IMG/VR virus record: IMGVR_UViG_3300006931_000029 | Location: 160,955-224,954 of that record | DNA length: 64,000 nucleotides | Strand: one strand, 5' to 3' | Shown: positions 1-64,000 of the stretch, in pieces | How positions within the stretch are numbered: position 1 is the first letter of the stretch | Layout: every line of letters begins with the position of its first letter | Position numbers and translations under genes: made by a program | The notes under the pieces: generated by a model | Database searches by the model: none | What the model was told of the DNA's origin: nothing | What the model saw: only the letters and a program-made list of their open reading frames with translations

Positions 1-2
1 AT

Positions 3-197
3 CTGGCCGTCGAAGTCCGGCACCGGTTGAAAGGTACCGAGATTCAAAAGCGTACTGTTCACGAACGCCGCATCCGCCTTCATCGCCGAGAACGGCGCGA
101 TAGCGGTATTGGACGAGCTGTAGATCAACTGAGCATGGGCAGAACTGGCGCAAAGCGCCAGAACGAGACTAAGCAACTGCAGTGCGTTCTTTTTCAT
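3..197 (-). CDS. Secreted protein, partial (runs off the left end)
   Basis: Not in the ORF track. Reads MKKNALQLLSLVLALCASSAHA/QLIYSSSN..., a Sec signal peptide with an AHA cleavage site, open to the window edge. Confidence 0.7.
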   Translation of the reverse strand, partial: MKKNALQLLSLVLALCASSAHAQLIYSSSNTAIAPFSAMKADAAFVNSTLLNLGTFQPVPDFDGQ

Positions 198-230
198 ATA
201 TGGTGTGATTCCCCGTATCTCTACGGAAAC

Positions 231-1043
231 TTAGAAGGCAGCGATGTCTGCTACCCATGGTGGCGCCATGTTGATCCTGATCTCGGTCAAGTTCACCGAC
301 GCCATGGAGCCGAAATACTTCGGCACGCCATTGACGACGATGAACACAGGTGACCCTGAGTCACCAGCTTGAACGACCACAGGCGCCGTAGATTTGTTGC
401 TCGCGGTGGCGACCCAACCAGCGCCGCTTGCGAAGGCGTACTTCAACAGCGTTTTGCCGGCGATTGGACGCGTGAGACTGCCAAGACCGAATGCGACAAC
501 CTCGCGGCTCACGTACTTGTCGGCAGACTCGAGAGGAGCGATAGCGGCTGGCTTCACTCCGAGAATGTTGCGATCAAGCTGATAGCACTCGAAGTCGTCT
601 TTCGTGAAGATGACCTTGCTGATGATCGCGACCTCGCCGCCGAAGGCGACCTTCAACCCGATGTAAGGAGCGAACGGAGCGTTGTTGTAGTGGTGAGCTG
701 CAGCGATGACGTTCGGACGAACCAAAGCGCAGAGACGAATCTGACCACCCGGATTGATGATGCCGACTGAATCGTAGCTGTTCACCAGCGTGGTTCCACT
801 CGTGATCAGAACCTCGGTTGGGGGTGGCTGAACGTACACGTCTGTCGTGTATGAAGGGAACGTAACCATGACGCCGTCTTTCACCACGGGCGGCGGGAAG
901 ACAGTCACGGTTTGCTTGACCGGGTCTGGAGTGACCAGGACTTTTGTTGACGTACCAGCTGTGGACGTGATACCGAAAAAGCTCGGGTTCAGTCCGCCGT
1001 TTGCAAGCAGTTCGTTAGCAGTTGTTGCGTTTTGAATAATCAT
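231..1043 (-). CDS. Protein with a C-terminal trypsin-like (S1) serine protease domain
   Basis: IAAAHH resembles the TAAH His motif, DDF is a candidate catalytic Asp, and AGDSGSP resembles GDSGGP. Preceded by the GTAGATAG motif. Confidence 0.6.
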   Translation of the reverse strand: MIIQNATTANELLANGGLNPSFFGITSTAGTSTKVLVTPDPVKQTVTVFPPPVVKDGVMVTFPSYTTDVYVQPPPTEVLITSGTTLVNSYDSVGIINPGGQIRLCALVRPNVIAAAHHYNNAPFAPYIGLKVAFGGEVAIISKVIFTKDDFECYQLDRNILGVKPAAIAPLESADKYVSREVVAFGLGSLTRPIAGKTLLKYAFASGAGWVATASNKSTAPVVVQAGDSGSPVFIVVNGVPKYFGSMASVNLTEIRINMAPPWVADIAAF

Positions 1044-1067
1044 GGTTATGGTGGGAGGACCTATCTA

Positions 1068-1955
1068 CTAGGCATTAACCTCCGCCATTTTGCTGCGAAC
1101 CTTGTTAGTCATTTTGCTCCGAAGCTTAATTTGCTTCGACCACAACCAGCATCGAATACGATCAGGAAAATTCACGGCTCTCAGCCAGAACCGGTAGAAA
1201 GGAGTGACATACTTCCATTCGCCGAGTGGGCGAGACGGGAGGTGGTTCAGCTTCTTGATGAGACGAAGCATGCGATCGTCATCACGTTCTCTCGACGAGC
1301 ACAAGTTAGCCGCACAGAGTTCTGCGCCGTGCGCAAGCGACAACAACCAAAGGTGTTCGTATCCTGCGGGGCTGAGAATGTGGTCGATTGACCGCTCGCT
1401 CAAACAACCACTCATCTTCAAGATGGTTTGCTTGAGTGGGAACTTACGCGAAGAGAATAGGTCAGTGCCGATGATAGTCATGCGCGGTGCATCGGGTTTC
1501 TGCCATGCGTCCAACGTCTGCTCTGAGCAGCGGATCAGGACGTCGAGAGCCTCGAGAGAGGAGAAACCGACCACCGAATTGTTTGTGAGGAGACCAGAAC
1601 TCCAGTCGTTCATCTTGAAGACTTCGCGGGCACAGGCTGCACGGTTTGCCTTAGGCACAGGCAGCTTGAAGTCCTGACGATTCCAAACCAGCACGTCGGA
1701 GTCGACCCAGTAGACCGCCTCGTAGAGTCCGGTCTTGAGGTGTGACCGAACAAGCTGAAGACGACAGATGTCCGAGCGGGTAACCTTGGTGAAAGGAGCG
1801 CGGCAGTATTGCTTCGCGAAGTCGAACAGTTCGTCACCGACGTAGAGGTACTTGTAACCGCGGATGAACGCCCACGTCTTCACGCTGCTCATGCACGCTT
1901 GAACCCAAGCTGCAGGGTTCGGACGGCTCGACTGGAGGACAAGGATTGGCTTCAT
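1068..1955 (-). CDS. Putative GT-A fold glycosyltransferase (GT34-like)
   Basis: WAFIRGYKY, SDICRLQL and YWVDSDVLV (DxD motif). Confidence 0.55.
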   Translation of the reverse strand: MKPILVLQSSRPNPAAWVQACMSSVKTWAFIRGYKYLYVGDELFDFAKQYCRAPFTKVTRSDICRLQLVRSHLKTGLYEAVYWVDSDVLVWNRQDFKLPVPKANRAACAREVFKMNDWSSGLLTNNSVVGFSSLEALDVLIRCSEQTLDAWQKPDAPRMTIIGTDLFSSRKFPLKQTILKMSGCLSERSIDHILSPAGYEHLWLLSLAHGAELCAANLCSSRERDDDRMLRLIKKLNHLPSRPLGEWKYVTPFYRFWLRAVNFPDRIRCWLWSKQIKLRSKMTNKVRSKMAEVNA

Positions 1956-1958
1956 GGG

Positions 1959-2219
1959 TTAATCTCGGTTGAGTGCTGAAAGCATCATCTTTTTCGCTTC
2001 TTCGAACTTGAGCTTACCAGCTTCCGTCTCACCCTTCTCGACCAGTTTAACGGCTTCGAGATGGACGCGAATGGCGAGAAGCGCTTTGTCGGCTCCCATC
2101 TCGTTCGCGATGATCGCAGCAGCGATGTCCCGGTCTTGGGGCGTCCAAGACGTCGAGTGCCCGAGTCGCACCAAGATGCGATCTGCAGACTTTACGGCTC
2201 TAGTTGGTAGAATGGCCAT
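1959..2219 (-). CDS. Hypothetical protein
   Basis: Helical 86-aa ORF tiling the minus-strand gene array. Confidence 0.6.
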   Translation of the reverse strand: MAILPTRAVKSADRILVRLGHSTSWTPQDRDIAAAIIANEMGADKALLAIRVHLEAVKLVEKGETEAGKLKFEEAKKMMLSALNRD

Positions 2220-2379
2220 TGTTTTGTCCGTGTCGCATTAGCGCGGACGATTGACACCTGTTGTAGACTTTCGATCCATGCGAAATATCACAATGTCAAA
2301 AAACGATAAAGTAAACATCAAAATGTAAACAATTTTCGTTAAGAACTCGCTTCAGTTCATGCCGCTGACTGGTGCAACT

Positions 2380-2988
2380 TCAGCCGAAAGCCGATTGGGC
2401 CGCTGGTTTCTTGCCATGAAGCATAGCACGAAGGTCTACAATCCGCTCCTTGTGACGTTTTATTTTCGTGTGACACTCCGACTCTGCCGTCGCATACATG
2501 TCCATTTGTACCTCTCGCATCCACACGCGAAGGTCGTCGTTTTTGTAGACGAACTCGAGACGCGTAAAAGCTGGATTGTGAGGCTGTAGTTCGGCTCGTT
2601 CGACGTAGAGGTTGGTGAACCGACTCGGGATGCTGATGTCCACTGTCACGCGCTTGTTCTCTTCCTCTTCGCAGTCAGCGAGAATGATGCTGTAAGTCGC
2701 CGTGATGACGCGAGGTGAACTGAAGTCGATTGAGTTTTTGTCCTGCTTCTCGTGATGACCAAGACGAACTTTTTCGAGACTGATCGGTCCGCTCCCTCGG
2801 CTGTACGCGAACGCCAATCCCCTCGGCATTACAAACAGCCATCCATCTTCAATCGCCTTACGAATGGCGTAGTCAAGGTTCGTGCCACGAAATTTCTTGT
2901 TCAGAGTTTCGGCGGCGAGAAGCGTTTGGGCGAAAGCACCTGGCGCTGATTTGAAGACGATGGGTCTGGCTTTGGGTTTCTTGCTCAT
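2380..2988 (-). CDS. Hypothetical protein
   Basis: 202-aa ORF with ATG start, tiling the array. Confidence 0.7.
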   Translation of the reverse strand: MSKKPKARPIVFKSAPGAFAQTLLAAETLNKKFRGTNLDYAIRKAIEDGWLFVMPRGLAFAYSRGSGPISLEKVRLGHHEKQDKNSIDFSSPRVITATYSIILADCEEEENKRVTVDISIPSRFTNLYVERAELQPHNPAFTRLEFVYKNDDLRVWMREVQMDMYATAESECHTKIKRHKERIVDLRAMLHGKKPAAQSAFG

Positions 2989-3312
2989 AGTGGTTTAGGC
3001 GACGATGTTAGTCTCCGTTTGCGTCGAAGGAAAGTTCAAGGATTCTGCCGCACCAACGGCACGCGTACCAGACGCTGCCTTTGTGACGCAGCCAAATCAG
3101 CCGGTTGATTCGACGAGAAAGGACGCGGCGTTTCGCAGTGGTTCTGACAGTGGTTTCTACTACCACGAACCTGGTAGGGCGATGATCAAGCTCGTAGTCG
3201 GGATGTTGTTTGACTCGGTTACGAATCGTGGAAACATTCGAACGAACGTCAACCAAGAGCTGCTTGATTGCAAGAAGGAGGCGGCGGTTGTTAAGATCGT
3301 GCTTGTGGTCGC

Positions 3313-3735
3313 TCATGCTAGTTTCCTCGGGTATTTGGCCAGCATTGCAGGCATGAGTTTGATATTAGCCGATGAATTGGCCGGATCATGCCACGCCATG
3401 AACTCTCGCACCTCCATGCAGTCGATGTCTGTTCGACCTTCAACTGACGCACGCGCGGCGATGACGTCCGGGCTGGATTCCGGGTAAGCGTCCACTCGTT
3501 TTGGTGCAAGAAATTTGTTGGCCATCGTGAGACCGCCGAGACAGAGCTTAGCGTTCTTGGCCGCCTTCTCTTCCCAGTCCGGCTTGCGATAGTCGATCTT
3601 CGTGTGACAGAAAAATGGGAAGTTGCGCCACAGATTCTCCAAGACCGTCTGCGGCGTGTAGTCGCCAAGATAGGATGGCAATGCCGTGTGACGGAACGGA
3701 CACGCCGGACACTGGACTTTGCAGGGCTTATTCAT
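3313..3735 (-). CDS. DUF6283-like Cys-rich protein
   Basis: PCxxxCPACPFR...FFCH...LCLG pattern. Confidence 0.55.
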   Translation of the reverse strand: MNKPCKVQCPACPFRHTALPSYLGDYTPQTVLENLWRNFPFFCHTKIDYRKPDWEEKAAKNAKLCLGGLTMANKFLAPKRVDAYPESSPDVIAARASVEGRTDIDCMEVREFMAWHDPANSSANIKLMPAMLAKYPRKLA

Positions 3736-4097
3736 CCGCGGCTGAGAATGAACGTCAGCTCGGCAATGTGACGTTCGGTCGATTCGGCGATACAGATTGC
3801 TTGGAATCGCGTGATGTCGGATTTTGTCTTGTCGTTTCCGGCTTCGCGCATGAGCTTAGCGAACGCGCGTTGACTCTCCAGGTACTCTGCCATTTTGGTG
3901 TCCATGGTTAGGCTCGGCGTTCTAAAATTTTCTTCAGTGCTGTGACTCGAACGTTATTGCTAAAGACCTGCCGATCGTCCCACTTCCTGTCCCATCGAGC
4001 CCATCCACTGCCCAAAAGCACCACGCTTTCTTCAAGTTCACGGCGATTGCGCTTCGAAACGGTCCGTTGGACCAGTTGAAAGATAGGTTTGACCGTG

Positions 4098-4358
4098 TCA
4101 CCCATCGACCTGAATCCTAGTGCCTTGAGTAGGTCTTTCAGCTGTTCCGTCACAGATAGCGACGATGCGTCTTGAATCCACGACGGTGCAACGGGCTTGG
4201 ACGGTTTTGATTTGGCGCTTCGGTATGTCATAGTGAGGATATTTGCCTGCGTGGTACCAGCAACGCTTGATGCTAAGCTGTTCGGCCATCTTGTGCAGAT
4301 TCTCGACCGAGTATGGCACGCAGACGAGGTGACGCTGGTTGTCACAGTAGAAGGTCAC
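4098..4358 (-). CDS. DUF4031 family protein
   Basis: YCD...HLV...ENLHKMAEQLSIKRCWYH...PHYDI. Confidence 0.7.
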   Translation of the reverse strand: MTFYCDNQRHLVCVPYSVENLHKMAEQLSIKRCWYHAGKYPHYDIPKRQIKTVQARCTVVDSRRIVAICDGTAERPTQGTRIQVDG

Positions 4359-4696
4359 CGATAGAGCGGGTACTTCACGAGCGCAGCACGTTCTAACAGC
4401 TCAAGCTCGTAGGATCGTTCCCACGTTTGGCCGTCGGTCGGATGCTGGCGAATGCGGGCTTCCTCGACGGCCATGTAGCGAACCTTGTAACGCCAGATGC
4501 CGAAGACCGGATCGTAGAAACCGCCGGTCACGATACCAACTTGGCCGCTGAGCTTGTTGCGAACGGCGTCACCTTGGTTGTAGAACGGGTCGACGCCGAC
4601 AGGGATGGTGGCAATCTGCGGAGACCGGATGGCCGGTTGAACGACGCAGCCGGTGAAAGATACCGACAGGAGAAGGAGTGGAAGCAGGAATTTCAT
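4355..4696 (-). CDS. Putative lipoprotein
   Basis: MKFLLPLLLLSVSFTG-C lipobox. Confidence 0.6.
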   Translation of the reverse strand: MKFLLPLLLLSVSFTGCVVQPAIRSPQIATIPVGVDPFYNQGDAVRNKLSGQVGIVTGGFYDPVFGIWRYKVRYMAVEEARIRQHPTDGQTWERSYELELLERAALVKYPLYR

Positions 4697-5659
4697 GGTT
4701 TAGATTTTTGTGTAGCTGATGTCGTCGGTGGCCGACAAATGTTTCAGCTTGAGTTCGGCTTCGTTGACGTCGGTGACCTTTCGTTTCTCTCCGCCGACGC
4801 TGGTGATCTCGTAGGTTTCACCGCCGAGGCGGTAGCTGTTTGCCATCCTCAAGATTGTGTCTCGCATCGTATTGGCGAGATGCGTGGCATGAGGAAGAAT
4901 TTCGGCTTCGATCTGACGCTTGAGCTCCATGGCGGTGCCCCGCTTGCCGTCGTGGTTATTCTTTGGACCGACGTCGGTGAGGCACAGGTAAGCGTTCATG
5001 AACGGATCAGTGTGTGCCGTCCCACAAACCATAACCGTCGCCCAGGTGCGGATGATCGTCTCACGAATTTTCGGCTCAAGCATCTCTCGTGAGATGTTGA
5101 CGATCTGTTCGTCGGTGAGCTCGTAGACGTTATCGTGGGCTCGACTGATCTCAGCCAGTGCCGTCTGAAGGATGAAATTGGCCTGAATGCTGGAGAAGTT
5201 AAGGTCTTTGCTACCGACGATTTGCTGTGCAATTTCGGCGACGTTGCGCCATTGAGATGGAATGCTCATGATTCTTTCTGCATCGAAGCCTTCTTGCGAG
5301 CGAGGAGGATGTCTAGCTTTGTGAAGTGTTTCTTTGTGCGTGGCTTGGCGTTTTGAAGACGTTTGACTGCCCGTTCTGTGCGAGCGGCGTTGAGTTTTTG
5401 GCCAGCGTATTTCATTTGTCGGCCTTTTTGGCCAGTTCAAGCTTTAAGAGGGCAACGTCACGCTCTAGCTGCGCGATGCGTTCAAGGTCGCTGAGAGTCG
5501 ACTTCGACGCTTGATGACGAGCTTCTATCGCTTTAATTTCGGCGATGAAGTCAATGTCGGACTGGCTGACTCTGCCGTAGCTGCGCCAAATGTTAGGATC
5601 GAATGCTATCACGAGTGCGAATACGACGAGAGGCAGAAACACGACTAATGATTTAGCTT

Positions 5660-6004
5660 TCATGCGATGGCAGCGTTGACTTGGTTCGCCCACTCTTTTT
5701 GCTGAGCGTCGAGTTGAATTCGAACACGAGCAGCCGACTCAGTCTCGGGCTTCGGATAACCGAGGCTCCATGCGAGTTCGAGCGGCGTGGTATTCTTGAG
5801 AAGGACGAGCATCTCGGTAACCGTCAGGCGGGCGAAGACGAACTTCACCCAAGATTTGGCTTTCGCCATCGGCGCACGGTACTTGAAACGAGCGATCGCC
5901 TCACGAGGTTCGTCGATGATGACGTAAACTTCAGATCGACCGGAAACCATTCCGACTCGGTTACCGTCCACGAAGATGAGATTGGCTGCGATGGTGACTT
6001 TCAT
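5660..6004 (-). CDS. Hypothetical protein
   Basis: 114-aa ORF downstream of an early-promoter cassette. Confidence 0.65.
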   Translation of the reverse strand: MKVTIAANLIFVDGNRVGMVSGRSEVYVIIDEPREAIARFKYRAPMAKAKSWVKFVFARLTVTEMLVLLKNTTPLELAWSLGYPKPETESAARVRIQLDAQQKEWANQVNAAIA

Positions 6005-6010
6005 GGTCGT

Positions 6011-6214
6011 TTAGCCAACCATCATGAAGCCCGTGCCGAGAATCTCGTTGACTCCCTTTCCACCGGGGCAGATAAAGACTGCCGTCCAACGATCCTCGAT
6101 CGTCTTGCAAACCAGATGACGAACCGAGAGGTTCGTGAACTTCGCCAGCGCCGTGGTCAGATTCGCTTCGGTCGCATAGCTCTTAACGTTTTTGGAGGAG
6201 ATTTGGGTTGCCAT
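6011..6214 (-). CDS. Small hypothetical protein (likely leaderless start MATQISS)
   Basis: ATG at 6214 lies 6 nt after the -10 hexamer of the promoter at 6221-6249. Confidence 0.65.
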   Translation of the reverse strand: MATQISSKNVKSYATEANLTTALAKFTNLSVRHLVCKTIEDRWTAVFICPGGKGVNEILGTGFMMVG

Positions 6215-6220
6215 GAACCC

Positions 6221-6258
6221 ATACAACCCACTTTATCTGAAAATGTAAACAAAAAAGT
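6221..6258 (-). promoter_or_regulatory. Sigma70-like early promoter cassette
   Basis: T-tract-GTTTACA-N17-TTGTAT-N6-ATG. Near-identical copies at 45228-45266 and 58594-58632. Confidence 0.75.
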
Positions 6259-6288
6259 ATAACAAAAGTGAGTCTAGTTTTTTACAAT

Positions 6289-7614
6289 TCAACTGATCCT
6301 GGTGACCTTCAAGAAAGACCCAACCAAGACGTTGCCCGTGCCACTGGTTGCCTTCTTCGCGGTGAGAAACAGGTTGCACGCCGAATTGGGTGCCGTGATC
6401 AGACCACCAAACGTCACAACACCGTTCCCGACTTGTCTGATCATCGCTGTGGATTGGAAACCTTGGGCAGTGATCTGATCAACGACCCGCAGAGCATTCG
6501 CACCCAGCGTGGCCTGTGTGCCTTCCATCCATCCGTTAATGGTAGCGCCAGCGACGCTGCATTGAATACCGAACTGAGCACCTGCCGTCGACGATGATTG
6601 AGCTCCGATAAAACCGTTGAACTCGTAGACCCCGTTAGCGACTAGGGCAACGGTCGAGTCGGTGATCGTCGTGTTGACGGTGGTGTAGGCAGCAACTACG
6701 TCTACCGTTCCCCAGATGCTCGTCGCGCCTTGAAAACCCTGTGGTCCCTGAGCTCCGGTCGTTCCTTGACTGCCCGTAGTTCCGGTCGTCCCTTGGAATC
6801 CTTGCGAACCTTGAGTTCCAGTTCCTCCTTGCAAACCCTGGAATCCTTGAGCACCAGTGCCCGTCGCACCTTGGAATCCCTGGAAACCCTGGTTGCCCGT
6901 CGTGCCTGTCGCACCTTGAACTCCTTGAGAACCGGTCGAACCTCCTACTCCTTGGAATCCTTGAAAGCCCTGACTTCCTGTCGAACCTGTGGCGCCTTGC
7001 AATCCCTGTGATCCGACGCCGGTTGCACCTTGGAAACCTTGACTGCCTTGCGAACCGGTCGTGCCGGTTACGCCTTGAAAACCTTGGCGACCCTGAAATC
7101 CCTGAAAGCCTTGAGCTCCGACGTCGCCTTGAGAACCCGCGCTTCCCTGCAAACCCTGATTGCCCTGCGCCCCGGTGTTTCCAACAACGCCCTGCGATCC
7201 TTGAGAACCGACGGCTCCTTGGGCACCTGTCGCGCCCTGAGAACCTGTCGAACCACCTACTCCTTGGAAACCCTGAGCTCCGACACCAGTCAAACCTTGA
7301 AAGCCTTGGAAACCCTGGTTTCCTTGTGAACCAATCGATCCTTGAACTCCTTGTGAACCGGTCGCTCCTTGCGACCCGACTGCGCCTTGTACGCCCTGAC
7401 TGCCAGTTACGCCTTGAAAACCCTGGTTGCCTACGGCGCCTTGGAAACCCTGCAGCCCACTGGAATACGGCAGAGAATTCCAGCGCGTAACTCCGTCACC
7501 TAGCTTCCACTTGCCGGTGTCAACCTCAACGCCGAGTTCACGTTCAGCGAGAAGAGGATTGATGGCGGTGGCAAGTGCTGCCAACCCGCCACGTTGCTGC
7601 ATCTGCTGGGCCAT
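6289..7614 (-). CDS. Collagen-like fibre protein with an Mtd_N/hyaluronidase-like N-terminus and a C-terminal beta-sandwich
   Basis: LAERELGVEVDTGKWKLGDGVTRWNSLPY N-terminal domain, then about 80 Gly-X-Y triplets (GFQ, GSQ, GAT, GVQ). Confidence 0.85.
   Translation of the reverse strand: MAQQMQQRGGLAALATAINPLLAERELGVEVDTGKWKLGDGVTRWNSLPYSSGLQGFQGAVGNQGFQGVTGSQGVQGAVGSQGATGSQGVQGSIGSQGNQGFQGFQGLTGVGAQGFQGVGGSTGSQGATGAQGAVGSQGSQGVVGNTGAQGNQGLQGSAGSQGDVGAQGFQGFQGRQGFQGVTGTTGSQGSQGFQGATGVGSQGLQGATGSTGSQGFQGFQGVGGSTGSQGVQGATGTTGNQGFQGFQGATGTGAQGFQGLQGGTGTQGSQGFQGTTGTTGSQGTTGAQGPQGFQGATSIWGTVDVVAAYTTVNTTITDSTVALVANGVYEFNGFIGAQSSSTAGAQFGIQCSVAGATINGWMEGTQATLGANALRVVDQITAQGFQSTAMIRQVGNGVVTFGGLITAPNSACNLFLTAKKATSGTGNVLVGSFLKVTRIS
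6725..7460 (-). repeat. 9-bp periodic collagen-coding repeat
   Basis: Recurring ccttg/ccctg/gaaacc units on the plus strand that encode G-X-Q triplets. Confidence 0.85.
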
Positions 7615-7848
7615 TTAGAATGATCCGCCATCGATGGGTGTTGTTCCGCCGTAGTTCGTGTCCCACGTCCCGCCATCAATGTTGCCCATGGACGAGGCTT
7701 GAGCTCCTTGAGAGCCTTGAACACCTTGCGGTCCTGCCACTCCTTGAGGACCCTGCGGTCCAGAAGGAATGCCCGTAAGCGTATCGCCCGGCTGAAGGAG
7801 CTCGAGGTCACCCTGCGGGGTGAGTACGAGTGGTCTCCTCTCGGACAC
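7615..7848 (-). CDS. Small collagen-like protein
   Basis: GPQGPQGVAGPQGVQGSQGAQ with IDGG repeats. The N-terminal RRPLVL...GDLELLQPGD is shared with the neighbouring gene. Confidence 0.75.
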   Translation of the reverse strand: MSERRPLVLTPQGDLELLQPGDTLTGIPSGPQGPQGVAGPQGVQGSQGAQASSMGNIDGGTWDTNYGGTTPIDGGSF

Positions 7849-7851
7849 GCG

Positions 7852-8322
7852 TTACAGTTTGATGCTGCGGTAAGGCGCAGACAGACGTAGGTCCGTCGGC
7901 GACATTGCTTGGCCCAGCTCCACGACGAACGCACCATCGGCCGTCGGAGCTTGGTCACTGGCTTCACCAGCAACAGTATCGGAGAGGAAGTAACGAACGC
8001 CTTCGGTCAAACCGCCGGAGGTACCGAACGCCGCATCCCACGCCGCCGTCGAGGCGGTATGAACTCCGCTCAGCAACACGTCGCCGATCGCGCCTGGAGC
8101 AATGGTACCGTTGAACACAAGTCCAATGACGTCCTTCGTCGCCAGCGCGTTGGCTCGTGCCTTCTTGATGGTGCCATCGCCGTCGTTGTAGACGGGAGTG
8201 CAGATGGCTAGTGAGCCGACTTCGTTGTTAGTCTGACGCGCTGCGTCGTAAGACTTGGTGTAATCACCAGCTTGGAGCTGCTGAAGTTCACCGTTGACGA
8301 GAACAAGTGGTTTGCGAATCAT
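7852..8322 (-). CDS. Putative virion decoration/fibre-base protein
   Basis: RKPLVLVNGELQQLQAGD, ARANA..KDVIGLV, GLTEGVRYFLS, VVELGQAMSPT: a capsid-cement-like beta domain. Confidence 0.6.
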   Translation of the reverse strand: MIRKPLVLVNGELQQLQAGDYTKSYDAARQTNNEVGSLAICTPVYNDGDGTIKKARANALATKDVIGLVFNGTIAPGAIGDVLLSGVHTASTAAWDAAFGTSGGLTEGVRYFLSDTVAGEASDQAPTADGAFVVELGQAMSPTDLRLSAPYRSIKL

Positions 8323-8328
8323 TGGAAG

Positions 8329-8805
8329 TTAGAGGAGGATTGGATTGGCGAGAGTAATAAATACCTGCGTTGGTGTGACGACGCTTCCGATCAGCTGATT
8401 CCAACCAGTCGTCGGTGGGATAGTGGAAGGCCACTTGCCATTGGCCCACAATTTTTGGCGTGCTGTCCACTTCCACGCCGGATTTTCGCACACGCCGTAG
8501 AAGCATACGACAACGCTCATGCCGGGCCACGCTTCGTCAAGAGCAACGCCGGCCAAAAGATTCATGTTGTCGAGGTCGCTGCTGTCGCATCGATAACCGT
8601 CTGTCGTCACCAACGAATACGCCTCGATGTGGGCATTCGCCGTCATAGTGAGAAGACCGGCATTAACCGTTGACCCGACGTCGCCCGGTATACCTCCTCC
8701 ACTGCCGTCAAGTCCTCTGGCGCCTTGTGGTCCTTGAGGACCAGGCGTACCTCGAGCGTCGAGGCCTCTTTCAATTCCAGGAAACGGTATTTGGACTACT
8801 TGCAC
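8329..8805 (-). CDS. Virion protein with a short collagen segment and a decoration-type domain
   Basis: GTPGPQGPQGARG, LAGVAL, NPAWKW, QLIGSVVTPT. First gene after the GTAGGTAG motif. Confidence 0.6.
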   Translation of the reverse strand: MQVVQIPFPGIERGLDARGTPGPQGPQGARGLDGSGGGIPGDVGSTVNAGLLTMTANAHIEAYSLVTTDGYRCDSSDLDNMNLLAGVALDEAWPGMSVVVCFYGVCENPAWKWTARQKLWANGKWPSTIPPTTGWNQLIGSVVTPTQVFITLANPILL

Positions 8806-8825
8806 TCACTACCTACCGGCTAAAA

Positions 8826-9146
8826 TCAAGCCGTAACTTCTCGGTCAGAGACTGGAGCAGCAGGTATTAAGTTACCTGTTACAGTAGGTTCTTTCGTACC
8901 TATCGGGACTGTGACTGCTGGGGTAGTTGACTTCAGAGCGTTCATCAGAAACACGGTGAGCACGATCAACGCTTGCGTGTTGTCGATGACCAAGATTTCA
9001 CCCTTCTTGACACAGTTGACAGTCCAGACTCCGAGGATGTCGATGATGATCAACGCGCCAACCCATTGGCCCCATTTCGATGTATCGCCGAGACGAGATT
9101 TGATCGCGTCGTAGAATGACTGTAGGAAGTTCATCATGGTCATCAT
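8826..9146 (-). CDS. Membrane protein with two TM segments (holin-like)
   Basis: Two hydrophobic segments and multiple N-terminal Met codons. Confidence 0.45.
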   Translation of the reverse strand: MMTMMNFLQSFYDAIKSRLGDTSKWGQWVGALIIIDILGVWTVNCVKKGEILVIDNTQALIVLTVFLMNALKSTTPAVTVPIGTKEPTVTGNLIPAAPVSDREVTA

Positions 9147-9154
9147 TTATGCAT

Positions 9155-9187
9155 AAAAACAGGGCGACCCGTTTCCGAGTCGCCCTG
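9155..9187 (-). terminator. Rho-independent terminator
   Basis: CAGGGCGACTCG-GAAA-CGGGTCGCCCTG-TTTTT on the minus strand, just after the stop at 9205. Confidence 0.85.
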
Positions 9188-9204
9188 GTTCAAAAACGAT
9201 CTGG

Positions 9205-9687
9205 TTAGACCGTCGGCGCGTCCGGAACGACCGGAGTAGCCGGAGCATCCGGCACCACGTCGGCCAGCGCTTGCGCAGAGGCCGACAGAGAGTTCAACGA
9301 GGAAAGGAATGCCTCGTCCGTGACGTTCGGGTCTTGAGCGTCGGCGATCAACTGGTCGATCTGCGCCTGCATGGCGGTGACCTTCGCGTTGATCTCTCCG
9401 AGAGCTTCTGCGTTCTTGGCTGCGGCTGCAGCAATGGCTGTTTTGATTTCGCTGAGTTTCATATTGATTTCTTGGATTTCCTGACGTAGTGAATTCAGGT
9501 CGTCTTTGGTTGGTGCATTCAGCAAGTGGGACCTGAACCACTCGAGAATGAAAAAGAGAGCGCCATCGCCCGTGGTAGGCAATGACACTGCGGGTCCTGG
9601 CGGACCTTGTTCTCCGCGCTCTCCTGGTTGACCCTGCGGTCCTGTGTCGCCTTTTGGTCCTGGCGGACCTGGATGGTGATCGTGCAT
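9205..9687 (-). CDS. Collagen plus coiled-coil protein
   Basis: MHDHHPGPPGPKGDTGPQGQPGERGEQGPPGP followed by a heptad helix. ATG at 9687 lies 2 nt after the upstream stop. Confidence 0.65.
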   Translation of the reverse strand: MHDHHPGPPGPKGDTGPQGQPGERGEQGPPGPAVSLPTTGDGALFFILEWFRSHLLNAPTKDDLNSLRQEIQEINMKLSEIKTAIAAAAAKNAEALGEINAKVTAMQAQIDQLIADAQDPNVTDEAFLSSLNSLSASAQALADVVPDAPATPVVPDAPTV

Positions 9688-9689
9688 GG

Positions 9690-10583
9690 TTACGGAATTA
9701 TCGTGACGGTTATTTTCTGACTGACAGTGGAGCCTGCGGTGTTTGAGACCGAGCACATATAGACACCACCGTCGGAGGCCTGCGCAGATGCGACGGAAAA
9801 GACTTGGTTCGTTGATCCTTGGATTGGCGTTCCGTTCTTGAACCATTGGAAAGAAAGTGGTGGTGATCCTTCAGAATCGGCTGATAGGGTGAGGAGTTGT
9901 CCTACCTTAACTGTCGTAGCCAAGGCGAGTTTCACTGATCCGGCTGGTGCAAATGCAACGTAGACAAATTTGGTGCCATCGCTAGCAAGGAGTTGTCCTG
10001 CGTGATTGGCAGGATCAGGAAGTCCTGAAACACCCGGAGGTCCTTGCGGGCCGACGTCACCCTTCGGTCCTTGTACGCCGATGCCTGGCAATCCCGGGTC
10101 GCCTTGATCGCCTTTCGGACCTTGCGGGCCTGGAGGTCCTGGAATTCCGGTAGGCGGAGGAGGTGGCGTTACACCAATCGACACCGACGAACCAACCTTC
10201 GTCTTCAGCTTTGCACCATCTTCCATGGTGATGGTAACTCCAACCAAGGGCGAGAGATTGTTCGACCCGAGTGTAGCGCTGAATCCTCCGCTCACGTTGT
10301 TCGCGACGACGATCGCAATACCGCCGGCCGATTTGACTACGTTAATCTTGTCAAGGACACTGTTGACACCTCGATCAAGCAAAACAATTTTGCCAGCCCA
10401 CGCAGCGTCTGCCGATTGGCCGAGTCCGCCGTAAACCAAAACAGCTGTGGTCGCAACCTTCGGCGTGCCAGTGACGTAGACGGCAGGGTATGCGTCAGGC
10501 GTTGCAAAGACGTAGACAGCGTCTGCGGCCGCCAAAAACGGTAACAGAAATAGGAATCCCAAGAAAACGGTAAGGCGCTTCAC
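9690..10583 (-). CDS. Secreted PA-domain + collagen + Ig-like protein
   Basis: Signal peptide; GKIVLLDRG...[18 protein letters not shown] (PA domain); GPP/GPQ repeats; [13 protein letters not shown]...[15 protein letters not shown] (Ig I-set). Confidence 0.8.
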
Positions 10584-11144
10584 GGCACCTTATGTATCCG
10601 CTTCGTCTACTCAAAAACCGTAAAGCGACAACTGTCTACAGGTCTTACACTATCCGTAAATTTCTCGATGTAACGATTCGATAAATTTTTTGAGCGCAAC
10701 GCATTTTGAAACGGCTTACGGCGCACGCGCTGGCATAAAATTATCTGCATCAACGCTGAAAATTTTGAGCGCCGATTAGGATTCGTTTCAGGAACATTTG
10801 TTCCATCTCGCGGCTCCAGGCTGGGCTCAGAGCTCAGTCCAGAACGATCTGGCTTAGACCTTCTCCAGGTTTCCAGGTAGCGGTTGCCGTTGCCTTGCAC
10901 CTCATGCAGCGGATAGGCATGTTGTCCATTTCCATGATCGGAGAAACCATCGAATGAGCTTCGTGAATCGTTCGCCAATCGTGGTCTCCTCGCTTGCACT
11001 TTAGCTCCTCTAGCCGCTTGGCAATCCTAGCGTCATCACGCTTCATCCTGCGATAATGCATCAACGTGAACAGAAGCATCACGATCGTGGCCCAACAGCC
11101 AAGAAAGAATTCGGGCGGCGCGTTGACAAGTCTGTCCACTAAGC

Positions 11145-11426
11145 TCATGGCGTAATTGTGAACTCAGCTTTGAGCACGGCCGTAGGTTTTATCACTTCGA
11201 CCGTGATGACACCATAGCGCACAGCCAACCTCACAGCGTCGGCTAGGCACTTTGCATTGATCTTTTTGTAGAGGTGACCGCGCTGAGTCTCTATAGTCTT
11301 CGTGCCGACGTCGCAGACGGTTGCTATCTCCTTTGCCGATTTTCCATTCGCCATCATCTCCCAAATTTGGTACTCACGTTCCGTGATCTTGAATCCATTC
11401 ACGGTAACTTTAGAGTAGACGGTCAT
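11145..11426 (-). CDS. LuxR-family HTH regulator (stand-alone)
   Basis: ITEREYQIWEMMANGKSAKEIA...KTIETQRGHLYKKIN...LAVRYG. Confidence 0.85.
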   Translation of the reverse strand: MTVYSKVTVNGFKITEREYQIWEMMANGKSAKEIATVCDVGTKTIETQRGHLYKKINAKCLADAVRLAVRYGVITVEVIKPTAVLKAEFTITP

Positions 11427-11872
11427 TTTGGCGGTGGAGCGTGTGGGTCCTCGATGGCGTCTAAGCGAATAGCTTCAGCAAGAATACGCAACGCGTTGTG
11501 AGTTCTCAGAGAACGACCGCCACCGCCAGAGGTTCTGAACCGCAACCATTCGGATGTGCCGCCAGGCATAAGCTGTGAACCGTGGGGACGCGATGAGACA
11601 TAGACATGCATATCACCATCTGGAGCACGAAGTACACCAATCTTGCCCTGGTATGTGCCGTCGTGGTCGTCGTGCAACCGCTCAAGCACGCCGTCTTCCA
11701 CGCTTGTCAGCGGCCAGAATGACTCTAGGACGGTTTGAATTACCAGCTGCGGATTGACGTTGATCGCTTGCTCGATTGCCTTTCGAAGGCTTGCCAGTCT
11801 TACTGCGTGGTCGAGTGAGCGAGAGAAGGGCGTCGGCCCATCCGTTCCAGTAGGTGGAGTCTTCGAGGGCAT
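11423..11872 (-). CDS. Hypothetical protein
   Basis: ERLHDDHDG and LRFRTSGGGGRSLRTHNALRILAEAI look like conserved motifs. Confidence 0.6.
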   Translation of the reverse strand: MPSKTPPTGTDGPTPFSRSLDHAVRLASLRKAIEQAINVNPQLVIQTVLESFWPLTSVEDGVLERLHDDHDGTYQGKIGVLRAPDGDMHVYVSSRPHGSQLMPGGTSEWLRFRTSGGGGRSLRTHNALRILAEAIRLDAIEDPHAPPPK

Positions 11873-11935
11873 CGGATACTTTGGCGTTCTGTCGTGCTTC
11901 AGCGGCCTGCTTTCTAAGCTCGTCTTCGCTGAAGG

Positions 11936-12376
11936 TCACGCTAGTGAATCTTGGGGTTTCCAGGTGGTAGGACGAGAGCACCAAGCTCGGTGCATAAAAT
12001 CCTTGTTGAATCCTTTGAAGAGATACTTTGGGTCCATGTCCAGCATCTTCGCCGTGACGTTGATGACCCGAGTCGTGTTGGCTTTTGAGTCACCGAACGC
12101 ATGAGACACAAGCCAAATGGCGTGGACAATCTTCATCTTCCGCTTCGTCTCTTCCACCACCGCCGTCGAATTGACGTACGTTGGATCGTACTCCCAGTCC
12201 CACTCTTGGCAGAGGTAGTCGATTGCTGCACACTCCTTGTCCGACATCTTGTACTCGGTGTCGAACGGATAGATCATGAACTTCAACTCGCCGAAGTTCT
12301 GGGTTTCTTCAAGGAACGACCATGCCTCACCGTCGTCCTTGAACATTCTGCGGAGGTGATCGGGTGCTTGTGGCAT
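11936..12376 (-). CDS. Hypothetical protein
   Basis: 146-aa ORF, MPQAPDHLR...AIDYLCQEWDWEY. Confidence 0.6.
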   Translation of the reverse strand: MPQAPDHLRRMFKDDGEAWSFLEETQNFGELKFMIYPFDTEYKMSDKECAAIDYLCQEWDWEYDPTYVNSTAVVEETKRKMKIVHAIWLVSHAFGDSKANTTRVINVTAKMLDMDPKYLFKGFNKDFMHRAWCSRPTTWKPQDSLA

Positions 12377-12377
12377 G

Positions 12378-12778
12378 TCAGAGATTGGTTAGCGAGAAAC
12401 GACTCGACTTCTTCTTTGGCGGCGGTCTTGAGTCTTGTTCGAACTTGATCTCTTGGTCGATGGCGGCTGCTGAAAACGTAACGCCTTTACGGCGACGGGG
12501 CACAACTGTCTGCGATCCTTGATGACCCTGGGGTCCTGAGTACTGAACTCCTTGATGCCCTCCTCCAGAGGATTGGGAACCGGCAGAACCGCCGCCTCCG
12601 CCACCTCTGACGGCAACATAAGACACACCCCAGTTAAGTCTAGGGGCATGCGACCCAGAATCAAGCACCACGAAATCGTCACCATTTGCGCCCATCGGGC
12701 CAACAGGTCCGACGCAACCGGTCGGCCCGATGTTACGCGCGAATGGATTTGGATTCCTGTGCAGTTGGCCCCTTAGAC
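12378..12778 (-). CDS. Gly-rich ORF, probably the -1 frameshift extension of 12773-12973
   Basis: The frame is open back to the slippery site. The collagen-like GPTGCVGPVGPMGANG begins upstream of the first ATG (12695). Confidence 0.6.
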
Positions 12779-12973
12779 GAAAGGGCGCACAAGGACGTCG
12801 ACGAGGGCGAGGTCAGTTGGGAGTTTATCTTTGTTGTCGAGCGTGGCTTTCATCGCAGCGGCACGGTCGTCAGTGGCGATGAAACAATACGGCGGAACGA
12901 TGAGCACCTCGGGTGTACCTTCTTCGCGCTGTTTGTGGGTAGGTTTCTGAACGATAGCGACTTCGTAGAGCAT
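12773..12973 (-). CDS. Small protein ending VLVRPFV
   Basis: 66-aa ORF with GTTCT 10 nt upstream. It ends over a C-CCT-TTC slippery heptamer. Confidence 0.8.
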   Translation of the reverse strand: MLYEVAIVQKPTHKQREEGTPEVLIVPPYCFIATDDRAAAMKATLDNKDKLPTDLALVDVLVRPFV

Positions 12974-12988
12974 AGGTTTTGGTAGAAC

Positions 12989-13318
12989 TCAACCTGATTT
13001 TCGACTGGAAATTTCCTTCAGTAAAGACCTGATGATGTCGTGGTACTCTTGCCAGTGAAGCGGCATGGTCGGAGAGTAGTATTCCACGTTGCCTAGTTTC
13101 TTCTCGATTTCAGCGTGACGCTTTGAGAGCGGTAGAGGCGCGAGTATCCAGCGACGATGATGTCCATGGATCGTTGGTTGTTCAACGGCAAGCCCTTTCT
13201 TTACCAGGCGATTCAGTGCAGCCACTTCCCAACTTCGGACGTCTCCACCGGAAATCGGTGACAGCTGCAACAGCTTGTAAACACGAGCCTCAAGCTCGGT
13301 GAGTTTAGGATCGCCCAT
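12989..13318 (-). CDS. Putative winged-helix protein
   Basis: LTELEARVYKLL...ALNRLVKKGLA. Confidence 0.5.
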   Translation of the reverse strand: MGDPKLTELEARVYKLLQLSPISGGDVRSWEVAALNRLVKKGLAVEQPTIHGHHRRWILAPLPLSKRHAEIEKKLGNVEYYSPTMPLHWQEYHDIIRSLLKEISSRKSG

Positions 13319-13363
13319 GAGCAGAAGAATTCGTTTACGTTTTAACAGACTAGTAGGTAGTCT

Positions 13364-13633
13364 ATGAAACCGATCCAACTCGTCGAGGCTCTGCTAGGTG
13401 ACACGCAGCCAGTGATCGTGCAAGATCGTGTGATCCCGAACGGCGACATGGTTTGTCCTCACTGCAAGGAAAGCATCCACGAAAAGGGACTAGCGTACCG
13501 AGATGGTCAACACATCCACGGTGCCTGCGGCGGTACGGTGACTCTTCCTCCACCATCAGCGACCGAGCTGAAGTGGCTCGACCAATTCAAATCACAGGTC
13601 TCGAGTCTGAAGAATCCGCCGGCGAATATCTGA
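13364..13633 (+). CDS. Zn-binding small protein, candidate late/internal virion protein
   Basis: N-terminus MKPIQLVEALL, CPHC...HGAC, and GTAGGTAG directly upstream. Confidence 0.6.
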   Translation: MKPIQLVEALLGDTQPVIVQDRVIPNGDMVCPHCKESIHEKGLAYRDGQHIHGACGGTVTLPPPSATELKWLDQFKSQVSSLKNPPANI

Positions 13634-13787
13634 TTTCGATCCAGAAGCCGATCATCGGCAATGGACAGACATAGAGGCGCTTGGCCTTCTTGTCGTAGTA
13701 GGCGCCAATCCACAGGTCGTACCACCGAAAGAAGGTTTCGACGGTGAGTTCCCAATCGCAGCGATAAGACGAAGGCGTTTGCACGGA

Positions 13788-14168
13788 CTAAACCTCTTCT
13801 TTTCCGTCACGAATCATCTGAGCGCCCGGATACTTCTCCTGCAGCTCCTTGAACTCTTTCGATAGGGTCAAGAGAGCGTCGATCTTTTGGGCTTTGAGCT
13901 GCGCCTCGATTCGATCGGTGATGATGTTGACCAGCTCCTTCAGCGAACTGTGATTTGGATCGTCGAGGTTTCGATTGTCTACTGTGTTGGCGTAATTTTC
14001 CGCCCAGATACCCAAGATTCTGAGGTCCTGAACATTGATGACGATCGTCGCATCATTCTTCGGATCACACGGGATGTCCTTCGTCCCACAAGCCGGACAA
14101 CTCGTTGCTCCTTTCAACTCGTCAGCGGTGAAAGATTTATTGCAACGAATACAACGGGCGGCGTCCAT
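13788..14168 (-). CDS. Zn-ribbon protein
   Basis: CIRC...CPACG. Confidence 0.6.
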   Translation of the reverse strand: MDAARCIRCNKSFTADELKGATSCPACGTKDIPCDPKNDATIVINVQDLRILGIWAENYANTVDNRNLDDPNHSSLKELVNIITDRIEAQLKAQKIDALLTLSKEFKELQEKYPGAQMIRDGKEEV

Positions 14169-14385
14169 GTCCTACTTATCGACGCGAAACGCATTGCGAA
14201 TCTCGTCCCGCTCCTTCGTCCAGTCTTTGCACCAGTCAATGATCGGTTGTCGGGCGGTAGGAACTTCCATTCCAATCATGATAACGAACTCTTGCAGCGC
14301 ATACTCCATGGCGAGAACTCTGGCTTCCCAATGAGTCTGCGGCTCACAGCCAGGCGGTTCCTGGCTGGGAAGGCCTCGGTCTTCG

Positions 14386-14985
14386 TTAATGTCCACCTGA
14401 CGAGAACGCCTTCACCAAGTCCAGATATGGTTGCGACATCTTGTGAGCTGCCGTCCTCGACGCCCAATCGATGGCCGTGTCAAGACTCATGCTCATGTTT
14501 CGAATAGCGTATGCAGCAGCGACAGCCCCGGTCCGGTCTGTACCGTTCAAGCAGTGAACGTAGATTTTCTTCGCGCTCATCTCATTCAGTCGGCTGATGA
14601 AATCGATCAGCCCTTCGAAGTCGTAGGACTGTGCCGAAGGACCGGTGACGTCCGGCGTCGTACCGCCTTCGATCGGCCACCAACAGAGAAGCCTGTTTTG
14701 ATAAGGCATCGCGTGCATCAAAGCAGGGTCCCACTGAGGATCGAGAAACGGCGGAGCACTACGGGTGAACTTGCAGGCGTAGGTGCGCTCGAGAACCTCT
14801 AGCAGGTCAACCTCGCCGGTGTTATCGGTCAGACAGATTTGAATCAAACCGGATTTCTCAGAACCGATCAACGAATCGAGCTGAGCAAAGTCGACTTCTC
14901 GGTCCTTGTTCAGTGGGAAGTTGCCACGCCAAAGATTGCCATGGATTTCGGAGACGCGAGCCGGATCAAGGATGGGATTGTTCAT
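14386..14985 (-). CDS. Cys-based tyrosine/dual-specificity phosphatase
   Basis: YVHCLNGTDRTG is the CX5R P-loop. N-terminal NLWRG. Confidence 0.85.
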   Translation of the reverse strand: MNNPILDPARVSEIHGNLWRGNFPLNKDREVDFAQLDSLIGSEKSGLIQICLTDNTGEVDLLEVLERTYACKFTRSAPPFLDPQWDPALMHAMPYQNRLLCWWPIEGGTTPDVTGPSAQSYDFEGLIDFISRLNEMSAKKIYVHCLNGTDRTGAVAAAYAIRNMSMSLDTAIDWASRTAAHKMSQPYLDLVKAFSSGGH

Positions 14986-15720
14986 GGTTGTGTTCGTTCG
15001 CCTCTGCGCATCTTCATTTCAGCTTCTCGCGACTCCTTGAGAGCATGATAGCTCTCACGGTCAGTCTTGAGATGGTTAAGAAGCCAAGCTTCAGTCATGT
15101 TGCTGGCGAAGATTTCTGCCTCCTCATAGTCAGTGAAAACCCACGGATGGGTCAAGCACCAATGACGTGGATTAAACGTCGCCGTGTATGACTTCGTCAA
15201 CCTCAACCAAACGCCAGATGACACGCGTCGAAATTCAATGATGCTCCCACCTGGATACGGTATTACCCGTGCTTCCAACCGAGGGATAGGAATAGCTGGA
15301 AGCGTGTTGAGCGGTGAGGAGATTCGCCGCTTCCACCAAACTCGAAGTATGCGCAGCCATCTCACTTTTTCTTAAACGCTTCCAGTTCCGGCGGGCCATA
15401 GACGTTGTCGACGGCTGAGTTTGCCGTATACCGAGCGTCGCTCGATCCAGCGCCATTGTCAATCGCCTTGTTGAAGACTGACCACCAGAGAACTGCTCGG
15501 TCGCCGGCAACCACCATAGTCGTGGGAAGCGGAAGCTTCGCCGGTTGCTTTGCGTCCTTGTCCATGTAGACGATGATGTCCGGACCAGGAAAATAGACGT
15601 GAACGTAAGCGTTCACCAGCAGCGTTCCGCAGATGAACAATACCGCAAGGGCGATTGCCACGTCGCGAGGATCGAAATACTGCCACCAGCGTTTGCGTGG
15701 CGGCGGGTTGCTGAGCTGCT

Positions 15721-16236
15721 TCATGGTTCGATGATCTTAGCGATTGTGGCTAGCGCTTCCTTTGTAGAGTGGTGCATTCCAGTCGTGAGGTAATCAGAAA
15801 TCCGCTTAGCCTTCTGCTCAGGAGAACTGTCTGGCCATTTGGCCTCCGGAATCTTGGATGCGTCTGTCAGCAGGGTGATGCCGTGAACGCCATGAAAATC
15901 AGCACGAACTCGGATGACGTTTGATTCGATCGTCTTGAACAAATAGCCCTGCGGACATTCCTTGATCAAGTTTTCAACGTCGTCCTTGTTGATGCAACCG
16001 TACTCCGACCGGTCCGGATTGTCGCCGTTCAGTATTTTGAATGGCCGAGTGAGGAAGCTGTTGTTCAGCCCGATGATCGAAATGAACTTGGTGGATGGAC
16101 CGTAAGCAGTCAGCGTGCCGGCTCTAGGATCATTCCACCAGACGGCGCAGCTCCTGCACTCGCACCACTTGGGATTCTCAGCGATGCGGCTGGGAACCAC
16201 CAAGCTGCCACAAGAGTGGCAAAACATCATCTTCAT
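15721..16236 (-). CDS. Cys-rich hypothetical protein
   Basis: CHSCGS...WCECRSC. Confidence 0.55.
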   Translation of the reverse strand: MKMMFCHSCGSLVVPSRIAENPKWCECRSCAVWWNDPRAGTLTAYGPSTKFISIIGLNNSFLTRPFKILNGDNPDRSEYGCINKDDVENLIKECPQGYLFKTIESNVIRVRADFHGVHGITLLTDASKIPEAKWPDSSPEQKAKRISDYLTTGMHHSTKEALATIAKIIEP

Positions 16237-16516
16237 TTGCCGAACCCGCCGCCACCCTTCTTGAAGTCGTCGACAGTGATGTCGCTGGCCCTGAAGACGA
16301 CGAGAGGATAGTAAGGAGCGAAGATTGACACGCTCTCGTTGCTATTGCGATGCCACCGCGCGAACAGAGCCATCTGAACTTCCAGGAGTCTGGTCATGTC
16401 CCTGTCCACCTCCGGTGAAAGTGGAACGGTCACACTGGGATAAACCAGTCTCAGCCGAAGTTCCTCAGCTGAAAGTTCCTCATCAGTCCACTCTGAATAA
16501 CGGTGTGCAACGACTC

Positions 16517-16942
16517 TCATTTGGTATGGGTGCCCTCTACTCCGCGGGCTAGACGGTCTTTGGTTCTCTTCTGTAACCACTCGAGTGCAGATTCCAGATG
16601 CTTCAGAGCCTCAGCGTTTTCCACACAGGCGTATTTGCCTGGGATGCTGAAGTTGAACGAGCTGTCCTCGTTGCGGGCGTACTGGAATCCCCGCATGCGA
16701 TCGATGGCAACGGCGATAATCGCTTCGTTCGTAATGCCGTTACGGTCGGCTGGGGTTTGAATCGGTCCGTTTTGGAACCGAAGGTTCACGCCGAACGGTA
16801 CGCGCTCACCAGCAATCGCGCCGGCTTCGCCAATGATGTCGTACTTGTGGTTGGCACCGCCAGGACCTGGCGCGTCAACAGCTGCGATTTCGATGGCTTC
16901 GTTGAGACCGCCGACAATGTGATTTGAGATGATGCGTTTCAT
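16517..16942 (-). CDS. tad1: Tad1-family anti-Thoeris signal-sponge protein
   Basis: GPGGANHKYDI, FQNGP, NGITNEAIIAVAIDRMRGFQ and ENAEALKHLESALEWLQKRTKDRLARGVEGT match the Tad1 pattern (GPGGAxHxY...FQxG...DRLxxFQ...ENAxAL...R..R.V.GT). Confidence 0.85.
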   Translation of the reverse strand: MKRIISNHIVGGLNEAIEIAAVDAPGPGGANHKYDIIGEAGAIAGERVPFGVNLRFQNGPIQTPADRNGITNEAIIAVAIDRMRGFQYARNEDSSFNFSIPGKYACVENAEALKHLESALEWLQKRTKDRLARGVEGTHTK

Positions 16943-17317
16943 TTAGTAGGGTGGATTTTTGGTTAGTTCCTCAGCGATGCAGAACTTTCCCCTTACTCTT
17001 GTCATCAAAACCTCTTTCGCAATGTCCGGTCCGGCGGCGAAGTCGCAGTGAGCCATGCTCTGTGGAAAACCAGTTGCTTCGAAGGCCCACTTAGTCAGGT
17101 CGTCTAGCGTAGCCAACGTCTCAGCTGTCGGTCCCCATTCGTCATGAATGATCCAGACGTCTGGCCTTCCGTACAATCGAACGGTCAGCCTGTTCGCTTG
17201 ATGAATCCAATAGGAGCGGCGTCGCCTGCTGCGTTGGCGATCGACGTTGCGGTACGCTCTGGCAATCTTGTGCAGTAGCCGAGAACGAGTACACGCGTCT
17301 AGTTTTGGTGTCTTCAT
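16943..17317 (-). CDS. Hypothetical protein abutting tad1
   Basis: ATG at 17317 follows the structured leader. Its stop is immediately adjacent to the tad1 ATG. Confidence 0.55.
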   Translation of the reverse strand: MKTPKLDACTRSRLLHKIARAYRNVDRQRSRRRRSYWIHQANRLTVRLYGRPDVWIIHDEWGPTAETLATLDDLTKWAFEATGFPQSMAHCDFAAGPDIAKEVLMTRVRGKFCIAEELTKNPPY

Positions 17318-17400
17318 CGTGAAGCCAATGTGGCCGAGCTTTCGCCCGGCCACAAGGTCCAGCTTCAACTTACGGACACCGGCAAACGCCGGGCCGCTCA
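17318..17400 (-). ncRNA. Candidate structured 5' leader (pseudoknot with an inserted GAAA hairpin)
   Basis: CCGGC/GCCGG hairpin; GTCCG/TGGAC stem whose loop TGAAGC can pair with GCTTCA just before the ATG; 10-bp stem with a GAAA tetraloop. Confidence 0.5.
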
Positions 17401-17417
17401 AGTGATAAGAACAGCGA

Positions 17418-17774
17418 TCAGGCTTTCTTAGCCTTGGGTGGCACCACAGACACAGAGACCAGCATGCCATAGGTCCGATTGTGGCGGGCGAAACGGCGTC
17501 CGGACATAAGTTTGGCAGTCGCGAGGCTGACGAACTCGAACGTCTCCTCTGTGCCGTCTGCGTGTGTGACGACCGTCTTGACGGAACCGAACTCCGCCTT
17601 CAACTGAACGAGAATGGTCTCAACGGCGTTGACGGCACTGGCGAGTTTCTTGTAGCCTTCACCGCCGCCACCTTGATTGCGGTTGTTGCCGCCCTGAAAA
17701 TGGAAGAACCATTCCGGCTTCCAGATTTTGGATTTTGCTTTGCGTACTTTACCGTGGAAGACTTCGATGTGCAT
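17418..17774 (-). CDS. DUF1508 (YegP-like) domain protein
   Basis: EWFFHFQGGNNR...GEGYKKLASAVNAVETI. Confidence 0.6.
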   Translation of the reverse strand: MHIEVFHGKVRKAKSKIWKPEWFFHFQGGNNRNQGGGGEGYKKLASAVNAVETILVQLKAEFGSVKTVVTHADGTEETFEFVSLATAKLMSGRRFARHNRTYGMLVSVSVVPPKAKKA

Positions 17775-17775
17775 G

Positions 17776-18045
17776 TTAGCTTGATGTTGGGATTGTGGTG
17801 CCGCCGGAAGCGATATAGTCGAGCACGTGACCGTAGGTCTTGAACTTCTCTGCGTGCTCTTCAGGAATTTCGCCACCGATTTGGTCTTTGAACTCCTCCT
17901 CGATCGCCATAAGCAACTCGACCATGTCGAGTGAGTCGCAACCAAGATCGTCAAAGGTGGCAGAACCAACCACCTGGTCGGAGTTCAGGTTCAGCTGATT
18001 GACGAAGATTTCTCGGAGCTTAGTGTCGACTTCTTGGCGTTCCAT
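17776..18045 (-). CDS. acpP: Acyl carrier protein
   Basis: FDDLGCDSLDMVELLMAIEEEF...EIPEEHAEKFKT contains the DSL phosphopantetheine site. ATG at 18045 is preferred over 18207. Confidence 0.9.
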   Translation of the reverse strand: MERQEVDTKLREIFVNQLNLNSDQVVGSATFDDLGCDSLDMVELLMAIEEEFKDQIGGEIPEEHAEKFKTYGHVLDYIASGGTTIPTSS

Positions 18046-18720
18046 AGCGGTTTGAGGTTGGATGAATAAGGCGTGGTGAAAAGCTTTGAGTAGAAGAACT
18101 CGGTCGAAGTTGCTGATAGTTGGATCGATTCCCAGTGGAAGCCTGACGTAGTTCAGCGCAAACAGAAGCCACTCGCGTTCCTCGCGTAGGCGTTGCAGCT
18201 CGTCCATTACGGAAGCCTCTTGGAGAGTTCCTTCCGCTTCGTAGTTTCAAAGTCGTCCGGTTCCGCCTCCACAATCTTGGAAAGCTCTGCAAGATCACCG
18301 AGAATTTGTCGGTATTCTGGAAAGATGAAGCTGATGATTAGCACGCGGAAACTGCCAATCTCTGCAGTGCGAGCAAGGATGATGTTGAGGATGGCCTTCT
18401 TCATCTCCTTGTTGCTCATGTGATCCGCGGAGCGCATGTAGTATTCCAGGAGCTGCGGGACGGTTTGGCGTCTGTCTTTCATTTGCGTGATCCTCCTTCA
18501 ACTGTTGATGTGACTATCTTGCCGCCGAGAACCGTGGCGCCCCAACCTCCGTTGAGAGCGCTAGTCGAGATGATGTAGCCGAGGTAGCCGTCAACTCCGA
18601 AGCAGTAGGAAACCTGTTCACCTCGGTACATGAAGACGCCCTTCGGTCCTCCTGCGGCGTGAACGGCGGTTGGCGCGTCGATCCATTGGGCGTTTGGCGA
18701 CGTCGTGTATTCATGCCGAC

Positions 18721-19347
18721 TCATACCAGTCCTGCGTCAGTTGCCTTCTGAACAATCTCAGTGGAGTCATCCAGCGAGAATTCTCCGGTGGTCATCAGTT
18801 TCTCGACCGTAATACCCTTCAAGAACTGCGGACCTGTGAATCCTGCTTTGATCAGACGCGCTATCATCGCAAGTGAGACACCTAACACGCTCCGGAAAGC
18901 AGACGCGTCCCGGTTTGATGAGTCTAGCGATTCGTCGAGGTCTCGCTCCTCGTCCTGCCGTTCGATGAAGTCTTTCGCCAGCTTCGCCATGTTCAACTTG
19001 TCGATCCTGCCTTTGATGACGTACGAGTTGTCACCCATGCCGATCGGCTCCTTGAGGGCGTACTCCGATCGAGAAAGGATTGCTTTCAATTCACCGATGT
19101 TGAACTCGTCTCTGAACAAGTCGATGGCTCCATCTCGATAGTCAGGAACGGTGTACAGCTCGACGGCCAGTTTTTCTAGTTCGGCCCAGCGGTCAAACAA
19201 GATAACCGAATGATGCTCCTCGTTGCGGTGTTCTCGGCGGAACATCACCAGTGACCGATGTACGCGATGCAGCGTAAGTGCGGGACAGGATTCTGCCGCC
19301 TTCTCCGCTGCCAAAAGTGCGGCGGCACGGAAATACAGATTGAGCAT
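18721..19347 (-). CDS. Protein with a C-terminal HhH domain resembling the NusA acidic repeat
   Basis: FRSVLGVSLAMIARLIKAGFTGPQFLKGITVEKLMTTGEFSLDDSTEIVQKA. Confidence 0.45.
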   Translation of the reverse strand: MLNLYFRAAALLAAEKAAESCPALTLHRVHRSLVMFRREHRNEEHHSVILFDRWAELEKLAVELYTVPDYRDGAIDLFRDEFNIGELKAILSRSEYALKEPIGMGDNSYVIKGRIDKLNMAKLAKDFIERQDEERDLDESLDSSNRDASAFRSVLGVSLAMIARLIKAGFTGPQFLKGITVEKLMTTGEFSLDDSTEIVQKATDAGLV

Positions 19348-20122
19348 GTCTGCGTAGAACGTAACCTGGATAGGTAAACGATTCCAGACTAAGTTATGTT
19401 TCGCTAATGTCTATCTCAACCTTGACCGTTCCGTCGGCACACTTAACCTCCATCAAACGGATCGTGCGACCTTGAAGAATGAGAATGACGAGAGTGGCAC
19501 GGCGATGGCGGTTAAAATCCCTTTCCCATGAACAGCCAGCCGATTCAACTAAGGCGCTGAGCGCTTCGTGAGCCATCGCCATCTCTTCTTTGGTAAAATC
19601 CAGTGAATCAGCCATCTTGCTCATGACGCAGATAACGTTCGAAACTTCTTCTCGTTTGCCAGTATCAACCGGAGTTTGGCCTGCGTTTCAAGATAGTGCT
19701 TGATGGTTGCAACCGTCCAACCGAAGACAGTCGCCTGTTCCCAGAGAGCCATCAAGATGTGCACGTGCTGGTTTGCATTGTGCACGGACATCCCTGAGCA
19801 GTAAAGGTTTACCTGCCGGAGAAGTTCGTTAGGATGCTCAAAGTAGTTGTCCACCTCACTCGGGTTCTTTGCGCTCTCTTCGTGCATCGTCAGACTTATC
19901 GGTAACTATCGGAGTGACCGCGATTCCATGCATGTCGATTAGCGCCACGCCATCGTCCACCATGAAGGCGTGGTCGTAGCCAGCTGCCTTCAACTTGTTA
20001 GCGATCTCGTCGAAGGCTGGTTTGCTGATCTCAAGTCTGGCGAAGGTGTGAGTGATCCTCAACATAGCGATGGACAGAACTTGGTCTGACGCGCTTGTAA
20101 ACAAAAACTTGTAGACAACGTG

Positions 20123-20593
20123 TTAATAGCCGCGCAGTTCGTCTCGAACTTCCATCAACAAATGGCCCAACTTATTTTGGCCAACGCCGTCGCACACGCC
20201 CCAAAAGTGGTCGCTCCACCAATTTTTCTCTTCAAGAAATTTCTGCCCCGTGTCCAGCAGCGCTCGCCTCATCTGTTCGTTGGCGTACTTGGCCCGAAGC
20301 ACGTCGCGCATGACGTCGACCTTCCGGGTCTCCCAATCGGCGGTAAGCTTTGCCGTCTGCCCTTTGGTCTTTGCCTGGAATGGTGAGCAGCCCTTGAAGT
20401 AAGACCGAGCATTCGGCCAATGATCTTCCTTTGGCCACTTCGCCGCCTGGTAGGCGTTCTCGCTGGACGGAAAGAACTCGCCCTCGTAGTGGAGGGGAGT
20501 CGGAAACATGTTCGACAACCAGCGATACGGGCCGAAGAACCCTCGAATCACCAGGTCGTTGTGGACGTACTCGAAGTCAGGTGGGATTCTCAC
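20123..20593 (-). CDS. NADAR (YbiA-like) family protein
   Basis: WLSNMF...FPSSENAYQAAK...WETRKVDVM...KY...LLDTG...DHFWG...GQNKLGHLLMEVR. Confidence 0.9.
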   Translation of the reverse strand: MRIPPDFEYVHNDLVIRGFFGPYRWLSNMFPTPLHYEGEFFPSSENAYQAAKWPKEDHWPNARSYFKGCSPFQAKTKGQTAKLTADWETRKVDVMRDVLRAKYANEQMRRALLDTGQKFLEEKNWWSDHFWGVCDGVGQNKLGHLLMEVRDELRGY

Positions 20594-20610
20594 CTGACAG
20601 AGAACGAAAA

Positions 20611-20841
20611 CTAGTCCTCAATCAATTTGCTGACAAGAGATTCGGCAGCTTTCCTGCCGGTCTTGATCTTGCGCCACTTCGATTGGGCGGGATCGTCATT
20701 GGTGAACATCACGCGCTTCACGCGGCCATCGGCCAATCGAATGCGCACGCCATCGTCTTTGTCGTGGCCGATCAAACCGACCACCTTGCCGACGCCAAAT
20801 TCTGGATGTTTCACGTCGTCACCGACTTGGACCATGAGCAT
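20611..20841 (-). CDS. SH3/Tudor-like small protein
   Basis: VGDDVKHPEFGVGKV, with C-terminal AESLVSKLIED. Confidence 0.55.
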   Translation of the reverse strand: MLMVQVGDDVKHPEFGVGKVVGLIGHDKDDGVRIRLADGRVKRVMFTNDDPAQSKWRKIKTGRKAAESLVSKLIED

Positions 20842-20879
20842 GATGACTAATTACTCTGTCAGGAAACGGGTGTAAACGC

Positions 20880-21563
20880 CTAACTGACGCCGGCGTGGAG
20901 TTGGCGCATCTGATCCGGCGAGAGCCAGTGGTATCCGAGTTGGGTTCTTGCGAAAGACATCGGATGGTTCAGGGTTTCCGGCGCCATCGTGTGGAGCAGG
21001 AAGGTGTCGTACATCAAGACGTCACCGATGGCCCGCCACCAATAGCCGATCGTCACGTCCGCGTAACCGTTCCAGGTTGGGTTTGGATGGTTGCCAATGT
21101 AGTCGAACAGGCGTTTAACCAGCGCGGCGCTGATGGCAAATCCCGCACCTCCGGCGTAGTACTGGACGTGGATGTCGGTCTTCTCACCGTGCATGCTGTC
21201 TCTGTACTTGTCCTTGTCCGGTGAAAACCAGAATGGCCAGCCAGTTGCGATCGACCGTCCTGGTTGCCGACCCACCATTACCTCCTCGAGATGGAGGACC
21301 AGGTTGTTGACGAGCACGTAGCCATCATCATCGGCGAAGTAGTACCAGTCTTGGGTCGGATCGTAGTTGCTCCTGTCTTTGAAGAAGGCAACGTACTTCA
21401 ACGCCATGTTGTCGTAGCCGATGGCCGTGCCATAGCCGACCTTCTCGGGACCGGGTTCGTCGCTGAGGAAGACGAAGTTTTGTCCCTTCAACCAAGTCTC
21501 TCGCTGGGCTTTCTGCCGCTCAAGGTACTTTTCGCAAGTCAGTAGGACGTATTTGATCTTCAC
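20880..21563 (-). CDS. Fringe-like (GT31) glycosyltransferase
   Basis: RETW, WYYFADDDGYV..NL, YYAGGAGFAIS, ADVTIGYW, YHW. No TM anchor. Confidence 0.85.
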   Translation of the reverse strand: MKIKYVLLTCEKYLERQKAQRETWLKGQNFVFLSDEPGPEKVGYGTAIGYDNMALKYVAFFKDRSNYDPTQDWYYFADDDGYVLVNNLVLHLEEVMVGRQPGRSIATGWPFWFSPDKDKYRDSMHGEKTDIHVQYYAGGAGFAISAALVKRLFDYIGNHPNPTWNGYADVTIGYWWRAIGDVLMYDTFLLHTMAPETLNHPMSFARTQLGYHWLSPDQMRQLHAGVS

Positions 21564-22057
21564 GGCTGCTTGCGTTTGCGCGTGGGTAAAACGTATCCCT
21601 GAGCTTTAGCAAAATCTCTCAGCTGGTTCGCCGCCGCTTCAATCTCTGCATCGGTCACGCCGTCGTCGGTGTCGTCCCAAATGGCGGAAATTTGTTGCTG
21701 GTAATACTCGGTGTCTGAGAAGTCTACCACCGATTCTCCGGTCTTCAAACTGTCCAGATTGACCTTGGAAAAGATACGAAATAGCTCCTCGACTGGAGGA
21801 AGTTTTCTCTTCTCCGGAGCGTTATTCGACGCCCATGCCTTCAGCTTATCGATCTCGTCGGCGCCATAAGCTTGGTCTTCGTCTTCTTGCTGAATCGAAT
21901 TCCAGTCATCGTCGTCCAGCGCCAAGATAAGGCGTTTGAGTTCGGCCTCGTCCTTGATCCTCACGCCTAACTCGATCGCCAACCGATGAGCCAAGCTCAG
22001 AATCGGATCGATGTGGTTCTCCGCAAGCAGCTTCTCGACGAGGTCTTCTGGTTTCAT
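21560..22057 (-). CDS. Acidic protein with an MKPEDLVEKLLAE N-terminus
   Basis: Shares its N-terminal motif with 13364-13633. Confidence 0.6.
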   Translation of the reverse strand: MKPEDLVEKLLAENHIDPILSLAHRLAIELGVRIKDEAELKRLILALDDDDWNSIQQEDEDQAYGADEIDKLKAWASNNAPEKRKLPPVEELFRIFSKVNLDSLKTGESVVDFSDTEYYQQQISAIWDDTDDGVTDAEIEAAANQLRDFAKAQGYVLPTRKRKQP

Positions 22058-22095
22058 GGCTGTGTTTTAACCACTTCAGCTGCGTTTTGTAAACA

Positions 22096-22740
22096 TTATT
22101 TCCTCAGCCATCCGGTATGGTTCGGAGTCTGCCAGTTAGGAAGGTAGCCGATCTTCCTGAAGTGGTCGTGCACTGCCTTCTGGACTCCGGTGTAACCCCA
22201 ATCGTCGACGATCAAGATGCCGCCCGGTACCAGTTTGTCCCACAGATAGTCCATGGCCACAACCGTCGGGTCGTGCATGTCCATATCAAGGCGGAGCATT
22301 GCAATCGGACCTGGTTGATTGTCCGGCAACGGCAGAGTGTTCTGAATCCATCCCTCGACCAACCGGAACTGTTCGAATGGCAGGTTCAGCTCGATGATGT
22401 GGTTCTCGACGTCGGTTCGCCGGTGCGCCGTGATCCCACTCGACACGAGGAGGTCTTCAGGTAGTTCGCGATTCGGGTCGAGCTTGTCGCCGAATCCCGG
22501 CTGGTATTCGTCGTGGCGACCGGCCAGTTGAATGCCTTCGAAAGAATCGTAACCCCAAACCGTCTTCGTCTTGGCCGCGAGGTGCATTGCAATGATGGAT
22601 GAACCCATCGCGACGCCGCACTCAACCAAATCTCCTTCCAGGTTAGACGCTTCTTGTGCGAGACGATACGTCTCTTGAAGCGTGGATTCGAAACCGTAGA
22701 AACGGTGGAGGATTTTCTTGAGGATTTCCTGGTCGGTCAT
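22096..22740 (-). CDS. TylF/MycF/NovP-family O-methyltransferase
   Basis: EGDLVECGVAMG, WGYDSFEG, VEGWIQNTLP, IAMLRLDMDM, LVPGGILIVDDW. Confidence 0.9.
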   Translation of the reverse strand: MTDQEILKKILHRFYGFESTLQETYRLAQEASNLEGDLVECGVAMGSSIIAMHLAAKTKTVWGYDSFEGIQLAGRHDEYQPGFGDKLDPNRELPEDLLVSSGITAHRRTDVENHIIELNLPFEQFRLVEGWIQNTLPLPDNQPGPIAMLRLDMDMHDPTVVAMDYLWDKLVPGGILIVDDWGYTGVQKAVHDHFRKIGYLPNWQTPNHTGWLRK

Positions 22741-23531
22741 TCGTTAAGTACCGGCTTGGTCTTCTTCCACTCCTCGATCAGGTAGCAGAGGCGCTCGTAC
22801 TCCAGCTCGTCGATACTCAACAGCGTGAGCCACGTCTTGAAGTAGTTGTCCAACTCTTGGGCGCGAGGATGCGTCTGCTTGTGATAAATCTCAAAGTCCT
22901 TCCTGTTTTGAACCTTGTCGGCGATCAGCATCTGCTTCACCTCGGGCAGTGGCGACATGGTCAAACTCTGCAACTCGTCGAAGCTGAGGTAGGAGTTGGC
23001 CGTGCGACGGTACTCCATGGCGAGGATGATGACGCTGATGCCATCGTTAGCCACGCCGTGAACCAGCCAGTTTCGATGAACCGAATCCAGGTCCATGGAG
23101 TGTTCCAGGTTCACGTCGTCTTGCACGAACGGGTGCAGGCAAAAGGCCATCATCGCATTTGGCGTGGCTCCGATCGCCTTCAAGACGACGATCCCTTCGT
23201 CGATGTGGTTGATGTACGGAACGCCGGACCGCTGGGCTTTCTTCTCGGCGTAGAATCCTTTGATCGCTGCGTACGAGCAGGACTTGGTAACGTCCCACGC
23301 GATCGGTTCGACGGGCTCCATCTCGTCGTAGCAATAGGCGCCGGTGTGTTGGCTTTCGTCGTGCTTGACGAACCAAACGTCGCCTCCGTGACCGGGCACG
23401 TGACCGACAACGGTACCCTTTATGCCGATCTCTCGGCACTCTAGATGCCGAGGCACGATCATCATTCCGTCTGTGGTTCCGAGTTTAGCAATCCTGACCT
23501 TCAAGTAGGGTTTGACGTCGTTGCAGTTCAT
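22737..23531 (-). CDS. HD-like domain protein with a small N-terminal beta domain
   Basis: AQRSGVPYINHIDEG, AFCLHP, LIADKVQNRKDF. Confidence 0.55.
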   Translation of the reverse strand: MNCNDVKPYLKVRIAKLGTTDGMMIVPRHLECREIGIKGTVVGHVPGHGGDVWFVKHDESQHTGAYCYDEMEPVEPIAWDVTKSCSYAAIKGFYAEKKAQRSGVPYINHIDEGIVVLKAIGATPNAMMAFCLHPFVQDDVNLEHSMDLDSVHRNWLVHGVANDGISVIILAMEYRRTANSYLSFDELQSLTMSPLPEVKQMLIADKVQNRKDFEIYHKQTHPRAQELDNYFKTWLTLLSIDELEYERLCYLIEEWKKTKPVLNE

Positions 23532-23797
23532 GCTGGGTTGGTGGCTTCTTCGAAGTTAGTTGTGAGAAAGTGTGGCGCAAGACCACCGATCATCGTCAAG
23601 AAGATAGGCGATCCGTTGTTGAGTGCTTCGAGCTGCTCCTTCGACGGAGTGTGGGCGACAACGCACATCTGCAATCCATCGCATGAGCCTTGGCTGATAG
23701 GACCGATGAACCCAGGAATTGTGCGAACCTGACTCTCAGCGAGTCCTGCTGGCGGACCAAAGTCAGTGTTGGCCTGTGGGAATTTGGTGAATTGCAT
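23528..23797 (-). CDS. Hypothetical protein
   Basis: MQFTKFPQAN.FGPP...PSKEQLEALNNG.PIFL. Confidence 0.6.
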   Translation of the reverse strand: MQFTKFPQANTDFGPPAGLAESQVRTIPGFIGPISQGSCDGLQMCVVAHTPSKEQLEALNNGSPIFLTMIGGLAPHFLTTNFEEATNPA

Positions 23798-24490
23798 CGA
23801 GTCTTTCTTTTCCTGCCGGCGTGATCCAGTAGCCCATGCCGATCTTAGTGGCGTACTTCAAACTTTCCAGATGGACGCACGACTTTGGGTTGAACCTGTA
23901 GGACTTGCGGTTGAGGTTGTGAGCCCGCATGTCCGTCAACGCAAGCAACTGGCGAGTGGTCAATTGAGTGTTCATGGTAGGAGTTTCTCCACTTCATCTA
24001 TCCTACCGGCGTCTACGGCGTCTCGAGGAGAGCAACCTAAGTCAGGATGGACTGTGAACCACCACCTCATCGAAGGAATCCTCTTGCCCAAATCCAACAG
24101 GCGTTGAGCCATACCGTCGTCCATCGGCAGCGTGTTGCTGTTGGTATTCGTAACCACGTTCAGAAGAACTTAACCGCCGACGCCTAGCGGCGCGTTGCTT
24201 GGCACATTTGTCTTCGGCGCAAGCGTCGCAGAGTTTGCCGTGTCCGCCGATTGGCCCATAGTACCGTGCTGGTCGATAGCACCGGGGCTTGGAGCAATAG
24301 ACTTCCGGTTTATCGTGCAAAACTGACAGAACGAAACTGGTATGGGTGGTGGAAGTGGCATGACCAGCATGGATTGGTCGCAGCGACACTGCAGAATCTT
24401 TCCACCATTCAGCAATTTGCGTCCGAAGGGAATCATAAAACACGCACAGCCGATCTAGCTGGTCGACGGGCATTCACCCTCGTTAAGAAC

Positions 24491-24700
24491 ACCTGTCATC
24501 CCAAACCAGATCGGCTATGCGGCCCGTCACGCACGACGGGTTGTGGCCCTTTGGTTGCGCCAGTGTGCAGGGTATAGCGATGAGCTGCAGTCTCGTTCGC
24601 ATCTGCTCCTAAAGCCTGTCCAACCGGGACTTTTATGACTATGACAGGTTAACCCACCCGTCGATTCGAGGATGAACCGGGTTTCGCTAAACTGTGCCAG
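24491..24700 (-). ncRNA. Candidate structured non-coding RNA of about 210 nt
   Basis: Gap in the gene array bounded by GTTCT motifs, with a 9-bp closing helix ACCTGTCAT/ATGACAGGT and several internal hairpins. Confidence 0.45.
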
Positions 24701-25381
24701 AGAGAACGCTATTTGATCCTCCACGGCGGGCGACTGCGCAACGCGTGCAGCACATCAATTCCCATCCAGATAAAGCCGATGATGAGGCAAGCCCTCAGAA
24801 AGCCAGGTGTTGCAGTATCGAGCACGTAAAACGTGGCAGCTGCAATGCACATCGCAAGGATACCGCATAGAAACAACCAGAGAATCCACTCAGTCTTCAT
24901 CGTGGAGTATTTCTATGAAACGTTCCGCTCGTTCCTGTTCATCCATCACAAAGTTGACGAAGTCGTATGACTTTGTCGGCCACTCGAGAACCTGAGCCGA
25001 CGTCATCGACGAACCCTCAGGTGGTTTCATACACGACATCTTCCTGACAGACTTCATCGCCAAGCGGTCGTCGTCATCGACCCGCACATCGACGATGTCA
25101 AGCGCGTCTTCCTCAAGATCGTTGTAGATGCCGTTGTCGTCGCTGATCTCTGTTGCGCGACCCTCCTCGGGGTTCAAGAGCATCAAGTGACCTAGCGCGT
25201 CTCGGTAAACTGCTCCGCGGAAGGTCATCGTTTGCGATTGCGTAGATGCCAAATCAACGGCATGGCGGTTGCAAAGCCTAGCCACGGAATCCATATCAGT
25301 AACGCCCATGCGTGGAACGTAGTCACGAGACAGGCCAGCGCAAACGGTACCCACGCTGCAATCAGCATGCCGATGAAAGGA

Positions 25382-25843
25382 TTAGCTGGAGCTTTCATGT
25401 TTGGCTGGAAGCAGAAACTCCTTGGCAAAATCTCGGTTATTCAATCCAGTGTATTTCCAATCGTCAACGTCTTGTCTCGACGGTGTGACTGGTTGACCGT
25501 TGTGAGTCCACACAATCTTGGCTAACGTCATGCTTTCGATCCGCGCAAGATACTCCAACACTTTGGCGAGATGAGTCAGTTCCACCGTCTCAGCGGCGGG
25601 CTCAGTGTCTACGTTCGGCTCTTCACGCTTGAAGATACGGATGAGCTGACCCATCTTGATGTTGTTGTAGACAATGGCCGACTGGCGTCCTTGATGGAAG
25701 TTCACGCCGTAGTAGTCGTTCCTCTCCTTGCACCAGGCGATCCATTCGTCGCAGCTGGCAAGCTCCGCCTTGTACTCGCGTTCGTACAGCGCCTCAAAAT
25801 CAGCCAGAGACTTAGGGTGAACGTATGGCGTCGGCGAACTCAT
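25382..25843 (-). CDS. Hypothetical protein
   Basis: 153-aa ORF with GTTCT 7 nt upstream. Confidence 0.65.
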   Translation of the reverse strand: MSSPTPYVHPKSLADFEALYEREYKAELASCDEWIAWCKERNDYYGVNFHQGRQSAIVYNNIKMGQLIRIFKREEPNVDTEPAAETVELTHLAKVLEYLARIESMTLAKIVWTHNGQPVTPSRQDVDDWKYTGLNNRDFAKEFLLPAKHESSS

Positions 25844-25854
25844 GTTGGTTAGAA

Positions 25855-26226
25855 CTAACCCTGTGACGGGTCTCCGTCCATGTCCAATATCCGAGTGGGA
25901 CGTGGGAATTCGGTGATGTAGAGATGCCGACCTACTTCCTTCGCCACGATTATCGGTCGTGCACCACCGACCGGATAGATGTCAAGGATATAGGAGCCGA
26001 AGTCCAACCATGAATGCTCCCATAGCTTCGACGGCACGTACCAGCCACGAACCACTGTGCCTTTGCCCGTCCACTCATGGAAAGTCTTCGCTGCGGTGTG
26101 GCAATCAGAGATTCCTTCCAGCATGTTCAACGCTGTCCACGCGTCAGCCAACAGCTCGTCGATCTCGGCCGGCGTACTCGGCAAGTCGCCAGAGACCTGA
26201 GCGTAAGGCGTGAACGTCGGTTTCAT
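25855..26226 (-). CDS. Putative transglutaminase/papain-like fold protein
   Basis: Candidate Cys-His-Asp triad: DCHTAA...EHSWL...ILDI. Confidence 0.45.
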   Translation of the reverse strand: MKPTFTPYAQVSGDLPSTPAEIDELLADAWTALNMLEGISDCHTAAKTFHEWTGKGTVVRGWYVPSKLWEHSWLDFGSYILDIYPVGGARPIIVAKEVGRHLYITEFPRPTRILDMDGDPSQG

Positions 26227-27044
26227 TCTTCGACGTTAACGTAATGGTAAGGAACAGGCGGCGTGCCCTTCTCCTGAATACGAAAGTTGCGTGCGCCCGC
26301 CTCCACTAAATCTTGAATCGTAGCTTCAGGGTCAATGAAAATCCTAACGCCTCGCCCATCGATCATCTCGAGTTGCTCAGGGCGGGTACGGATTTCGTGA
26401 ATGACTTTCTTCTTCATGCTATTCGTGTCGTGGAACCGATTGAGGATAGATGGACAAGTAGTGGGCAGGACACATGCAGTGGCGTTTGAACTCGACCTCT
26501 CGGTGTGCAGACATTACTGTTTCAAGTACGTCCCTCGGGTGACACGGGAATCGTATCGAGACTTCGCCCTTGCCACGGCAGTCGTTGCATTCCCAACCGA
26601 AGACCTGAGAAGTTGGCGTCACAACTGTGGCAGTTCCGGGTTTGGATCGGGCATCCAGTGAGTGACGTGTTCAGTCTTCAACCAGTAACGGCCGCCGTCC
26701 GGAGCTGAGAAGTATGGATACCGCTTGTCATTGTCGGCGAAGAAGAAACCACCACGATAGACGTGTCCATACCTGATGAAGCGAACCATATCGCCTGCGT
26801 GAGGAATCGGTGCGCCATCCACGATTTTGATCCACGCGTCGGTGTAGACACCTAGCTCCTCCATGCGATCGGCAATAACCTTTCGGCGCTCATCAGGTTT
26901 CAAACCCTCCTTTGGTTTGCACGTCTCGGTTCCGATGAGTCGACGAGTCTTTGCATCGAACGTCCAAACTGTCAACATGCGACAGTTTGCGTGGATTTTG
27001 TAACCGTGGTAGAAGGCACCGGACGCTTTAGCTGGAGGCATAAA

Positions 27045-27284
27045 TTATGCTGGCGTTGCTTTGTCGATGATCTCGGCCAGCTCACGGTGGTCCGCTGTCC
27101 GCAGGTCTTTGCCGCGCCGACGAAGCTCTTCGTTCGTCTTGATCAACGTCTCAGTCACGCGACCGTGGGTCTCTTCTGACCCACCCAAGACGGTGAAGCT
27201 GTCTGCCTTCGTGATCCTCTTGTGACCGTCGTGGTTGTCCAGCCCGAGTCCAAGAAGATGTGGATTTTGGTTGTGTCGGCTCAT
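27045..27284 (-). CDS. Small conserved protein, probably host-derived (PVC group)
   Basis: LLGLGLDNHDGHKRIT...GGSEETH recalled as a Verrucomicrobia/Planctomycetes hypothetical family. Not verified by search. Confidence 0.5.
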   Translation of the reverse strand: MSRHNQNPHLLGLGLDNHDGHKRITKADSFTVLGGSEETHGRVTETLIKTNEELRRRGKDLRTADHRELAEIIDKATPA

Positions 27285-27701
27285 GGAGTAAGAATCGGGA
27301 TACGGTCCTTCTTGAACGTAACCCAGGTGATTTGAAGTGTTGGATTGGAGCAGCCCTTCGGTCCCCATTCGCTGGAAACTTTCAGGACTTCGGTGTTGTT
27401 GGCACGGTACTGCCTAACTCGATCGTTGAACACTTCTTCGTCATCTGGTCCGTGAACTTCAACCTCCACTCCATTGACCGTAACGAAGGCGTCAGTGTTG
27501 GTCGGGAAAATCAAGCCGTCTCCACCGAAACCCTGCTCACGCAACCGCTTGCAAACGGCCTGCGCATGGAAGAAATTAGGATGTTTGTCAGTTGAGGAAT
27601 TGTCTTCGTTGCCGAGGCTGACCGTTTCTGGCCACCACGCCTTCGACACGAATTCAACTTGGTATGCTGACATTGTAAACAAGAACTTGCCAGACTCCAG
27701 A

Positions 27702-28172
27702 TTATGAAGCCTTGCGTGGACGGATGGTGACTTTTATGCCTTTCGATGCATAAAGTCTGTTGATCAAGTCATCGGCAACCCAATTCTGTTCACGAGGAAT
27801 CCACGTGAGAATCATCTCGGAACGCCACAGCTTTCTGCATTCCTCCCGCAGAGTGTAGAGAGCCGGCACGTTGCACTGCCATTTCTCGGTGAACTGGTTC
27901 ACGACCAGCTGTGAATCCATGAACAAGGCGATCGGCTGAGGCTTTGCGTTCTGCGAAAGCCATTGCAACGTGCCTCTCAACGCCCGCCACTCGGCAACGT
28001 TGTTCGTCATCCCGTTCCCGTTGCCAAGTATGAGAGCTGCCTGCTTCAGTGGCTTGGGTCGTGGATCGTCCTTACCGCCGGACACAGCGCCTTCGAAGGC
28101 TGCGAACGCGCACGCGCCGTATCCACCCGGATTGAATGGTTCACAAGCTCCATCGATGAAGACCGTAATCAT
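27702..28172 (-). CDS. rnhA: Ribonuclease HI family protein
   Basis: FIDGAC, TNNVAEWRAL, MDSQLVVNQ, WIPREQN.VAD (D-E-D-D catalytic residues). Confidence 0.85.
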   Translation of the reverse strand: MITVFIDGACEPFNPGGYGACAFAAFEGAVSGGKDDPRPKPLKQAALILGNGNGMTNNVAEWRALRGTLQWLSQNAKPQPIALFMDSQLVVNQFTEKWQCNVPALYTLREECRKLWRSEMILTWIPREQNWVADDLINRLYASKGIKVTIRPRKAS

Positions 28173-28753
28173 GCGACCGCCTTTTTCTTTTTAGCTTCGT
28201 CGATAGCTTGGATGCAGTGGTGAAAGTTGGATGAGTCGCACGAAGCCCGGCGGCTACCGTTGTCGTACGTGCCTGTGAAGTGTTCCTTGAGCCACGCCTC
28301 CACGAACTTGTGATTGACCATCCTGCTACAGGCGTCGTAGAAGCAAACGAGGAACCCGTCAATCTCCACCCACTGCACCTCGATGTTAACCGGTTGTCTG
28401 TAGACCTCGCCGACCCGAACCAACCAACCAGGGCTTATCTGCTTCCAGTCGTATGCACGTTCGCTGAGTGGGCCGAATCGCTTCACTGAGTCATCGATCC
28501 CTTTCAGGTACGACTTCGCCAGGCATAAGCCGGACGGGTTGTCTCGGTAGTTGCATTCGAGGAAGTCCACCATCTCCCTCAGGGCGTTAGTGTAACCGAA
28601 CCGTGCCTCCCTAGCATAGCGAGACCAGAACTGCTGCACCTCGTTACCCGTAGCTTCGACGATGAACAGCGTTTCTTTCAACCGTGTCTCGGCCGTATCA
28701 TTCGGCCGGTAGTTACGGTTCGGATACTCGGGAGCTGGAAGCGGATTGATCAT
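28169..28753 (-). CDS. Hypothetical protein
   Basis: Likely start MINPLP. FIVEAT...FYDACSRMV...SNFHHC. Confidence 0.6.
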   Translation of the reverse strand: MINPLPAPEYPNRNYRPNDTAETRLKETLFIVEATGNEVQQFWSRYAREARFGYTNALREMVDFLECNYRDNPSGLCLAKSYLKGIDDSVKRFGPLSERAYDWKQISPGWLVRVGEVYRQPVNIEVQWVEIDGFLVCFYDACSRMVNHKFVEAWLKEHFTGTYDNGSRRASCDSSNFHHCIQAIDEAKKKKAVA

Positions 28754-30527
28754 GGTACGAACGCCATCGTGTATGTTGCACCGCCTTCGAAGGTGATGGT
28801 TAACCCGTCCTTGGTCCTCAGTGACGACGTCACCTTCACGCCGTACATCGGCGCCAACTCCAGTACCAGCTTCTCGTTTCGTGCCATCATCTCGGGAATT
28901 GTGACCGGGTCGTCGGCCTTCGTCGCTTCGATGTGGCGGTTGACTGCTTCTCGAAGGGCTGTTACGTTTCTCTTCTGTTCGGCATCCATTAGAGAAATGA
29001 GTTGCGAAGGTACAGCTTGCGAAGCTCCTCTGAGCTGGCAACTTTCACGCACGACGGAGGACACTCAGGCGCACTGAGTCCTGCTCGCATCTGGCGACCC
29101 GCCTTACGCGCCGAGGCACGAAAACCTTTTGGCAGTTTTGGCACCTCAACCGTGACAGGTTTTCCATTACGATGCTTGAGCTTGGTGAGTTTGATTTTCA
29201 TGCCAGTTTAGTGTAGATTTCCACTTCCCATCTGTCGATTGATCCCATCGTGACTCGGATCAGGAGCTCGCCGACCTTCTCCTCCACCGTGTCTCCACGG
29301 CCACCATTCATAGCGTCCGTGTATGCCCTAGAACACGCCGACCGAATGGCCCTGATCATAGGCGCAGTGACAACTAGAGTGTGGTTCTCCAGCCTATTGA
29401 ACACCGCCTCAGCGGCTTTCTGGGATGGCGTGGATTGACTTGCTAGGTCCGGCAAAATGATCTTCATGAACGAATGACCATCCCAAAGTTCCTAAAAATG
29501 TAAACAATTTAGTGCCGCACCTGTCGTTTTCTGGCTGCGCGTATCATCTTGTGGGCGTATCCACGCAGCAAGCACGGGACTTTGCTGCCGATGTCCACGA
29601 TGAAGGTGCCAGTGGTGCCAGAACCAGCCGGATCAACGTGCACCTTCCGAACGACTGGAAACTCAGTGTGCACCAGCTTTAGCTGCACGCTCAACGGCCG
29701 TTGCAATGAGGTCAAGGGTATCCGCTCGCTCATTTTGCCAGACGCCGTTGTGCATCACTCTATTTCTCTCACGGTTAGCCAAAGCCCGAAGCTCAACGGC
29801 GAGCGCTACTCGAGGAGCATCAGCTGGGTTGAAGTGGTCGTTGGCCAAGTCACAGATTTCTTTCTTTATGGGCGTGCGGTCCAACGCCGCCTTGACCATG
29901 TCGATCTCTCTGATATACATCTTGATCAGGCGGAGCGCGTCTGTCAAATCGTTTACGACGTACGCACCAAAGGCTCCTGTCGGCCTAGATAATTTCTTGC
30001 GCAGGTCGTCGTACTCTTGTTGCAACCGTTGACAGATGTCTTTCGCCTCGTCCAACGTGATAGTTTCAGGCGAATAGGTCATAGTCCATTTGCGAGAACG
30101 AATTTGTCGACCACGGCTTGGCTGATCGTCTCCTCGTTCATCTGCTGAAGAATGACTTCCACAATCTTGGACGATAACCCTCGGTCACCGTAAATTTTGC
30201 GATAGCGTACCACGTCTGGCATCTTCGAGATGAGATTGCAAACCGAAGCAGGAACGTTGACGTCCGGATTCCCACTGGCTACGATGGCGAAGCCGTGATT
30301 CAAGTCATTCCTCCATCGGTGGGAGGACGTAGGCATCTCAGGTTTCTTCCGATGGTCAACGATCTTGCCGACCTCAATCACTGCCGCACCCTTCATGTGC
30401 TTGATATTTTCCATGGTCCAACCCGGAGGTGGATTGCCCATGAAGATCGCCTCGACCATTTCGGCGGCGGTGTCCGTAACGTGGGCTTCAACCCCACTCG
30501 GTTTGCTAGCGACGAGGATAAACATGA

Positions 30528-30977
30528 CTATTCGAATTCTGAATTTTTACGTTTGCCGTCGTCCCACTTTGTGTGATCCCAACCGTAGTGCTTGCAGATG
30601 AGGACGAGATTGTCTTTGCCGTAGTGCTGGTATTCGCTTAGGTCTGGGAATTTGTCGTCGTCGCCCAGCAACCAAATCCACGCCATGTAGTGTTCCATCG
30701 ATCGCTGAGCCGACAGGCCACGGCAATTGTTCGCCTTATCCCAGGCAAATTCCATGTACTCCTCCATCTTTTTCAAGACGGCTTCGCGTGTCAGTTCGTA
30801 GTGAATCCACTTCTCCTCGGTGTGATCCGGATGAGCAGGTTCCTTGATGAACTGCTTCGCGTATTCCCATGGCAAGTGAGCCATGAAGTCGGAACGTCGG
30901 TAACCGAAGAAGTCTTCAACGCAGCCGTCGAGGCTATAGTTCTTGATCTCTTGGACGATTTCTTCGTAAGTGCGCAT
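30528..30977 (-). CDS. Hypothetical protein
   Basis: YMEFAWDKANNCRGLSA.RSMEHYMAWIWLLGD looks like a conserved phage protein. Confidence 0.65.
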   Translation of the reverse strand: MRTYEEIVQEIKNYSLDGCVEDFFGYRRSDFMAHLPWEYAKQFIKEPAHPDHTEEKWIHYELTREAVLKKMEEYMEFAWDKANNCRGLSAQRSMEHYMAWIWLLGDDDKFPDLSEYQHYGKDNLVLICKHYGWDHTKWDDGKRKNSEFE

Positions 30978-32783
30978 GTGTTATGAATAGACAACGAGGG
31001 CGAACGCCGCCAGACCTACGGCAAGAAGAATGATCATGACGGCGATGAAGAGCTTAACTTCCTGTTTCATGGACGGGCTTCTTTTCCGTCTCCCATTCCG
31101 GTAGACCGTAGAGTCCCTGAGCATTGCGCGTGAGTTTGCCTTCCTTCACCAGTTGATCGAGATTCACCTTGAGATGAGCCATCTCTCGCTCGCGCTTTGT
31201 GGATTTCACGGCTTTGACCACCCGCTGGCAGGAAACTGTTGGCGTCTCAACGCCCGGTTCAAACGCGTGGCCATATCCTCGGACAGTCCTATTCCCTTCG
31301 TCATGGATCGCCATGTGCTGAGACCAGCCGCAGACTTTACACGGGTTCACCTTGTCCCTGGCAGGTACCGAGCTGTTGTTGCGCACGTGCCACTTCTCGT
31401 TGAACCCATTCCAGACGTAACGGTCCCACCAAACGTCAGAGACCCAGCGTCCCTGATACCGGATGAGTCGACCCTTTCGGTCACCGTCAACAACCATGGT
31501 TTTCTTCATCTCGGATGCTTCTTCTCCCACTCCTCAATTTGACTGTCCGGCTTCCAGATTGGGGTTACGTCAGCAACCTTGCGAACGTAGCACGTACTCA
31601 TTCCCTCAGGAACCATGATCAGGGTGAACGACTCCTTGCAAATGCTGCACGCGCTCTTCGCGCCGATCTCTACCTGCTTGCCTTCGTACTCTGCCGCCAC
31701 CGTGGCGGCGCAGCACCGAAAGACGCCACCCTTCTCTATGGCTGTCTTTTCAAGATCGTACGTTTTCGTGTTGGGTGTGCTCATTTGATTGGCTTATATT
31801 CGGCCGACGTTGAAGTCTTTGTCGAACTGTTTCTCGCGGCGCGTGCGGCGATCGCCTTCACGCTTCACCACCTTCATGGCGACCGGCTTCACCTTCAGCA
31901 CAAACGGTTGCTCGCTGTTCATCCTAGGCAGACATGCATGGCAGGAGACAAACACGTTGTTCCTGGCTTCGGCGTTCAGCGACCACAGGTAGACTTCCTT
32001 GGGTGGTTTGCCGCAGATGTAACAGAGAAGTTTGAGCGTCTTCACGGCTTCTTCAGGCACGGGCAATCGGGATGATGAATGATTCCACCGTTGCCGTACA
32101 CGACGAACTTGTGGCCGTCGTGTTCCACGGTAGCCAGCATGAAGACGTATCCGCCGTGTATCGACGCATGAGCGTACGTGGCAGACTCCGGCGGCTTCTC
32201 GACTACGTTCACTTGAGGGGTCTTGTGGTCGTCCGCCAGCTTACTGATAAGGGTGCCAACGCCGAAGATGAAAACCACAGCGGCAGCTCCAAACGCGATA
32301 AAGGTCTTCATGGCAGGTTAATCTGGATGGTGTGAATGATGGCCGCCAGCAGGAACGCTACGGTCCAAGCAATCTTAAATCCGGTGCGACAGGTCTTCAT
32401 GTGAGCGTGAGTCGTTTACGTTTCTTGACCCGCATCCTGACCGGGGCTTCCTGCCTGGGCAACTTCCTGTAGAAATCACCGAGACAGTTGATCGATCCAC
32501 AGGCGCACTCGAACGGAACCAGGATAGCAGGAACGCCTTCACGCTTGCACTGAGCGTGGGCTACCGATTCCTCCCACCGACGCCGGCGCATCCGCCACTG
32601 AGGAAGGAAGACACGGCCACCACGATCCAGGTGCGCCATGTTGTGTACGTGCACTTGAGCTTCCTTGTTCACGGATAGTTGCGGGTCCTCATGGTAAAAC
32701 GATTACATTTCAGGGCAGCCGATGGGCAATGTAAACAATAAAGCGAACGCTTGGACGCACTAAATCGTTGGTGACAGCCCGGC

Positions 32784-34310
32784 TTATTGCCGCTTTGCTG
32801 ACATTTCAGCGAACGTTAGGTCGTCAATCGCATCCTGTGCGGAACTGCTGTACCGACCAGCTACCCGTAGCTCGCCCCGAATACGTTCCAGCTGAGACCG
32901 TGTGAGTTGGAGGGAGATAGATGGCTCTGGCCCCGAATTGGGATCATCGCGCTTGGACGCACCCGCCTCAGCCCATCCACCTTGACCAGCCTTTTCATTC
33001 CACGTAAACCCATGTTCGTCCCTCACTATGGAATCGGGTCCAAATTTACGCTCGGACGCACTTGGTCCGCCTTCACGCTTTCCTTGATCCACTATCTCAC
33101 TATCGCCAGTCTGTCGCTCGTCGCTCACGTGTGGCGCATGGTCGCCTTCAATCGTACCACGCAATGGTGCAGTTGCATTGGCCCGCTTCATCAGCTCCAT
33201 AGCGAGAAGCTTGCTACCATGGCGCTCTATGCCAATAGAAGCGCCCATGAGCAACACATTCTCGATCAGCACCGTTGCCTCCACGTCATTCATCCTGTTC
33301 AGCAGTGGATCATTCTGGACCACCTGACGCGCAATCCGGACCGTCTCATTCACGATGTCTTCCTCGTGTTTACGCAGCAGGTCTCCCTCACGCACCAGCT
33401 CAGCAGCCAACTTGGATTTCTCCTTCAGCGCATCAGCCAGCAGTTTGCTCGAGTGGACTTCCATGGCAATGGAAGCTCCAATGAGCATGGTCGTCTCGCT
33501 CATGACCTTGGCTTCGGGGGATCGGTTCAGCTCCCAATTCTTCATCAGCGAGTTGTCCTGGATGAACAAGGCCGAACACCGTTTGATCTCGTCGATGATC
33601 GCCCGCTCGTCTGCCATCAATTGAGCCAAGCTCGGTTTTCCTTCGCCGTTCAACGCTCTGAGCAGCATGTCCACTTGCTCTCCTCGCAAGGCGTTCTTGC
33701 CGTCTGGGGTGACAATGGCGAACGGTTTTCCGTTGAACCTGAGGCTTGCCCGGTAGCGGCTGTACGTCCACGGGTTGTCACCTTGGAGGTGCATTGGTGG
33801 TTCGGACAGCAGGTCGTTCGCGTCGCCTCCCGCGGCCAGAATCTCGGCCAACGGCGGCATCGCTGCAATGATGTCGCTCGCGGTTTCGAGGTTGGTTCGT
33901 TGGGTCGGAGGTTCGGCTCCGGGGGTATTCGGGCTCGAACCTATAGTAGTTGCGCGCGCGATCGCGGCCCGGAACTGAGCCTCAACACTAGGGACCAGAG
34001 GTTCTGGTAAGGCCAACAACCGCTCTCTCGACAGCTCAACAAACAGATTGTGAGCAAAGTCCGGCAGTATCCCACCAGGTTTGGCCATAGCCGGCTGGTA
34101 GTTCTCGCACCGCATGGAATAGCCATGCTCGTACTTCATGAACTGCAACCATGACGAATCTTCGCCGTGTGGCTTGTGGAAAAGGATGGCGAAGAAGAGG
34201 TCGATGACCGCAGCTTCTGGTGCCAACCCACGCCCGACCGGCGGCGAACCTGGTAAGTCAGTGCAGTCTGCTTGAAAGCCTTGGTCGGACTTGGTGATGG
34301 AAATCTTCAT
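32784..34310 (-). CDS. Mosaic 508-aa protein with a HicB-like N-terminus and an internal duplication
   Basis: FQADCTDLPG...G.APEAAV, plus two copies of (M/L)GASI(A/G)(M/I)E.H.SKLLA. Confidence 0.55.
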   Translation of the reverse strand: MKISITKSDQGFQADCTDLPGSPPVGRGLAPEAAVIDLFFAILFHKPHGEDSSWLQFMKYEHGYSMRCENYQPAMAKPGGILPDFAHNLFVELSRERLLALPEPLVPSVEAQFRAAIARATTIGSSPNTPGAEPPTQRTNLETASDIIAAMPPLAEILAAGGDANDLLSEPPMHLQGDNPWTYSRYRASLRFNGKPFAIVTPDGKNALRGEQVDMLLRALNGEGKPSLAQLMADERAIIDEIKRCSALFIQDNSLMKNWELNRSPEAKVMSETTMLIGASIAMEVHSSKLLADALKEKSKLAAELVREGDLLRKHEEDIVNETVRIARQVVQNDPLLNRMNDVEATVLIENVLLMGASIGIERHGSKLLAMELMKRANATAPLRGTIEGDHAPHVSDERQTGDSEIVDQGKREGGPSASERKFGPDSIVRDEHGFTWNEKAGQGGWAEAGASKRDDPNSGPEPSISLQLTRSQLERIRGELRVAGRYSSSAQDAIDDLTFAEMSAKRQ

Positions 34311-36411
34311 GTGGTTACCGCGGCGGTGATTGGTTTGGCCTGAGGGCGCAATGGCCCGATCCAGAAATAATTCTTGAAGTTTTCGTTGCGCACCGAGTTG
34401 GCGTACGGGTAGTGGAAGGCAAGACCGCCGGTAGTTTCCTTGGTGAGTTCACCGACCACCATCTTGCCGGATTCCTTGTGGATGCACCAATAGAAACCGG
34501 GGATCGTCGGACCAGGACCATTGAATGGTTGGGTGGATGCGCCAGACGGTTGACGTCGAAGGAGGTTGGCTGATTCAATCAGCGCCTTGAATTCGGGTGT
34601 GTAGTCCGGACGGATGCCCTCCTGCACGATGGCAGTGAGAAGCAGATCGACAGCCGATTGATAGGCTTCGATCCGATCGATGAGATTGTCGACTCGTGCT
34701 TTGACGTCGTCGGCGATTTCGCGCGGGACTTCCAGGTAGAGAGCTTGAACAGCTTGTCTAACCGGGTTTATGTGGCGGTCTAGGTGTTGCATGACTGGAA
34801 GGCTTGGACAGGAACGATTCGATGGTGCAGCCTGATCCACCGTTGGATCGCTGCAACCGTTGAAACTCACGCCATTTCCGGCGGAACCTGCTGTGGTTCA
34901 CTGGCGTGAGGAGACTGAGTAAGAGTTGTGACGCGTCCTTGTAGACGTAGAAGTCCTTCAATTCTTTGCCGCTGCACGCGTCTTCGATGCGGCTGAGAGA
35001 TTCTTGAATCGGCGTTTTCATTCTGAGATTTCCACCACCGGTTTCCGCTTGACAAAGTCCTCGATCCCGTTGAACATCCGGTTGGATTGCCTCAGGTCGT
35101 CGTCCTTCTTGAACTCCGCAAACAACCGATCGAACCGCATGCGAGCGTAGTCTGGCATGAGCGCTAGAGCCAAGTGCAGGGCCGACATGACTTCGTAGTA
35201 GTCGTTGTGTTCGGGACCCCGGCAGAATGAGCCAACGACTCTTAAGGAGCGCGCGACGGTCCCGGACTTTGGAAGTTTCGGCGTTGTCAGTGGTTGTGGT
35301 TTGCGTTTCGGCATGGAGGGTCTTTGGCGAGTTCACGCGTGATGTCAGTCATGTCTATCCCATTTGGATAGTTCGGGTGTGGTTTGAAACCGGTGGCAAG
35401 GTCGCGTGCTGTGGCTTCCTTCGGACGCTTTAGCATCTTCCTGGAAACCCAGAGCTGAAACAGCAGAGCTAGGATCAACAGAATCGCGTTGAACCACGTC
35501 GCCCATAGCGGTTCACGACGGAAGAATGCGCCGTAAATCGTCATTGCTGCCGACACGAACATGATGGCGTTAGCGATCGACCACGATCTGTGAGCGGGTG
35601 TCATTGTGGTGGATTCGATGTATTGGGCGTGGTTGAATTCCATCGACCAGTTTGACCGGTTTGCACGGTCTTCTTCACCTTCAAATTCGATCTTCCTTTG
35701 AGGAGGATTGCCCACGCCACCCGCCAAAAGACCTTGAACAAACGCCATCTAGCGCTACGAGTTGTAGCGGTGATGCGATAAAGATTGTGCTCTCCGGTGT
35801 CGACGACCATCTCAGTTTGAATAGAATCCATGCACCGCTCGGCGCTCCTGAACGCGTTGTCGACTTCTCGCATGGCTTTGTCCATGTGTCGAGATACGTC
35901 TTTCCAGTCCTGGTTCATGGCAATAGCCCAAGACGGGCCGGCTTGAATGTTGGAACAATTCCCATGTGGCCAAGAACTTGTCCTGGCCAAACGGAAATGT
36001 AAACATCAAACCTGAACGATTGCTACAAATTTTCCGCCACCAAAATCCAAGACCATCTCGTTGTCCGACTCTTGATCGAATTCACTGGCTTGGTCTGAGG
36101 TAATCAGGTAGACGTAGTAAGAACCGACCATCAAGCAGGTCTTGCCTTGGGCATCAACCAGCGGAAATCCACGCGCGATCTCTCCAAGGATGGGTTTCTC
36201 ACCAGACCGGAACTGCGGTGGCACGGCGTTAGTCTTTCGCATGCCCACCAGTAGTTTGCCAACGTTGGCCTGAAGTGTTTCGCGAATCTTTTCGGCGTGA
36301 GCTTTATCTGGCTGAGGTTCCGTTGGTTGGACGTCGGACGGCTTGACGGCTTCGACCGCAGGTTGAGTAGCCTCAATCGGATTTGTTTTGCGTTTTCTGG
36401 CCATGAGATAA

Positions 36412-37602
36412 CTACCACTCCCGTCGCTGTGCGCGCGGCATACTTTGCCACTCTTTCGCGATCTTCTTAAACTCATTCGCATTTGCCCACCACCAGAAAA
36501 GCGACTGAGCGATAACGGCTACGACGAGATAGGTTACAATCGACCAAGTTGGAGCAGGAACTCGAATGTAATCGAACTTCTTCCAATCCTTGATGACGTA
36601 GTCGGCCTTGATCTCCGCCTCGATGAGCGGCAGCGTTGCTTCAGAGATTCCCTTTTCAAGGATGAGTGATTCGAGTTGGCGTAGACACGTTTTCTTTTCA
36701 GTCCAGCCGAAAGCTCGCACCCATGTCGGCGCTGAATTGAGCCCGCCCCAGCAGATAACGACATCATTCTTCTTTCCACCGATCCACGCAGCTTCTTGCC
36801 ATTGACCAGCCATGCTATCCCGATCCCCGAAGCCAACCAGTATTACGTTCACTTTCTTGGTCGGACCGAGCCTGGCGTTCATCTGGTCGAAGGCGAACAG
36901 GTTGACGAGAGTTGCTGATCCGAGCAATCGATCCGACATGAACGCGTTCTTGTTTTCAGGATAAGGAAAGACCTTAGTTCCAACCGGCACTGGAGAATAC
37001 GAGAACGTGGTTGGAGTCGCCTTGATCCTATTCTCAAATGAGACGAGTTTCGTAACCGGCCAAATGTAGCCGGTTTTGTTGTTCATGACATAGTCGTTCG
37101 GATCGCCACCGATCATCTTCGAGGCATGTTCGCCGGTCGTGCGCTTGCCAGGAACGGCCTTTACGCCACCCCACGTTTTTGCGATCGTGTAATACTCGTC
37201 TTTGCTGATCGAATGGCTCGTGTCGATGTTGCTGTTGACGTGATACTCGTCGTCGTGCCAGCGGCGTTCACTTGACCAGTGGTCGAATACCTGGCGCGTG
37301 CTGTACTCCGGATTGCCCTTCGAATCGGTGCCGGACTGGTAAGTCTCGGTGCGGTAAACAGCTTCCTCGTAGTACTCCTGCCAGCGACCGATGTGGCGAC
37401 CATCCACTAGCTGTCCGCTCCACGTCTCCACGTCTGACGTTTGGCCGAACAACGCCATCGCATGGAAAATTCCGGCCATGGCGAATCCGATCGCCGTGCC
37501 GCCCAACCATTCCTGCCAGACCACCTGCTTGCCGGTGGCCCACAGAAGACCGCCGACAAGAAATGGAATGACAGCGAAGACGTAGAACCAAATGACGTCC
37601 AC
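36412..37602 (-). CDS. Membrane protein with a large extracytoplasmic domain
   Basis: Two N-terminal TM segments and one C-terminal TM segment; WIGGKKNDVV motif. Confidence 0.7.
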   Translation of the reverse strand: MDVIWFYVFAVIPFLVGGLLWATGKQVVWQEWLGGTAIGFAMAGIFHAMALFGQTSDVETWSGQLVDGRHIGRWQEYYEEAVYRTETYQSGTDSKGNPEYSTRQVFDHWSSERRWHDDEYHVNSNIDTSHSISKDEYYTIAKTWGGVKAVPGKRTTGEHASKMIGGDPNDYVMNNKTGYIWPVTKLVSFENRIKATPTTFSYSPVPVGTKVFPYPENKNAFMSDRLLGSATLVNLFAFDQMNARLGPTKKVNVILVGFGDRDSMAGQWQEAAWIGGKKNDVVICWGGLNSAPTWVRAFGWTEKKTCLRQLESLILEKGISEATLPLIEAEIKADYVIKDWKKFDYIRVPAPTWSIVTYLVVAVIAQSLFWWWANANEFKKIAKEWQSMPRAQRREW

Positions 37603-37603
37603 G

Positions 37604-38155
37604 TTATTTCTTCTTGAGGTCGACGTCGTCGTCCTTGCCGGTCTTGAACGCAGTATCGGTTCTAGACGAGGTGACGAGCTTCACGTTGATCTTCTCGAAG
37701 CCGAACATTCGCAACAGGATATTGGAGGGAAAGACGTCGAGCATCGTGTTGTACTCTCGGCCGATGTCGACTAGAGCCACCTGATTTGCTGTCCACTCGT
37801 CGCGAGAACCAGTGATGATGTTTTGCAGATTCTTGAACACCGACGTATCGACCTGAGGAATCGCCTCACGAACGGCATTGATGAACGATCCGCTGTTTCC
37901 ACCGGATCGGGCTTGAGCATAGCCGACAAAGATTTCCTTCAGCGCGTCCTTCTGCGCGTCGGTCACTTGGGCCGACTGGCTGATCTTCTTCCACATGTTG
38001 TCGAAGACCGTCGTATTCGCTTGCTCCTTGGCAGAGATTTGGTTCTTGAGCGACTGAGCCCGGTTGTAAATGCCGACACCCCACATTGCGCCGATGCCAG
38101 CGAACAGAATAAAGCCACCGACGAGGATGGCTCCGATGATTAGGAATTTTTTCAT
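37604..38155 (-). CDS. LemA-like membrane-anchored protein
   Basis: N-terminal TM, YN, coiled coil, REYNTMLDVFPSNILLRMFGF. Confidence 0.65.
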   Translation of the reverse strand: MKKFLIIGAILVGGFILFAGIGAMWGVGIYNRAQSLKNQISAKEQANTTVFDNMWKKISQSAQVTDAQKDALKEIFVGYAQARSGGNSGSFINAVREAIPQVDTSVFKNLQNIITGSRDEWTANQVALVDIGREYNTMLDVFPSNILLRMFGFEKINVKLVTSSRTDTAFKTGKDDDVDLKKK

Positions 38156-38470
38156 GTTTTGTTGGATAAAATCAGCTGAGAGCTTCGATGACGAGAACGG
38201 TTTTGCCGGCTTCGGCAGTTTTGCTCACACCTCGATCTAGTTCGGCAAGGCGCATGTACGACGGACCTTCCCACGAGTAGTAGTAGGCTCCGGTTGCATT
38301 CACCCAATCCAGAATGGCCTTGTTCCAGATGTCGGGATCGATTCCCATCCACTTGTTTTGACCAAACAACGCGTCGAGCAGAGTGCAAACGTGAACGACG
38401 GAGACGCCATCACGGGTTTCTTCAGTCACAGCTTCCACGGTAACCGTATTAACAGAGCTCATTGCCCACG

Positions 38471-38526
38471 ATTCAAACAACTTAAGGGAAAATGTAAACA
38501 AAAATGTTTACGGACTTGGAGGTTCT
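38471..38526. promoter_or_regulatory. Divergent promoter region with an inverted repeat
   Basis: Minus strand: TTTACA-N16-TTGAAT-N8-ATG(38462). GTAAACA-AAAA-TGTTTAC inverted repeat. Plus strand: GTTCT 7 nt before GTG 38534. Confidence 0.65.
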
Positions 38527-38533
38527 TTCTGGC

Positions 38534-38914
38534 GTGCATTTCGTCACCATTTACACTAAGGTTGGCCCGAAGCTATCGAACTGGCTGACGGCGAAAGGTG
38601 TGACCGACGACGAGTGGTTGAAGTGGTGTCTTCGAGACCGAGATTCGAAGGACTTCACCGCAATTGTCGATGAGCTGGAAGAGGCAGCAACAGCTGCCGA
38701 GGTCTTAGTTTCGCCGATCCTTGAGGTGGAACGCTACATCATGGAATCCACGGAGAAAGTCGAACTGCTTATTGAACGCAGAAAGCTGGTATTAACGTCG
38801 AGACCGAAGCACTACGCTAGCTCGGAACTCATTTCGAGATTCATCTCAAAGTGGTTTGAGATTTTGGACAAAGAAGCCGCTAGCGATCTTTCCGCCACAC
38901 GACCCACTTCTTAA
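38534..38914 (+). CDS. Hypothetical protein
   Basis: Plus-strand ORF behind a GTTCT motif. Its 3' end overlaps the sigma-factor gene. Confidence 0.55.
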   Translation: MHFVTIYTKVGPKLSNWLTAKGVTDDEWLKWCLRDRDSKDFTAIVDELEEAATAAEVLVSPILEVERYIMESTEKVELLIERRKLVLTSRPKHYASSELISRFISKWFEILDKEAASDLSATRPTS

Positions 38915-39788
38915 GCTGGTTGATAGCGTCCTGCCGTATCTGACAGATACGCGATTCAGTGACCTTGAACTCCTCAGCTATCTGCCACAGTCGCATGCCC
39001 TCGAAGTAGTTCATCCGCAAGATGGTTTGCCATTGGTCGGGTAACCGGCTGATGTGGGTTTTCAGCAAGCCAACCAGCTCTGCTTCCTGCATTGAGTCTC
39101 TTGCAAGAACGTCCTGGGTGTCTGCCAGAGACTCGTGAAGAGATACGCCGTGTTCCTCACTTTCGCTGATGAAATCGATAGACGTGAACGTTTGAGGACG
39201 GGCTTCTTCGACCATTTTTCTGTACTCGGTTGGCGTCAAGTTCATCTCGGCCATGATCTCGGTCGCCGTCGGGTCTCGTTGCAGTTTTTGCGTCAACGTT
39301 GCGACAACTTCTTTTAGAACCCGGTTTCTAGCTCGAGCTCGACGAGGAACCCAATCCATCCTCCTAAGCTCGTCTAGGATAGCTCCTCGAATTCTCATGG
39401 AAGCGTACCCTTTGAACGAAGAAGCTCTGGCAGCGTCGTACTTCTTCGCTGCCGCCATCAACCCGGTTATTCCTACGCTGTGCAGGTCGTCTGCGTCGAT
39501 GTGTGCAGGAAGATTTAGTTTGATCCGGTCCACGACCTGTCGGACGAGGTACATGTGTTGCACAAGAAAATCTCCGCTAGTTGCCTCCGCGGTTACTTCT
39601 TGCCTCTTCCTCTTAGGTTTAACGATCAGCTCGTGAGGAGCTTGGTTCACCTGCTCCCTAGGAACGACCGGTTGAAAAATGTCAAGGCGGTGCCGAGGCG
39701 CCACCATGATCGGTGGACCGTCGACGACAACTTGAATAATCTCGAAAGCGTCGTCCTCGACTGTGAGTAGGACGAGCGTTGAGTTCAC
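38880..39788 (-). CDS. RNA polymerase sigma factor, FliA/WhiG family
   Basis: DDLHSVGITGL..AAKKYD...FKGYASMRIRGAILDELRRMDWVPR (region 2), region 3, and IAEEFKVTESRICQI (region 4). Confidence 0.9.
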   Translation of the reverse strand: MNSTLVLLTVEDDAFEIIQVVVDGPPIMVAPRHRLDIFQPVVPREQVNQAPHELIVKPKRKRQEVTAEATSGDFLVQHMYLVRQVVDRIKLNLPAHIDADDLHSVGITGLMAAAKKYDAARASSFKGYASMRIRGAILDELRRMDWVPRRARARNRVLKEVVATLTQKLQRDPTATEIMAEMNLTPTEYRKMVEEARPQTFTSIDFISESEEHGVSLHESLADTQDVLARDSMQEAELVGLLKTHISRLPDQWQTILRMNYFEGMRLWQIAEEFKVTESRICQIRQDAINQLKKWVVWRKDR

Positions 39789-40633
39789 GACATGGAGTTG
39801 AGGTCCACGAGTTTTCGCATAACATCCTCCACCGTGTCGCAGTGGATGACGCGATCCTTCGAGGAAAACTTCTTTTGAATCTGTTCGACTTGAAAACGCG
39901 TGATGAGTCCGTCCATAATGACGGCGTAATCGACCACAACGGCAGGAGTGTTTCTGGTATTGGCGTCGCAGAACGTGGCGTCTATTCTCAAGAGGTTTTT
40001 GGACTTCTCTTGCACGATAGACTGAGCTGTCGGTAACAATCCAAGAACCAGCACCCGACGTCGACCATCCTCAGCGGGACTCGGGTCGACGACCGAAGCA
40101 GCCTTGATGACGATCGGCTCCGGCACAGGCGCAACAGCTTCCACTCTGACCACTTCTGGCGGTAACTTTGGAAGGGATGGTAGACCAACGCCGGACTTGA
40201 GCAAGCGGTCCAGGGCAAAGCCGTACAACACCGGCGTAGGAACCTCGGCAAGGATACGTGTGAGGTCCGGCTTTTCTGCCTTTGGCACTCTGAACTCGAT
40301 GACGAACGGCGCGCCTGCTGGTTTAGAAGGAGCAGCCGACACTTCGACTTCGGGCTCAGGAGTCGGTCGCGGTGCGCTGACGGGTGCAGCTCCACCGGCC
40401 ACAGACCTGTCAAAGTAGCGCTTCTCGAACTGCTTTAAGGCCATCTTGATGTCGTTCTGGGCTTCCCAGTTCAACAGAGAAAATGCTTTGATGTCTCGGC
40501 GCCGTTCTGGAGGAAAGGCCTCTTCCATCGCCTTAGTGAGAACCTCGGTGATCGGCGCCATCATATCGCGAATGCGCGCTTCGAGGAATTTCTCAGCTAG
40601 GGCTTTTGTCTCAGCGGGTGTCCATCGGATCAT
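39785..40633 (-). CDS. Hypothetical protein with Pro-rich linkers
   Basis: 282-aa ORF, 4-nt overlap with the sigma-factor gene. Confidence 0.65.
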   Translation of the reverse strand: MIRWTPAETKALAEKFLEARIRDMMAPITEVLTKAMEEAFPPERRRDIKAFSLLNWEAQNDIKMALKQFEKRYFDRSVAGGAAPVSAPRPTPEPEVEVSAAPSKPAGAPFVIEFRVPKAEKPDLTRILAEVPTPVLYGFALDRLLKSGVGLPSLPKLPPEVVRVEAVAPVPEPIVIKAASVVDPSPAEDGRRRVLVLGLLPTAQSIVQEKSKNLLRIDATFCDANTRNTPAVVVDYAVIMDGLITRFQVEQIQKKFSSKDRVIHCDTVEDVMRKLVDLNSMS

Positions 40634-40639
40634 CGTGGC

Positions 40640-41395
40640 CTAGATTGGGTTGTAGCCAAGAACTGGAGTCCACTTTGTCGAGAGTCTTTTCAAGTCTCGG
40701 GCGACTAGAGCGTTGTCGAACAGCGCGTGATTGTTTTGAATTGAACCGAATTTGAAGTGAAGACAGTCCATCCCGAGCAGCACACTCTGAAGTCCGGCAT
40801 GCTTTGCCTTAAGAGCGTAGTCGTCCCACCAGTACCATCCTTCGTAGTCCATGTCAGGACCGCCGATTTTTTCGATGAGCTTTCTGGTATAGACAACCGG
40901 ACCTGTGTTCATCTGAGACCGAGGAACATATTCGCCGATGGCAAGCTTCTTCCTTGCCGTATCCGACGAACTGAATGGCGATGACACCATGTTAGTGTAG
41001 TTTCGCTCGTAACCGTCGCGACCGCTGATCCATCCTAGGTTGTCACCGTACTCTTCCATGATCCGGCGGATGTCGTCGACGATGGTTTTACCTACGAATT
41101 TGTTGTCGTCGTGAGGCACGATTAGATAGTCACAGTCGGTGTCCATGAACCGACTGATAAGACGGCTGTGGACGCCGTGCTCCAGGACGTGAGTGCTTGA
41201 AGAATCGTACGACCACGAGTAGTCGATCAGGAGAGTGGGCGCTAGCTCGAGGAAATTGAGCATCGACCGGTCAGTGCACGCCTCGAAAAAGAAAGAGACG
41301 TGACTGCCCTTTGGGAAACAATCGGTAATGCCGGTGATCATCCACTCGATCATGTCCTGCTTGCCGAAAACGCCAACACCAATCATTGCCTTCAT
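40640..41395 (-). CDS. GT2-like glycosyltransferase
   Basis: CDYLIVPHDD, LIEKIGGPD, WWDDYALKAKHAG. Confidence 0.75.
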   Translation of the reverse strand: MKAMIGVGVFGKQDMIEWMITGITDCFPKGSHVSFFFEACTDRSMLNFLELAPTLLIDYSWSYDSSSTHVLEHGVHSRLISRFMDTDCDYLIVPHDDNKFVGKTIVDDIRRIMEEYGDNLGWISGRDGYERNYTNMVSSPFSSSDTARKKLAIGEYVPRSQMNTGPVVYTRKLIEKIGGPDMDYEGWYWWDDYALKAKHAGLQSVLLGMDCLHFKFGSIQNNHALFDNALVARDLKRLSTKWTPVLGYNPI

Positions 41396-41976
41396 AGTTT
41401 TTTCGCGACGGTTAGCGAAAAACCTTCGCCGATGATTTGCCACGCAGATTGGTCGTAGACTTTTTCCTGAGCAACTCTCGACGGTCCAGGATGGAACTTA
41501 GGTCCTCCTGGCCGTGACATTCTGGAATCATGAATAGCGAAGATTCCTCCCTGCTTAAGTAAGGGAACCCATTGGTTGTAGTCTCTCAGCACCGCCTCGT
41601 AAGCATGGTCGCCGTCGATAAACAAGAAGTCCAGTGGTTCTGTCCACGTAGGAGCAATCTTTTCCGAGAAATCTTTGACAAACGTCCAGCGCGAACCGAA
41701 CGGCTTGAGATTGTTCAGCAGGCGTGGTTCATTACCCTTAAGGCTTGACTCCATTGAATCAGCGACTAGTGGATCGACTGACGTGAGATGAAGATCGGAC
41801 ACTGTCAAGATAACGCACGAGCTGAATCCGTCAAGACAGCCAATCTCTACGCCCTTGCCGCCGACTCCGGCTAAAACACGTTTGAACAGATCGCATTCTT
41901 CACCAGCAAGTCCGGAAAACGTGAGCGGGTCAAGATGCGGGATTTCGAGTGCCATTTTCCTACCTAAGGACAGCAA
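41392..41976 (-). CDS. Class I SAM methyltransferase (Methyltransf_24-like)
   Basis: VEIGCLDGFSS, LDFLFIDGDHAYEAV..D, LKQGGIFAIHD. Start is either TTG 41976 or ATG 41955. Confidence 0.85.
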   Translation of the reverse strand: MLSLGRKMALEIPHLDPLTFSGLAGEECDLFKRVLAGVGGKGVEIGCLDGFSSCVILTVSDLHLTSVDPLVADSMESSLKGNEPRLLNNLKPFGSRWTFVKDFSEKIAPTWTEPLDFLFIDGDHAYEAVLRDYNQWVPLLKQGGIFAIHDSRMSRPGGPKFHPGPSRVAQEKVYDQSAWQIIGEGFSLTVAKKL

Positions 41977-43526
41977 ACCGGCGCAAGAACAAAAACTAGC
42001 GATCCAGGTTTCAACCCAGACTATGAAGTTTCATCGGATAAATCAAGGATGTTCAACGCTTAACCAATAGGTATGAATGGAACCATTGCTTACCTGATGG
42101 AACTAACGCTACGATGATCTATCGCACTCCCCCTACGTTCGAAAGACTAATTGGCAACGCGCACAGACCCGCTCAAGACTTCTATGAAGCGTGGCGTGCG
42201 AGTTCCAGTATGTCGATCTCCTCGCGGAGACGAAAATACTCCGATGTCCACTCCTTGGAGCCTCTCAACACCCCTATCGAATTGATAGAGCACTGGTGCA
42301 GAGAGCACAATGGGCGGAGATAGGGTTCGACAGTACAACCGTTCGCTCCCATGAACGGTAGGTTAGGGTGATTGGTTGGTTGGAGAGTAATGCCGAAGCG
42401 CGTCTGTGCGTAATCTTTGGCCATCTGGCAATACTCTCGGTCGCAACAACGGTTGGGCCGAATCTCCTCGATGATGTTGCAGTGCGGCGTGCCGCATTTG
42501 GCACAGGTATGATCGGCCATCTTTCGCCATAGAGCGATCAGCTCTGGCGTCTCTTGTCTAAGAGGTTTGAGAATCGGTGTGAGGGATTCGGACGACAATG
42601 CCTGGTCCGACGGCTTGCTGGTCGTCGATCTTGACGCCGATGGAACGGAGGAATTGCCGGTTTTTCTCGGCCTGTGGGAATCTGGTTTTGTGTCCGCTGC
42701 GGAGGGCATAGGTGGTTTCGACCAGCAGGTCAGTAAGGGTTTTTTCGAGCTCGGTCATCATGGCGCTTTCTTGAGAGAATTCTTGACGTCGCGCCGAAAG
42801 CCTTCGCCCTTATCGCACTGGAAGTTGCGACCATTGCCCATGCTGTACGACGTGAGACAAGTCGAGCAGCGGAATGATCCGCCTTTCGTGCCCTTGGCGT
42901 ACGGGATAAACTCCCATGTGTGACCGTTAACGTCGGCTGGTTTTTCGTTAGGAAACATTGGAGAGAGCGGTTCGGAGTGCCTTGGTTACTTCTACGGCAG
43001 AAGGGTACCCGAAAAGGCGTAGTTGATCTCGAACAGCGACAGTTGGTTCGTAAGCCGTTCCGAGAAGTCTTGGACCACCGACTGACATTGGGACTTGAAG
43101 ACCGGAGACGATTGCTCCTAGGTTGGCGATGATCTTTTCCTGCTCTGGTGTGAATTGTTTAGGCATGAGAATGATTGGTCCGCGAGCTGCGATCCGTCCG
43201 CAACCTTCGCAAGGATGAGTCAGGTGTGATTTGCAACCTCGATGGTGGCACGGTTCACCGTCTTTTAGATGAGACCGCATGCTGCTTCAAGTTCGTGGCC
43301 TTCTCGAACTGAGCGCTCGTGCAGCGCTGTTTCGTCTTTCGTGGCTGGACGCATTTTATCGAAGTCGAACAACTTGCTGCCGGCCGGTTGGACTACGACG
43401 CCGGGAACCCCATCTAGGCGAAACGTTTCGATTCCCAGCGCCATCAAAACGTTGTCGACTCCGACCACGTCAACCAACGACATCAGGCGTTCTTCTTCGG
43501 TCGGGATGTATCGTTCCATGACGGCC

Positions 43527-43562
43527 ATCCTACACTTCAGTTGTATTTTGTAAACAAAAAAG
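43527..43562 (-). promoter_or_regulatory. Sigma70-like early promoter
   Basis: TTTACA-N16-TAGGAT-N7-ATG(43519). Confidence 0.7.
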
Positions 43563-44173
43563 AATAGAAAAGTTTCACAGCTGAACTTTCTCGACGTGCT
43601 GGGTAAAGATAGCCCAGATAGCGTCGGTGCTTGAATCACGGACTCCCGACCAGTCGCCTTCCATTGCCATCTCTGGATGGTCGGTCATGCTAGCGATCTT
43701 CGGGTCGGTCCAGACAGTAAGCGAACGGATAGCGCCGAGTGGCAACCACATACCGAAGGCACAGAGGTCAGAAGTGCATTCGATTTTGACGTCGAAATCT
43801 CGGTTTGACTTACGTTCGATGCTGACAACCTTGGCGTTCGTCATGCCCATATTTTGGGCAAGGTCCACGAAGATGCGATCAGCTAGAAGTCTCTCGGCTG
43901 GGCGGAGGTTGATGTCGATTTCAGACGGGTTCATCGGGAAGAGAGATGAGATGGTTGATCGCTGCAACGGCCTTGAGAAAGTTCTCGACGTTGGCGACGA
44001 GGAACTGGCCGCTAGGAAAGAGATTGTCCGTAACGTCCTTGTGGTCTTTGTTGAACACGCGGAGCTCTGGAATTCTGCTCATGATGGTGGTACAGCTGAT
44101 CTTGAAACCCTCGTGTTCGAAAACGGCTTGGGCTTCTTGCGGCGTAGAGTCGATGGCGTAGATGCGGAGCATG

Positions 44174-44680
44174 TTATTTGAGGAGAAGTTGAGGTGCTGG
44201 AAGCGAGAGATTCATCTTGAGTTGGACGGGTTTTGGCATGAACCACGCTTTGACTTCTTTCCACGAACCCTTGACAACCGGTTCATCCCAATTATTTGCA
44301 CAAAAGACTTCCCAACCGGCGAAGCCCCATGCGTTACGGTTAACAGCGAAGAGCACGTCACCTGATTTACGGTCGCAAATCTTGAAGCTATCGTAGGTCG
44401 GGAATTTTGCAGCTGGGCAGTTGTTTTTGAAGAAGACGTAGCAATCTTCGGCCTTGAACTTCTCCGAGTGGATGATGCTCTTAGCGGCACTCCACAGCCG
44501 CTTGCCGCGATTGAACAGGCTGCTCTCGGAGCAGAACCAGTCGTACCATAGCCCGAGAACATTGGCTTCGTTCGCTTCGTGCTTGAGAAGTTGCTGGACT
44601 AGATTGCTTTTATTCGAGCCACTTCCGTCGATGTTTAGCATCGACTTGTTGGCAACGACATGAAATGATGATGAGGCCAT
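44174..44680 (-). CDS. Conserved hypothetical phage protein
   Basis: WYDWFCSESSL, YVFFKNNCP, YDSFKICD. Confidence 0.6.
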   Translation of the reverse strand: MASSSFHVVANKSMLNIDGSGSNKSNLVQQLLKHEANEANVLGLWYDWFCSESSLFNRGKRLWSAAKSIIHSEKFKAEDCYVFFKNNCPAAKFPTYDSFKICDRKSGDVLFAVNRNAWGFAGWEVFCANNWDEPVVKGSWKEVKAWFMPKPVQLKMNLSLPAPQLLLK

Positions 44681-44687
44681 GGTAGGA

Positions 44688-45221
44688 TTATTTCTTGGAG
44701 CGTTCCTGTTCCCAAAGGGCGGTGACGCGATCGATTTCAGATTGAGCGTGAGGAGTTCCGCCGGTGTTCATCTCGAGGTACCATTGAAGCACGTCCGCGT
44801 ACGACGAAAGACTTCCGACTTGAAAGATCAAGCTGGTGCGGCGAGCGATGGTATCGAAATCGTCGTAGTCGAGGAACGAGTGACCGAAGACAGGGATTTC
44901 TCCGCGCAGCATCTTGCGAACAGCCGTGAGACGCTGGAGACCATCGACGAGGTACATCGGTCCCTCAAAATTGTTTTGCCAACCGCGGCAGTTGAAGATG
45001 ATGGTACGGCCAGACTCGCCGCCGCGGATCAGAAACTCGCAGAAGGCGATCTGTTGTTCGCGAGACCAGACGTGGCCACGCTGAAATTCAGGTTCGAGGA
45101 TAAGCGGGCAGGTCCGCCGACCTTCGTCAGACCAACGACCGATCGTGAATTCAACTTCAGCGACCGTCACGTCGATGCGGTAGTGGGCTTGTTTGAGTTG
45201 AGGGATGGCCGAAAGTTTCAT
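44688..45221 (-). CDS. DUF262 (ParB-like) domain protein
   Basis: PEFQRGHVWS, LVDGLQRLTA, MNTGGTPH. Confidence 0.85.
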   Translation of the reverse strand: MKLSAIPQLKQAHYRIDVTVAEVEFTIGRWSDEGRRTCPLILEPEFQRGHVWSREQQIAFCEFLIRGGESGRTIIFNCRGWQNNFEGPMYLVDGLQRLTAVRKMLRGEIPVFGHSFLDYDDFDTIARRTSLIFQVGSLSSYADVLQWYLEMNTGGTPHAQSEIDRVTALWEQERSKK

Positions 45222-45227
45222 GCGAAC

Positions 45228-45293
45228 ATTCAACCCACTTTATTTGAAAATGTAAACAAAAAAGTGTACGGCTCCGCTACTTTATTTTTTACA
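45228..45293 (-). promoter_or_regulatory. Early promoter cassette with an inverted repeat
   Basis: TTTACA-N17-TTGAAT-N6-ATG(45221). 45251-45265 and 45279-45293 form a 13/15 inverted repeat. Confidence 0.75.
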
Positions 45294-45974
45294 ATTGGAA
45301 ACCTATCTCGGCGCCAATCCGAACCGCTTCCGATGGCCAAAAGCGGATAAGTCCAGAAATTGGCTTTCGCGTACGCAGTCTACCTCCGCCAAGAAATTTA
45401 CTAACTGCATCACGTCGCCAGGACGGAGACGAAGCGGACCTTGTTTTTTATCGGCCTCGATGAGTCGTTCGAACACGCTCTTTTCAGCTTTAGATTTTGG
45501 CATTTGAATCTAGCTCCCAGAAATCTGTGTGCCAGCCGGTATTGCAGGTCGACAGCGCGTAGCCGTCAACGTGAACTAGAAGCTGGCCGCGGCGCGTGTA
45601 TCGAATAACCGTTCCCTTATTTCCCCTAGGCATGACGCGAGTTCGTTCGCCTGCTTCAGTTTTCCTCACTCGTTCGCCTGGGTGCAACATTGCCGTTCTG
45701 ACGCCGTTCATTTTTGTGGATATTGTAGACCTTCTTCCTGATGTGCGGAGCCGTCGGTCGATAGATCGTGATGATGAGATTTTGCTTGACGACCAAAACG
45801 AAGCCTCGTCCGTAGATTTTAGAGACGTCCGATTTGGGATCGCTTTTGAGTTTCTTGCCGTTGAGGAAGCAGTATTCGACTTTGGTCCTGGCGCGTTCCG
45901 GCGACTTGCAACCGGTGCGCTCCATGTAACGCTTGACAGCGTGAGCAGAGACAACAGGGATTTGCACACTCAAT

Positions 45975-46205
45975 CTACAGGCGAGAGACTCTTTCGTCGA
46001 TTGCATTTGGCAGGTCCTGCATGGCTTCGAATTGCTTTGGTGAGAGGACTTCTAGCTGTCCTCCGGTTTTGTGATCGAACACTAAACGACCTTTCTTCGT
46101 GGGTACATCTCCCGCTTTCTTCAAACACGAAACGCACATGGTTGCGTCTGGAACAGCTTCCAAACGTTCCGGTGGAATCGGGTTCTTGCAGCGGGAGCAG
46201 TTCAT
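45975..46205 (-). CDS. TraR/DksA C4 zinc-finger protein
   Basis: CSRCKNPIPPERLEAVPDATMCVSC. Confidence 0.85.
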   Translation of the reverse strand: MNCSRCKNPIPPERLEAVPDATMCVSCLKKAGDVPTKKGRLVFDHKTGGQLEVLSPKQFEAMQDLPNAIDERVSRL

Positions 46206-46777
46206 CGAAGGGCGGCGTATGGTTTCCGTTCGAAGAGAATGTAGTGAGCGAGAAGGTACTTGGTGCGCATCGCCTTCTGACGACCCTTGCTCGGAATGCC
46301 CTTGATGTCTTCCCAGTTCACGTTCATGTCTTCCTCCTTTACCAACAGGACGATCCAGTCGCCATCGTCTCTGATCGAAATGATGTAGTCAAGGTAGTCT
46401 CCGCCGGTTGTGTTGGACAACTTGTCGATGCACTTGATGGCGAGGTCAACGGCAACGGCAGGAATGCCTTCGGCTAACCAACGATCCCTCAAAGGAAATC
46501 CTGGTTTGTCTTCCTTCACATCGTGGCCGATAGCGGTCAACAAAGCGACAAGGAGAAACATAGATGTGTCGTCAGCCAGACCATAGAAACCGGCGACCAA
46601 CTTAACCTCAGGATACGCCATCGAACTGATCTTGTCGTGAACGCGTCGTGCCACCTCAACCGGATGCTCGACGTACGGCGTTGTCTGGTCGGCTCGGAAC
46701 TGGTCGGCGTGTGCGTCTCGGACTACGACTTCGGCGCGATAGAAATGTTTGCTGACGTCTGCGAGGGATATGCTCAT
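46202..46777 (-). CDS. HD-domain hydrolase (SpoT/Mesh1-like small alarmone hydrolase family)
   Basis: AHADQFRADQTTPYVEHPVEVA and AIGHDVKED. Confidence 0.75.
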   Translation of the reverse strand: MSISLADVSKHFYRAEVVVRDAHADQFRADQTTPYVEHPVEVARRVHDKISSMAYPEVKLVAGFYGLADDTSMFLLVALLTAIGHDVKEDKPGFPLRDRWLAEGIPAVAVDLAIKCIDKLSNTTGGDYLDYIISIRDDGDWIVLLVKEEDMNVNWEDIKGIPSKGRQKAMRTKYLLAHYILFERKPYAALR

Positions 46778-47643
46778 GGTTGGAGATTGACGATTCGGTA
46801 GGTTTGTCCAGCGGAGTCTTTCCACTCTTCGGGACCAACCCACGTCGACTTGATTTTGATTTTGCGGATGTTGCCTTGTGCGTCTCTGCGAAACCGTTCA
46901 GATTTCAGCATGCGTTCGTGCGCTCGGCGGGTATGCGCTATGCGAGTGATTTCTCTGCTAGGGTCTTGGTTGACCGTTGCGCCACGAACAACCATCTTAT
47001 CGTTCGCTGCGTGCGTCCGATGAATTACTGTGTAGTGCTCCCGAGCTTTTGCCCACTGAACGGATTTTCCGGGGCGGGTCGGTTCAACCTTGGCGACGAA
47101 ATTACCAGGGCGAAGGTACTCAAGCGAAATAGATTCAAGGCAGACGATGAGAATCGTGACGGCGCGATCAAGTGCGGCTTGGGCCGTCGGTTCAAGAATC
47201 TGAGAACCGTATGGACCTTTCGTGATCTCCTTGCCGTTGTCATGGCGGAATGCCCGACTGTTCCAGTCAGCGACGCCAGGTTTAGGCGTGGCGTTGAGGA
47301 ACACCTTCAGGATCATTTTCTTTCCATCGATGTTGTTGGTCACGACAGCCACGGTTCGAAGCATCGCGTCGTGCCGTTCGCAGACCCCGTAGTGCGTTCC
47401 CCACTTAGTCCGAATCCAGTACCGGAAAGATTGGAATGGCGTTTCAAAAACCTTTCCGAAGAAGTTCAGCGTAGTGCTGAGCCGCGCATCCATCTGCTCC
47501 TTCGTCTCGTTGCCGAAGTCATACGTGATCAACGGCCACGTCTTGAAATGCTCTAGCTGCTTCATCGTCTCGGCCCGACCTGCGTCAGGGTAGGCGATGT
47601 CGATTGCTCGAACAAGCTCTTCGTTAATGGTGATCGGATTCAC
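46774..47643 (-). CDS. Hypothetical protein
   Basis: 289 aa with a basic C-terminal HTRRAHERML...WVGP. First gene after an early promoter. Confidence 0.65.
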   Translation of the reverse strand: MNPITINEELVRAIDIAYPDAGRAETMKQLEHFKTWPLITYDFGNETKEQMDARLSTTLNFFGKVFETPFQSFRYWIRTKWGTHYGVCERHDAMLRTVAVVTNNIDGKKMILKVFLNATPKPGVADWNSRAFRHDNGKEITKGPYGSQILEPTAQAALDRAVTILIVCLESISLEYLRPGNFVAKVEPTRPGKSVQWAKAREHYTVIHRTHAANDKMVVRGATVNQDPSREITRIAHTRRAHERMLKSERFRRDAQGNIRKIKIKSTWVGPEEWKDSAGQTYRIVNLQP

Positions 47644-47650
47644 TTAGACC

Positions 47651-47685
47651 ACCATACCGTTGGGACGGATTTTGTAAACAAAAAT
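47651..47685 (-). promoter_or_regulatory. Sigma70-like early promoter
   Basis: TTTACA-N16-TATGGT-N7-GTG(47643). Confidence 0.7.
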
Positions 47686-49217
47686 TTATGGCTTATGCCC
47701 AAAAGACACCCCTGTCGATCAAGTTGTCGATGTCGACTCCATGGGAGTAACCCTTCTGACTAATCCAGCAACGATGGCGCGCGTCTTCTGTAGGAAATCC
47801 CCATGGCCATTCGTTCGCGATCGACGTGAGCGTAATCAACTCCTGATCCTGTCCGTAAAGGCGGTGAAGAGTGTAGCACCACATCACGGCGTCGCCCGGC
47901 CCTTTGCAGAGATTTAACACGTAAAAGAAAACCTCAATGGTCAACTGCGTAGACTCGTGCATTCTACCTGCGAAGACTTTGAAACCAAAGCCTTCAGAGA
48001 CTTTAGCAATGACGGAGGCGTGACGATTGTTCGCTAGATTAGTACGATCAAACGGCGTCAACTTGCCTTCTTTTTCATCTTCGCTCTCGGCGGCCAAAAG
48101 CTGCAGAAACATCAAGCTCTGGTCCGGGGTCATCGGCTCGATGTCCTCCTTAGCTCGAAAGTCGAGCAACGATTTCAAGACGATCTTCTCGCCTGTTTTC
48201 GGACTGATAGTGATGTCTGGTTTGTCGCTCATTTGATGTTGAGAAGTTTCTTGGCTGCTGCTTCGACCTGAGGATCAAGCCAGTCCTTTTTAGAAGGAAG
48301 ATCGGAGATGATCTGGCGCAAAAGGCTCTCCGCTAGATTCTCACCGTTCAAGGGTTGACGACCGACCACGGCGTTGTTTAGAATCGTTGTTGCGTCGAGA
48401 GCCGTTGAATCCATCGCCATTTGAAGCTGCTCAAAGCTTCCGCAGTCCTTACGAGCGTCAAAGTTATCGGGCAAGATGGCGATCGCCTGCACCTCGATGT
48501 AGGTCTTTCCCTTGAGCGGGCCTTTAGTGACGTGACCGCGGTAATTTACCCGGTCCCATGTCCATCTAATTATTGCCGGAAGATTGGCGGGCTTTTCTGG
48601 AAGATCGATTCTCTTCGACGACATAGTAGGCAGCGGTTGAAGCCAGGACTTGGCCAGTTGTGAGAAGGAAAGCTAGAAGGAGTTTGAACCAGACGCTAAT
48701 CGACTGACCGAATGGTAACATCAACGTCAGGATGTAGACCGCGCCTACGTTGAACAGAAAGGCGAAGGCGGTGAGCGTGGTTGAGATAGGGGGCGACTTC
48801 AAGGTTTGGTTTTCTTCCGATGATCGTAGACGATGTGCTTCTGTTCTTCGGCATGCATGCGAGGAGCGAAGACGTGGCACTTCCCATCGTCTAGCAAGAA
48901 CTCACGGTGGATCGTGTCGGCAGGAAGATTGGCGTCAGGCTTGGACATTTCAACAACGGCTGTTTCTGGTTTTTGAACCAATTCGCCTTTCCACATTCTT
49001 CCGCTTACCTTGGGAACGACCGGAGCTTCGTCTCGCTGTTGTCGTTTGCCGGCTTTCGAGACATAGGTCTTGAGCAGGATTTCCAAACTACCTGCTTTCT
49101 CGATACGACCTCGAATGTACTCAGGATCGGAATAAACGACCTCGTCTCCAGTGACTGAACACTTCAGCGTGAGAGGGCAGGGAAAGCCAAGAGTCGGGTT
49201 GATCGGGTTGATGCCGC

Positions 49218-49433
49218 TCATGTGAGGAACGACTTTGAAGGAACGAACTTCACTACTGATCGGGCCTGAACCTTGACGATTTGACCGCTCGGCAAACGCT
49301 GGTTGCCGGCTTTCTTCTTCACGATCTTGAAGGTGCCGAAACCGCGGATTGACAGCTTTCCGTTCTGGCGAACGGATTGCCGGATGTCACTCAGAAAATT
49401 CTGCAGATTTGGTGCAAGAGGCTTGACGATCAT
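49218..49433 (-). CDS. HU/IHF-family DNA-binding protein
   Basis: LSIRGFGTFKIV...GQIVKVQARSVVKFVPSK. Confidence 0.8.
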   Translation of the reverse strand: MIVKPLAPNLQNFLSDIRQSVRQNGKLSIRGFGTFKIVKKKAGNQRLPSGQIVKVQARSVVKFVPSKSFLT

Positions 49434-49439
49434 GAAGCC

Positions 49440-49477
49440 ATCCTACACTTTGGTTGGAATTTGTAAACAAAAAAGTG
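49440..49477 (-). promoter_or_regulatory. Sigma70-like early promoter
   Basis: TTTACA-N16-TAGGAT-N6-ATG(49433). Confidence 0.7.
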
Positions 49478-49496
49478 TTGGCCTATTTCAGCCAAA

Positions 49497-50000
49497 CTAG
49501 CGCTTTGCGGTCCCAACTCCATCGTTTTTCTCGATGATGTCTAGGAACGCAAATGTTTTTCCTGAGTACGCGTAGCCCAGCAAGATCGATTCAAACTCCT
49601 GGTCTGTGATCCACGAAAAACCCTGCTCCTTCACATACTCAATTGCGCCGTCGGGATTGAAACGCACCAGTCGTTGATTGACGAGCCGAGCTTCAGATGG
49701 AATCTTCACCACGATTGGTAGTGTCACGACGCTCGCGACTCGCACGAACGGAGACGTGCGGTGCCAACCAGGGTGTTGAACCGTCACAGACCCGTCGCTC
49801 GAGTCGTACGCCAACCCAACGTGGTTGAGCGAAATATGGTTCAAGCAGAGAATGTAGAAAAGTGGAGCGCCGAAAACCAGGATTACGGCTAAAGCGATGA
49901 GAGACCAACGAAGTATAGAGCGCATAGTACTGCCAGGAGAACGATAAATCTCCTCCAGCGCCGGGTCATACCCGAGTTTTGCTGAAGGAGATTTGCTCAT
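49497..50000 (-). CDS. Membrane-anchored SPFH-like protein
   Basis: TM helix followed by HVGLAYD...PGWHRTSPF. Confidence 0.45.
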   Translation of the reverse strand: MSKSPSAKLGYDPALEEIYRSPGSTMRSILRWSLIALAVILVFGAPLFYILCLNHISLNHVGLAYDSSDGSVTVQHPGWHRTSPFVRVASVVTLPIVVKIPSEARLVNQRLVRFNPDGAIEYVKEQGFSWITDQEFESILLGYAYSGKTFAFLDIIEKNDGVGTAKR

Positions 50001-50003
50001 TGG

Positions 50004-50120
50004 TTAAGAAGCCGGAGCTTCGGTTGGAGCTGGCGTGGCTGGTGTCGGTTCGGCCGGTGCAGGCGTTGCGACTTTCGGTTTGCCAGCTGAGGTTTCGTTA
50101 TCTTCTGCGGGAGCGCCCAT
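50004..50120 (-). CDS. 38-aa Pro/Ala/Thr-rich peptide
   Basis: MGAPAEDNETSAGKPKVATPAPAEPTPATPAPTEAPAS. Its leader CAGGACATCACC-ATGGG resembles that of the vWA gene. Confidence 0.55.
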   Translation of the reverse strand: MGAPAEDNETSAGKPKVATPAPAEPTPATPAPTEAPAS

Positions 50121-50137
50121 GGTGATGTCCTGTTGGT

Positions 50138-51469
50138 TTACGTTAATGAGCCAACAGCGACGGTTTCTTTGTCGTCAGCCGTTGGCCCGAAAGAGAGAAG
50201 ACGCGGAACAATTCCGGTGGTGGCTTTGATCTCTGTCAATAACCAGTCAATGGTTCCTACGTCTTTGTAGACCGGTTTTGCGTTCTCAAGAGCTTGTGTA
50301 ACTTTGGCCCGTGCAAACAAATCCCGAGAACTAGAATGATCGAGACGCATGGTAGACCTATCCGGCAATCTGTACTCTGAGCAGACCTTCAGTTCGCCAA
50401 GTGAACTTACCCGATCCAAGCATGTCACGGCTAGGTAGTCCATCTTGCCGGCGACGTCGCACGCGTACTTCAATGCCACAGTGTCGAGCCAACCAGCCCT
50501 CATGCCACCTTGCCATCGGTTGTGGACGTTGTGCTGCTCTGGAAGTCTGCGCGTCATATCCTCGTCATAAGCAACAAAGGGACCCGCGCCATGTCTCGTG
50601 CTGTAGGCTCGCGTTACGCCGATCTTGGTAACCTCTCCGCCATAGCCGATCTCGTCCAACATTTCGTCGGCGTTGGCGAACGTCGTTGTGCTCCACGTGG
50701 TATGAGGATGAAAACCGTACCACTCGTCTAACAACACGCCTTGAGCGCCTTCGAAGACGATTGGTCTGTCTTGGTTGGCGATGTCTCTCCACGTGTTGCG
50801 CGGCACGATATGAACCTCTTGGACGAAACTTTGATAAATTCCTAGAAAGAAGTCGATGACTGATCCGTCAACGAAGCAATCCTCAAACTCCTGCATCGCG
50901 TCTGGATGAAACGACGCGCCATCGAGCATCCTCTTCAACTTGGCGCATTTGTGCTCTCTCAAGAGCTTTAGTTTCTGTCTGACGAGGTCTGGATAGAATA
51001 AATCTCCAGCTCGGATAACGAACTGAGGATTCAACATGACGTCCTCCATCGTCTCGCCGATGCCGATGCCGCACGTTCCGTGGGCTCCGTCACCGCGGTG
51101 CAGCTCAATGATTCGGTTCGCCGCTTGTTGAAAAGGGCTGATGATAGGCGCCTCGTGATCTATGAAAGTGCGAGCCATCGGCTTCGACACGCCAAGCGTC
51201 TCGAGATGCGCGGCTTCCTTCATCATAGCCTTTGGAGCGATCAGCACGTGTTTCGACAGGAACGTGGTGGTATCGTCCACGAACATGCCGCTGCCGAACT
51301 GAGAAAATTTGTGGCTTCGTCCATCACTTGTGACGACGTGGTGGGCCGCCTGAGCGCCACCGTTAAACCGGACCACAGTTCCAGCGCCCACCTTGCGGAC
51401 AAGGTAATCGACGGTCGTTCCTTTGCCTTGGTCTCCATATCCAAGGTCGACGACGATGTAGGCTTTCAT
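50138..51469 (-). CDS. Divergent adenylosuccinate synthetase-like (PurA-fold) ligase
   Basis: GDQGKG, RFNGGAQAAH, FEGAQG.LLD, AYSTRHGAGPF, GWLD. The aspartate-binding loop is replaced. Confidence 0.9.
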   Translation of the reverse strand: MKAYIVVDLGYGDQGKGTTVDYLVRKVGAGTVVRFNGGAQAAHHVVTSDGRSHKFSQFGSGMFVDDTTTFLSKHVLIAPKAMMKEAAHLETLGVSKPMARTFIDHEAPIISPFQQAANRIIELHRGDGAHGTCGIGIGETMEDVMLNPQFVIRAGDLFYPDLVRQKLKLLREHKCAKLKRMLDGASFHPDAMQEFEDCFVDGSVIDFFLGIYQSFVQEVHIVPRNTWRDIANQDRPIVFEGAQGVLLDEWYGFHPHTTWSTTTFANADEMLDEIGYGGEVTKIGVTRAYSTRHGAGPFVAYDEDMTRRLPEQHNVHNRWQGGMRAGWLDTVALKYACDVAGKMDYLAVTCLDRVSSLGELKVCSEYRLPDRSTMRLDHSSSRDLFARAKVTQALENAKPVYKDVGTIDWLLTEIKATTGIVPRLLSFGPTADDKETVAVGSLT

Positions 51470-51511
51470 AAAAGTGAGGCCGCCAAGAGTAGGGGTGTCG
51501 TCTTGGCGGCC
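51470..51511 (-). terminator. Hairpin / possible attenuator between the vWA and PurA-like genes
   Basis: 11-bp stem GGCCGCCAAGA/TCTTGGCGGCC followed by TCACTTTT-ATG. Confidence 0.5.
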
Positions 51512-51529
51512 GGTCGCTCGGTCGGTGTG

Positions 51530-52525
51530 TCAGGTCAGGCGACCATCATCGCCAGCGGTTGGAACCGCCGCTGGGAGATTGCTTGCCGCCGCCTTGGCGG
51601 TAATGGCACGAGACGTCGAAACAACGGCCAGTGCCGAACTTGCTGCGCGAATAGCGCCAGAATCTGCGCCTGCACTGTGTAGGTCGTCTGCTCCGTCCTT
51701 GATACTGGCGATGGCTCCTTCGACGAGGCCGATCGTCATGACGATGGTTTCACAAACAGCGTCGGCGTCAGGAAGCATGATGACTCGTTCGCCGAGAAGT
51801 TTCTTCCAGCGCTTGGCGATCTCCGGCATCGAACCAGTGCTCGTGGTTGGGATGATGTGGAACCACTCGTAGCGAGTCAGAAGCTCCTTGGTGATTTGCT
51901 CGAGTGTAACACTCGCCTCGAGTTTGTCACCAATTAGCTGCTCCACCTGTTCGCGATCGACCTTCGGATATGGCATCTCGTCACCGATGGTGAAGAGGTA
52001 CGCTTTTTCCTGCCGCTTGTCCCAGCAGTCGAGGTCGGTTCGACGAGCGAAATAGAAGGGGATGAGCTCGTAGGATTCCGTGTTCTGGCCACCGCCACCG
52101 CCCTCGAGGAAGAATTTCCCGAGGTTATCGTCCATCTCCAAGCCGGATTCGAACTGACCGATCTGCAGAGGGACGCTATCGGTTGTGGCATCGCCGACGG
52201 CGCCGAAGAGAATTTGCGGGTCTTGCACGTAACTCTTGGCCAGCAGAATGTGCATGAGTTGACCGAGTTTCTTTTGGAGGACGACAGGGATTCCTCCCAT
52301 AGAGCCAGTGACATCGAAAACGACGGCAATGGCGCGCGAATTTGGGTGAGCGGCGCTGTCGCGAGATTCACGGCGCTTGTCCTTGATGTTCATGTCGGCG
52401 TGAACCACTCGCGGCCCACCTGACGATTTGACTGAGTGGTCGTAGGCGAATGCCGACGCTCCCGTTGCGGCGCGGTGTGTGGTCCGCGCTGTGTAATCCT
52501 TGTCTGACCAGCTTGTTGATCCCAT
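51530..52525 (-). CDS. vWA-domain protein
   Basis: MIDAS motif VFDVTGSM, GAVGD, LQIGQFES, EGGGGGQ..ESYEL, FTIGDE. Confidence 0.85.
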   Translation of the reverse strand: MGSTSWSDKDYTARTTHRAATGASAFAYDHSVKSSGGPRVVHADMNIKDKRRESRDSAAHPNSRAIAVVFDVTGSMGGIPVVLQKKLGQLMHILLAKSYVQDPQILFGAVGDATTDSVPLQIGQFESGLEMDDNLGKFFLEGGGGGQNTESYELIPFYFARRTDLDCWDKRQEKAYLFTIGDEMPYPKVDREQVEQLIGDKLEASVTLEQITKELLTRYEWFHIIPTTSTGSMPEIAKRWKKLLGERVIMLPDADAVCETIVMTIGLVEGAIASIKDGADDLHSAGADSGAIRAASSALAVVSTSRAITAKAAASNLPAAVPTAGDDGRLT

Positions 52526-52541
52526 GGTGATTTCTCCTGCG

Positions 52542-53678
52542 TTATGCCCCTGCTAGTGCTGGGACGTTAAAGATGCGAAACTTTGGTTTGCCGAAATTCT
52601 TCTCGAGCATTTTCTTCCAGTTGGTGGCCAACTCGAGAGCGTCGTTAGGACGACGATGAGGTGCCGGGATTAGGCAAGAACGAAGAAAGCGTTGCATTTC
52701 AATCGGTACGCCAGCTGGAAAGACGGGATTGTGCGGTACGTTAGTTGCAGCACCGAGTAGGATCGACAACGTGAACGCAGCCATGTAGATGTCCACGGCA
52801 GGAGTTGCTCCCATGCTTTTCAAAACTTCCGGTGGATAGAGAGCGATCCATTTTTTCGATATGGCCTTGATTGGTTCACCAATCGGAACCGAATAGCACC
52901 AGTCCACCAGCACCAGCCCGTGGTTCTCAGCGCAAATCAAAGCGTGATCAGGCGTAAACGCTCCGTGGACAATACCAGAAGCGTGGACAAGTCCAAGCGT
53001 CGTCCATGTCCGACTGCCCATCCATGCCACGTCTCGTGGATCGAGTGGAGCCATCTTGTACGCGTCGAGAATGTGGTTCATGCTCGTCAACCCTTCTGCT
53101 GGAATGAAGACGTTAGCCACTCGTTTTTTGTTGGCGACGTCTGCGACCGTAATGGATTCCAATAGTCGCGGAATTCTGAACTCCATGTCCTTGTCTTTCG
53201 CCAACTTTTCAATGGACGTCCGCTCCGCAGTCATCAGGTCATTATTCTTCGGATTGCGTACGACTTTGACGTATGCCTCGTGGGTATCTCCGTCTTCAGA
53301 GTATTGAGCCTTGAGCACATCAGCAAGGTCACCTGTCAGCGACAATGGTTCCCCAACAACGTAGATTCGTTTCTTCGAATGGATGGTAACAGCCTCCGGA
53401 GCTGTGGCGACCACTGCCACCTTTCTGTCACCGTAAGTCTTAGCTTCGATCTTGGCCTCGGCCTGACCCCACCACTTGGCGAGAAGTTGAAACGCACCGT
53501 CGGCGACCTTCTTGTCTTTCGGGTCCGTGTAGCGATCGGCGTGGCAAACCTTAGCGAATTGGTGATAGAGTTTCTTGCCGGCCTTCATCGGGTCGGCAGA
53601 GCTCAGCTTCCCAAAGACGTCTTCAGGGCATTTCGCCTTGTTGAGTTGCTTGCGAACGTTATCGAGTTCAGGATTCAT
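52542..53678 (-). CDS. J-domain-like + Ser/Thr kinase-fold (pseudokinase) protein
   Basis: YHQFAKVCHADRY...AFQLL (J-like); YVKV, AE, IPRL, VHGAFTPDH, LVDWCY, YPPEV, DIYM (kinase subdomains). Confidence 0.75.
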   Translation of the reverse strand: MNPELDNVRKQLNKAKCPEDVFGKLSSADPMKAGKKLYHQFAKVCHADRYTDPKDKKVADGAFQLLAKWWGQAEAKIEAKTYGDRKVAVVATAPEAVTIHSKKRIYVVGEPLSLTGDLADVLKAQYSEDGDTHEAYVKVVRNPKNNDLMTAERTSIEKLAKDKDMEFRIPRLLESITVADVANKKRVANVFIPAEGLTSMNHILDAYKMAPLDPRDVAWMGSRTWTTLGLVHASGIVHGAFTPDHALICAENHGLVLVDWCYSVPIGEPIKAISKKWIALYPPEVLKSMGATPAVDIYMAAFTLSILLGAATNVPHNPVFPAGVPIEMQRFLRSCLIPAPHRRPNDALELATNWKKMLEKNFGKPKFRIFNVPALAGA

Positions 53679-54567
53679 CGTCTTTTGCTTCTGGGAGCTC
53701 TTCGACTATGGTTTGCAGAAGGTCTTGGTCTTGCTGTTGGCGTTGCTCCATCTCGCGCCACGCGGACATGTCTAGAAACTGCTTCACTCCGTTTTCAACC
53801 AGAGCTATAAGTGTCTTCGGCTCGAGAGCGTCTAGTTCCCAACTGCTATCGCCGAATTGTTCTCGGTATGCCGCGGCTCGGCTGTCATCCATCTTCACCG
53901 GGTTTTCTGGGAGTTGATGGCGCTGGACTTGGTCGTAATTCAACGCGAGTCGAACGACGTCAACTGGGCCGTCGCTGTAGCGCTCGAGTCTATCTCTTAC
54001 GTCACGAGACATGTCCAAACCGGACGGGTCGTGGTCACCCAAGTAGAGCACATGAACGTCTTTTCCTTCGACATCGCGCTGCGACTGAATGAACTTTCCT
54101 CGCGAGTACATCGATGACACGGACGAGTAACCTTTGTTGGCCGTAAAAGCAACTCCCCATTTTTCGCAGACCGGCGCCAGCACGCCTTCCAGGGCTTGCT
54201 TCTCAACCATGACCTCGACGTAATGCTGTTGCTGTTTCCACCGAGCTAAACGAAAATGTTCAGTCAAGTGCTGCAGATACGACTTGAGACTCTTATATTC
54301 CGGAATCGAGTGAGTCACGCGTCCGCGGTCTTCGATGGCGTCCCAATCTAGCATGCCGCCTTCTCTTGATTCAGAGATAACGGTAGCGAACGCTTCGTAG
54401 TTTTGCGGCGTATTTTTCATCCAGTTCTTCGCCACAAACTGGTAGTAAAGCTGGCGAACCGTAAGCTTGAAACCCTGTGAGAGATAGTCTTGGCACAAGC
54501 CGTCGGCTTTCGCGATAATGTCGATCGCTCGTTCACCAAACTTCTTCTCTCTGAAGCATTCTTTCAT
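53668..54567 (-). CDS. Toprim-domain protein (Topo VI-A/Spo11/DUF2399-like)
   Basis: LTVRQLYYQ, VEVMVEK, KGYSS, LYLGDHDPSGLDM, WELDAL. Confidence 0.75.
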   Translation of the reverse strand: MKECFREKKFGERAIDIIAKADGLCQDYLSQGFKLTVRQLYYQFVAKNWMKNTPQNYEAFATVISESREGGMLDWDAIEDRGRVTHSIPEYKSLKSYLQHLTEHFRLARWKQQQHYVEVMVEKQALEGVLAPVCEKWGVAFTANKGYSSVSSMYSRGKFIQSQRDVEGKDVHVLYLGDHDPSGLDMSRDVRDRLERYSDGPVDVVRLALNYDQVQRHQLPENPVKMDDSRAAAYREQFGDSSWELDALEPKTLIALVENGVKQFLDMSAWREMEQRQQQDQDLLQTIVEELPEAKDDES

Positions 54568-54577
54568 GGACGGGTTT

Positions 54578-54612
54578 AGGCTAGCGTTGTCCTTGAGTTT
54601 GTAAACAAAAAT
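54578..54612 (-). promoter_or_regulatory. Sigma70-like early promoter heading the Toprim-to-PurA-like operon
   Basis: TTTACA-N16-TAGCCT-N10-ATG(54567). Confidence 0.7.
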
Positions 54613-54615
54613 AAA

Positions 54616-55131
54616 TCACTTGCCGTACCACGCCGTGATCGGTCGTATTGCGAACGGAGCAGAGTGGCCATGCATCGGAATGTGACCCCAATCGCCGGTG
54701 TAGATTCGCCAACCTCTGTTGTTGCTCCCATCGTGGTCGCACCAGCCGTCCCAACCGTAATCGTGGCGTAGGCACGCGTAGGCGTCGTACGTTGCGGTGA
54801 GGCCATCCCTGGTTTCAGGAAGTGGCGGTGGAGTGACCTTGTCAGCGGCTTCCGAATTGAGGTAGTTGTAGACGAAAGCAGCAAGTTTTTGAGGATCGTA
54901 ACCCTCGCCAAACGGAAATCGTTGCGTCAACTTATCGTTGTGATCGATCGGATACTGATACAAGACAAGGCCGAGGTGAGGATCGATTCGATAGCCCGTG
55001 AAGCCTCCGTACCCTTCGCTCTTCTTCGCGTGAACCTGCGGCCACCGAAATTCTCTGCGGAAGATGAATTCGAGGATGCCGACCAGTTGAGCTTGGTTAT
55101 CGCCTGTGACGTTGAATCTGTGGTTGTCCAT
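54616..55131 (-). CDS. Hypothetical protein
   Basis: DHDGSNNRGWRIY...FAIRPITAWYGK. Confidence 0.65.
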   Translation of the reverse strand: MDNHRFNVTGDNQAQLVGILEFIFRREFRWPQVHAKKSEGYGGFTGYRIDPHLGLVLYQYPIDHNDKLTQRFPFGEGYDPQKLAAFVYNYLNSEAADKVTPPPLPETRDGLTATYDAYACLRHDYGWDGWCDHDGSNNRGWRIYTGDWGHIPMHGHSAPFAIRPITAWYGK

Positions 55132-55967
55132 TACTTCAGGGCAGTGTTGATTTTGATCTTCTTGCCGGCGCGACGGCCCTCGGCAACAGAGCCGAAATCG
55201 TCTAGATTTCCTTCACTGACTTTGAAGTATTTCAACCGAGGATGGTAACCCTTGACGGCTTGATCGACCTTCTCTTTTTCGCCGATCAAAATCATGGCGA
55301 CGGATTTGCCTGCATCAGCGTGCGACAGTTCGGCTTGCGCTTCGGCTTCGACTTTTCCCTTCTCGATGTCAAGCTTCTCATTGAGACCTTGGTAGACACC
55401 GTAGAAGAAGCTGTTACGGCTTGACATCGGTGCGTCGACGGCCTTCCGGTGTTTGTGCCAAAGGTCAATGAATTCGCGATGGAGAAAGCCGTAGACGTAG
55501 ATGGCAATGTGAACGTTGGTCTGTCGACCGATGAAGCTTAACGATTTCACGGTACCCGTCTTCTTGATTCCTTTGTCGACGTAGTCAGTCCAATCTGAAC
55601 ACTCGATGATCTTCACGCCGAAATACGACTTGAGAATCCACGTGATGAACTTATGACAGGATGGAAGTCTAGCTGCGCAAACTCCGCCTCCCTCGCGAGA
55701 AGGCCTGAACGGTTGCTGGACGATCGGCTCACCGGCTGACGTGTCCTCCGTCATGTCAATTGAGGCAAGGTCAATCCCGTGCTTCAGTGCAAGTCGTTGT
55801 GCGGCCATGAGCGCACCTTCGGCTTCGGCTTGTGTCGATCCTTTCGATGTCTCAGCTCGAGAAAGGAGCTTTTTGATCTTCTCGAGAATCTCGGTGTTCG
55901 CGACCGACATCGCCGGATGGTTCTCCGGTTTCAACCCTTCTGGTGCCTTCTCTGGTGCGTCGCTCAT
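55131..55967 (-). CDS. DUF2786 domain protein
   Basis: ILEKIKKLLSRA...EAEGALMAAQRLALKHGI. Confidence 0.8.
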   Translation of the reverse strand: MSDAPEKAPEGLKPENHPAMSVANTEILEKIKKLLSRAETSKGSTQAEAEGALMAAQRLALKHGIDLASIDMTEDTSAGEPIVQQPFRPSREGGGVCAARLPSCHKFITWILKSYFGVKIIECSDWTDYVDKGIKKTGTVKSLSFIGRQTNVHIAIYVYGFLHREFIDLWHKHRKAVDAPMSSRNSFFYGVYQGLNEKLDIEKGKVEAEAQAELSHADAGKSVAMILIGEKEKVDQAVKGYHPRLKYFKVSEGNLDDFGSVAEGRRAGKKIKINTALK

Positions 55968-56369
55968 TGTAGTCAAGAACTAGTCAGACCCCAGGATTCG
56001 TTATCTTGGGCGGCGTGATTTCGTTCAATTTGTTGAGAATTTTCCTGATAGCCAGTTGAATGCCCATTCCACGCTGGGCTTTGTCGAGTTCGAGAAACTG
56101 AGATTGCTCAGCTATCTTGGCCAGCGTGTCTAACTCTCGCCACGTGAGCTGGTTTTCGTTGTCCGGAAAAACACTGGACGCATTCACTATTCCGTAGAGA
56201 AATCCTCCAACTTGAGACGCGCGTTGACACACGCCGTCATAGTGTTTCTGCGAGCACTCAACTAGCAACTCAATCTCGTCAGGAGAAAAGGTAACCCACG
56301 CTTTTGGTTGAAAAGTGACAGACAAGAGATTCATTTCGGTGCAGGCCTCCTAGTCGGAGGGCTGTAGCG

Positions 56370-56401
56370 AAACCCGGCGAGGCCACACGCCCCGCCGGAT
56401 T
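56370..56401 (-). terminator. GC-rich hairpin terminator
   Basis: ATCCGGCGGGGC-GTGTG-GCCTCGCCGGGT-TT after the stop at 56412. The U-tract is short. Confidence 0.6.
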
Positions 56402-56411
56402 CCATGGCTGT

Positions 56412-57335
56412 TTAGTTGAGAAGCAGGTCGACGGCGGCCGTCTGCAGGCCAATACCGTAACCGATCATGTTGGTCTCGAAGCGGGATTCGGCAGCACGCT
56501 TAGCGCGAACCGGTTTCTCGTGCGAGAGGAACTGCGTGACCGCGTTTAACGCGTCGGCGCGGGTCTTACCCTCGTTGCCGATACCGTTGCGGAAGAGCTC
56601 GAACACCTTTGTGCGGGTGTTGGTGACACGTTTGCCTTCGCCGGGCATCCAAACCTCGACGAATTTCTTCGCGTCGCCTTCGGACATCTTGACGGACTGG
56701 AGTTGGTTGTAGACCTTCTGGAACTCCTGCGCATGCTTGTCGGCGAGACCGACGATGCGGTGAGCTTGTTCAATTTTGTCCTTGAAGTTTTTCGTGTGAC
56801 GGATAACGACCATCGATTTGGCCTCACCGAGGGCGGCCGACAGCGTGTTCATGCAAACCACGCGAGTGGAGACGAAGCGAACTGAAACCGGTTTGGTGCC
56901 GTCGTGACTGAGATAAACGAGGAAGTACTGCTTGAGTCCGTCGTTTTTGCCAGAGAGAAAGTACTCCTTCTTGAGGCTGGCGAGGAACCAAACGATCTTG
57001 CCGTTGCGGAGTGAACCGGCCGTCTCGTAGACTGCGTCGTCACCGATAACCGGATCGAGGATGTTGAGACCGTCGACGTTCTGGATCGGCGTGTAGCGGG
57101 TGCCCACGATTCCGAGGGGCTCGCCAGTGTCAGCGCGAACGATTCCGAAGTGGTCGGGGAAGGATTTGCCGTCAGCAACGCGGATGCGTTTCTTTGAAAC
57201 TTCCCAGTTCAGTTTGGCCTGAGCGAGAGCGGCTTCCGCCGTAAGAGCACCTTGGACAACGGTGCCGAGTTTGTGCCACGGGACGATACCGTTAGCAGAG
57301 ACCATGTGGTCATTTTCCTGGAGTTCGTGAGCCAT
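56412..57335 (-). CDS. DUF932/DUF945 family protein
   Basis: MAHEL, PWHKLG, YTPIQN, ETAGSLRNGK.VW, SHDGT, RVVCMNTL, IRHT. Confidence 0.9.
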   Translation of the reverse strand: MAHELQENDHMVSANGIVPWHKLGTVVQGALTAEAALAQAKLNWEVSKKRIRVADGKSFPDHFGIVRADTGEPLGIVGTRYTPIQNVDGLNILDPVIGDDAVYETAGSLRNGKIVWFLASLKKEYFLSGKNDGLKQYFLVYLSHDGTKPVSVRFVSTRVVCMNTLSAALGEAKSMVVIRHTKNFKDKIEQAHRIVGLADKHAQEFQKVYNQLQSVKMSEGDAKKFVEVWMPGEGKRVTNTRTKVFELFRNGIGNEGKTRADALNAVTQFLSHEKPVRAKRAAESRFETNMIGYGIGLQTAAVDLLLN

Positions 57336-57388
57336 ATTGATTCGAGTTTTTAACGTTTAACAGACTTGATTTGCTTTCAACGAAAGTA

Positions 57389-57425
57389 AGCCTAAACTTT
57401 CTTTCAGCAATGTAAACAAAAAAGT
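57389..57425 (-). promoter_or_regulatory. Sigma70-like early promoter
   Basis: TTTACA-N16-TAGGCT, followed by a leader of about 50 nt. Confidence 0.7.
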
Positions 57426-57606
57426 GCGAACTATTTTTCGGTATGTTCTTGGCTAGATTGGATTTCCCTGATTTCCGTGTCGTGGGTAAAATCAGCTCTA
57501 GCACAGGCCAGAAGCAACTTTACGATCATGAGAAGCACCAGACAGATGGCGAATAGGCCGAGAAAGTTGATGAACCTCTGTTCGCTAGGCGAGTATTCTC
57601 CGGGGC

Positions 57607-58128
57607 TCATGTTTCGTATGGAGCAATGCCGCCAGTGGTGTAGTAGCCGTTGACGTTGAGCATCATTCCTGATTTTGACTTTCTCGGTGTCGGCGTACGA
57701 CCAACGCTGAAGAGGAACTCGGCCACGAGTTGGCGACTGGACATTTCCTCGATGTCTGGATCACGGCGACCCATCAACACGGAAGCCACAGTGCAGAAAG
57801 CAGTGGCTTCATCATTGAAAGCAATTCCATCGCCTGAGCGATTAAAATTCTTCGCGTCAAATTTGAAACCGGAGGCTTCGAGGCGGTAGAGCGAATTGAG
57901 AAACCCGGTTGCCGACATGTCTTTGAGCTCGTTGAGCATCTTGACAAATTCCTCAGCGGCGTCGTTGCCCAATTCGGCGACAATTCCATCGTACACCATC
58001 TTGATGTGCTTCGGGCCAAGATCGCCACGGTTAACGCCGCGACCCGAGTAATACTCTGGACGAGCGGACAAGCGACCATCCGTGTGTTTGTGGATGATCG
58101 CGCGAACGGACATTTTTTCAGTTGACAT
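57607..58128 (-). CDS. Hypothetical protein
   Basis: 173-aa ORF tiling the array. Confidence 0.65.
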   Translation of the reverse strand: MSTEKMSVRAIIHKHTDGRLSARPEYYSGRGVNRGDLGPKHIKMVYDGIVAELGNDAAEEFVKMLNELKDMSATGFLNSLYRLEASGFKFDAKNFNRSGDGIAFNDEATAFCTVASVLMGRRDPDIEEMSSRQLVAEFLFSVGRTPTPRKSKSGMMLNVNGYYTTGGIAPYET

Positions 58129-58130
58129 GG

Positions 58131-58586
58131 TTAAACTCTAGTTGCGCATTCGGGTCCGAGACCCAGTTCGATACTCTCTGGAACAGTGAGCTTACGCCCA
58201 CAACGGCCGCAGCGACCCTCGTGCCACAATTCGCAGTTCGGAAGCTCCTGACCTGCGAGAACTCGCTCGACTACCCACCTAGCTGCCTTAGCGGATGGCG
58301 CGTCCGGCGTAATCTTCGATCGGACGCCGTGCGAGTAAGTCCCATTGGCGAAAATCGTGCCGACAAACTGGTATGAATGCTCGTTGTCCGAACCGTTAAG
58401 GACTGAGACGAAGTGCGGCGATTGAGCGGTCGGTTTGCGAACCTTCAGCGTGAATCGCGTCTGGGTTTTACCTGACCGGACCGTGAAAGTAGCGTTACCA
58501 GCGAGCAGAAACTGCTTTAAGTTTGCCGGAGCAACTTGAGCAGGAGCAGCGGGGTCCAGTCCAGGTAGGGAAGGAGTGTCAACCAT
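58131..58586 (-). CDS. DUF6011 domain protein
   Basis: LAGNATFT, HEGRCGRCGRKLTVPESIELGLGPECA. Confidence 0.85.
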   Translation of the reverse strand: MVDTPSLPGLDPAAPAQVAPANLKQFLLAGNATFTVRSGKTQTRFTLKVRKPTAQSPHFVSVLNGSDNEHSYQFVGTIFANGTYSHGVRSKITPDAPSAKAARWVVERVLAGQELPNCELWHEGRCGRCGRKLTVPESIELGLGPECATRV

Positions 58587-58593
58587 AAAAACC

Positions 58594-58632
58594 ATTCAAC
58601 CCACTTTGTTCTGAAATGTAAACAAAAAAGTG
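58594..58632 (-). promoter_or_regulatory. Early promoter cassette
   Basis: TTTACA-N17-TTGAAT-N7-ATG(58586). Confidence 0.75.
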
Positions 58633-58684
58633 TAGGTAATTTTAGGTGTCTTTCGGCTCAGCTGGAAGTAGGTTCTTCTAGACT

Positions 58685-59404
58685 ATGGCTGACTACCCGG
58701 AGCTTCTGGCACCCATTCCAGTTTCATTCCTTACCGACTTCGTCCGAGACTTTCAAAAGAACCGGCTAGATGGGCCGCTGTCTCAAGCAGCCAACGATTT
58801 AGTTCGAGACGTTCTATTTCGAGCTTCACTCGAAGACGCCGTTGAAACTAGGATCGAGCTCAATAACCGGATTCAACAGGAGGAAAGAGCGCCAACTGAC
58901 GAAGAATTGCGGCAAGAAGAGGCAGACAAGCATGCCGATCCAATTCTCGATGTCCTCGATAACGTGGTCGAGGGAATCCTCAAAGGCGAGAGTCTCGAAA
59001 AGCATCACGACCAAATTCGCAAGTACATCCTGAACCAGCAGGATCGGTCTGAGTTAATCGCCAATCTTCTTCTCACAAAGGACTACCGCCGACTCGTCTC
59101 CTTCGTGAAGGTTCGAGATGTCCTCGAACAACGGCTACTAGAGGCAGCGACAAGAGCGGATTTGAACATCTCCGAGATGATGGCGATGATGACGATCGTC
59201 AATGCAGGTGCCGACAAGCTGTCGAACAAGGTGGAAGCCGGAGCGTCCAACATCTCTGACGTAATTGCTCTCATGACGAAGGTTGACTACACGCTGCAGG
59301 AAAACGATTCGAAGATGAAAGAGAAATTGAAGAAGACGTCGCCTTCTGGACGAGAAATTGTTCGTCGCGTCATCCACAAGCTCAAGAAGGTTTCAGAGGA
59401 ATAG
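58685..59404 (+). CDS. Helical hypothetical protein
   Basis: 239-aa ORF with GTTCT 8 nt upstream. Confidence 0.7.
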   Translation: MADYPELLAPIPVSFLTDFVRDFQKNRLDGPLSQAANDLVRDVLFRASLEDAVETRIELNNRIQQEERAPTDEELRQEEADKHADPILDVLDNVVEGILKGESLEKHHDQIRKYILNQQDRSELIANLLLTKDYRRLVSFVKVRDVLEQRLLEAATRADLNISEMMAMMTIVNAGADKLSNKVEAGASNISDVIALMTKVDYTLQENDSKMKEKLKKTSPSGREIVRRVIHKLKKVSEE

Positions 59405-59666
59405 TCTTCCTCAGCGCCGTGAGTGCCGACGTAGGAGACATGAACAGGGTGCCGCCACGCTTACCTGGACGTCTCCATCTCCACTGGTAAATGGAATCGG
59501 CAGGATGCACCGGTTCGGGTGTCCATCCGGCTTTCTTTAGTTCAGCCGCCGTCTCTAGGTCGCCATCGTAGATGATTTTCGAGGCAGATGCTTGAAGCTG
59601 TTCGAAATAAGACTCCCGCTGGAGCGGCGTCATCTTCGCAATTTCCTTCCACGGTTTGTCCGGCAT
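59382..59666 (-). CDS. Hypothetical protein
   Basis: Start MPDKPW behind TTTACG-N16-TAAGCT-N5-ATG. Confidence 0.55.
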   Translation of the reverse strand: MPDKPWKEIAKMTPLQRESYFEQLQASASKIIYDGDLETAAELKKAGWTPEPVHPADSIYQWRWRRPGKRGGTLFMSPTSALTALRKTIPLKPS

Positions 59667-59727
59667 TCTCCAGCTTACCCCGCCTTGGAAAAACGTAAAC
59701 AAAAAATTTCCTCGGTAGATAGGCAAC

Positions 59728-60243
59728 ATGTCATTCCTGACAGAAGATCAGCTGGACAACCAGATCGACCTCCCAGTTTCCGCTCCCACGATTTTGATCG
59801 AACAGCAGAAATGGATCATCGTGTCTTCTATCAAGGTCGTTGACCCGATGCAGCTGAACCTACGCTGGCTTCAGATTCAGCTGGTTGAGGTTGTGAATCC
59901 GTTTACAGACGGAACCGTCACGGTCACTCCAAATGCCCAAGGGCTTTGCGTGTTTCCGCCGTCGGACATCATTCTGGACAACGCTGACTATGGCCTGGCG
60001 TATCTTGGTCTCTACCGAGGATTCTCACCTGCCGTCACTCCCCTTTCTCAGTCTTTGCAGGAACCGCCTCTGATCGTGGGTGGAGTAAATGCCACCGCAG
60101 CCGCCATCGCTGCCAGGAACGTCACGCCTACCGTTTATGCCACGGCCGGCGTCTACAGCTTTGTGCTGGTCAACAACACTCAGAACCGTCGGTTGAAGGT
60201 CACGGTCACAGGTCAAGCTCGCATGGTTCTCAACCCGGCATGA
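59728..60243 (+). CDS. Putative virion structural protein
   Basis: Beta-rich 171-aa protein, GTAGATAG upstream, directly before the large adhesin-like gene. Confidence 0.6.
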   Translation: MSFLTEDQLDNQIDLPVSAPTILIEQQKWIIVSSIKVVDPMQLNLRWLQIQLVEVVNPFTDGTVTVTPNAQGLCVFPPSDIILDNADYGLAYLGLYRGFSPAVTPLSQSLQEPPLIVGGVNATAAAIAARNVTPTVYATAGVYSFVLVNNTQNRRLKVTVTGQARMVLNPA

Positions 60244-60253
60244 CCACGGCTAA

Positions 60254-63200
60254 ATGGCGAATGAAATCTTCCCGAATTCGTCGCGTAGCCCTGCCGGTGT
60301 CATTGGGCTAGGTCAGCCGGTAACGCTGACGTGGGCGGCAACCGCTACTCTCGGAATCGCGTATCGAGAGGGTGCAATTACCAAGCCGAACGGGCAGGTG
60401 GTCAACCTCGCCCGCGTTTGGTATCCTGACGGTCCGCTCGGTCCTCAGTCGTTTACCGACACCGTCCTTGCTGGACTTTACAGCTGGCGGTCTCGTTACG
60501 CTGACATGTCGGTGCTGCAGGGCGCCGCCAACGGACTCACCGGCCAATACTACAACGGCACGGACTTGAATCCGGCTGAGTTGGTGTTCACGCGCACCGA
60601 CCCGAACATCAACTACAGTTTCCCGTCGAATTCGCCACCGGCACCTGGAATTGTCAGCGACCACTATTCGATGCGGTGGACAGGAACTATCATTCCGAGG
60701 TTCACGGGCAACTACACTTTCTCCACTCTGTCAGATGACGGCGTCCGTCTCTACGTCAACAACGCCAATTTGATCAACAATTGGACGGATCACGGCGCCA
60801 CTACCGACGTCGGTCCACCGATCTTCCTGCAGGCGAACGTCGCTGTTCCGATCGTCGTCGAGTTTTTCAACAACTTCGGCCCGGGTCTTCTTACCCTCTA
60901 CTGGCAGAGCGCAGCACAAAACTACGAGGTTGTTCCTCAAAGCCAACTACGCAACACCGGAAGCACGCCGCCAACGTACGGCACGGGCTACATCGATCAG
61001 GTTCTCACGTTTCAAGTTGGAGGTCTCACCCAAGCGAGCGTCGCGATTGCTCCAACCACGCCGACGGTACAGATTGGCGCTACCGTCAACTTCACGGCTA
61101 GCGGCGGAACAGGAACAGGACTCTTCAACTGGGGTGGCGAAGCGTCTGGAGTTGGCACGACAAAATCGGTTCAGTTCAACTCTGTTGGCACGTTTCAAGT
61201 TACGGTCTATCGGGCAGGCGACAACACGTACAATCAGTCGAACACGGCCACGTCGACCATCACTGTGGTGAAGGCGAATCAGGCGACACTAGTTGCCTCC
61301 CCAGCAAACACGACTGTTGCTGTCGGAACTATCGTAACGCTGACAGCGAATGGTGGAACAGGAACAGGCCAGTACCAGTGGGGAGGAGCAGTAAGTCTCA
61401 CGACATCGCTGAACTCCATTCAATTCCAAGTTCCGGCAGCTGGTTTGTCTCAAATCACGTGCGTGAAGTTGGGCGATGCCACGCTCAATAATTCGAACCA
61501 AATCACGTTCAACGTCACAGGTGTCAAGTCGTCTCAAGCGGCAGTTACTGTGTCGCCAACGCCAATCAACGTTGAGCCGGGAACAACAGTTATGTTCACG
61601 GCCGCCGGCGGTTCAGGAACAGGCCAGTACCAGTGGGGTGGAGACGCGAGTGGAACGGGTAGCACAAAGCAGGTCACCTTCAATACGGCAGGAAGCAGAA
61701 CCGTCACCGTAGTTCGGCTAGCTGACGCGGCGTACAACCAGTCGAACACGGCGACCGCAGCTGTCACCGTTCAAGTCCACGTTATCACGCCAAACTCCAG
61801 CAGAACCCCTGCTACGAGACCGGTTGGATCGCCGTTCACGTTGACATGGGCAGCGACAGCTACGCTAGGAATTGCGTATCGAGAAGGTTCAATCCTTCAA
61901 GCGGACAGCAGCGTTGTCTCTCTTGCTCGGGTCAATTCGTTTGAGCCTGGAATGCTTGGTCCGCAGTCTTTCCTGCCAACAGGAGGAAAGGGCGTCTACA
62001 CGTGGACTTCCAAGTACGCAGACCAATCCATCAACACCGGTCCGCCATTCACGGGTGGCACCGGGTTTGTGGAGCAACAGCTCACCTTCACCGTCACAGG
62101 ACTAAGCCAGTCGACGGTGGTTATTTCCCCGTCGACTGTCGGAGCCACGCTCGGTGATGAAATCACGTTCACAGCATCAGGAGGATCAGGAACCGGAGAC
62201 TACCAGTGGGGCAGCGATGCAAGTGGAACCGGTAGTTCAAAAGCTGTTACGTTCAACACTCCAGGTGTTAGAACGGTCACGGTCAAGAAACTTGGAGATT
62301 CAACCTATGCAGATTCGAATCTAGCCATCGCGACTATTACTGTCACGAAGCTTGTTCAAGCTGTTGTCACGATCTCTCCTAGTTCGATTGACGTCGAACC
62401 AGGTACCCTCGTCACTTTCACAGCTTCAGGCGGGTCTGGCACTGGAGACTACCAGTGGAGTGGAGACGCTAGCGGAACAGGAACGACGAAGGACGTCACG
62501 TTCAACGTCGGAGGCTCTCGCGTTGTCAACGTTAAACGACTCGGAGATTCGACGTATCAAGATTCCAATTTTGCCCAAGCGTCGATCGACGTTGCAGTTC
62601 ACATCATCACGCCGAATTCGTCGAGGACGCCGTCTCCAGCTTCATTTGGTCAACCGGTTACGCTGAAGTGGAATGCCACAGCAACGCTAGACATTTACTT
62701 TAGAGAAGGAAGCATCGTCAAGCCGGATGGAAACACCGTTGCCCTCAATCGGGTTTATTACAACGAGGCGGGAATGCTCGGCTTTCAATCGTTCACAGAT
62801 ACGGCCCAACGCGGCACGTATACCTGGACATCTCGTTACGCCGACTTCTCGATCATCAATCCTCCGCTGACGTATGGTGTCGGGTTTAAGGACCAAATCC
62901 TCACGTTTTTCGTCAACGGTATCAATCAAGCCGCTCTCTCGCTTACGCCAGGGACGATCAACACTTTCGTCGGGAATACGGCTGTCTTCACCGCGTCGGG
63001 AGGATCGGGAACAGGACTCTATCACTGGAGACTTTTCTATCATCAGACGAGTTCCACGGTGACAATTGACACGACCGACCCTGAGCTCATTCTCACGAAC
63101 GTGGCGTTAGGGACCGTCGACGTATGGGTCACTAAGGTCACCGATCTCACGTACAATTCTTCGAATGAGGCTGGACCTTCGCACCTCGTTGTTGTGAAGG

Positions 63201-64000
63201 CAACTCAGACGACTGTCACTATCGCTCCGACTGCCGTCACCGTGGAGATTGGAAGCTCGGTCACGTTCAACGCCGTTGGCGGCAGCGGAACGGGGCAATA
63301 TCTTTGGGGAGGAAAAGCGTCCGGCAATGGGTCGTCAAAGGTTGTTCACTTCGCACAACTAGGCACGTTTCAGGTTACAGTGTTGAAGTTGGGAGACACG
63401 CTGTTCAACAACTCGAATACGGCCACAGCGACCGTTATCGTGACGGCAATCCTGCCTCCGACAGTCACGATCTTTGCTTTCCCTGCTGAAGGCTCTGCTC
63501 CATTTTCCACGACAATCACGTGGTCGTCTGAGAATGCCGTCGGAGTAACAGTGAGTGGTCCTGGTCTTTCGTCGACAGCACAAAATGGAAGCGAACTAGT
63601 TTCAGGTCTAGGCACTGGCGTCAAAATCTACACGATTCACGCAACAAACGCGGGTGGGACGACTTCTGCTAGCGTTCAAGTCACAATCGATCTTACCCCT
63701 GTTGAGACTACAGGATTCACGGTTCATTTCACCGATCAAACGGTGCTTCGGGCGGACACATGGCTTTGGGATTTTGGTGACGGTTCGTCAACGTCAACGG
63801 TTCGAAATCCCATTCACACCTACAACGATCTAGGTGTCTTTCTAGTCACGTTGACCGTCACGTGCGATGGTCAAACTGACGTTAAGCAAAAACTGATTTC
63901 GATTGGTTGCAATCCTAGCGATCCTTTCCCATTTACTCCGGACTGGAACACGCTCGTCAACGAGGAAGACTACGATCCTTTCAACGACCCCCGTTACGTC
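60254..64000 (+). CDS. Large Ig-repeat / PA14 / PKD virion surface protein, partial
   Basis: Omitted from the ORF track (no stop in the window). MANEIFPNSSRSP...; PA14 (NGLTGQYYNG...SMRWTG...SDDGVRLYVN); 7 FTASGGxGTG-type repeats; PKD (WLWDFGDG...NPIHTY). In frame at both ends. Confidence 0.85.
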   Translation, partial: MANEIFPNSSRSPAGVIGLGQPVTLTWAATATLGIAYREGAITKPNGQVVNLARVWYPDGPLGPQSFTDTVLAGLYSWRSRYADMSVLQGAANGLTGQYYNGTDLNPAELVFTRTDPNINYSFPSNSPPAPGIVSDHYSMRWTGTIIPRFTGNYTFSTLSDDGVRLYVNNANLINNWTDHGATTDVGPPIFLQANVAVPIVVEFFNNFGPGLLTLYWQSAAQNYEVVPQSQLRNTGSTPPTYGTGYIDQVLTFQVGGLTQASVAIAPTTPTVQIGATVNFTASGGTGTGLFNWGGEASGVGTTKSVQFNSVGTFQVTVYRAGDNTYNQSNTATSTITVVKANQATLVASPANTTVAVGTIVTLTANGGTGTGQYQWGGAVSLTTSLNSIQFQVPAAGLSQITCVKLGDATLNNSNQITFNVTGVKSSQAAVTVSPTPINVEPGTTVMFTAAGGSGTGQYQWGGDASGTGSTKQVTFNTAGSRTVTVVRLADAAYNQSNTATAAVTVQVHVITPNSSRTPATRPVGSPFTLTWAATATLGIAYREGSILQADSSVVSLARVNSFEPGMLGPQSFLPTGGKGVYTWTSKYADQSINTGPPFTGGTGFVEQQLTFTVTGLSQSTVVISPSTVGATLGDEITFTASGGSGTGDYQWGSDASGTGSSKAVTFNTPGVRTVTVKKLGDSTYADSNLAIATITVTKLVQAVVTISPSSIDVEPGTLVTFTASGGSGTGDYQWSGDASGTGTTKDVTFNVGGSRVVNVKRLGDSTYQDSNFAQASIDVAVHIITPNSSRTPSPASFGQPVTLKWNATATLDIYFREGSIVKPDGNTVALNRVYYNEAGMLGFQSFTDTAQRGTYTWTSRYADFSIINPPLTYGVGFKDQILTFFVNGINQAALSLTPGTINTFVGNTAVFTASGGSGTGLYHWRLFYHQTSSTVTIDTTDPELILTNVALGTVDVWVTKVTDLTYNSSNEAGPSHLVVVKATQTTVTIAPTAVTVEIGSSVTFNAVGGSGTGQYLWGGKASGNGSSKVVHFAQLGTFQVTVLKLGDTLFNNSNTATATVIVTAILPPTVTIFAFPAEGSAPFSTTITWSSENAVGVTVSGPGLSSTAQNGSELVSGLGTGVKIYTIHATNAGGTTSASVQVTIDLTPVETTGFTVHFTDQTVLRADTWLWDFGDGSSTSTVRNPIHTYNDLGVFLVTLTVTCDGQTDVKQKLISIGCNPSDPFPFTPDWNTLVNEEDYDPFNDPRYV

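What the first reader, a model, noticed from the sequence alone, without database searches (positions are those of the whole stretch)
1068..41976. Dispersed glycan-building toolkit, including a Fringe/GT31 enzyme, beside Ser/Thr-rich fibres
Seen: three glycosyltransferases (1068-1955, 20880-21563, 40640-41395) and two methyltransferases (TylF 22096-22740, Methyltransf_24 41392-41976). Two loci pair a GT with an MTase. None has an obvious signal peptide or N-terminal membrane anchor. The collagen fibre and Ig-repeat proteins are rich in Ser/Thr. Established: GT31 enzymes extend O-glycans and TylF enzymes methylate sugar hydroxyls, and some phages and giant viruses glycosylate virion proteins. 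Inference: cytoplasmic synthesis of an O-methylated glycan on virion fibres. DNA or host-surface modification are alternatives.
Basis: partly seen in the sequence, partly recalled or inferred. Interest (0 to 1): 0.6.

Follow-up and report, generated by a model that had tools for sequence, protein, structure and literature searches.

The report
Phage glycan-building and sugar-methylating enzyme kit

Summary
All five enzymes are real. 20880-21563 is a stand-alone GT31/Fringe enzyme with an intact DDD motif. 22096-22740 is a TylF sugar O-methyltransferase. 41392-41976 is Methyltransf_24. 40640-41395 is GT2-like by structure only. 1068-1955 is a retaining-type GT-A, shown only by an alignment-based AlphaFold model whose best PDB match is PBCV-1 A64R. 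None has a membrane segment.

The kit is larger than reported: 7 GTs and 5 methyltransferases genome-wide, with no nucleotide-sugar synthesis genes found for the three families searched.

The fibre target is not supported by window evidence. GT and collagen proximity is marginal (p=0.05 to 0.47). The window loci sit in early-type accessory operons, next to an NADAR gene and a sigma factor.

Two concrete alternative acceptors emerged. The first is DNA: a dCMP-hydroxymethylase, kinase, GT and FkbM-methyltransferase cluster at 12-20 kb resembles known DNA-glycosylation clusters. The second is a secreted protein: the 1068-1955 GT belongs to a mobile three-gene cassette with a chymotrypsin-like protein and a secreted PEP-CTERM-like protein.

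Best reading (about 0.35): cytoplasmic synthesis of O-methyl-capped glycans mainly on 5-hmC DNA, with the cassette GT serving its secreted partner. Fibre glycosylation remains a live rival (about 0.3).

The parts
1068..1955 (-). P0001: soluble GT-A glycosyltransferase of the retaining GT34/GT8/GT32-like type, with a long basic C-terminal helix and pI 9.7
   Evidence: Invariant W83xD85xD87 and D62xxR65. AF2 pLDDT 87.8. Foldseek best hits are PBCV-1 A64R at E 5e-9, then XXT1, UGGT, GT6, LgtC, glycogenin and Och1. Viral GT34/GT8-like hits in BFVD. pI and hydropathy.
231..1043 (-). P0173: 270-aa cassette partner with a conserved His, Asp, Ser pattern and GDSGSP, typical of chymotrypsin-fold proteases. 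No signal peptide.
   Evidence: No Pfam, PHROG or NCBIfam hit. Motifs are invariant in 4 homologues. 68% identical to the L003 copy.
1..197 (-). 5' part of P0172 (full gene C1:160396-161151): secreted protein with a Sec signal peptide and a PEP-CTERM-like C-terminal anchor. Third gene of the cassette.
   Evidence: Translation. PF07589 scores 15.1 bits, E 0.0099, the only match in the genome but below the 20.7 cut-off. Two homologues carry precomputed PF07589. VPEP, hydrophobic and basic tail conserved in 4 homologues.
2305..2345 (-). Two tandem copies of the TGTTTAC promoter-like motif upstream of the 86-aa gene and the P0001 cassette
20880..21563 (-). Stand-alone soluble GT31 (Fringe/Galactosyl_T) glycosyltransferase, GTG start overlapping the stop of the 165-aa gene (GTGA)
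21560..22057 (-). 165-aa acidic protein of unknown function, first gene of the Fringe operon
   Evidence: No family hit. Part conserved in sister phages.
22058..22095 (-). Promoter-like site (TGTTTACA, ~17 nt, TAAAAC, ~6 nt, ATG) between TylF and the 165-aa gene
20123..20593 (-). NADAR-domain protein, last gene of the 165-aa, Fringe, 76-aa and NADAR co-directional run
   Evidence: Pfam NADAR E 8.9e-20.
22096..22740 (-). TylF-family metal-dependent sugar O-methyltransferase, ATGA-coupled to the upstream 264-aa gene
   Evidence: Absent at this position in sister loci.
22737..23531 (-). 264-aa protein, phrog_21276 (unknown function), conserved with Fringe in sister phages (53% identity)
40640..41395 (-). 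GT2-like GT-A glycosyltransferase (HDD and WDDY motifs). The ATG at 41395 overlaps the MT24 stop (ATGA).
41392..41976 (-). Methyltransf_24 class I SAM methyltransferase
39785..40633 (-). 282-aa protein of unknown function between the GT2-like gene and the sigma factor
   Evidence: No family hit.
38880..39788 (-). Phage sigma-70-family factor, GTGA-coupled to the 282-aa gene and so in one gene run with MT24 and the GT2-like gene
6289..7614 (-). Collagen-like fibre protein with an Mtd_N domain. 80 triplets of G-[SFAVT]-[QT], Thr at 25% of Y positions, no Lys and 1 Pro.
8329..10583 (-). Cement-like (weak) protein and a PA, collagen and Ig protein: a decoration or fibre cluster
60254..64000 (+). 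PA14, PKD and Ig protein longer than 1248 aa (runs off the contig end), 23.7% Ser+Thr

Best explanation
The five window genes are working, soluble enzymes of a genome-wide kit. The kit has 7 glycosyltransferases and 5 SAM methyltransferases. No GLF, epimerase or nucleotidyltransferase gene was found. The kit should build short, O-methyl-capped oligosaccharides in the cytoplasm of the infected cell from host nucleotide sugars.

In the window they form three separate small operons of the accessory, probably early, gene class. They are not a fibre-linked pathway.

Most likely acceptors:
(i) Fringe/TylF (locus B) and the GT2-like and MT24 pair (locus C): the glycan that the phage puts on its own DNA. 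A cytosine-specific hydroxymethylase cluster at C1:12-20 kb makes 5-hydroxymethyl-dC. That cluster holds dCMP deaminase, a GT, the hydroxymethylase, an FkbM methyltransferase, a Tmk-like kinase and a GT9. A primary GT there would attach the first sugar. The dispersed GT-A enzymes would extend it and the O-methyltransferases would cap it, protecting the DNA from host nucleases.
(ii) The GT at 1068-1955: it works with its own mobile cassette and probably glycosylates the secreted PEP-CTERM-like protein before export.

Shown: enzyme identities, motifs, operon couplings, the hydroxymethylase cluster, the cassette.
Inferred: every acceptor assignment, early timing, and methylation of sugar rather than base or protein.
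For: 1. The hydroxymethylase. Best PDB relatives are CMP 5-hydroxymethylase MilA (E 3e-21) and T4 dCMP hydroxymethylase (E 2e-13), against thymidylate synthase at 1e-4. It lies far below the NCBIfam ThyA cut-offs. T4 C148 and D179 are conserved, and the E. coli D169 position is Asp, not the 5-hydroxyC Asn signature (PMC13326640 section 28).
2. Its neighbours are dCMP deaminase, a GT (PHROG 14945, E 5e-9), an FkbM MTase, a Tmk-like kinase and a GT9. DLP3, RB69 and RL38J1 have the same layout, and RL38J1 also has three dispersed DNA GTs (PMC13326640).
3. Secondary DNA-glycan GT-A enzymes have PBCV-1 A64R as top PDB hit (10.1101/2023.12.21.572611). P0001 has the same top hit.
4. A promoter class with 21 sites against 0.7 expected has 13 sites in the window region. 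It drives the Fringe operon and the P0001 cassette but not the collagen cluster.
5. Fringe lies in one gene run with NADAR. That family reverses ADP-ribosylation of DNA bases and is used by phages against DarTG (PMC11543638, PMC11825919).
6. GT560-like genes adjoin Fringe-like genes in 3 of 80 viral loci.
7. The cassette is the only block shared with L003, L098 and L100. There it is contiguous with GT9, FkbM, Methyltransf_24, Methyltransf_11 and GT2 genes.
Against: 1. No window GT lies within 140 kb of the hydroxymethylase, whereas DNA-hypermodification genes usually cluster.
2. None of 80 viral Fringe-like loci has a ThyA-family gene within 10 kb, at single-sequence sensitivity.
3. Neither DNA-glycan paper I read reports an O-methylated sugar on DNA ('O-methyl' has 0 occurrences in the one I term-searched).
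4. Seven GTs are more than any known DNA glycan needs.
5. L003 and L100 show a C5 DNA methylase but no hydroxylase near the cassette.
6. The hydroxymethylase cluster itself lacks the TGTTTACA promoter class, so co-regulation with it is not shown.
7. Early timing is inferred only from the sigma-70-like look of the promoter.
8. Outside the window, a GT2-MTase fusion and a GT9 adjoin collagen genes. At least part of the kit may therefore serve fibres.
Confidence: 0.35

Rival explanations
1. Virion glycosylation. The GTs O-glycosylate Thr/Ser of collagen-like fibres (GxT triplets) and Ig, PKD and PA14 proteins in the cytoplasm before assembly. The MTases cap the glycan. This would resemble chlorovirus capsid glycans, Mimivirus fibrils or mycobacteriophage capsid and tail-tube glycans.
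For: - The genome has about 9 collagen-like genes. Thr fills 25% of Y positions in the window fibre.
- The PA14/PKD protein is at the 99.6th S+T percentile.
- A GT2-Methyltransf_11 fusion lies 35 bp downstream of a collagen gene on the same strand. A GT9 lies less than 1 kb from two collagen genes, near the gp25 and portal genes.
- P0001's best structural match is the capsid-glycosylating A64R. A064R also fuses GT and MTase domains (PMC9614988).
- Fringe-like GT31 genes occur in giant-virus MAGs.
- Phage virion glycosylation has a precedent (cited in PMC12619734).
Against: - Proximity is marginal or absent statistically (p=0.05, 0.16, 0.47).
- No window GT adjoins a fibre gene.
- The window GT operons share a promoter class with accessory genes, not with the collagen cluster.
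- Only 3 of 80 viral Fringe loci have a collagen-like ORF nearby.
- The P0001 cassette occurs in L003 and L098 with no collagen gene in the ~17-21 kb fetched around it.
- The A64R fold match is equally typical of DNA-glycan GTs.
Confidence: 0.3
2. Host-surface remodelling. The whole kit decorates secreted or envelope glycoconjugates of the infected cell, such as the PEP-CTERM-like protein, EPS, or LPS-linked intermediates at the inner face of the membrane. The purpose could be to block superinfection or to alter biofilm or floc matrix.
For: - The P0001 cassette encodes a signal-peptide protein with a PEP-CTERM-like anchor.
- In ~65-kb phages the same enzyme families surround that gene in one contiguous cluster.
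- The GT9 genes are weakly related to LPS heptosyltransferases.
- Non-viral Fringe relatives sit with GLF, GT4, GT90 and Methyltransf_24 in polysaccharide-like clusters.
- PEP-CTERM proteins are thought to be linked to EPS through glycosylation (PMC9850573).
Against: - No enzyme has a TM segment.
- I saw no polyprenyl-phosphate GT, flippase or polymerase, though not every gene was scanned.
- PF07589 is below its cut-off and TIGR02595 does not match.
- Only locus A has any link to a secreted protein.
- Surface remodelling is typical of temperate phages, and this genome looks lytic. That judgement is my inference, because no integrase search was run.
Confidence: 0.15
3. No common pathway. The loci are independently acquired morons with unrelated substrates, such as small molecules, host proteins or RNA. 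The GT and MTase pattern is coincidence.
For: - The neighbourhoods are mosaic. TylF is absent in sister loci and Fringe's neighbours differ between relatives.
- Distant P0001 relatives are solitary genes in housekeeping contexts.
- Most viral Fringe loci show no recurrent partner.
Against: - The same families are contiguous in L003 and L100.
- GT31 with Methyltransf_24/TylF recurs in L016, L017, L019 and L072.
- A GT and an MTase lie close together or fused at four places in one genome.
Confidence: 0.1

Closest known systems
Pre-replicative DNA glycosylation clusters of T4, RB69, DLP3 and Rhizobium phage RL38J1 (ThyA homologue, nucleotide kinase and GTs)
   Same: - The ThyA-family enzyme is closest to MilA and T4 gp42, with the catalytic Cys and the cytosine-specifying Asp.
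- A Tmk-like kinase and GTs lie adjacent, and dCMP deaminase is nearby.
- Further GTs are dispersed, as in RL38J1.
   Different: - The window GTs are GT-A (GT31, GT2-like, GT34/8-like) and lie 140 kb or more away.
- Five O-methyltransferase-type genes accompany them.
- No UDP-sugar synthesis genes were found.
- No chemistry has been measured.
Metavirome 5mYOX/ThyS-associated GT gene clusters (10.1101/2023.12.21.572611)
   Same: - Mono- to trisaccharides are built on 5-hmC from the host metabolome by successive GT-A and GT-B enzymes.
- The secondary GT-A enzymes have PBCV-1 A64R as top PDB hit, like P0001.
- Heptose was among the sugars, and this genome has two GT9 genes.
   Different: - This genome has no TET/JBP and no C5 methylase.
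- No sugar methylation is reported there.
- The window enzymes are not adjacent to the base-modifying enzyme.
Chlorovirus PBCV-1 A064R (GT, GT and MTase) and A061L, which build the capsid N-glycan
   Same: - These are virus-encoded soluble GT-A enzymes plus SAM sugar O-methyltransferases working in the cytoplasm.
- A64R is the best fold match of P0001.
- The genome also has a GT-MTase fusion.
   Different: - It is a eukaryotic virus and its acceptor is the major capsid protein.
- Sequence identity is only 14-15%, and the fold match is shared with many retaining GT-A enzymes.
Mycobacteriophage virion glycosylation (Freeman et al. 2023, as cited in PMC12619734 and PMC11256854)
   Same: Phage-encoded GTs modify phage structural proteins.
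   Different: The hosts are actinobacteria and the acceptors are capsid and tail-tube C-termini. I could not read the paper, so no gene-level comparison was made.
Metazoan Fringe, core-1 GalT and B3GNT (CAZy GT31)
   Same: Pfam Fringe and Galactosyl_T are above cut-off, and the DDD and GGAGF motifs are present.
   Different: - It has no type II membrane stem and is only 227 aa.
- It belongs to a small clade of stand-alone ~205-235-aa proteins (194 clusters) that is common in viral contigs.
- The acceptor is unknown.
PEP-CTERM/exosortase protein sorting
   Same: P0172 has a signal peptide plus a VPEP motif, a hydrophobic helix and an Arg/Lys tail, and two homologues pass Pfam PF07589.
   Different: It is phage-encoded. 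P0172 itself is below the Pfam cut-off and TIGR02595 does not match. The host and its exosortase are unknown.

Membership tests
CAZy GT31 / Pfam Fringe and Galactosyl_T (20880-21563) | Profile match above the curated cut-off | tested here: met
   31.9 bits against a cut-off of 21, and 27.6 against 23.
CAZy GT31 / Pfam Fringe and Galactosyl_T (20880-21563) | DDD metal and nucleotide-sugar motif and the GGAG(F) motif | tested here: met
   D78-D80 and G138-G139 are invariant in 35 relatives. They align to the DDD of C1GalT1 and B3GNT2.
CAZy GT31 / Pfam Fringe and Galactosyl_T (20880-21563) | N-terminal membrane stem (typical of eukaryotic members, not catalytic) | tested here: not met
   Maximum KD19 is 1.14 and the protein starts directly with the first beta-strand.
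TylF sugar O-methyltransferases (22096-22740) | Profile match, plus conserved Asp residues at the positions I recall as the metal site of NovP and MycF | tested here: met
   85.3 bits against a cut-off of 23. LRLD and VDDW align with LRLD and IDDY of 4cdz. The assignment of these Asp residues to the metal site is from my memory of the NovP and MycF structures.
Methyltransf_24 (41392-41976) | Profile match above cut-off | tested here: met
   70.5 bits against 26.3 and 71.8 bits in the genome search. Sugar rather than DNA as substrate was not tested. PHROG 2675 is labelled 'DNA methyltransferase'.
GT-A fold, retaining GT8/GT24/GT32/GT34 group (1068-1955) | GT-A Rossmann-like fold with a DXD motif | tested here: met
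   AF2 pLDDT 87.8. 230 PDB matches at E 1e-3 or lower, all GT-A among the top 50 listed. WxDxD is invariant.
GT-A fold, retaining GT8/GT24/GT32/GT34 group (1068-1955) | Sequence membership of a named CAZy or Pfam family | tested here: not met
   No hit in Pfam, NCBIfam, PHROGs or the PDB profile search.
GT2 (40640-41395) | Profile match to Glycos_transf_2 | tested here: not met
   No Pfam hit at E 0.01 or lower. PF00535 and PF13641 genome searches hit elsewhere.
GT2 (40640-41395) | GT2-like GT-A fold | tested here: met
   The Atlas model (pTM 0.82) matches GT2 clusters at TM 0.76-0.82.
Phage DNA-glycosylation system | Enzyme that creates a hydroxylated pyrimidine acceptor | tested here: met
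   C1:14971-15714 is a cytosine-type hydroxymethylase. It lies outside the window.
Phage DNA-glycosylation system | GT genes clustered with that enzyme | tested here: not met
   Met for the 560-aa GT and the 493-aa GT9. Not met for any of the three window GTs, which lie 146 kb or more away.
Phage DNA-glycosylation system | Glycosylated nucleoside in virion DNA | not testable with these tools
   Needs LC-MS of DNA.
Virion (fibre) glycosylation system | Genetic linkage or co-regulation of GTs with structural genes | tested here: inconclusive
   2 of 7 GTs lie within 1 kb of a collagen gene (p=0.05), and none of these is in the window. The window GT operons use a different promoter class from the collagen cluster.
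Virion (fibre) glycosylation system | Glycan on virion proteins | not testable with these tools
   Needs glycoproteomics.
PEP-CTERM proteins (P0172, window 1-197 and upstream) | Signal peptide plus C-terminal PEP motif, TM helix and basic tail recognised by the family model | tested here: inconclusive
   PF07589 scores 15.1 bits, below the 20.7 cut-off, and TIGR02595 gives no match. Two homologues pass. The motif is conserved in 4 homologues.

The most novel reading that the evidence does not exclude
The dispersed GT-A enzymes and the TylF, Methyltransf_24 and FkbM methyltransferases together write an O-methylated oligosaccharide onto 5-hydroxymethylcytosine in the phage DNA. To my knowledge that would be the first methylated sugar in a DNA hypermodification. 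It would be encoded by modules scattered over 200 kb rather than by one cluster.
Probability: 0.18. Interest if true: 0.8.

Novelty: new variant of a known kind. Interest (0 to 1): 0.5.

Why it matters
Phage glycosyltransferases are known to protect DNA, reshape host surfaces or coat virions. It is rarely possible to say which from sequence alone.

This genome combines an unusually large kit (7 GTs and 5 sugar-type methyltransferases) with three candidate acceptors in one phage: 5-hmC DNA, collagen-like fibres and a secreted PEP-CTERM-like protein.

If the methyltransferases cap a DNA-linked glycan, that extends the chemistry of DNA hypermodification and of resistance to nucleases. If they cap a fibre glycan, it would be a phage counterpart of giant-virus fibril and capsid glycans.

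The mobile GT, protease-like and PEP-CTERM-like cassette suggests that phages may feed proteins into the host exosortase pathway. All of this can be tested by heterologous expression, because the kit appears to rely on host nucleotide sugars.

Tried and rejected
TECHNICAL DEAD ENDS
- Single-sequence AF2 of P0001 failed (pLDDT 35). It was redone with an alignment.
- PDB sequence and profile searches gave nothing for P0001, P0002 or the collagen-adjacent GT9. I therefore could not tell whether the GT9s resemble protein- or LPS-heptosyltransferases.
- Megablast and tblastn against the phage records gave nothing for the Fringe locus, Fringe, the 508-aa ORF or P0172. The DNA polymerase is only ~25% identical to any isolate.
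- IMG/VR scans gave nothing for the GT2-MTase fusion or for Fringe as a single query. They gave one locus for the P0001 family and one weak locus for P0002.
- The 35-sequence Fringe alignment was too diverse to scan with.
- The metagenome scan with P0002 returned only the genome itself and one fragment.
- The sister-phage record could not be searched whole.
- Generic sigma-70 and terminator scans were no better than shuffles.

REJECTED IDEAS
- Hydroxylysine-type (animal or Mimivirus) collagen glycosylation: the long collagen repeats have no Lys, or at most 3 of 32 triplets in one gene, and very little Pro.
- TET/5mYOX-dependent DNA modification in this genome: no Tet_JBP, C5 methylase or 2OG-FeII_Oxy_5 match.
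- A 5-hydroxycytosine synthase: the diagnostic position is Asp, not Asn.
- PurZ and a Z-genome: the PurA-like protein scores 190 bits on PurA models against 40 on PurZ.
- Phage-made special sugars: no GLF, epimerase or nucleotidyltransferase.

UNVERIFIED FROM MEMORY
- That PDB 6g7d is the mycobacterial methylmannose-polysaccharide 1-O-methyltransferase. A paper search for the code found nothing.
- BclA-type GxT O-glycosylation with methylated sugars.

I met no human-like contig and used no alternative genetic code.

Full report
SETTING
The window is the last 64 kb of a single 224,954-bp virus record with direct terminal repeats, estimated complete. It is a jumbo phage of about 54% GC with no close isolate. 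Its DNA polymerase is only ~25% identical to the nearest phage records, and several genes find nothing at all. Two sister contigs of 225.5 and 229 kb exist in metagenomes. My ORF call gives 347 genes covering 93% of the genome.

THE FIVE ENZYMES
- 20880-21563(-) matches Pfam Fringe and Galactosyl_T above cut-off. It carries the GT31 DDD and GGAGF motifs, which are invariant across 35 relatives and align to C1GalT1 and B3GNT2.
- It belongs to a small clade of stand-alone 205-235-aa proteins: 194 clusters at E 1e-3 or lower among 1.84 billion representatives. The clade is frequent in viral contigs, including giant-virus MAGs, with at least 106 relatives in IMG/VR. A Fringe-like GT in a virus is therefore not unique.
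- 22096-22740(-) is a TylF enzyme (E 5e-24). Its nearest solved relatives are two unnamed O-methyltransferases, NovP and MycF.
- 41392-41976(-) is Methyltransf_24 (E 2.5e-19). Its only PDB relative is a 'methyltransferase domain protein', 6g7d.
- 40640-41395(-) has no Pfam hit, but its Atlas model superposes on GT2 clusters at TM about 0.8.
- 1068-1955(-) has no profile hit anywhere. With 17 homologues the alignment shows invariant WxDxD and DxxR. The AF2 model is confident (pLDDT 87.8). It matches retaining GT-A enzymes, best PBCV-1 A64R (E 5e-9), then GT34, GT24, GT6, GT8 and GT32, and viral GT34/GT8-like proteins.
- None of the enzymes has a TM-grade segment.

OPERON STRUCTURE
- MT24 and the GT2-like gene overlap by ATGA. 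A 282-aa gene follows, GTGA-coupled to the phage sigma factor.
- The 264-aa gene and TylF overlap by ATGA. The 165-aa gene and Fringe overlap by GTGA.
- A 38-bp gap with a promoter-like site separates TylF from the 165-aa gene.
- In two sister loci Fringe (74%) and the 264-aa gene (53%) are conserved, but TylF is absent at that position.
- So one 'pair' is a true coupled pair. The other is a looser, accessory association.

THE KIT IS LARGER THAN REPORTED
Outside the window I found:
- a GT2-Methyltransf_11 fusion 35 bp downstream of a 633-aa collagen gene;
- two GT9 genes above the Pfam cut-off, one less than 1 kb from two collagen genes and near the gp25 and T4-like portal genes;
- a 560-aa GT (PHROG 14945, E 5e-9);
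- an FkbM methyltransferase.

That makes 7 GTs and 5 MTases. I found no GLF, epimerase or nucleotidyltransferase, so host nucleotide sugars must be used.

THE FIBRES
The window collagen protein has an Mtd_N domain and 80 triplets of G-[SFAVT]-[QT]. Thr fills 25% of Y positions, there is no Lys and only one Pro. That fits Thr O-glycosylation but not hydroxylysine chemistry. The Ser/Thr-richness claim holds. Proximity of the 7 GTs to the 5 long collagen genes is marginal: p=0.05 within 1 kb, 0.16 within 5 kb, 0.47 for the median. The two close cases are both outside the window.

A DNA ACCEPTOR
- C1:14971-15714 is a ThyA-family protein. Its best solved relatives are CMP 5-hydroxymethylase MilA (E 3e-21) and T4 dCMP hydroxymethylase (E 2e-13), not thymidylate synthase (1e-4). 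It scores far below the ThyA equivalog cut-offs.
- T4 C148 and D179 are conserved, and the position equivalent to E. coli D169 is Asp. By the rule in PMC13326640, this indicates 5-hmC rather than 5-hydroxyC.
- Around it lie dCMP deaminase, the 560-aa GT, the FkbM MTase, a Tmk-like kinase and a GT9.
- This is the layout of the DNA-glycosylation clusters of DLP3, RB69 and RL38J1. RL38J1 has three dispersed DNA GTs.
- In the metavirome study, DNA glycans reach trisaccharides and include heptose. The secondary GT-A enzymes have A64R as top PDB hit. The A64R match of P0001 therefore does not favour capsid over DNA.

A SECRETED ACCEPTOR
- P0001 is the first gene of a three-gene cassette. That cassette is the only thing this genome shares with three ~65-68-kb viral contigs, L003, L098 and L100.
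- The second gene (window 231-1043) conserves a chymotrypsin-like His, Asp and GDSGSP pattern.
- The third gene straddles the window start. It has a Sec signal peptide and a C-terminal VPEP motif, hydrophobic stretch and basic tail. Pfam PEP-CTERM finds this one site in the genome but below cut-off. Two homologues pass.
- In L003 and L100 the cassette is contiguous with GT9, FkbM, Methyltransf_24, Methyltransf_11 and GT2 genes. The families that are dispersed here therefore form one cluster elsewhere.

REGULATION AND NEIGHBOURS
- A promoter-like architecture consists of a T-tract, TGTTTACA, ~17 nt, a TAnnAT-like hexamer, and then an ATG within ~10 nt. It occurs 21 times against 0.7 expected. 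Thirteen sites lie in the window region and two in the first 100 kb.
- It precedes the 165-aa, Fringe, 76-aa and NADAR run and the P0001 cassette. It does not occur inside the collagen, cement and Ig cluster or the hydroxymethylase cluster.
- NADAR enzymes reverse ADP-ribosylation of DNA bases, and phages use them against DarTG.
- Sister loci carry an Acb2/Tad1-hairpin gene, BubE and an ATP-grasp gene nearby.
- The window GT loci therefore sit in accessory, counter-defence-style territory.

FAMILY CONTEXTS
- Distant Fringe relatives sit beside Methyltransf_24/TylF, GT4, GT90 and GLF genes.
- Among 80 viral loci, 5 have a related MTase, 3 a GT560-like gene, 3 a collagen-like ORF and none a ThyA-like gene within 10 kb, at single-sequence sensitivity.
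- Distant cellular P0001 relatives are solitary genes and give no information.

VERDICT
The fibre acceptor is not supported by window evidence.
- I rank the acceptors for loci B and C as DNA-linked glycan (about 0.35), virion proteins (about 0.3), host or secreted glycoconjugate (about 0.15), and unrelated functions (about 0.1). For locus A the secreted cassette partner is the leading candidate.
- None of these can be settled without chemistry.

Noticed in passing
G000 C1:12201-19643 (outside the window; loci L005, L014): A 5-hmC-type DNA modification cluster: dCMP deaminase, a 560-aa GT, a cytosine-type hydroxymethylase (C1:14971-15714), an FkbM methyltransferase on the opposite strand, a Tmk-like kinase and a 493-aa GT9.
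   Followed up: yes
window 1-1955 plus C1:160396-160954: A mobile three-gene cassette shared with three otherwise unrelated ~65-68-kb viral contigs. It holds a GT-A, a chymotrypsin-like protein and a secreted PEP-CTERM-like protein. A phage-encoded PEP-CTERM-like protein is unusual and hints at a host that has an exosortase.
   Followed up: partly
61 TGTTTAC sites genome-wide; in the window e.g. 2311, 2325, 6245, 20097, 22089, 29500, 38494, 45252, 47674, 49463, 54601, 58618: A strong phage promoter-like class: T-tract, TGTTTACA, ~17 nt, a TAnnAT-like hexamer, then the start codon within ~10 nt. Many transcripts may therefore be leaderless or nearly so. 21 strict sites against 0.7 expected, concentrated at 160-220 kb.
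   Followed up: partly
window 20123-20593 (-): An NADAR-domain protein (E 8.9e-20) in the same gene run as Fringe. It is a likely counter-defence enzyme against DarT-type DNA ADP-ribosylation.
   Followed up: partly
C1:114999-118236 (L011:6999-10236): A GT2-Methyltransf_11 fusion protein (433 aa) 35 bp downstream of a 633-aa collagen-like gene on the same strand. This is the best single candidate for a fibre-glycosylating enzyme in the genome.
   Followed up: partly
C1:40005-47448 (L007): A 374-aa GT9 next to two collagen-like genes, gp25-like baseplate wedge and a T4-like portal gene. A helicase lies on its other side.
   Followed up: partly
C1:54365-62830 and C1:132581-132656: An array of about 36 tRNA genes plus a tmRNA gene with a tag peptide ending in LRLAA, and a separate tRNA with a CUA (amber-reading) anticodon.
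   Followed up: no
window 50138-51469 (-): A divergent adenylosuccinate synthetase homologue. It scores 190 bits on PurA models and 40 on PurZ. Its best PDB matches are bacterial PurA entries (3hid, 1ade), so there is no evidence for a Z-genome.
   Followed up: partly
window 38880-39788 (-): A sigma-70-family factor with regions 2, 3 and 4, translationally coupled to the MT24, GT2-like and 282-aa gene run.
   Followed up: no
window 37604-38155, 52542-53678, 56412-57335: A LemA-family protein, a weak protein-kinase-like ORF (below cut-off), and a DUF932 protein.
   Followed up: no
L001 and L002 (sister phage loci): In the sister phages Fringe is followed by a weak 2OG-Fe(II) oxygenase on the opposite strand. 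An R2K ATP-grasp, a PP-binding carrier protein, an Acb2/Tad1-hairpin protein and BubE are nearby. None of the first three was found at the matching place in the window.
   Followed up: no
genome-wide: C1:41747-44513, 116335-118236, 136181-141371; window 6289-10583: About nine collagen-like genes with G-x-Q and G-x-T triplets that almost lack Pro and Lys. One carries an Mtd_N domain and one PA and Ig domains.
   Followed up: partly
window 60254-64000 (+): The PA14/PKD/Ig ORF runs off the end of the contig. The record has direct terminal repeats, so the ORF may continue at the start of the genome. I did not check this.
   Followed up: no

What the first reader, a model, noticed from the sequence alone, without database searches (positions are those of the whole stretch)
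6214..59699. Dispersed sigma70-type promoters positioned for leaderless mRNAs
Seen: T-tract-GTTTAC(A/G) at 6244, 38493, 43549, 45251, 47673, 49462, 54600, 57411, 58617 and 59694, with weaker copies at 2324, 20096, 29499, 32730 and 35998. In the ten clear copies, a T(A/T)nnnT hexamer follows after 16-17 nt (TTGTAT, TTGAAT x3, TAGGAT x2, TATGGT, TAGCCT, TAGGCT, TAAGCT). In eight of them a start codon lies only 5-8 nt further on, with no Shine-Dalgarno sequence. Established: sigma70 initiates about 6-8 nt after the -10 element. Inference: early transcripts begin at the start codon. This also corrects several ORF-track starts (6214, 38462, 43519, 45221, 58586, 59666).
Basis: partly seen in the sequence, partly recalled or inferred. 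Interest (0 to 1): 0.6.

Follow-up and report, generated by a model that had tools for sequence, protein, structure and literature searches.

The report
Phage early promoters fused to start codons
A 225-kb T4-like soil phage, probably of Verrucomicrobia, places T4-style early promoters so close to start codons that transcripts should begin at the AUG, and it uses no Shine-Dalgarno sites at all.

Summary
The window is the last 64 kb of a 224,954-bp T4-like jumbo phage from soil metagenomes.

All listed motifs lie on the minus strand. The anatomy is a T-tract, GTTTAC(A/G), a 16-17 nt spacer, a weak T(A/T)nnnT hexamer usually followed by GG, then 5-8 nt to ATG or GTG.

- In the whole genome, 23 of 36 such sites have an ORF-opening start codon 27-32 nt after the -35 element (mode 29). 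Chance gives 5.6% (P about 1e-20).
- With the A of ATG as +1, GTTTAC sits at -36..-31, the published T4 early-promoter geometry.
- Two relatives (65-69% capsid identity) keep the architecture with canonical extended -10 boxes (TGnTATATT, TGaTATAGT) exactly 6 nt before ATG.

So sigma-A-type promoters placed for leaderless mRNAs are well supported by sequence and comparison. They are unproven by RNA, because no RNA run was listed.

- Absence of Shine-Dalgarno is uninformative, because no gene in this phage has one. The putative Opitutaceae host loci lack it too.
- 'Early' is inferred, not shown.

New findings: a FliA-like sigma gene in the window, absent from relatives, and a second motif class (TAnTTA, 4 nt, then ATG/GTG) before virion genes.

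The parts
6212..6256 (-). Class-1 promoter fused to a start codon. T-tract 6251-6256, GTTTACA 6244-6250, 17-nt spacer, TTGTAT 6221-6226, 6-nt gap, ATG 6212-6214. ORF 6011-6214 (67 aa).
   Evidence: An in-frame stop lies 21 nt upstream. The only alternative start is the TTG inside the -10 hexamer.
20063..20107 (-). Weaker class-1 copy. T-tract plus GTTTACA 20096-20102, poor -10 (TTCTGT), ATG 20063-20065 at d=30. ORF 19856-20065 (69 aa).
20839..20877 (-). Hybrid site. GTTTACA 20871-20877 without a T-tract, 17-nt spacer, TAATTA 20848-20853 (the class-2 hexamer), 6-nt gap, ATG 20839-20841. ORF 20611-20841 (76 aa).
22055..22094 (-). GTTTACA 22088-22094 without a T-tract, 17-nt spacer, TTAAAA, 7-nt gap, ATG 22055-22057. 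ORF 21560-22057 (165 aa).
   Evidence: An in-frame stop lies 12 nt upstream.
29465..29507 (-). Weak copy. GTTTACA 29499-29505, unclear -10, ATG 29465-29467 at d=31. ORF 29198-29467 (89 aa).
38460..38504 (-). Class-1 promoter. T-tract, GTTTACA 38493-38499, 16-nt spacer, TTGAAT 38471-38476, 8-nt gap, ATG 38460-38462. ORF 38172-38462 (96 aa).
38880..39788 (-). Context gene: FliA/WhiG (sigma-28) family sigma factor, 302 aa, with regions 2, 3 and 4.
   Evidence: Pfam. TIGR02479 scores 211.6 bits against a cut-off of 189.6. Absent from five related phages. Best named cellular homologues are Opitutaceae at 52-57% identity. No sigma-28 consensus promoter occurs in the phage.
43517..43561 (-). Class-1 promoter. 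T-tract, GTTTACA 43549-43555, 16-nt spacer, TAGGAT 43527-43532, 7-nt gap, ATG 43517-43519. ORF 43265-43519 (84 aa). No other class-1 site lies between it and the sigma gene downstream on this strand.
   Evidence: The gene caller chose the ATG inside the -10 box (43528).
45219..45263 (-). Class-1 promoter. T-tract, GTTTACA 45251-45257, 17-nt spacer, TTGAAT 45228-45233, 6-nt gap, ATG 45219-45221. ORF 44688-45221 (177 aa, GmrSD_N domain).
47641..47684 (-). Class-1 promoter. T-tract, GTTTACA 47673-47679, 16-nt spacer, TATGGT 47651-47656, 7-nt gap, GTG 47641-47643. ORF 46774-47643 (289 aa).
   Evidence: The in-frame stop lies directly before the GTG.
49431..49474 (-). Class-1 promoter. T-tract, GTTTACA 49462-49468, 16-nt spacer, TAGGAT 49440-49445, 6-nt gap, ATG 49431-49433. 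ORF 49218-49433 (71 aa, short HU-like protein). A small hairpin at 49478-49495 precedes the T-tract.
   Evidence: The TAG of the -10 box is an in-frame stop.
54565..54611 (-). Class-1 promoter. T-tract, GTTTACA 54600-54606, 16-nt spacer, TAGCCT 54578-54583, 10-nt gap, ATG 54565-54567. The predicted leader is about 3-4 nt. ORF 53668-54567 (299 aa, phrog_6247 'DNA topoisomerase').
   Evidence: The PHROG alignment begins at residue 1.
57389..57423 (-). Class-1 promoter that is not leaderless. T-tract, GTTTACA 57411-57417, 16-nt spacer, TAGGCT 57389-57394. The first ORF-opening ATG is at 57333-57335 (DUF932, 307 aa), giving a predicted leader of about 47 nt.
58584..58629 (-). Class-1 promoter. T-tract, GTTTACA 58617-58623, 17-nt spacer, TTGAAT 58594-58599, 7-nt gap, ATG 58584-58586. 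ORF 58131-58586 (151 aa, DUF6011).
   Evidence: The gene caller chose the ATG at 58595, which overlaps the -10 box.
59664..59706 (-). Class-1 promoter. T-tract, GTTTACG 59694-59700, 16-nt spacer, TAAGCT 59672-59677, 5-nt gap, ATG 59664-59666. ORF 59382-59666 (94 aa).

Best explanation
These are the early-type promoters of a distant T4-like jumbo phage, read by the host's primary sigma (sigma-A/sigma-70 type) RNA polymerase.

Each promoter has:
- an A/T-tract in the UP-element position (T-rich in this phage);
- a strictly conserved -35 element, GTTTAC(A/G);
- a 16-17 nt spacer ending in a GTG/TG-like stretch;
- a weak -10 hexamer T(A/T)nnnT;
- a G-rich discriminator.

The start codon lies 6-7 nt after the -10 hexamer. 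That is where a sigma-70-type holoenzyme starts RNA synthesis, on a purine preceded by a pyrimidine.

The first gene of each such transcription unit is therefore made from an mRNA that begins with its AUG or GUG, or has a leader of at most about 2 nt. It would be translated by the leaderless route.

Downstream genes of the same units are translated without Shine-Dalgarno pairing, as in the probable host lineage (Opitutaceae, Verrucomicrobiota).

Shown here: the motif anatomy, its excess over chance, the fixed distance to start codons, and its conservation in relatives. Inferred: the transcription start, the identity of the sigma factor, early timing, and the mode of ribosome loading.
For: 1. 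Fixed distance. In this genome (G000), 23 of 36 T-tract+GTTTACR sites have an ORF-opening ATG/GTG 27-32 nt after the -35 element (mode 29), against 5.6% at random (P 1.7e-20). In relative G004 the count is 21 of 30 (P 1.3e-19).

2. T4 geometry. With d=29 and +1 at the A of ATG, GTTTAC occupies -36..-31. That is the position reported for T4 and T4-like early promoters, which also carry an A/T-rich UP-like tract and sit before small novel ORFs and tRNA genes (PMC1524935). The phage is T4-like: gp20 portal, gp23 capsid protein, gp21 protease, sheath, UvsX-like RecA.

3. Relatives. G004 (65% capsid identity) has TTTTTGTTTACA, then TGgTATATT. G003 (69%) has AAATAAATGTTTACA, then TGaTATAGT. In both, ATG follows the -10 box after 6 nt, less often 7, whether the spacer is 16 or 17. 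So the start codon is placed relative to the -10 box. In G003, 29 of 73 GTTTACR sites fit.

4. Conserved pairs. Three orthologous gene pairs between G000 and G004, at 37-39% protein identity, both keep the promoter-ATG fusion. One is the NAD-dependent DNA ligase.

5. Start codons. They are ATG in 28 of 32 fitting sites, and the base at -1 is C in 17 of 32. In-frame stops or starts buried in the -10 box exclude longer ORFs at many sites. An independent gene caller agrees at five starts.

6. The phage's own sigma is not needed. The FliA-like sigma is absent from G001-G005, two of which (G003, G004) clearly share the promoter class. No class-1 site lies between the 43549 promoter and the sigma gene downstream on the same strand. 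No sigma-28 consensus exists in the genome.

7. Gene content fits an early class: DNA ligase, two helicases, a topoisomerase-like protein, an HU-like protein, the tmRNA gene (the tRNA array lies downstream on the same strand) and many small ORFs.
Against: - No RNA evidence exists: no sequencing run of RNA type was listed for this phage.
- The -10 hexamers of this phage are degenerate. Four of the ten clear window copies have TT rather than TA. A generic sigma-70 scan recognises only three of the sites and shows no overall enrichment.
- The -35 element is unusually strict, with no one-mismatch copies at the same spacing. That could point to a dedicated factor.
- The T-tract does not match the A-rich proximal UP consensus.
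- About a third of the sites are followed by leaders or RNA genes.
- Relative G002 shows the architecture only weakly (11 of 151 GTTTACR sites).
- The host, its sigma-A specificity and its ability to translate leaderless mRNA are unknown. No phage IF3 or bS21 gene was found that might tune translation initiation.
Confidence: 0.75

Rival explanations
1. The promoters are real and leaderless, but they are read by a phage-directed holoenzyme. That could be the phage's FliA-like sigma, a -35-binding activator, or a modified alpha subunit. They would then be a middle class rather than host-sigma-A early promoters.
For: The window encodes a complete sigma-28-family protein. GTTTACA is invariant, with no degenerate copies. 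The -10 boxes in this phage are weak.
Against: Five relatives lack any Sigma70_r2 gene above threshold, yet G003 and G004 use the same promoters. The relatives' boxes match the general TGnTATAAT consensus. No sigma-28-type promoter is present. The sigma gene lies downstream of a class-1 promoter on the same strand, with no other class-1 site between.
Confidence: 0.12
2. The promoters are real, but the transcripts are not functionally leaderless. Either transcription starts a few nucleotides before the ATG, or the genes are mainly translated from read-through polycistronic RNA by the same Shine-Dalgarno-independent mechanism as internal genes. The tight spacing would then reflect genome compaction.
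For: No gene in this phage uses Shine-Dalgarno, so internal initiation without it clearly works. Gaps of 8-13 nt occur at some sites. One orthologue in G004 has a leader of about 38 nt.
Against: Compaction alone does not predict a modal gap of exactly 6 nt from the -10 box in three genomes, nor the ATG bias (88-93%, against 71% at coupled internal starts).
Confidence: 0.08
3. The repeated cassette acts mainly as a recombination module, like the PeSL promoter/terminator cassettes of T4-like phages. Its position next to start codons would be a by-product of gene shuffling.
For: Several copies (6244, 45251, 58617, and genome 160290) share about 35 of 45 positions. PeSLs are described in hyperplastic regions of T4-like phages (PMC2839356, PMC4122927).
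Against: Strong stem-loops precede only 1 of 36 sites here and 3 of 30 in G004. This role does not exclude promoter function and does not explain the exact -10-to-ATG spacing.
Confidence: 0.05

Closest known systems
Early promoters of T4 and T4-like phages (host sigma-70 dependent)
   Same: GTTTAC at -36..-31, an A/T-rich tract just upstream, a GT/TG-rich stretch before the -10 box, many copies dispersed before small novel ORFs and before tRNA genes, in a phage with T4 core genes (PMC1524935).
   Different: From my own knowledge, T4 early mRNAs have leaders with Shine-Dalgarno sites. Here the start codon sits at the predicted +1 and no Shine-Dalgarno exists anywhere. The upstream tract is T-rich in this phage (A-rich in relative G003). 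The -10 boxes are degenerate in this genome.
Leaderless middle/late mRNAs of Thermus phage phiYS40
   Same: A lytic phage makes most transcripts of a temporal class without a leader (PMC3594737).
   Different: In phiYS40 it is the middle/late class. From my own knowledge, those promoters lack a -35 element, and the host phylum (Deinococcus-Thermus) uses leaderless genes widely (39% in PMC3160421). Here the promoters have a strong -35 element, look like an early class, and sit in a T4-like phage of a different, Shine-Dalgarno-scarce lineage.
Lambda PRM-cI leaderless transcript
   Same: A sigma-70 promoter whose transcript begins with the AUG of the first gene (PMC10491246 abstract).
   Different: That is a single regulatory gene of a temperate phage. 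Here it is dozens of sites per genome.
'-10 region adjacent to ORF' architecture of Deinococcus-Thermus and Actinobacteria
   Same: A TANNNT-type box a few nucleotides before the start codon, used as the computational signature of leaderless genes (PMC3160421, PMC12340547, PMC4007540).
   Different: That is a host-genome property in Shine-Dalgarno-using phyla. Here it is a phage clade in which all other genes also lack Shine-Dalgarno.
PeSL promoter/terminator cassettes of T4-like phages
   Same: Repeated early-promoter cassettes in variable regions (PMC2839356, PMC4122927).
   Different: Most copies here have no terminator stem-loop. A role in shuffling was not tested.

Membership tests
Sigma-70/sigma-A type promoter | A -35 hexamer close to TTGACA and a -10 hexamer TAnnnT, separated by 16-18 nt | tested here: met
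   TTTAC(A/G) matches 4-5 of 6 positions; the spacer is 16-17 nt. The -10 box is TAnnnT in 6 of the 10 clear window copies and TTnnnT in 4. Relatives have TATATT or TATAGT with TGn upstream.
Sigma-70/sigma-A type promoter | Initiation by holoenzyme carrying the primary sigma factor | not testable with these tools
   Only indirect evidence: relatives without any detectable sigma-70-family gene share the class.
T4-type early promoter | GTTTAC at -36..-31 relative to the transcription start, with an A/T-rich tract upstream | tested here: inconclusive
   The sequence is present, and the position is exact if +1 is the A of ATG (d=29). The transcription start itself was not measured.
T4-type early promoter | Carried by a T4-like phage, before early-type genes and tRNA genes | tested here: met
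   T4 core genes are present. Sites lie before the ligase, two helicases, the tmRNA gene (with the tRNA array downstream on the same strand) and small ORFs.
T4-type early promoter | Expression in the first minutes of infection | not testable with these tools
   There is no cultured host and no RNA run was listed.
Leaderless mRNA | The 5' end of the primary transcript coincides with the start codon | not testable with these tools
   No RNA run was listed. The claim follows from geometry only.
Leaderless mRNA | A -10 box about 6-7 nt upstream of an ATG/GTG that opens the ORF | tested here: met
   The gap is 5-8 nt in 8 of the 10 clear window copies. The modal gap is 6 in G003 and G004.
Leaderless mRNA | No usable upstream start codon or ribosome-binding site | tested here: met
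   In-frame stops lie within the promoter at 9 or more genome sites. There is no Shine-Dalgarno, but this holds for every gene of the phage, so it does not discriminate.
Sigma-28 (FliA) dependent promoter | TAAA, 15 nt, then GCCGATAA | tested here: not met
   The genome has 0 matches to the consensus and 1 to a relaxed form.

The most novel reading that the evidence does not exclude
A whole clade of T4-like jumbo phages of Shine-Dalgarno-less Verrucomicrobia may express the first gene of nearly every transcription unit as a leaderless mRNA.

This would cover early units, through sigma-A-type promoters fused to ATG. It would also cover late units, through a second element, TAnTTA placed exactly 4 nt before ATG/GTG, which precedes virion genes.

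Promoter-start-codon fusion would then replace the ribosome-binding site as the main way to mark operon-first genes in this phage-host system.
Probability: 0.4. Interest if true: 0.7.

Novelty: new variant of a known kind. Interest (0 to 1): 0.55.

Why it matters
Leaderless translation in phages is documented for single genes such as lambda cI and for the middle/late genes of Thermus phage phiYS40. I did not find it described for T4-like phages or for an early, -35-containing promoter class.

- It would be a clean natural case in which the conserved T4 early-promoter design was re-tuned for a host that does not use Shine-Dalgarno pairing.
- It offers sequence-defined test substrates for leaderless initiation in Verrucomicrobia, a phylum with almost no molecular genetics.
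- It also matters for annotation. Gene callers place some starts inside the -10 box (43528, 58595, and the ORF-track starts 6226 and 45233). Promoter-aware start calling would correct first genes of operons across this widespread soil and freshwater phage clade, which has about 60 contigs at 60-82% capsid identity.

Tried and rejected
- **RNA evidence.** The search for sequencing runs listed no RNA run.
- **Cultured relatives.** There is no DNA match to cultured phages. The capsid protein is at most 31% identical to any cultured phage.
- **289-aa gene.** Its relatives in viral contigs: none found.
- **GmrSD_N gene.** Its relatives are unrelated phages that use Shine-Dalgarno sites and lack the promoter.
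- **Host from the DNA ligase.** Only a 33% match to a Sulfurimonas MAG, which is uninformative.
- **T4 late promoter.** TATAAATA is absent.
- **T-tract as terminator tail.** Rejected: strong hairpins at only 1 of 36 and 3 of 30 sites.
- **One-mismatch -35 copies.** None at the leaderless spacing.
- **Sigma-28 promoters.** None.
- **Phage-encoded bS21 or IF3.** None in five genomes.
- **gp55-like late sigma.** Only marginal hits (E 2e-4 to 6e-3) to G004 9243-10355 and its G000 orthologue 98776-99792. This remains open.
- **TAG recoding**, suggested by a tRNA with anticodon CTA. TAG ends 35 of 272 called genes, with no excess of coding-like read-through. No other genetic code was used.
- **PurZ.** The adenylosuccinate-synthase-like gene scores far below the PurZ cut-off.
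- **Gene-context look-ups.** Two failed because the exact products are not on record.

Full report
**What the window is.** The window is bases 160,955-224,954 of a 224,954-bp virus record with direct terminal repeats. It has 53% G+C. It is found in soil and rhizosphere assemblies.

The phage is a distant member of the T4 superfamily. It has a gp20-type portal, a gp23-type capsid protein, a gp21-type prohead protease, a sheath and a UvsX-like RecA. Its capsid protein is at most 31% identical to that of any cultured phage. About 60 metagenomic contigs carry capsid genes at 60-82% identity, several of 200-238 kb.

Outside the window the phage carries about 35 tRNA genes and a tmRNA gene. Nearly all of the window up to 59.7 kb is a run of about 100 mostly small minus-strand genes.

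**Check of the observation.** All quoted sites exist, all on the minus strand. GTTTACR is three times more frequent than in shuffles (30 against 10.1 +/- 2.9).

Eight have ATG or GTG 5-8 nt further on. The exceptions are 54600 (gap of 10 nt) and 57411 (leader of about 47 nt before a DUF932 gene).

Of the weaker copies, 20096 and 29499 fit the spacing; 2324, 32730 and 35998 do not. Two fitting copies without a T-tract were missed, at 22088 and 20871.

**Beyond chance, genome-wide.** The genome holds 36 T-tract+GTTTACR sites. In 23 of them an ATG/GTG that opens an ORF of at least 45 codons lies 27-32 nt after the -35 element. The counts are 11 at 29 nt, 5 at 30 and 3 at 28. Only 5.6% of random positions do this (P 1.7e-20).

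- Copies with one mismatch in GTTTACA and the same spacing do not exist.
- The T-tract is not a terminator tail, apart from one or two sites.
- After the -10 hexamer the sequence is usually GG.
- The base before the start codon is C in 17 of 32 fitting sites, and the start codon is ATG in 28 of 32.
- At nine or more sites an in-frame stop lies inside the promoter. For example, the TAG of TAGGAT precedes the HU-like gene at 49433. At others the only upstream 'starts' are the TTG or ATG inside the -10 box. These are the starts that mechanical ORF lists and gene callers picked.

**Why this is a promoter, and which kind.** If the A of ATG is +1 and the distance is 29, GTTTAC occupies -36..-31. Nolan et al. 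report exactly this for T4 and five T4-like phages. They also report an A/T-rich UP-like tract upstream, a GT-rich stretch before -12, and a location before small novel ORFs and tRNA genes (PMC1524935).

The strongest evidence comes from relatives.
- G004 (230 kb, complete, 65% capsid identity) has 30 T-tract sites. Of these, 21 have a start codon at 27-32 nt (P 1.3e-19). Its -10 region is a textbook extended -10 box, TGgTATATT. The gap to ATG is 6 nt (10 sites) or 7 nt (6 sites), whether the spacer is 16 or 17.
- G003 (223 kb, 69%) has AAATAAATGTTTACA, 16 nt ending in TGa, TATAGT, 6 nt, then ATG. There, 29 of 73 GTTTACR sites fit.
- G002 shows the pattern only weakly (11 of 151).

So the element between GTTTACA and the start codon is a -10 box, and the start codon is positioned relative to it. 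It sits at the distance where sigma-70-type enzymes start RNA synthesis. The box has drifted to T(A/T)nnnT in this phage. Three orthologous pairs between G000 and G004 keep the fusion at 37-39% protein identity, one being the NAD-dependent ligase.

**Which sigma factor.** The window itself encodes a 302-aa FliA/WhiG-family sigma at 38880-39788. It is unlikely to read these promoters, for four reasons.
- It has no homologue in the five related genomes searched, which also show no Sigma70_r2 match above threshold. G003 and G004 nonetheless share the promoter class.
- The genome has no TAAA-N15-GCCGATAA site.
- No class-1 site lies between the 43549 promoter and the sigma gene downstream on the same strand.
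- The relatives' boxes fit the general primary-sigma consensus.

'Early' remains an inference from T4 analogy and gene content. The genes concerned are the ligase, two helicases, a topoisomerase-like protein, an HU-like protein, the tmRNA gene and many small ORFs.

**Shine-Dalgarno.** It is not informative here. Upstream of 273 called genes, G is depleted, and Shine-Dalgarno-like words are no more frequent than inside genes (18% against 23%). None of 58 translationally coupled starts shows a Shine-Dalgarno signal. The only context signal is C at -1 (43-47%).

**Host lead.**
- The best named cellular homologues of the FliA-like sigma are all 'Opitutaceae bacterium', at 52-57% identity. Atlas look-alike clusters are Verrucomicrobiota and Bdellovibrionota.
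- Two cellular loci around such fliA genes also lack Shine-Dalgarno sites. One is from a named Opitutaceae MAG. They have C at -1 in 17 of 22 and 20 of 25 starts.
- Some Verrucomicrobia are listed as Shine-Dalgarno-scarce in PMC10783764.

This makes Opitutaceae (Verrucomicrobiota) the best host guess. It rests on one acquired gene plus the start-codon context.

**A second motif class.** A hexamer TAnTTA, often followed by G, lies a fixed 4 nt (less often 5-7) before ATG or GTG.
- G003: 32 sites at exactly 4 nt, and 48 of 85 sites at 3-8 nt.
- G000: 30 of 69 sites. G004: 25 of 60. G002: 33 of 142.
- Only about 30% of the sites use the motif's TAG as the stop codon of the upstream gene.
- Where the downstream genes can be named, they are virion genes: a head-tail adaptor and tail fibres.
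- The canonical T4 late box TATAAATA is absent. T4's box lies at -13..-6.

This is probably the late-promoter class of the clade, again abutting start codons. An RNA-processing or translation signal is not excluded. Three copies lie in the window (hexamers at 20848-20853, 22745-22750 and 36409-36414). The first combines with a GTTTACA at the class-1 spacing.

**Limits.** No RNA run was listed, so no transcription start was observed. The host is not cultured. Gene calls are my own crude ones, plus those stored with a near-identical Logan contig.

**Verdict.** The absence of Shine-Dalgarno adds no support, and early timing is an inference. This is a new variant of known kinds: T4-type early promoters combined with a leaderless architecture.

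Noticed in passing
window 38880-39788 (-): FliA/WhiG (sigma-28) family sigma factor, 302 aa. It is absent from five related phages. Its closest named cellular homologues are Opitutaceae at 52-57% identity. No sigma-28-type promoter occurs in the phage, so it may act on host (flagellar?) genes. It is the best host clue.
   Followed up: yes
genome-wide; in the window, hexamers at 20848-20853, 22745-22750 and 36409-36414 (-): Second motif class: TAnTTA(G), then 4 nt (range 3-8), then ATG/GTG. It occurs at 30 of 69 sites here and 48 of 85 in relative G003. It lies before the head-tail adaptor and tail-fibre genes. Only about 30% of sites use its TAG as the upstream stop. It is probably the late-promoter class, also abutting start codons.
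   Followed up: partly
whole genome (G000) and loci L175, L176: No Shine-Dalgarno signal before any gene class, including 58 coupled starts. C is preferred at -1. The same context appears in two Opitutaceae-type loci.
   Followed up: yes
L042:14203-20000 and L043:1-2830 (genome 54.2-62.8 kb, -): An array of about 35 tRNA genes plus a tmRNA gene (tag peptide ending ...ELRLAA). A class-1 promoter at genome 62912 lies about 46 nt before the tmRNA.
   Followed up: partly
L046:12581-12656 (+) (genome 132581-132656): A tRNA with anticodon CTA, which would read UAG. TAG still ends 35 of 272 called genes, and read-through shows no coding excess. So there is no sign of recoding. A TATTTA-N4-ATG site starts directly after this tRNA's 3' end.
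   Followed up: partly
L042:12566-14128 (-) (genome 52566-54128): A Ro60/TROVE plus VWA protein downstream of a class-1 promoter, with a 45-72 nt leader and a weak tRNA-like element just upstream (genome 54203-54275). Possibly a Y-RNA-like partner.
   Followed up: no
window 50138-51469 (-): A divergent adenylosuccinate-synthase-like gene. The PurA model scores 190 bits (cut-off 402) and the PurZ model only 40 bits (cut-off 300). Its function is unclear, and nothing indicates a 2-aminoadenine genome.
   Followed up: partly
window 60254-64000 (+), continuing at the start of the record: A giant PA14/PKD protein (1783 aa in a near-identical contig) runs off the end of the record. It probably continues in the ORF at genome 183-1715, so the record is circularly permuted across this gene.
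   Followed up: no
window 6289-7614 (-) and 9690-10583 (-): A collagen-repeat protein with an Mtd_N (major tropism determinant N-terminal) domain, and a PA/collagen/Ig-domain protein. Both are possible receptor-binding proteins inside the 'early' block. No diversity-generating retroelement was looked for.
   Followed up: no
window 49218-49433 (-): The HU-like protein has only 71 aa and matches positions 25-85 of the 90-position Pfam model. An in-frame TAG inside the promoter rules out a longer form.
   Followed up: partly
window 6244, 45251, 58617 and genome 160290 (-): Four promoter copies share about 35 of 45 positions (ACACTTTTTTGTTTACATTT...AAAGTGGGTTGnATG). They resemble the repeated PeSL cassettes of T4-like phages, but without a stem-loop.
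   Followed up: partly

Follow-up and report, generated by a model that had tools for sequence, protein, structure and literature searches.

The locus lies on the minus strand of a 64,000-nt stretch of a virus record (IMG/VR IMGVR_UViG_3300006931_000029, positions 160,955 to 224,954), the whole of which is referred to below as the window. The ORF and its translation give a 0-frame gene for a 66-aa protein at 12773-12973, the 3' end of which reads GTG CGC CCT TTC GTC TAA. This end contains the slippery heptamer C CCT TTC (12785-12779) in X XXY YYZ form, and its phase was verified, CCT and TTC being 0-frame codons. The 0-frame stop TAA (12775-12773), which would end the short isoform, stands one codon 3' of the heptamer, a placement found in 41/54 family representatives. 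The -1 frame coding region occupies 12378-12785, where 135 sense codons counted from CCC precede a TGA (12380-12378); the frame is stop-free from 10 codons 5' of the heptamer to this TGA, and the trans-frame product was computed at 63 + 135 = 198 aa. The first ATG, GTG or TTG of the -1 frame is the ATG at 12695, a -1 frame CUG (12764-12762) is preceded by TAAGGGG (12775-12769), and the ATG of the next gene (12376) is 1 nt beyond the TGA. The original prediction, made from the sequence alone, had described the gene end, the heptamer and its phase, a 7-nt spacer, the complementarity of two downstream stems, the open -1 frame to 12378 and the first ATG at 12695, and all of these held on re-check.

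The 66-aa protein, the predicted -1 product and their genomic setting

The 66-aa protein is a member of a large phage family, represented here by 110 cluster representatives and hence by at least 110 sequence clusters, in which the C-terminus reads ...VLVRPF(A/V). Family members occur in phages of soil, rhizosphere, sediment and groundwater that range in size from 40 kb to 735 kb, as well as in prophages of at least three bacterial phyla. The domain is predicted by AlphaFold to be a compact beta-alpha-beta-alpha-beta unit (pLDDT 96.6). Curated libraries contain no entry for this family: Pfam, PHROG and NCBIfam gave no match for the 33 family members tested, nor for either piece of the window gene. 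Fold searches with the confident 66-aa model brought up nothing in PDB or BFVD at E < 0.1, and a PDB profile search was likewise empty. In the Protein Atlas, the domain led only to unnamed viral clusters and the extension to disordered-protein look-alikes. Resemblances of the model to PurS, phi29 p6 and a ribosomal protein were weak. No DNA similarity to GenBank phages was found, and tblastn found the family only in two copies of one 735-kb uncultured phage. Neither the family motif nor this site was mentioned in any paper in the open-access literature searched.

The -1 product carries six collagen-like Gly-X-Y triplets (12675-12728), which straddle the ATG at 12695, four of them upstream of it. 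The closest relative, L003, has 9 such triplets and the 735-kb phage relative ~22; the latter match the Scl1/Scl2 models with an E-value of 6.5e-10, below the curated cut-offs of those models, and the six triplets of the window gave no Pfam Collagen match at E <= 0.01. A Gly/Ser-rich low-complexity linker (12558-12605) is followed by the window version (12459-12548) of a C-terminal module that is conserved in -1 products, V.Y..AP.G..[ST][YF].[AS]..L. Here the module consists of VQYSGPQG (12548-12525) and VTFSAAAI (12482-12459), with a 14-residue insert between them. By the strict pattern the module is present in 40/55 -1 products, with near-variants in most of the others, and in 0/55 in the other two frames. 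An extra 26-residue tail with a basic KKKSSRFSL end (12381-12458) follows the module in both the window and L003; the 735-kb phage has a comparable one, and most family members are without it. In every locus whose gene calls were inspected (window copies, L009, L010, L013), the calls show an 'empty' gap of 190-430 nt behind the short gene, and for this reason protein databases lack the long isoform.

The neighbours in the window are small hypothetical proteins, a Pam3_gp59-like protein, a LuxR-type HTH protein and a dual-specificity phosphatase, and those in relatives include primase, helicase, dUTPase, RecT, Gp157, pol III delta', methylases and terminase. The setting is one of replication, recombination and early genes, not of tail tube and tape measure genes. 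No conserved neighbour gene was found, 87/89 flanking proteins being singletons.

Conservation of the heptamer and selection on the -1 frame

A heptamer in one genome alone is not beyond chance, because a C-terminal Arg-Pro-Phe by itself yields it with a chance of ~1 in 16 at even codon use; its family-wide invariance is far beyond chance. Loci were fetched by N-terminal peptide patterns (80 metagenome, 4 viral and 3 genome loci), which put no selection on the C-terminal codons; codons were counted over 55 representatives that are <85% identical. Comparison of homologues ending VRPF, the check put forward with the original prediction, bore it out: CGC CCT TTY is kept in 55/55 representatives and is present in all 98 loci inspected. 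Arg65 is CGC in 55/55 and Pro66 is CCT in 55/55 family representatives, and elsewhere in the same genes 36% of Arg residues are encoded by CGC and 13% of Pro residues by CCT. All four codons are used in three other conserved Pro columns, the adjacent Val, Leu and Ala codons vary freely across the representatives, other Arg columns vary too, and the Z position of the heptamer shows C/T variation only. Three MAG or prophage copies also keep CGC CCT TTY. The 735-kb uncultured phage, at ~31% identity, retains CGC CCT TTT TAA with a 190-codon collagen-like -1 ORF. The two-frame layout is found in ~95% of roughly 100 diverse family loci.

In an Arg-Asn-Phe variant, on which two independent assemblies agree, the codons CGA AAT TTC form the heptamer A AAT TTC, which is followed by an 8-nt spacer and a 7-bp hairpin. 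Four bases are altered together, and the heptamer pattern is restored rather than its sequence; A AAT TTC is a compensatory re-creation of the slippery signal. The generality of the site is weakened by three loci with either an imperfect heptamer or an interrupted -1 ORF: L108 ends Arg-Ser-Phe and has only a U_UUU tetramer, L112 ends Arg-Arg-Phe with C CGT TTC and has only a U_UUY tetramer, and the -1 frame of L029 contains stops. No further Arg-Asn-Phe or Arg-Ser-Phe relatives were found in viral contigs.

Two explanations that leave out the ribosome bear on these data. The invariant CGCCCTTT could be some other cis signal, such as a protein- or RNA-binding site, part of a promoter or terminator, or a packaging or nuclease site; eight invariant bases amid a variable background could be any cis element, and the gene sits in variable early regions without a fixed neighbour. 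Against this, the invariant bases match the X XXY YYZ phase exactly, with Z only C or T, the variant changes four bases yet keeps the pattern and not the sequence, a conserved -1 ORF and a conserved product always follow, and no Rfam match was obtained. We consider this explanation highly improbable. Alternatively, RNA polymerase might add or drop a base at CCCTTT, and such transcriptional slippage at this point would lead into the identical frame. Productive transcriptional slippage requires a run of ~8 or more identical A or T bases, however, and the site has runs of merely 3 C and 3-4 T. With tRNA re-pairing, by contrast, both the A AAT TTC variant and the strict need for the X XXY YYZ phase are consistent. 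Almost no room is left for this alternative either.

In 52/54 representatives the -1 frame runs for 55 codons or more without a stop (median 72), and the +1 frame does so in just 11/54 (median 23). In 14/54, the start of the next gene has a 4-nt overlap with the -1 stop. Between the window and L003, the heptamer and the following 27 nt are identical, the 21- and 9-nt indels 5' of the first ATG are in frame, and all indels in the -1 region are multiples of 3. Differences fall on the three codon positions as 4/3/11, and pN/pS in the -1 frame is 0.31 overall and 0.22 over the 26 codons that separate the first ATG from the 0-frame stop. Across 19 related pairs, 18 of them computable, pN/pS in the -1 frame was 0.17-0.96, with 15 at or below 0.66. 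The -1 frame, including the part 5' of the ATG at 12695, is under purifying selection, as is the 0 frame. The inference of the original prediction that Gly periodicity before the first ATG suggests translation upstream of it is supported by the pN/pS of 0.22 and the in-frame indels there. Independent initiation at 12695, which would have refuted the prediction, is contradicted by the same evidence together with the Gly-X-Y repeats themselves.

The main rival to frameshifting is that the locus holds two separate genes, the downstream ORF starting at the non-canonical CUG (12764-12762) behind the TAAGGGG, which is Shine-Dalgarno-like, by termination-reinitiation at the UAA, or at the ATG at 12695. 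In its favour, TAAGGGG lies 4 nt from an in-frame CUG and this arrangement is identical in L003, the first 49 nt past the stop are unusually unstructured in the manner of an initiation site, and L108 likewise has TAAGGGGGAGGTGG directly after its stop. This reading leaves unexplained both the synonymous invariance of CGC CCT TTY in 55/55 representatives and the re-creation of X XXY YYZ in the Arg-Asn-Phe variant. Moreover, the first ATG, GTG or TTG in the -1 ORFs of 54 representatives is scattered over codons 3-69. Separate initiation from TAAGGGG is further weakened because this phage shows no Shine-Dalgarno enrichment, an SD-like 4-mer being present at 16% of 81 gene starts vs 22% in the background. 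A start at the ATG is opposed by the upstream periodicity, indels and pN/pS described above, and this ATG is also buried in a 12-bp stem. We therefore regard two separate genes as very improbable.

Some family members carry the domain and the module joined in one frame (P0005/L102, P0006 and L068), and these are natural in-frame long forms. In L102 and L068 the long form is the 0-frame product, and the short form arises from the -1 frame. Folding back of the C-terminal module on the domain was considered and is unsupported, the extension being predicted as disordered in the AlphaFold model of the natural long form P0006.

The existence of single-ORF long forms (P0005, P0006, L068) and the proneness of short homopolymer runs to indels might be taken to favour a further explanation, namely an artefact or a decaying gene, in which an assembly or sequencing indel at CCCTTT split one ORF, or a recent frameshift mutation left a pseudogene. 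The junction of the window is, however, the same in at least 5 independent assemblies of this phage, with no indel in contigs from other runs. The prevalence of the two-frame layout in the family and the purifying selection on both frames also speak against it, and we treat it as excluded for practical purposes. What the comparison shows directly is the signal and its phase, its family-wide nucleotide invariance, the compensatory variant, the selected -1 frame and the natural in-frame long forms.

RNA structure and stimulatory elements

Two stems can be drawn downstream of the heptamer, and the original prediction had suggested that their competition could tune the isoform ratio. The 5' arm of the long-range stem, GGGCCAAC (12771-12764), starts at +8, after a 7-nt spacer, and is complementary to GTTGGCCC (12704-12697). 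The 5' arm of the competing local hairpin, CATCGGGCCGAC (12732-12721), starts 46 nt after the heptamer and is complementary to GTTGGCCCGATG (12704-12693), forming a 12-bp stem with one G-U pair included. This 3' arm, which contains the ATG at 12695, is shared, its partner being either 12764-12771 or 12721-12732. The competing hairpin wins in a 120-nt fold, and it is too far from the heptamer for a classical stimulator role. The long-range stem has a z-score of -1.66, with 10/200 shuffles folding as well, and is not clearly beyond chance. The GGCC core of the GGGCCAAC arm forms pairs across most of the ensemble in the window as well as in L003, but with different partners, and no equivalent of the GTTGGCCCGATG arm was found in L003. 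Over the 49-60 nt that directly follow the heptamer, predicted folding is weaker than that of shuffles in both sequences (z +1.1 to +1.5). Covariation of the stem could not be assessed, two sequences being too few for any test. The proposed tuning by two competing stems is thus unsupported, given the 3' arm missing in L003 and the poorly structured 49-60 nt.

Stimulatory elements are more evident in the family at large. Downstream structure with z < -2 was found at the site in 16/55 representatives vs 2/55 and 5/55 in control windows; a crude count of hairpins (dG <= -10) did not separate the site from the controls, whereas the z-score comparison did. An SD-like 5-mer occurs upstream in 29/55 representatives vs 0-12 in controls. 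In many relatives an SD-like GAGGU precedes the site by 8-9 nt, a hairpin follows it after 5-8 nt, or both are present. The GAG GTN found upstream in many relatives corresponds to GAC GTC in the window, and neither a local hairpin nor an upstream Shine-Dalgarno-like element was found there. With neither element evident, the efficiency of frameshifting in this genome may be low, and any stimulator acting here is a matter of inference only.

Proposed mechanism, precedents and significance

Taken together, the data make it very likely that C CCT TTC is a conserved programmed -1 ribosomal frameshift site that yields 66-aa and 198-aa isoforms, although there is no protein, ribosome-profiling or reporter evidence and the one RNA run examined had no coverage of the locus. 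The homologue comparison supports the original prediction of such a pair, with a long form of ~198 aa, outside the tail-chaperone context. Slippage itself, and its rate, are inferred only. In the proposed mechanism, most ribosomes would read CGC CCU UUC GUC UAA and release the compact 66-aa alpha/beta protein. In a fraction of ribosomes, the P-site tRNA-Pro and the A-site tRNA-Phe would slip one base back in tandem, from CCU to CCC and from UUC to UUU, respectively. Reading would then continue in the -1 frame (CGU CUA AGG ...) for 133 further codons, the UAA now being out of frame. The resulting 198-aa isoform would consist, in order, of domain residues 1-65, a flexible spacer that is Gly-rich and partly collagen-like, the terminal module and the basic tail. 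The roles of both isoforms are likewise inferred. Our best guess is that the short form would supply the bulk copies of a self-associating or ligand-binding domain, and that the long form would be a minor subunit tethering the assembly to a partner via its C-terminal module, in a ratio set by the frameshift rate.

The nearest phage precedent is the gpG/gpGT frameshift of tail assembly chaperones (Xu, Hendrix and Duda 2004; cited in PMC4276943 and PMC10885494). In that system, a -1 shift late in a small phage ORF produces a minor isoform with a C-terminal extension, and the arrangement is conserved across very divergent phages. The present case is similar in the position of the heptamer near the 3' end of a small ORF, in an extended minor isoform that shares the N-terminal domain, and in the wide conservation of recoding. 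It differs in that the family does not lie between tail tube and tape measure genes, its neighbours varying by phage, and has no match to any chaperone family. The domain has just 65 aa, and the extension is a disordered spacer with a ~20-residue module rather than a folded T domain. Furthermore, one heptamer sequence is used throughout the family, whereas chaperone slippery sites vary.

Frameshifts at the 3' end of capsid genes, as in T7 gene 10A/10B and the major head protein of Lactobacillus phage A2 (reference 41 in PMC10885494), offer a second comparison. In these genes the shift takes place at the last codons and the extension is carried by a fraction of the copies. The likeness lies in a shift within the last codons of the gene and a 50-135-residue extension on some copies; however, the 66-aa domain has no capsid fold (no HK97-like or other match), and most loci are outside the structural module. 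The tau/gamma frameshift of bacterial dnaX (treated in PMC4066793) resembles our case in giving two isoforms with a common N-terminal part at a set ratio. Many family members have both stimulators, and L102 and L068 have the dnaX polarity. Unlike in dnaX, the shift in the window leads to the longer product, at C CCU UUC rather than A AAA AAG; neither stimulator is evident there, and there is no homology. As to the heptamer itself, C CCU UUU of West Nile virus supports efficient -1 shifting experimentally (PMC11797035), and H_HH.U_UU.Y heptamers are among the most efficient class in E. coli (PMC4066793). These belong to the same slippery class as the window site, but were studied in a eukaryotic RNA virus and in synthetic reporters.

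Outside tail chaperones, transposases and a few capsid genes, phages seldom have conserved programmed frameshifts. The open-access literature searched gave no bacterial or phage gene family that relies on an invariant C CCU UUY, and the case is likely to be both undescribed and widespread as an instance of programmed frameshifting.

A bolder reading is doubtful, though it is not excluded. Under it, the system would be a new and very widespread phage 'two-isoform adaptor', in which an oligomer of the 65-aa domain incorporates a rare long isoform whose flexible arm, ending in the ~20-residue motif V.Y..AP.G..TYSA..L, docks on a conserved host or virion target. If this were true, the arm would be triple-helical and collagen-like in large phages, and the invariant heptamer would be a dnaX-like stoichiometry device in an accessory early gene of phages of many bacterial phyla. 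The lineages in which polarity appears inverted, with the long form in the 0 frame and the short form in the -1 frame, would then indicate a need for both products.

Returning to the frameshift itself, the comparative proof is unusually clean, resting on complete synonymous-site invariance, a compensatory heptamer, a conserved trans-frame product and natural fusions. The family, with members that do and do not have hairpins and SD-like elements, is a new natural system in which to study C CCU UUY slippage in bacteria. The frameshift also offers an annotation rule for phage genomes and a way into the study of an abundant but uncharacterised protein family.

A conserved heptamer at the Arg-Pro-Phe codons

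The 66-aa ORF of the window, which derives from a phage contig of 224,954 bp (IMGVR_UViG_3300006931_000029), lies at 12973..12773 on the minus strand and ends GTG CGC CCT TTC GTC TAA. The original prediction was that this end holds an X XXY YYZ heptamer, at which a -1 programmed ribosomal frameshift (PRF) outside the usual tail-chaperone context gives a short and a long protein. The sequence observation was confirmed: the heptamer C CCT TTC (12785-12779, minus strand) is in phase with the ORF, and the -1 frame is free of stops from 10 codons upstream of it to the TGA at 12380-12378 (minus strand). Counted from CCC, this frame comprises 135 sense codons, and a trans-frame product of 198 aa is predicted. 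In E. coli, the H_HH.U_UU.Y class of heptamers has one of the highest intrinsic efficiencies (PMC4066793).

An exhaustive profile-free search matched the 66-aa protein to 110 cluster representatives, nearly all 62-73 aa long and with their own C-terminus reading ...VLVRPF(A/V). DNA was collected for relatives at 60-69% identity and for 4 viral, 80 metagenome and 3 genome loci; the metagenome and genome loci were retrieved with N-terminal peptide patterns, so that the C-terminal codons are free of selection bias. Arg-Pro-Phe was encoded by CGC CCT TTC or CGC CCT TTT in 98 of the 98 loci inspected. Among representatives less than 85% identical (n = 55), Arg was CGC and Pro was CCT in 55/55 each, while elsewhere in the same genes CGC accounts for 36% of Arg codons and CCT, the rarest Pro codon, for 13%. 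All four Pro codons occur at three other nearly invariant Pro columns, and the Val, Leu and Ala codons adjoining Arg-Pro-Phe vary freely. The chance expectation of this codon invariance is ~1e-13 even when only ten independent lineages are assumed.

Evidence for translation of the -1 frame

The closest relative of the window locus, L003, is a 2.6-kb soil contig with the same gene order and a 66-aa protein 94% identical to that of the window. The heptamer and the next 27 nt are identical in the two, and the L003 -1 frame is likewise open, with no canonical start before an ATG within its run of Gly-X-Y triplets (9, vs 6 in the window). The window triplets (12728-12675, minus strand, -1 frame) span both sides of ATG 12695, the earliest ATG, GTG or TTG of that frame, and translation of the region upstream of this ATG had been suspected. 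This part held, as inferred from sequence comparison: the indels between window and L003 in this stretch (21, 9, 3, 6, 6 and 18 nt) are all multiples of three, differences from the 0-frame stop to the first ATG number 4/3/11 at -1-frame first, second and third positions, and pN/pS is 0.22 over that interval and 0.31 across the entire -1 ORF. Initiation solely at ATG 12695 is contradicted by the in-frame indels and low pN/pS upstream of it. L003 also carries an extra 56-aa ORF (963-1133), absent from the window, between its -1 ORF and the Pam3_gp59-like gene.

Across the family, the -1 frame is open for at least 55 codons past the heptamer in 52/54 representatives (median 72), compared with 11/54 for the +1 frame (median 23). 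In every locus looked at, gene callers left a gap of 190-430 nt over the -1 stretch. A 4-nt start/stop overlap is the usual packing of real genes; the -1 stop overlaps the start of the next gene in this manner in 14/54 representatives, and in the window a single base separates it from the next ATG (12376). Among related pairs, -1-frame pN/pS, computable in 18 of 19, ranged from 0.17 to 0.96 and was 0.66 or less in 15 of these. The -1 products are variable and of low complexity, with a common terminal module, approximately V.Y..AP.G..[ST][YF].[AS]..L. Its strict pattern was found in 40/55 representatives, and most others have near-variants; reading the same DNA in its two remaining frames gave no match. 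In the window product the module reads VQYSGPQG ... VTFSAAAI and is followed by a 26-residue tail with a basic end, a feature shared with L003. The proposed homologue comparison thus came out in favour of the frameshift, with the heptamer nucleotides conserved and the -1 frame open.

Family loci that depart from Arg-Pro-Phe or from the usual layout bear on the model. In L110 and L111, Arg-Asn-Phe is encoded by CGA AAT TTC; four bases differ, yet an X XXY YYZ heptamer (A AAT TTC) is restored. Downstream of it come an 8-nt spacer and a 7-bp hairpin, and the -1 ORF has 63 codons with Gly-Tyr-Ser repeats. The two assemblies differ once, synonymously in the -1 frame. Only a U_UUU tetramer remains in L108 (Arg-Ser-Phe), and Arg-Arg-Phe in L112 gives C CGT TTC; in each case the -1 ORF is still long and closes with the module. 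In L029, stops interrupt the -1 frame before the module, and in L070, through a linker deletion, the module lies past the stop in the 0 frame; these layouts might reflect gene decay, chimeric assembly or another kind of recoding.

Natural single-frame long forms show that the domain and the module do occur together in one genuine protein. P0005, encoded at L102, reads CGC CCT TTG on in the 0 frame to ...MTCYNASSLNL, its -1 frame stopping after 12 more codons; P0006 has the C-terminus ...AVTYSAMSLIGHNP; and L068 is also a single-frame fusion. At L102 (1690-1755) and L068 (266-580), where the 0 frame encodes the long form, the heptamer is retained (C CCT TTG and C CCT TTT). To judge from sequence alone, a -1 shift there would yield the short form, a reversed polarity that is the same as in dnaX.

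Alternative explanations and stimulatory elements

A TAAGGGG string (12769-12775, minus strand), G-rich and Shine-Dalgarno (SD)-like, overlaps or lies immediately after the 0-frame stop in the window, in L003 and in L108, a 56%-identical relative in which it is lengthened to TAAGGGGGAGGTGG just past the stop. The string is unexplained; its retention could perhaps reflect either the Leu-Arg-Gly that it encodes in the -1 frame or a role at the RNA level. For part of the product, separate initiation at CUG 12764, downstream of the string, remains possible, but it would explain neither the heptamer invariance nor the compensatory A AAT TTC variant. It is also disfavoured by the lack of enrichment of SD-like motifs at the starts of 81 minus-strand ORFs of the window (4-mers 16% vs 22% background, 5-mers 5% vs 9%); the host probably starts translation without an SD sequence. 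No tRNA genes were found within the 64 kb window. Assembly error or pseudogene formation is excluded, since the layout recurs family-wide and in at least five independent assemblies, and contigs from other runs show no indels. Transcriptional slippage is unlikely, given base runs of just 3-4. Canonical -1 PRF, inferred from sequence comparison, is very likely the mechanism, which makes this a new instance of a known one. The predicted short/long pair is supported, without protein, ribosome-profiling or reporter evidence.

Family-wide, folding of the 60 nt past the site is stronger than that of shuffled sequences (mean z -1.07), with z < -2 in 16/55 compared with 2/55 and 5/55 in control windows, and hairpins usually begin 5-8 nt downstream. 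Frameshifting can be stimulated by SD elements upstream (PMC4066793), and 29/55 carry an SD-like 5-mer 6-17 nt before the site (control positions 12, 1 and 0). The upstream Glu codon is GAG in 20 and GAA in 4, while other Glu columns of these genes favour GAA. This bias is only suggestive, being confounded with conserved Glu/Gln-Val residues. The window and L003 have neither an upstream SD-like element, the codons there being GAC GTC, nor a local downstream hairpin (z +1.1 to +1.5 over the first 49-60 nt).

The original prediction further held that two competing stems tune the product ratio. The complementary arms are present, and the stem pairing 12771-12764 with 12704-12697 forms in an 89-90-nt fold; however, its z is only -1.66, a competing 12-bp hairpin beats it in a 120-nt fold, and its 3' arm has no counterpart in L003, where the GGCC core pairs with other Gly-Pro codons. 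The stems therefore exist as complementarity without evidence of selection, and the tuning claim is unsupported.

Protein architecture, genomic setting and breadth

The 66-aa domain is predicted to adopt a beta-alpha-beta-alpha-beta fold (pLDDT 96.6), with no significant match in fold or sequence searches; the P0006 extension is predicted to be disordered and not to dock onto the domain. Flanking genes vary by locus (87/89 singletons). Most nameable ones are genes for replication, recombination, nucleotide metabolism or accessory functions, with an occasional portal or terminase gene, and a tail tube gene paired with a tape measure gene was never found among them.

Genes at the window locus are all on the minus strand, so the plus-strand 89-aa gene called in sister contigs (13364-13633), opposite minus-strand ORFs at 13362-13784, looks doubtful. 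The gene just downstream (11936-12376, minus strand; 136 or 146 aa depending on the caller) has a weak Pfam match to Pam3_gp59 (E 1.5e-5, just below the gathering score). Also on the minus strand are a 199-aa dual-specificity/tyrosine phosphatase-like protein (14386-14985; DSPc E 1.3e-9), a nearby LuxR/GerE-type HTH protein (11145-11426), and a second collagen-like protein of 297 aa (9690-10583), which combines a signal-like N-terminus with a Gly-X-Y run and PA and C-terminal Ig domains (Pfam).

The family occurs on 40-50 kb contigs, in the 225-kb phage of the window and in a 735-kb uncultured phage. The junction of the last reads GTG CGC CCT TTT TAA, and its 190-codon -1 ORF contains SYSTSIGL and ~22 Gly-X-Y triplets matching streptococcal collagen-like models, though below the curated cut-offs of these models. 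Copies in MAG or prophage DNA of Latescibacterota, Gemmatimonadaceae and Gallionella all (3/3) have CGC CCT TTC and a module-bearing -1 ORF. No cultured phage of the GenBank collection carries the family, and the literature searched mentions neither family nor site.

In the proposed architecture, a folded domain would be joined through a spacer, flexible or collagen-like, to a terminal peptide module, and the short form would be the default product. By inference only, this layout suggests an assembly built largely from short forms, in which the long form may serve as a minor 'armed' subunit. The loci represent a large, undescribed recoding family, unusually well supported and outside the tail-chaperone context.
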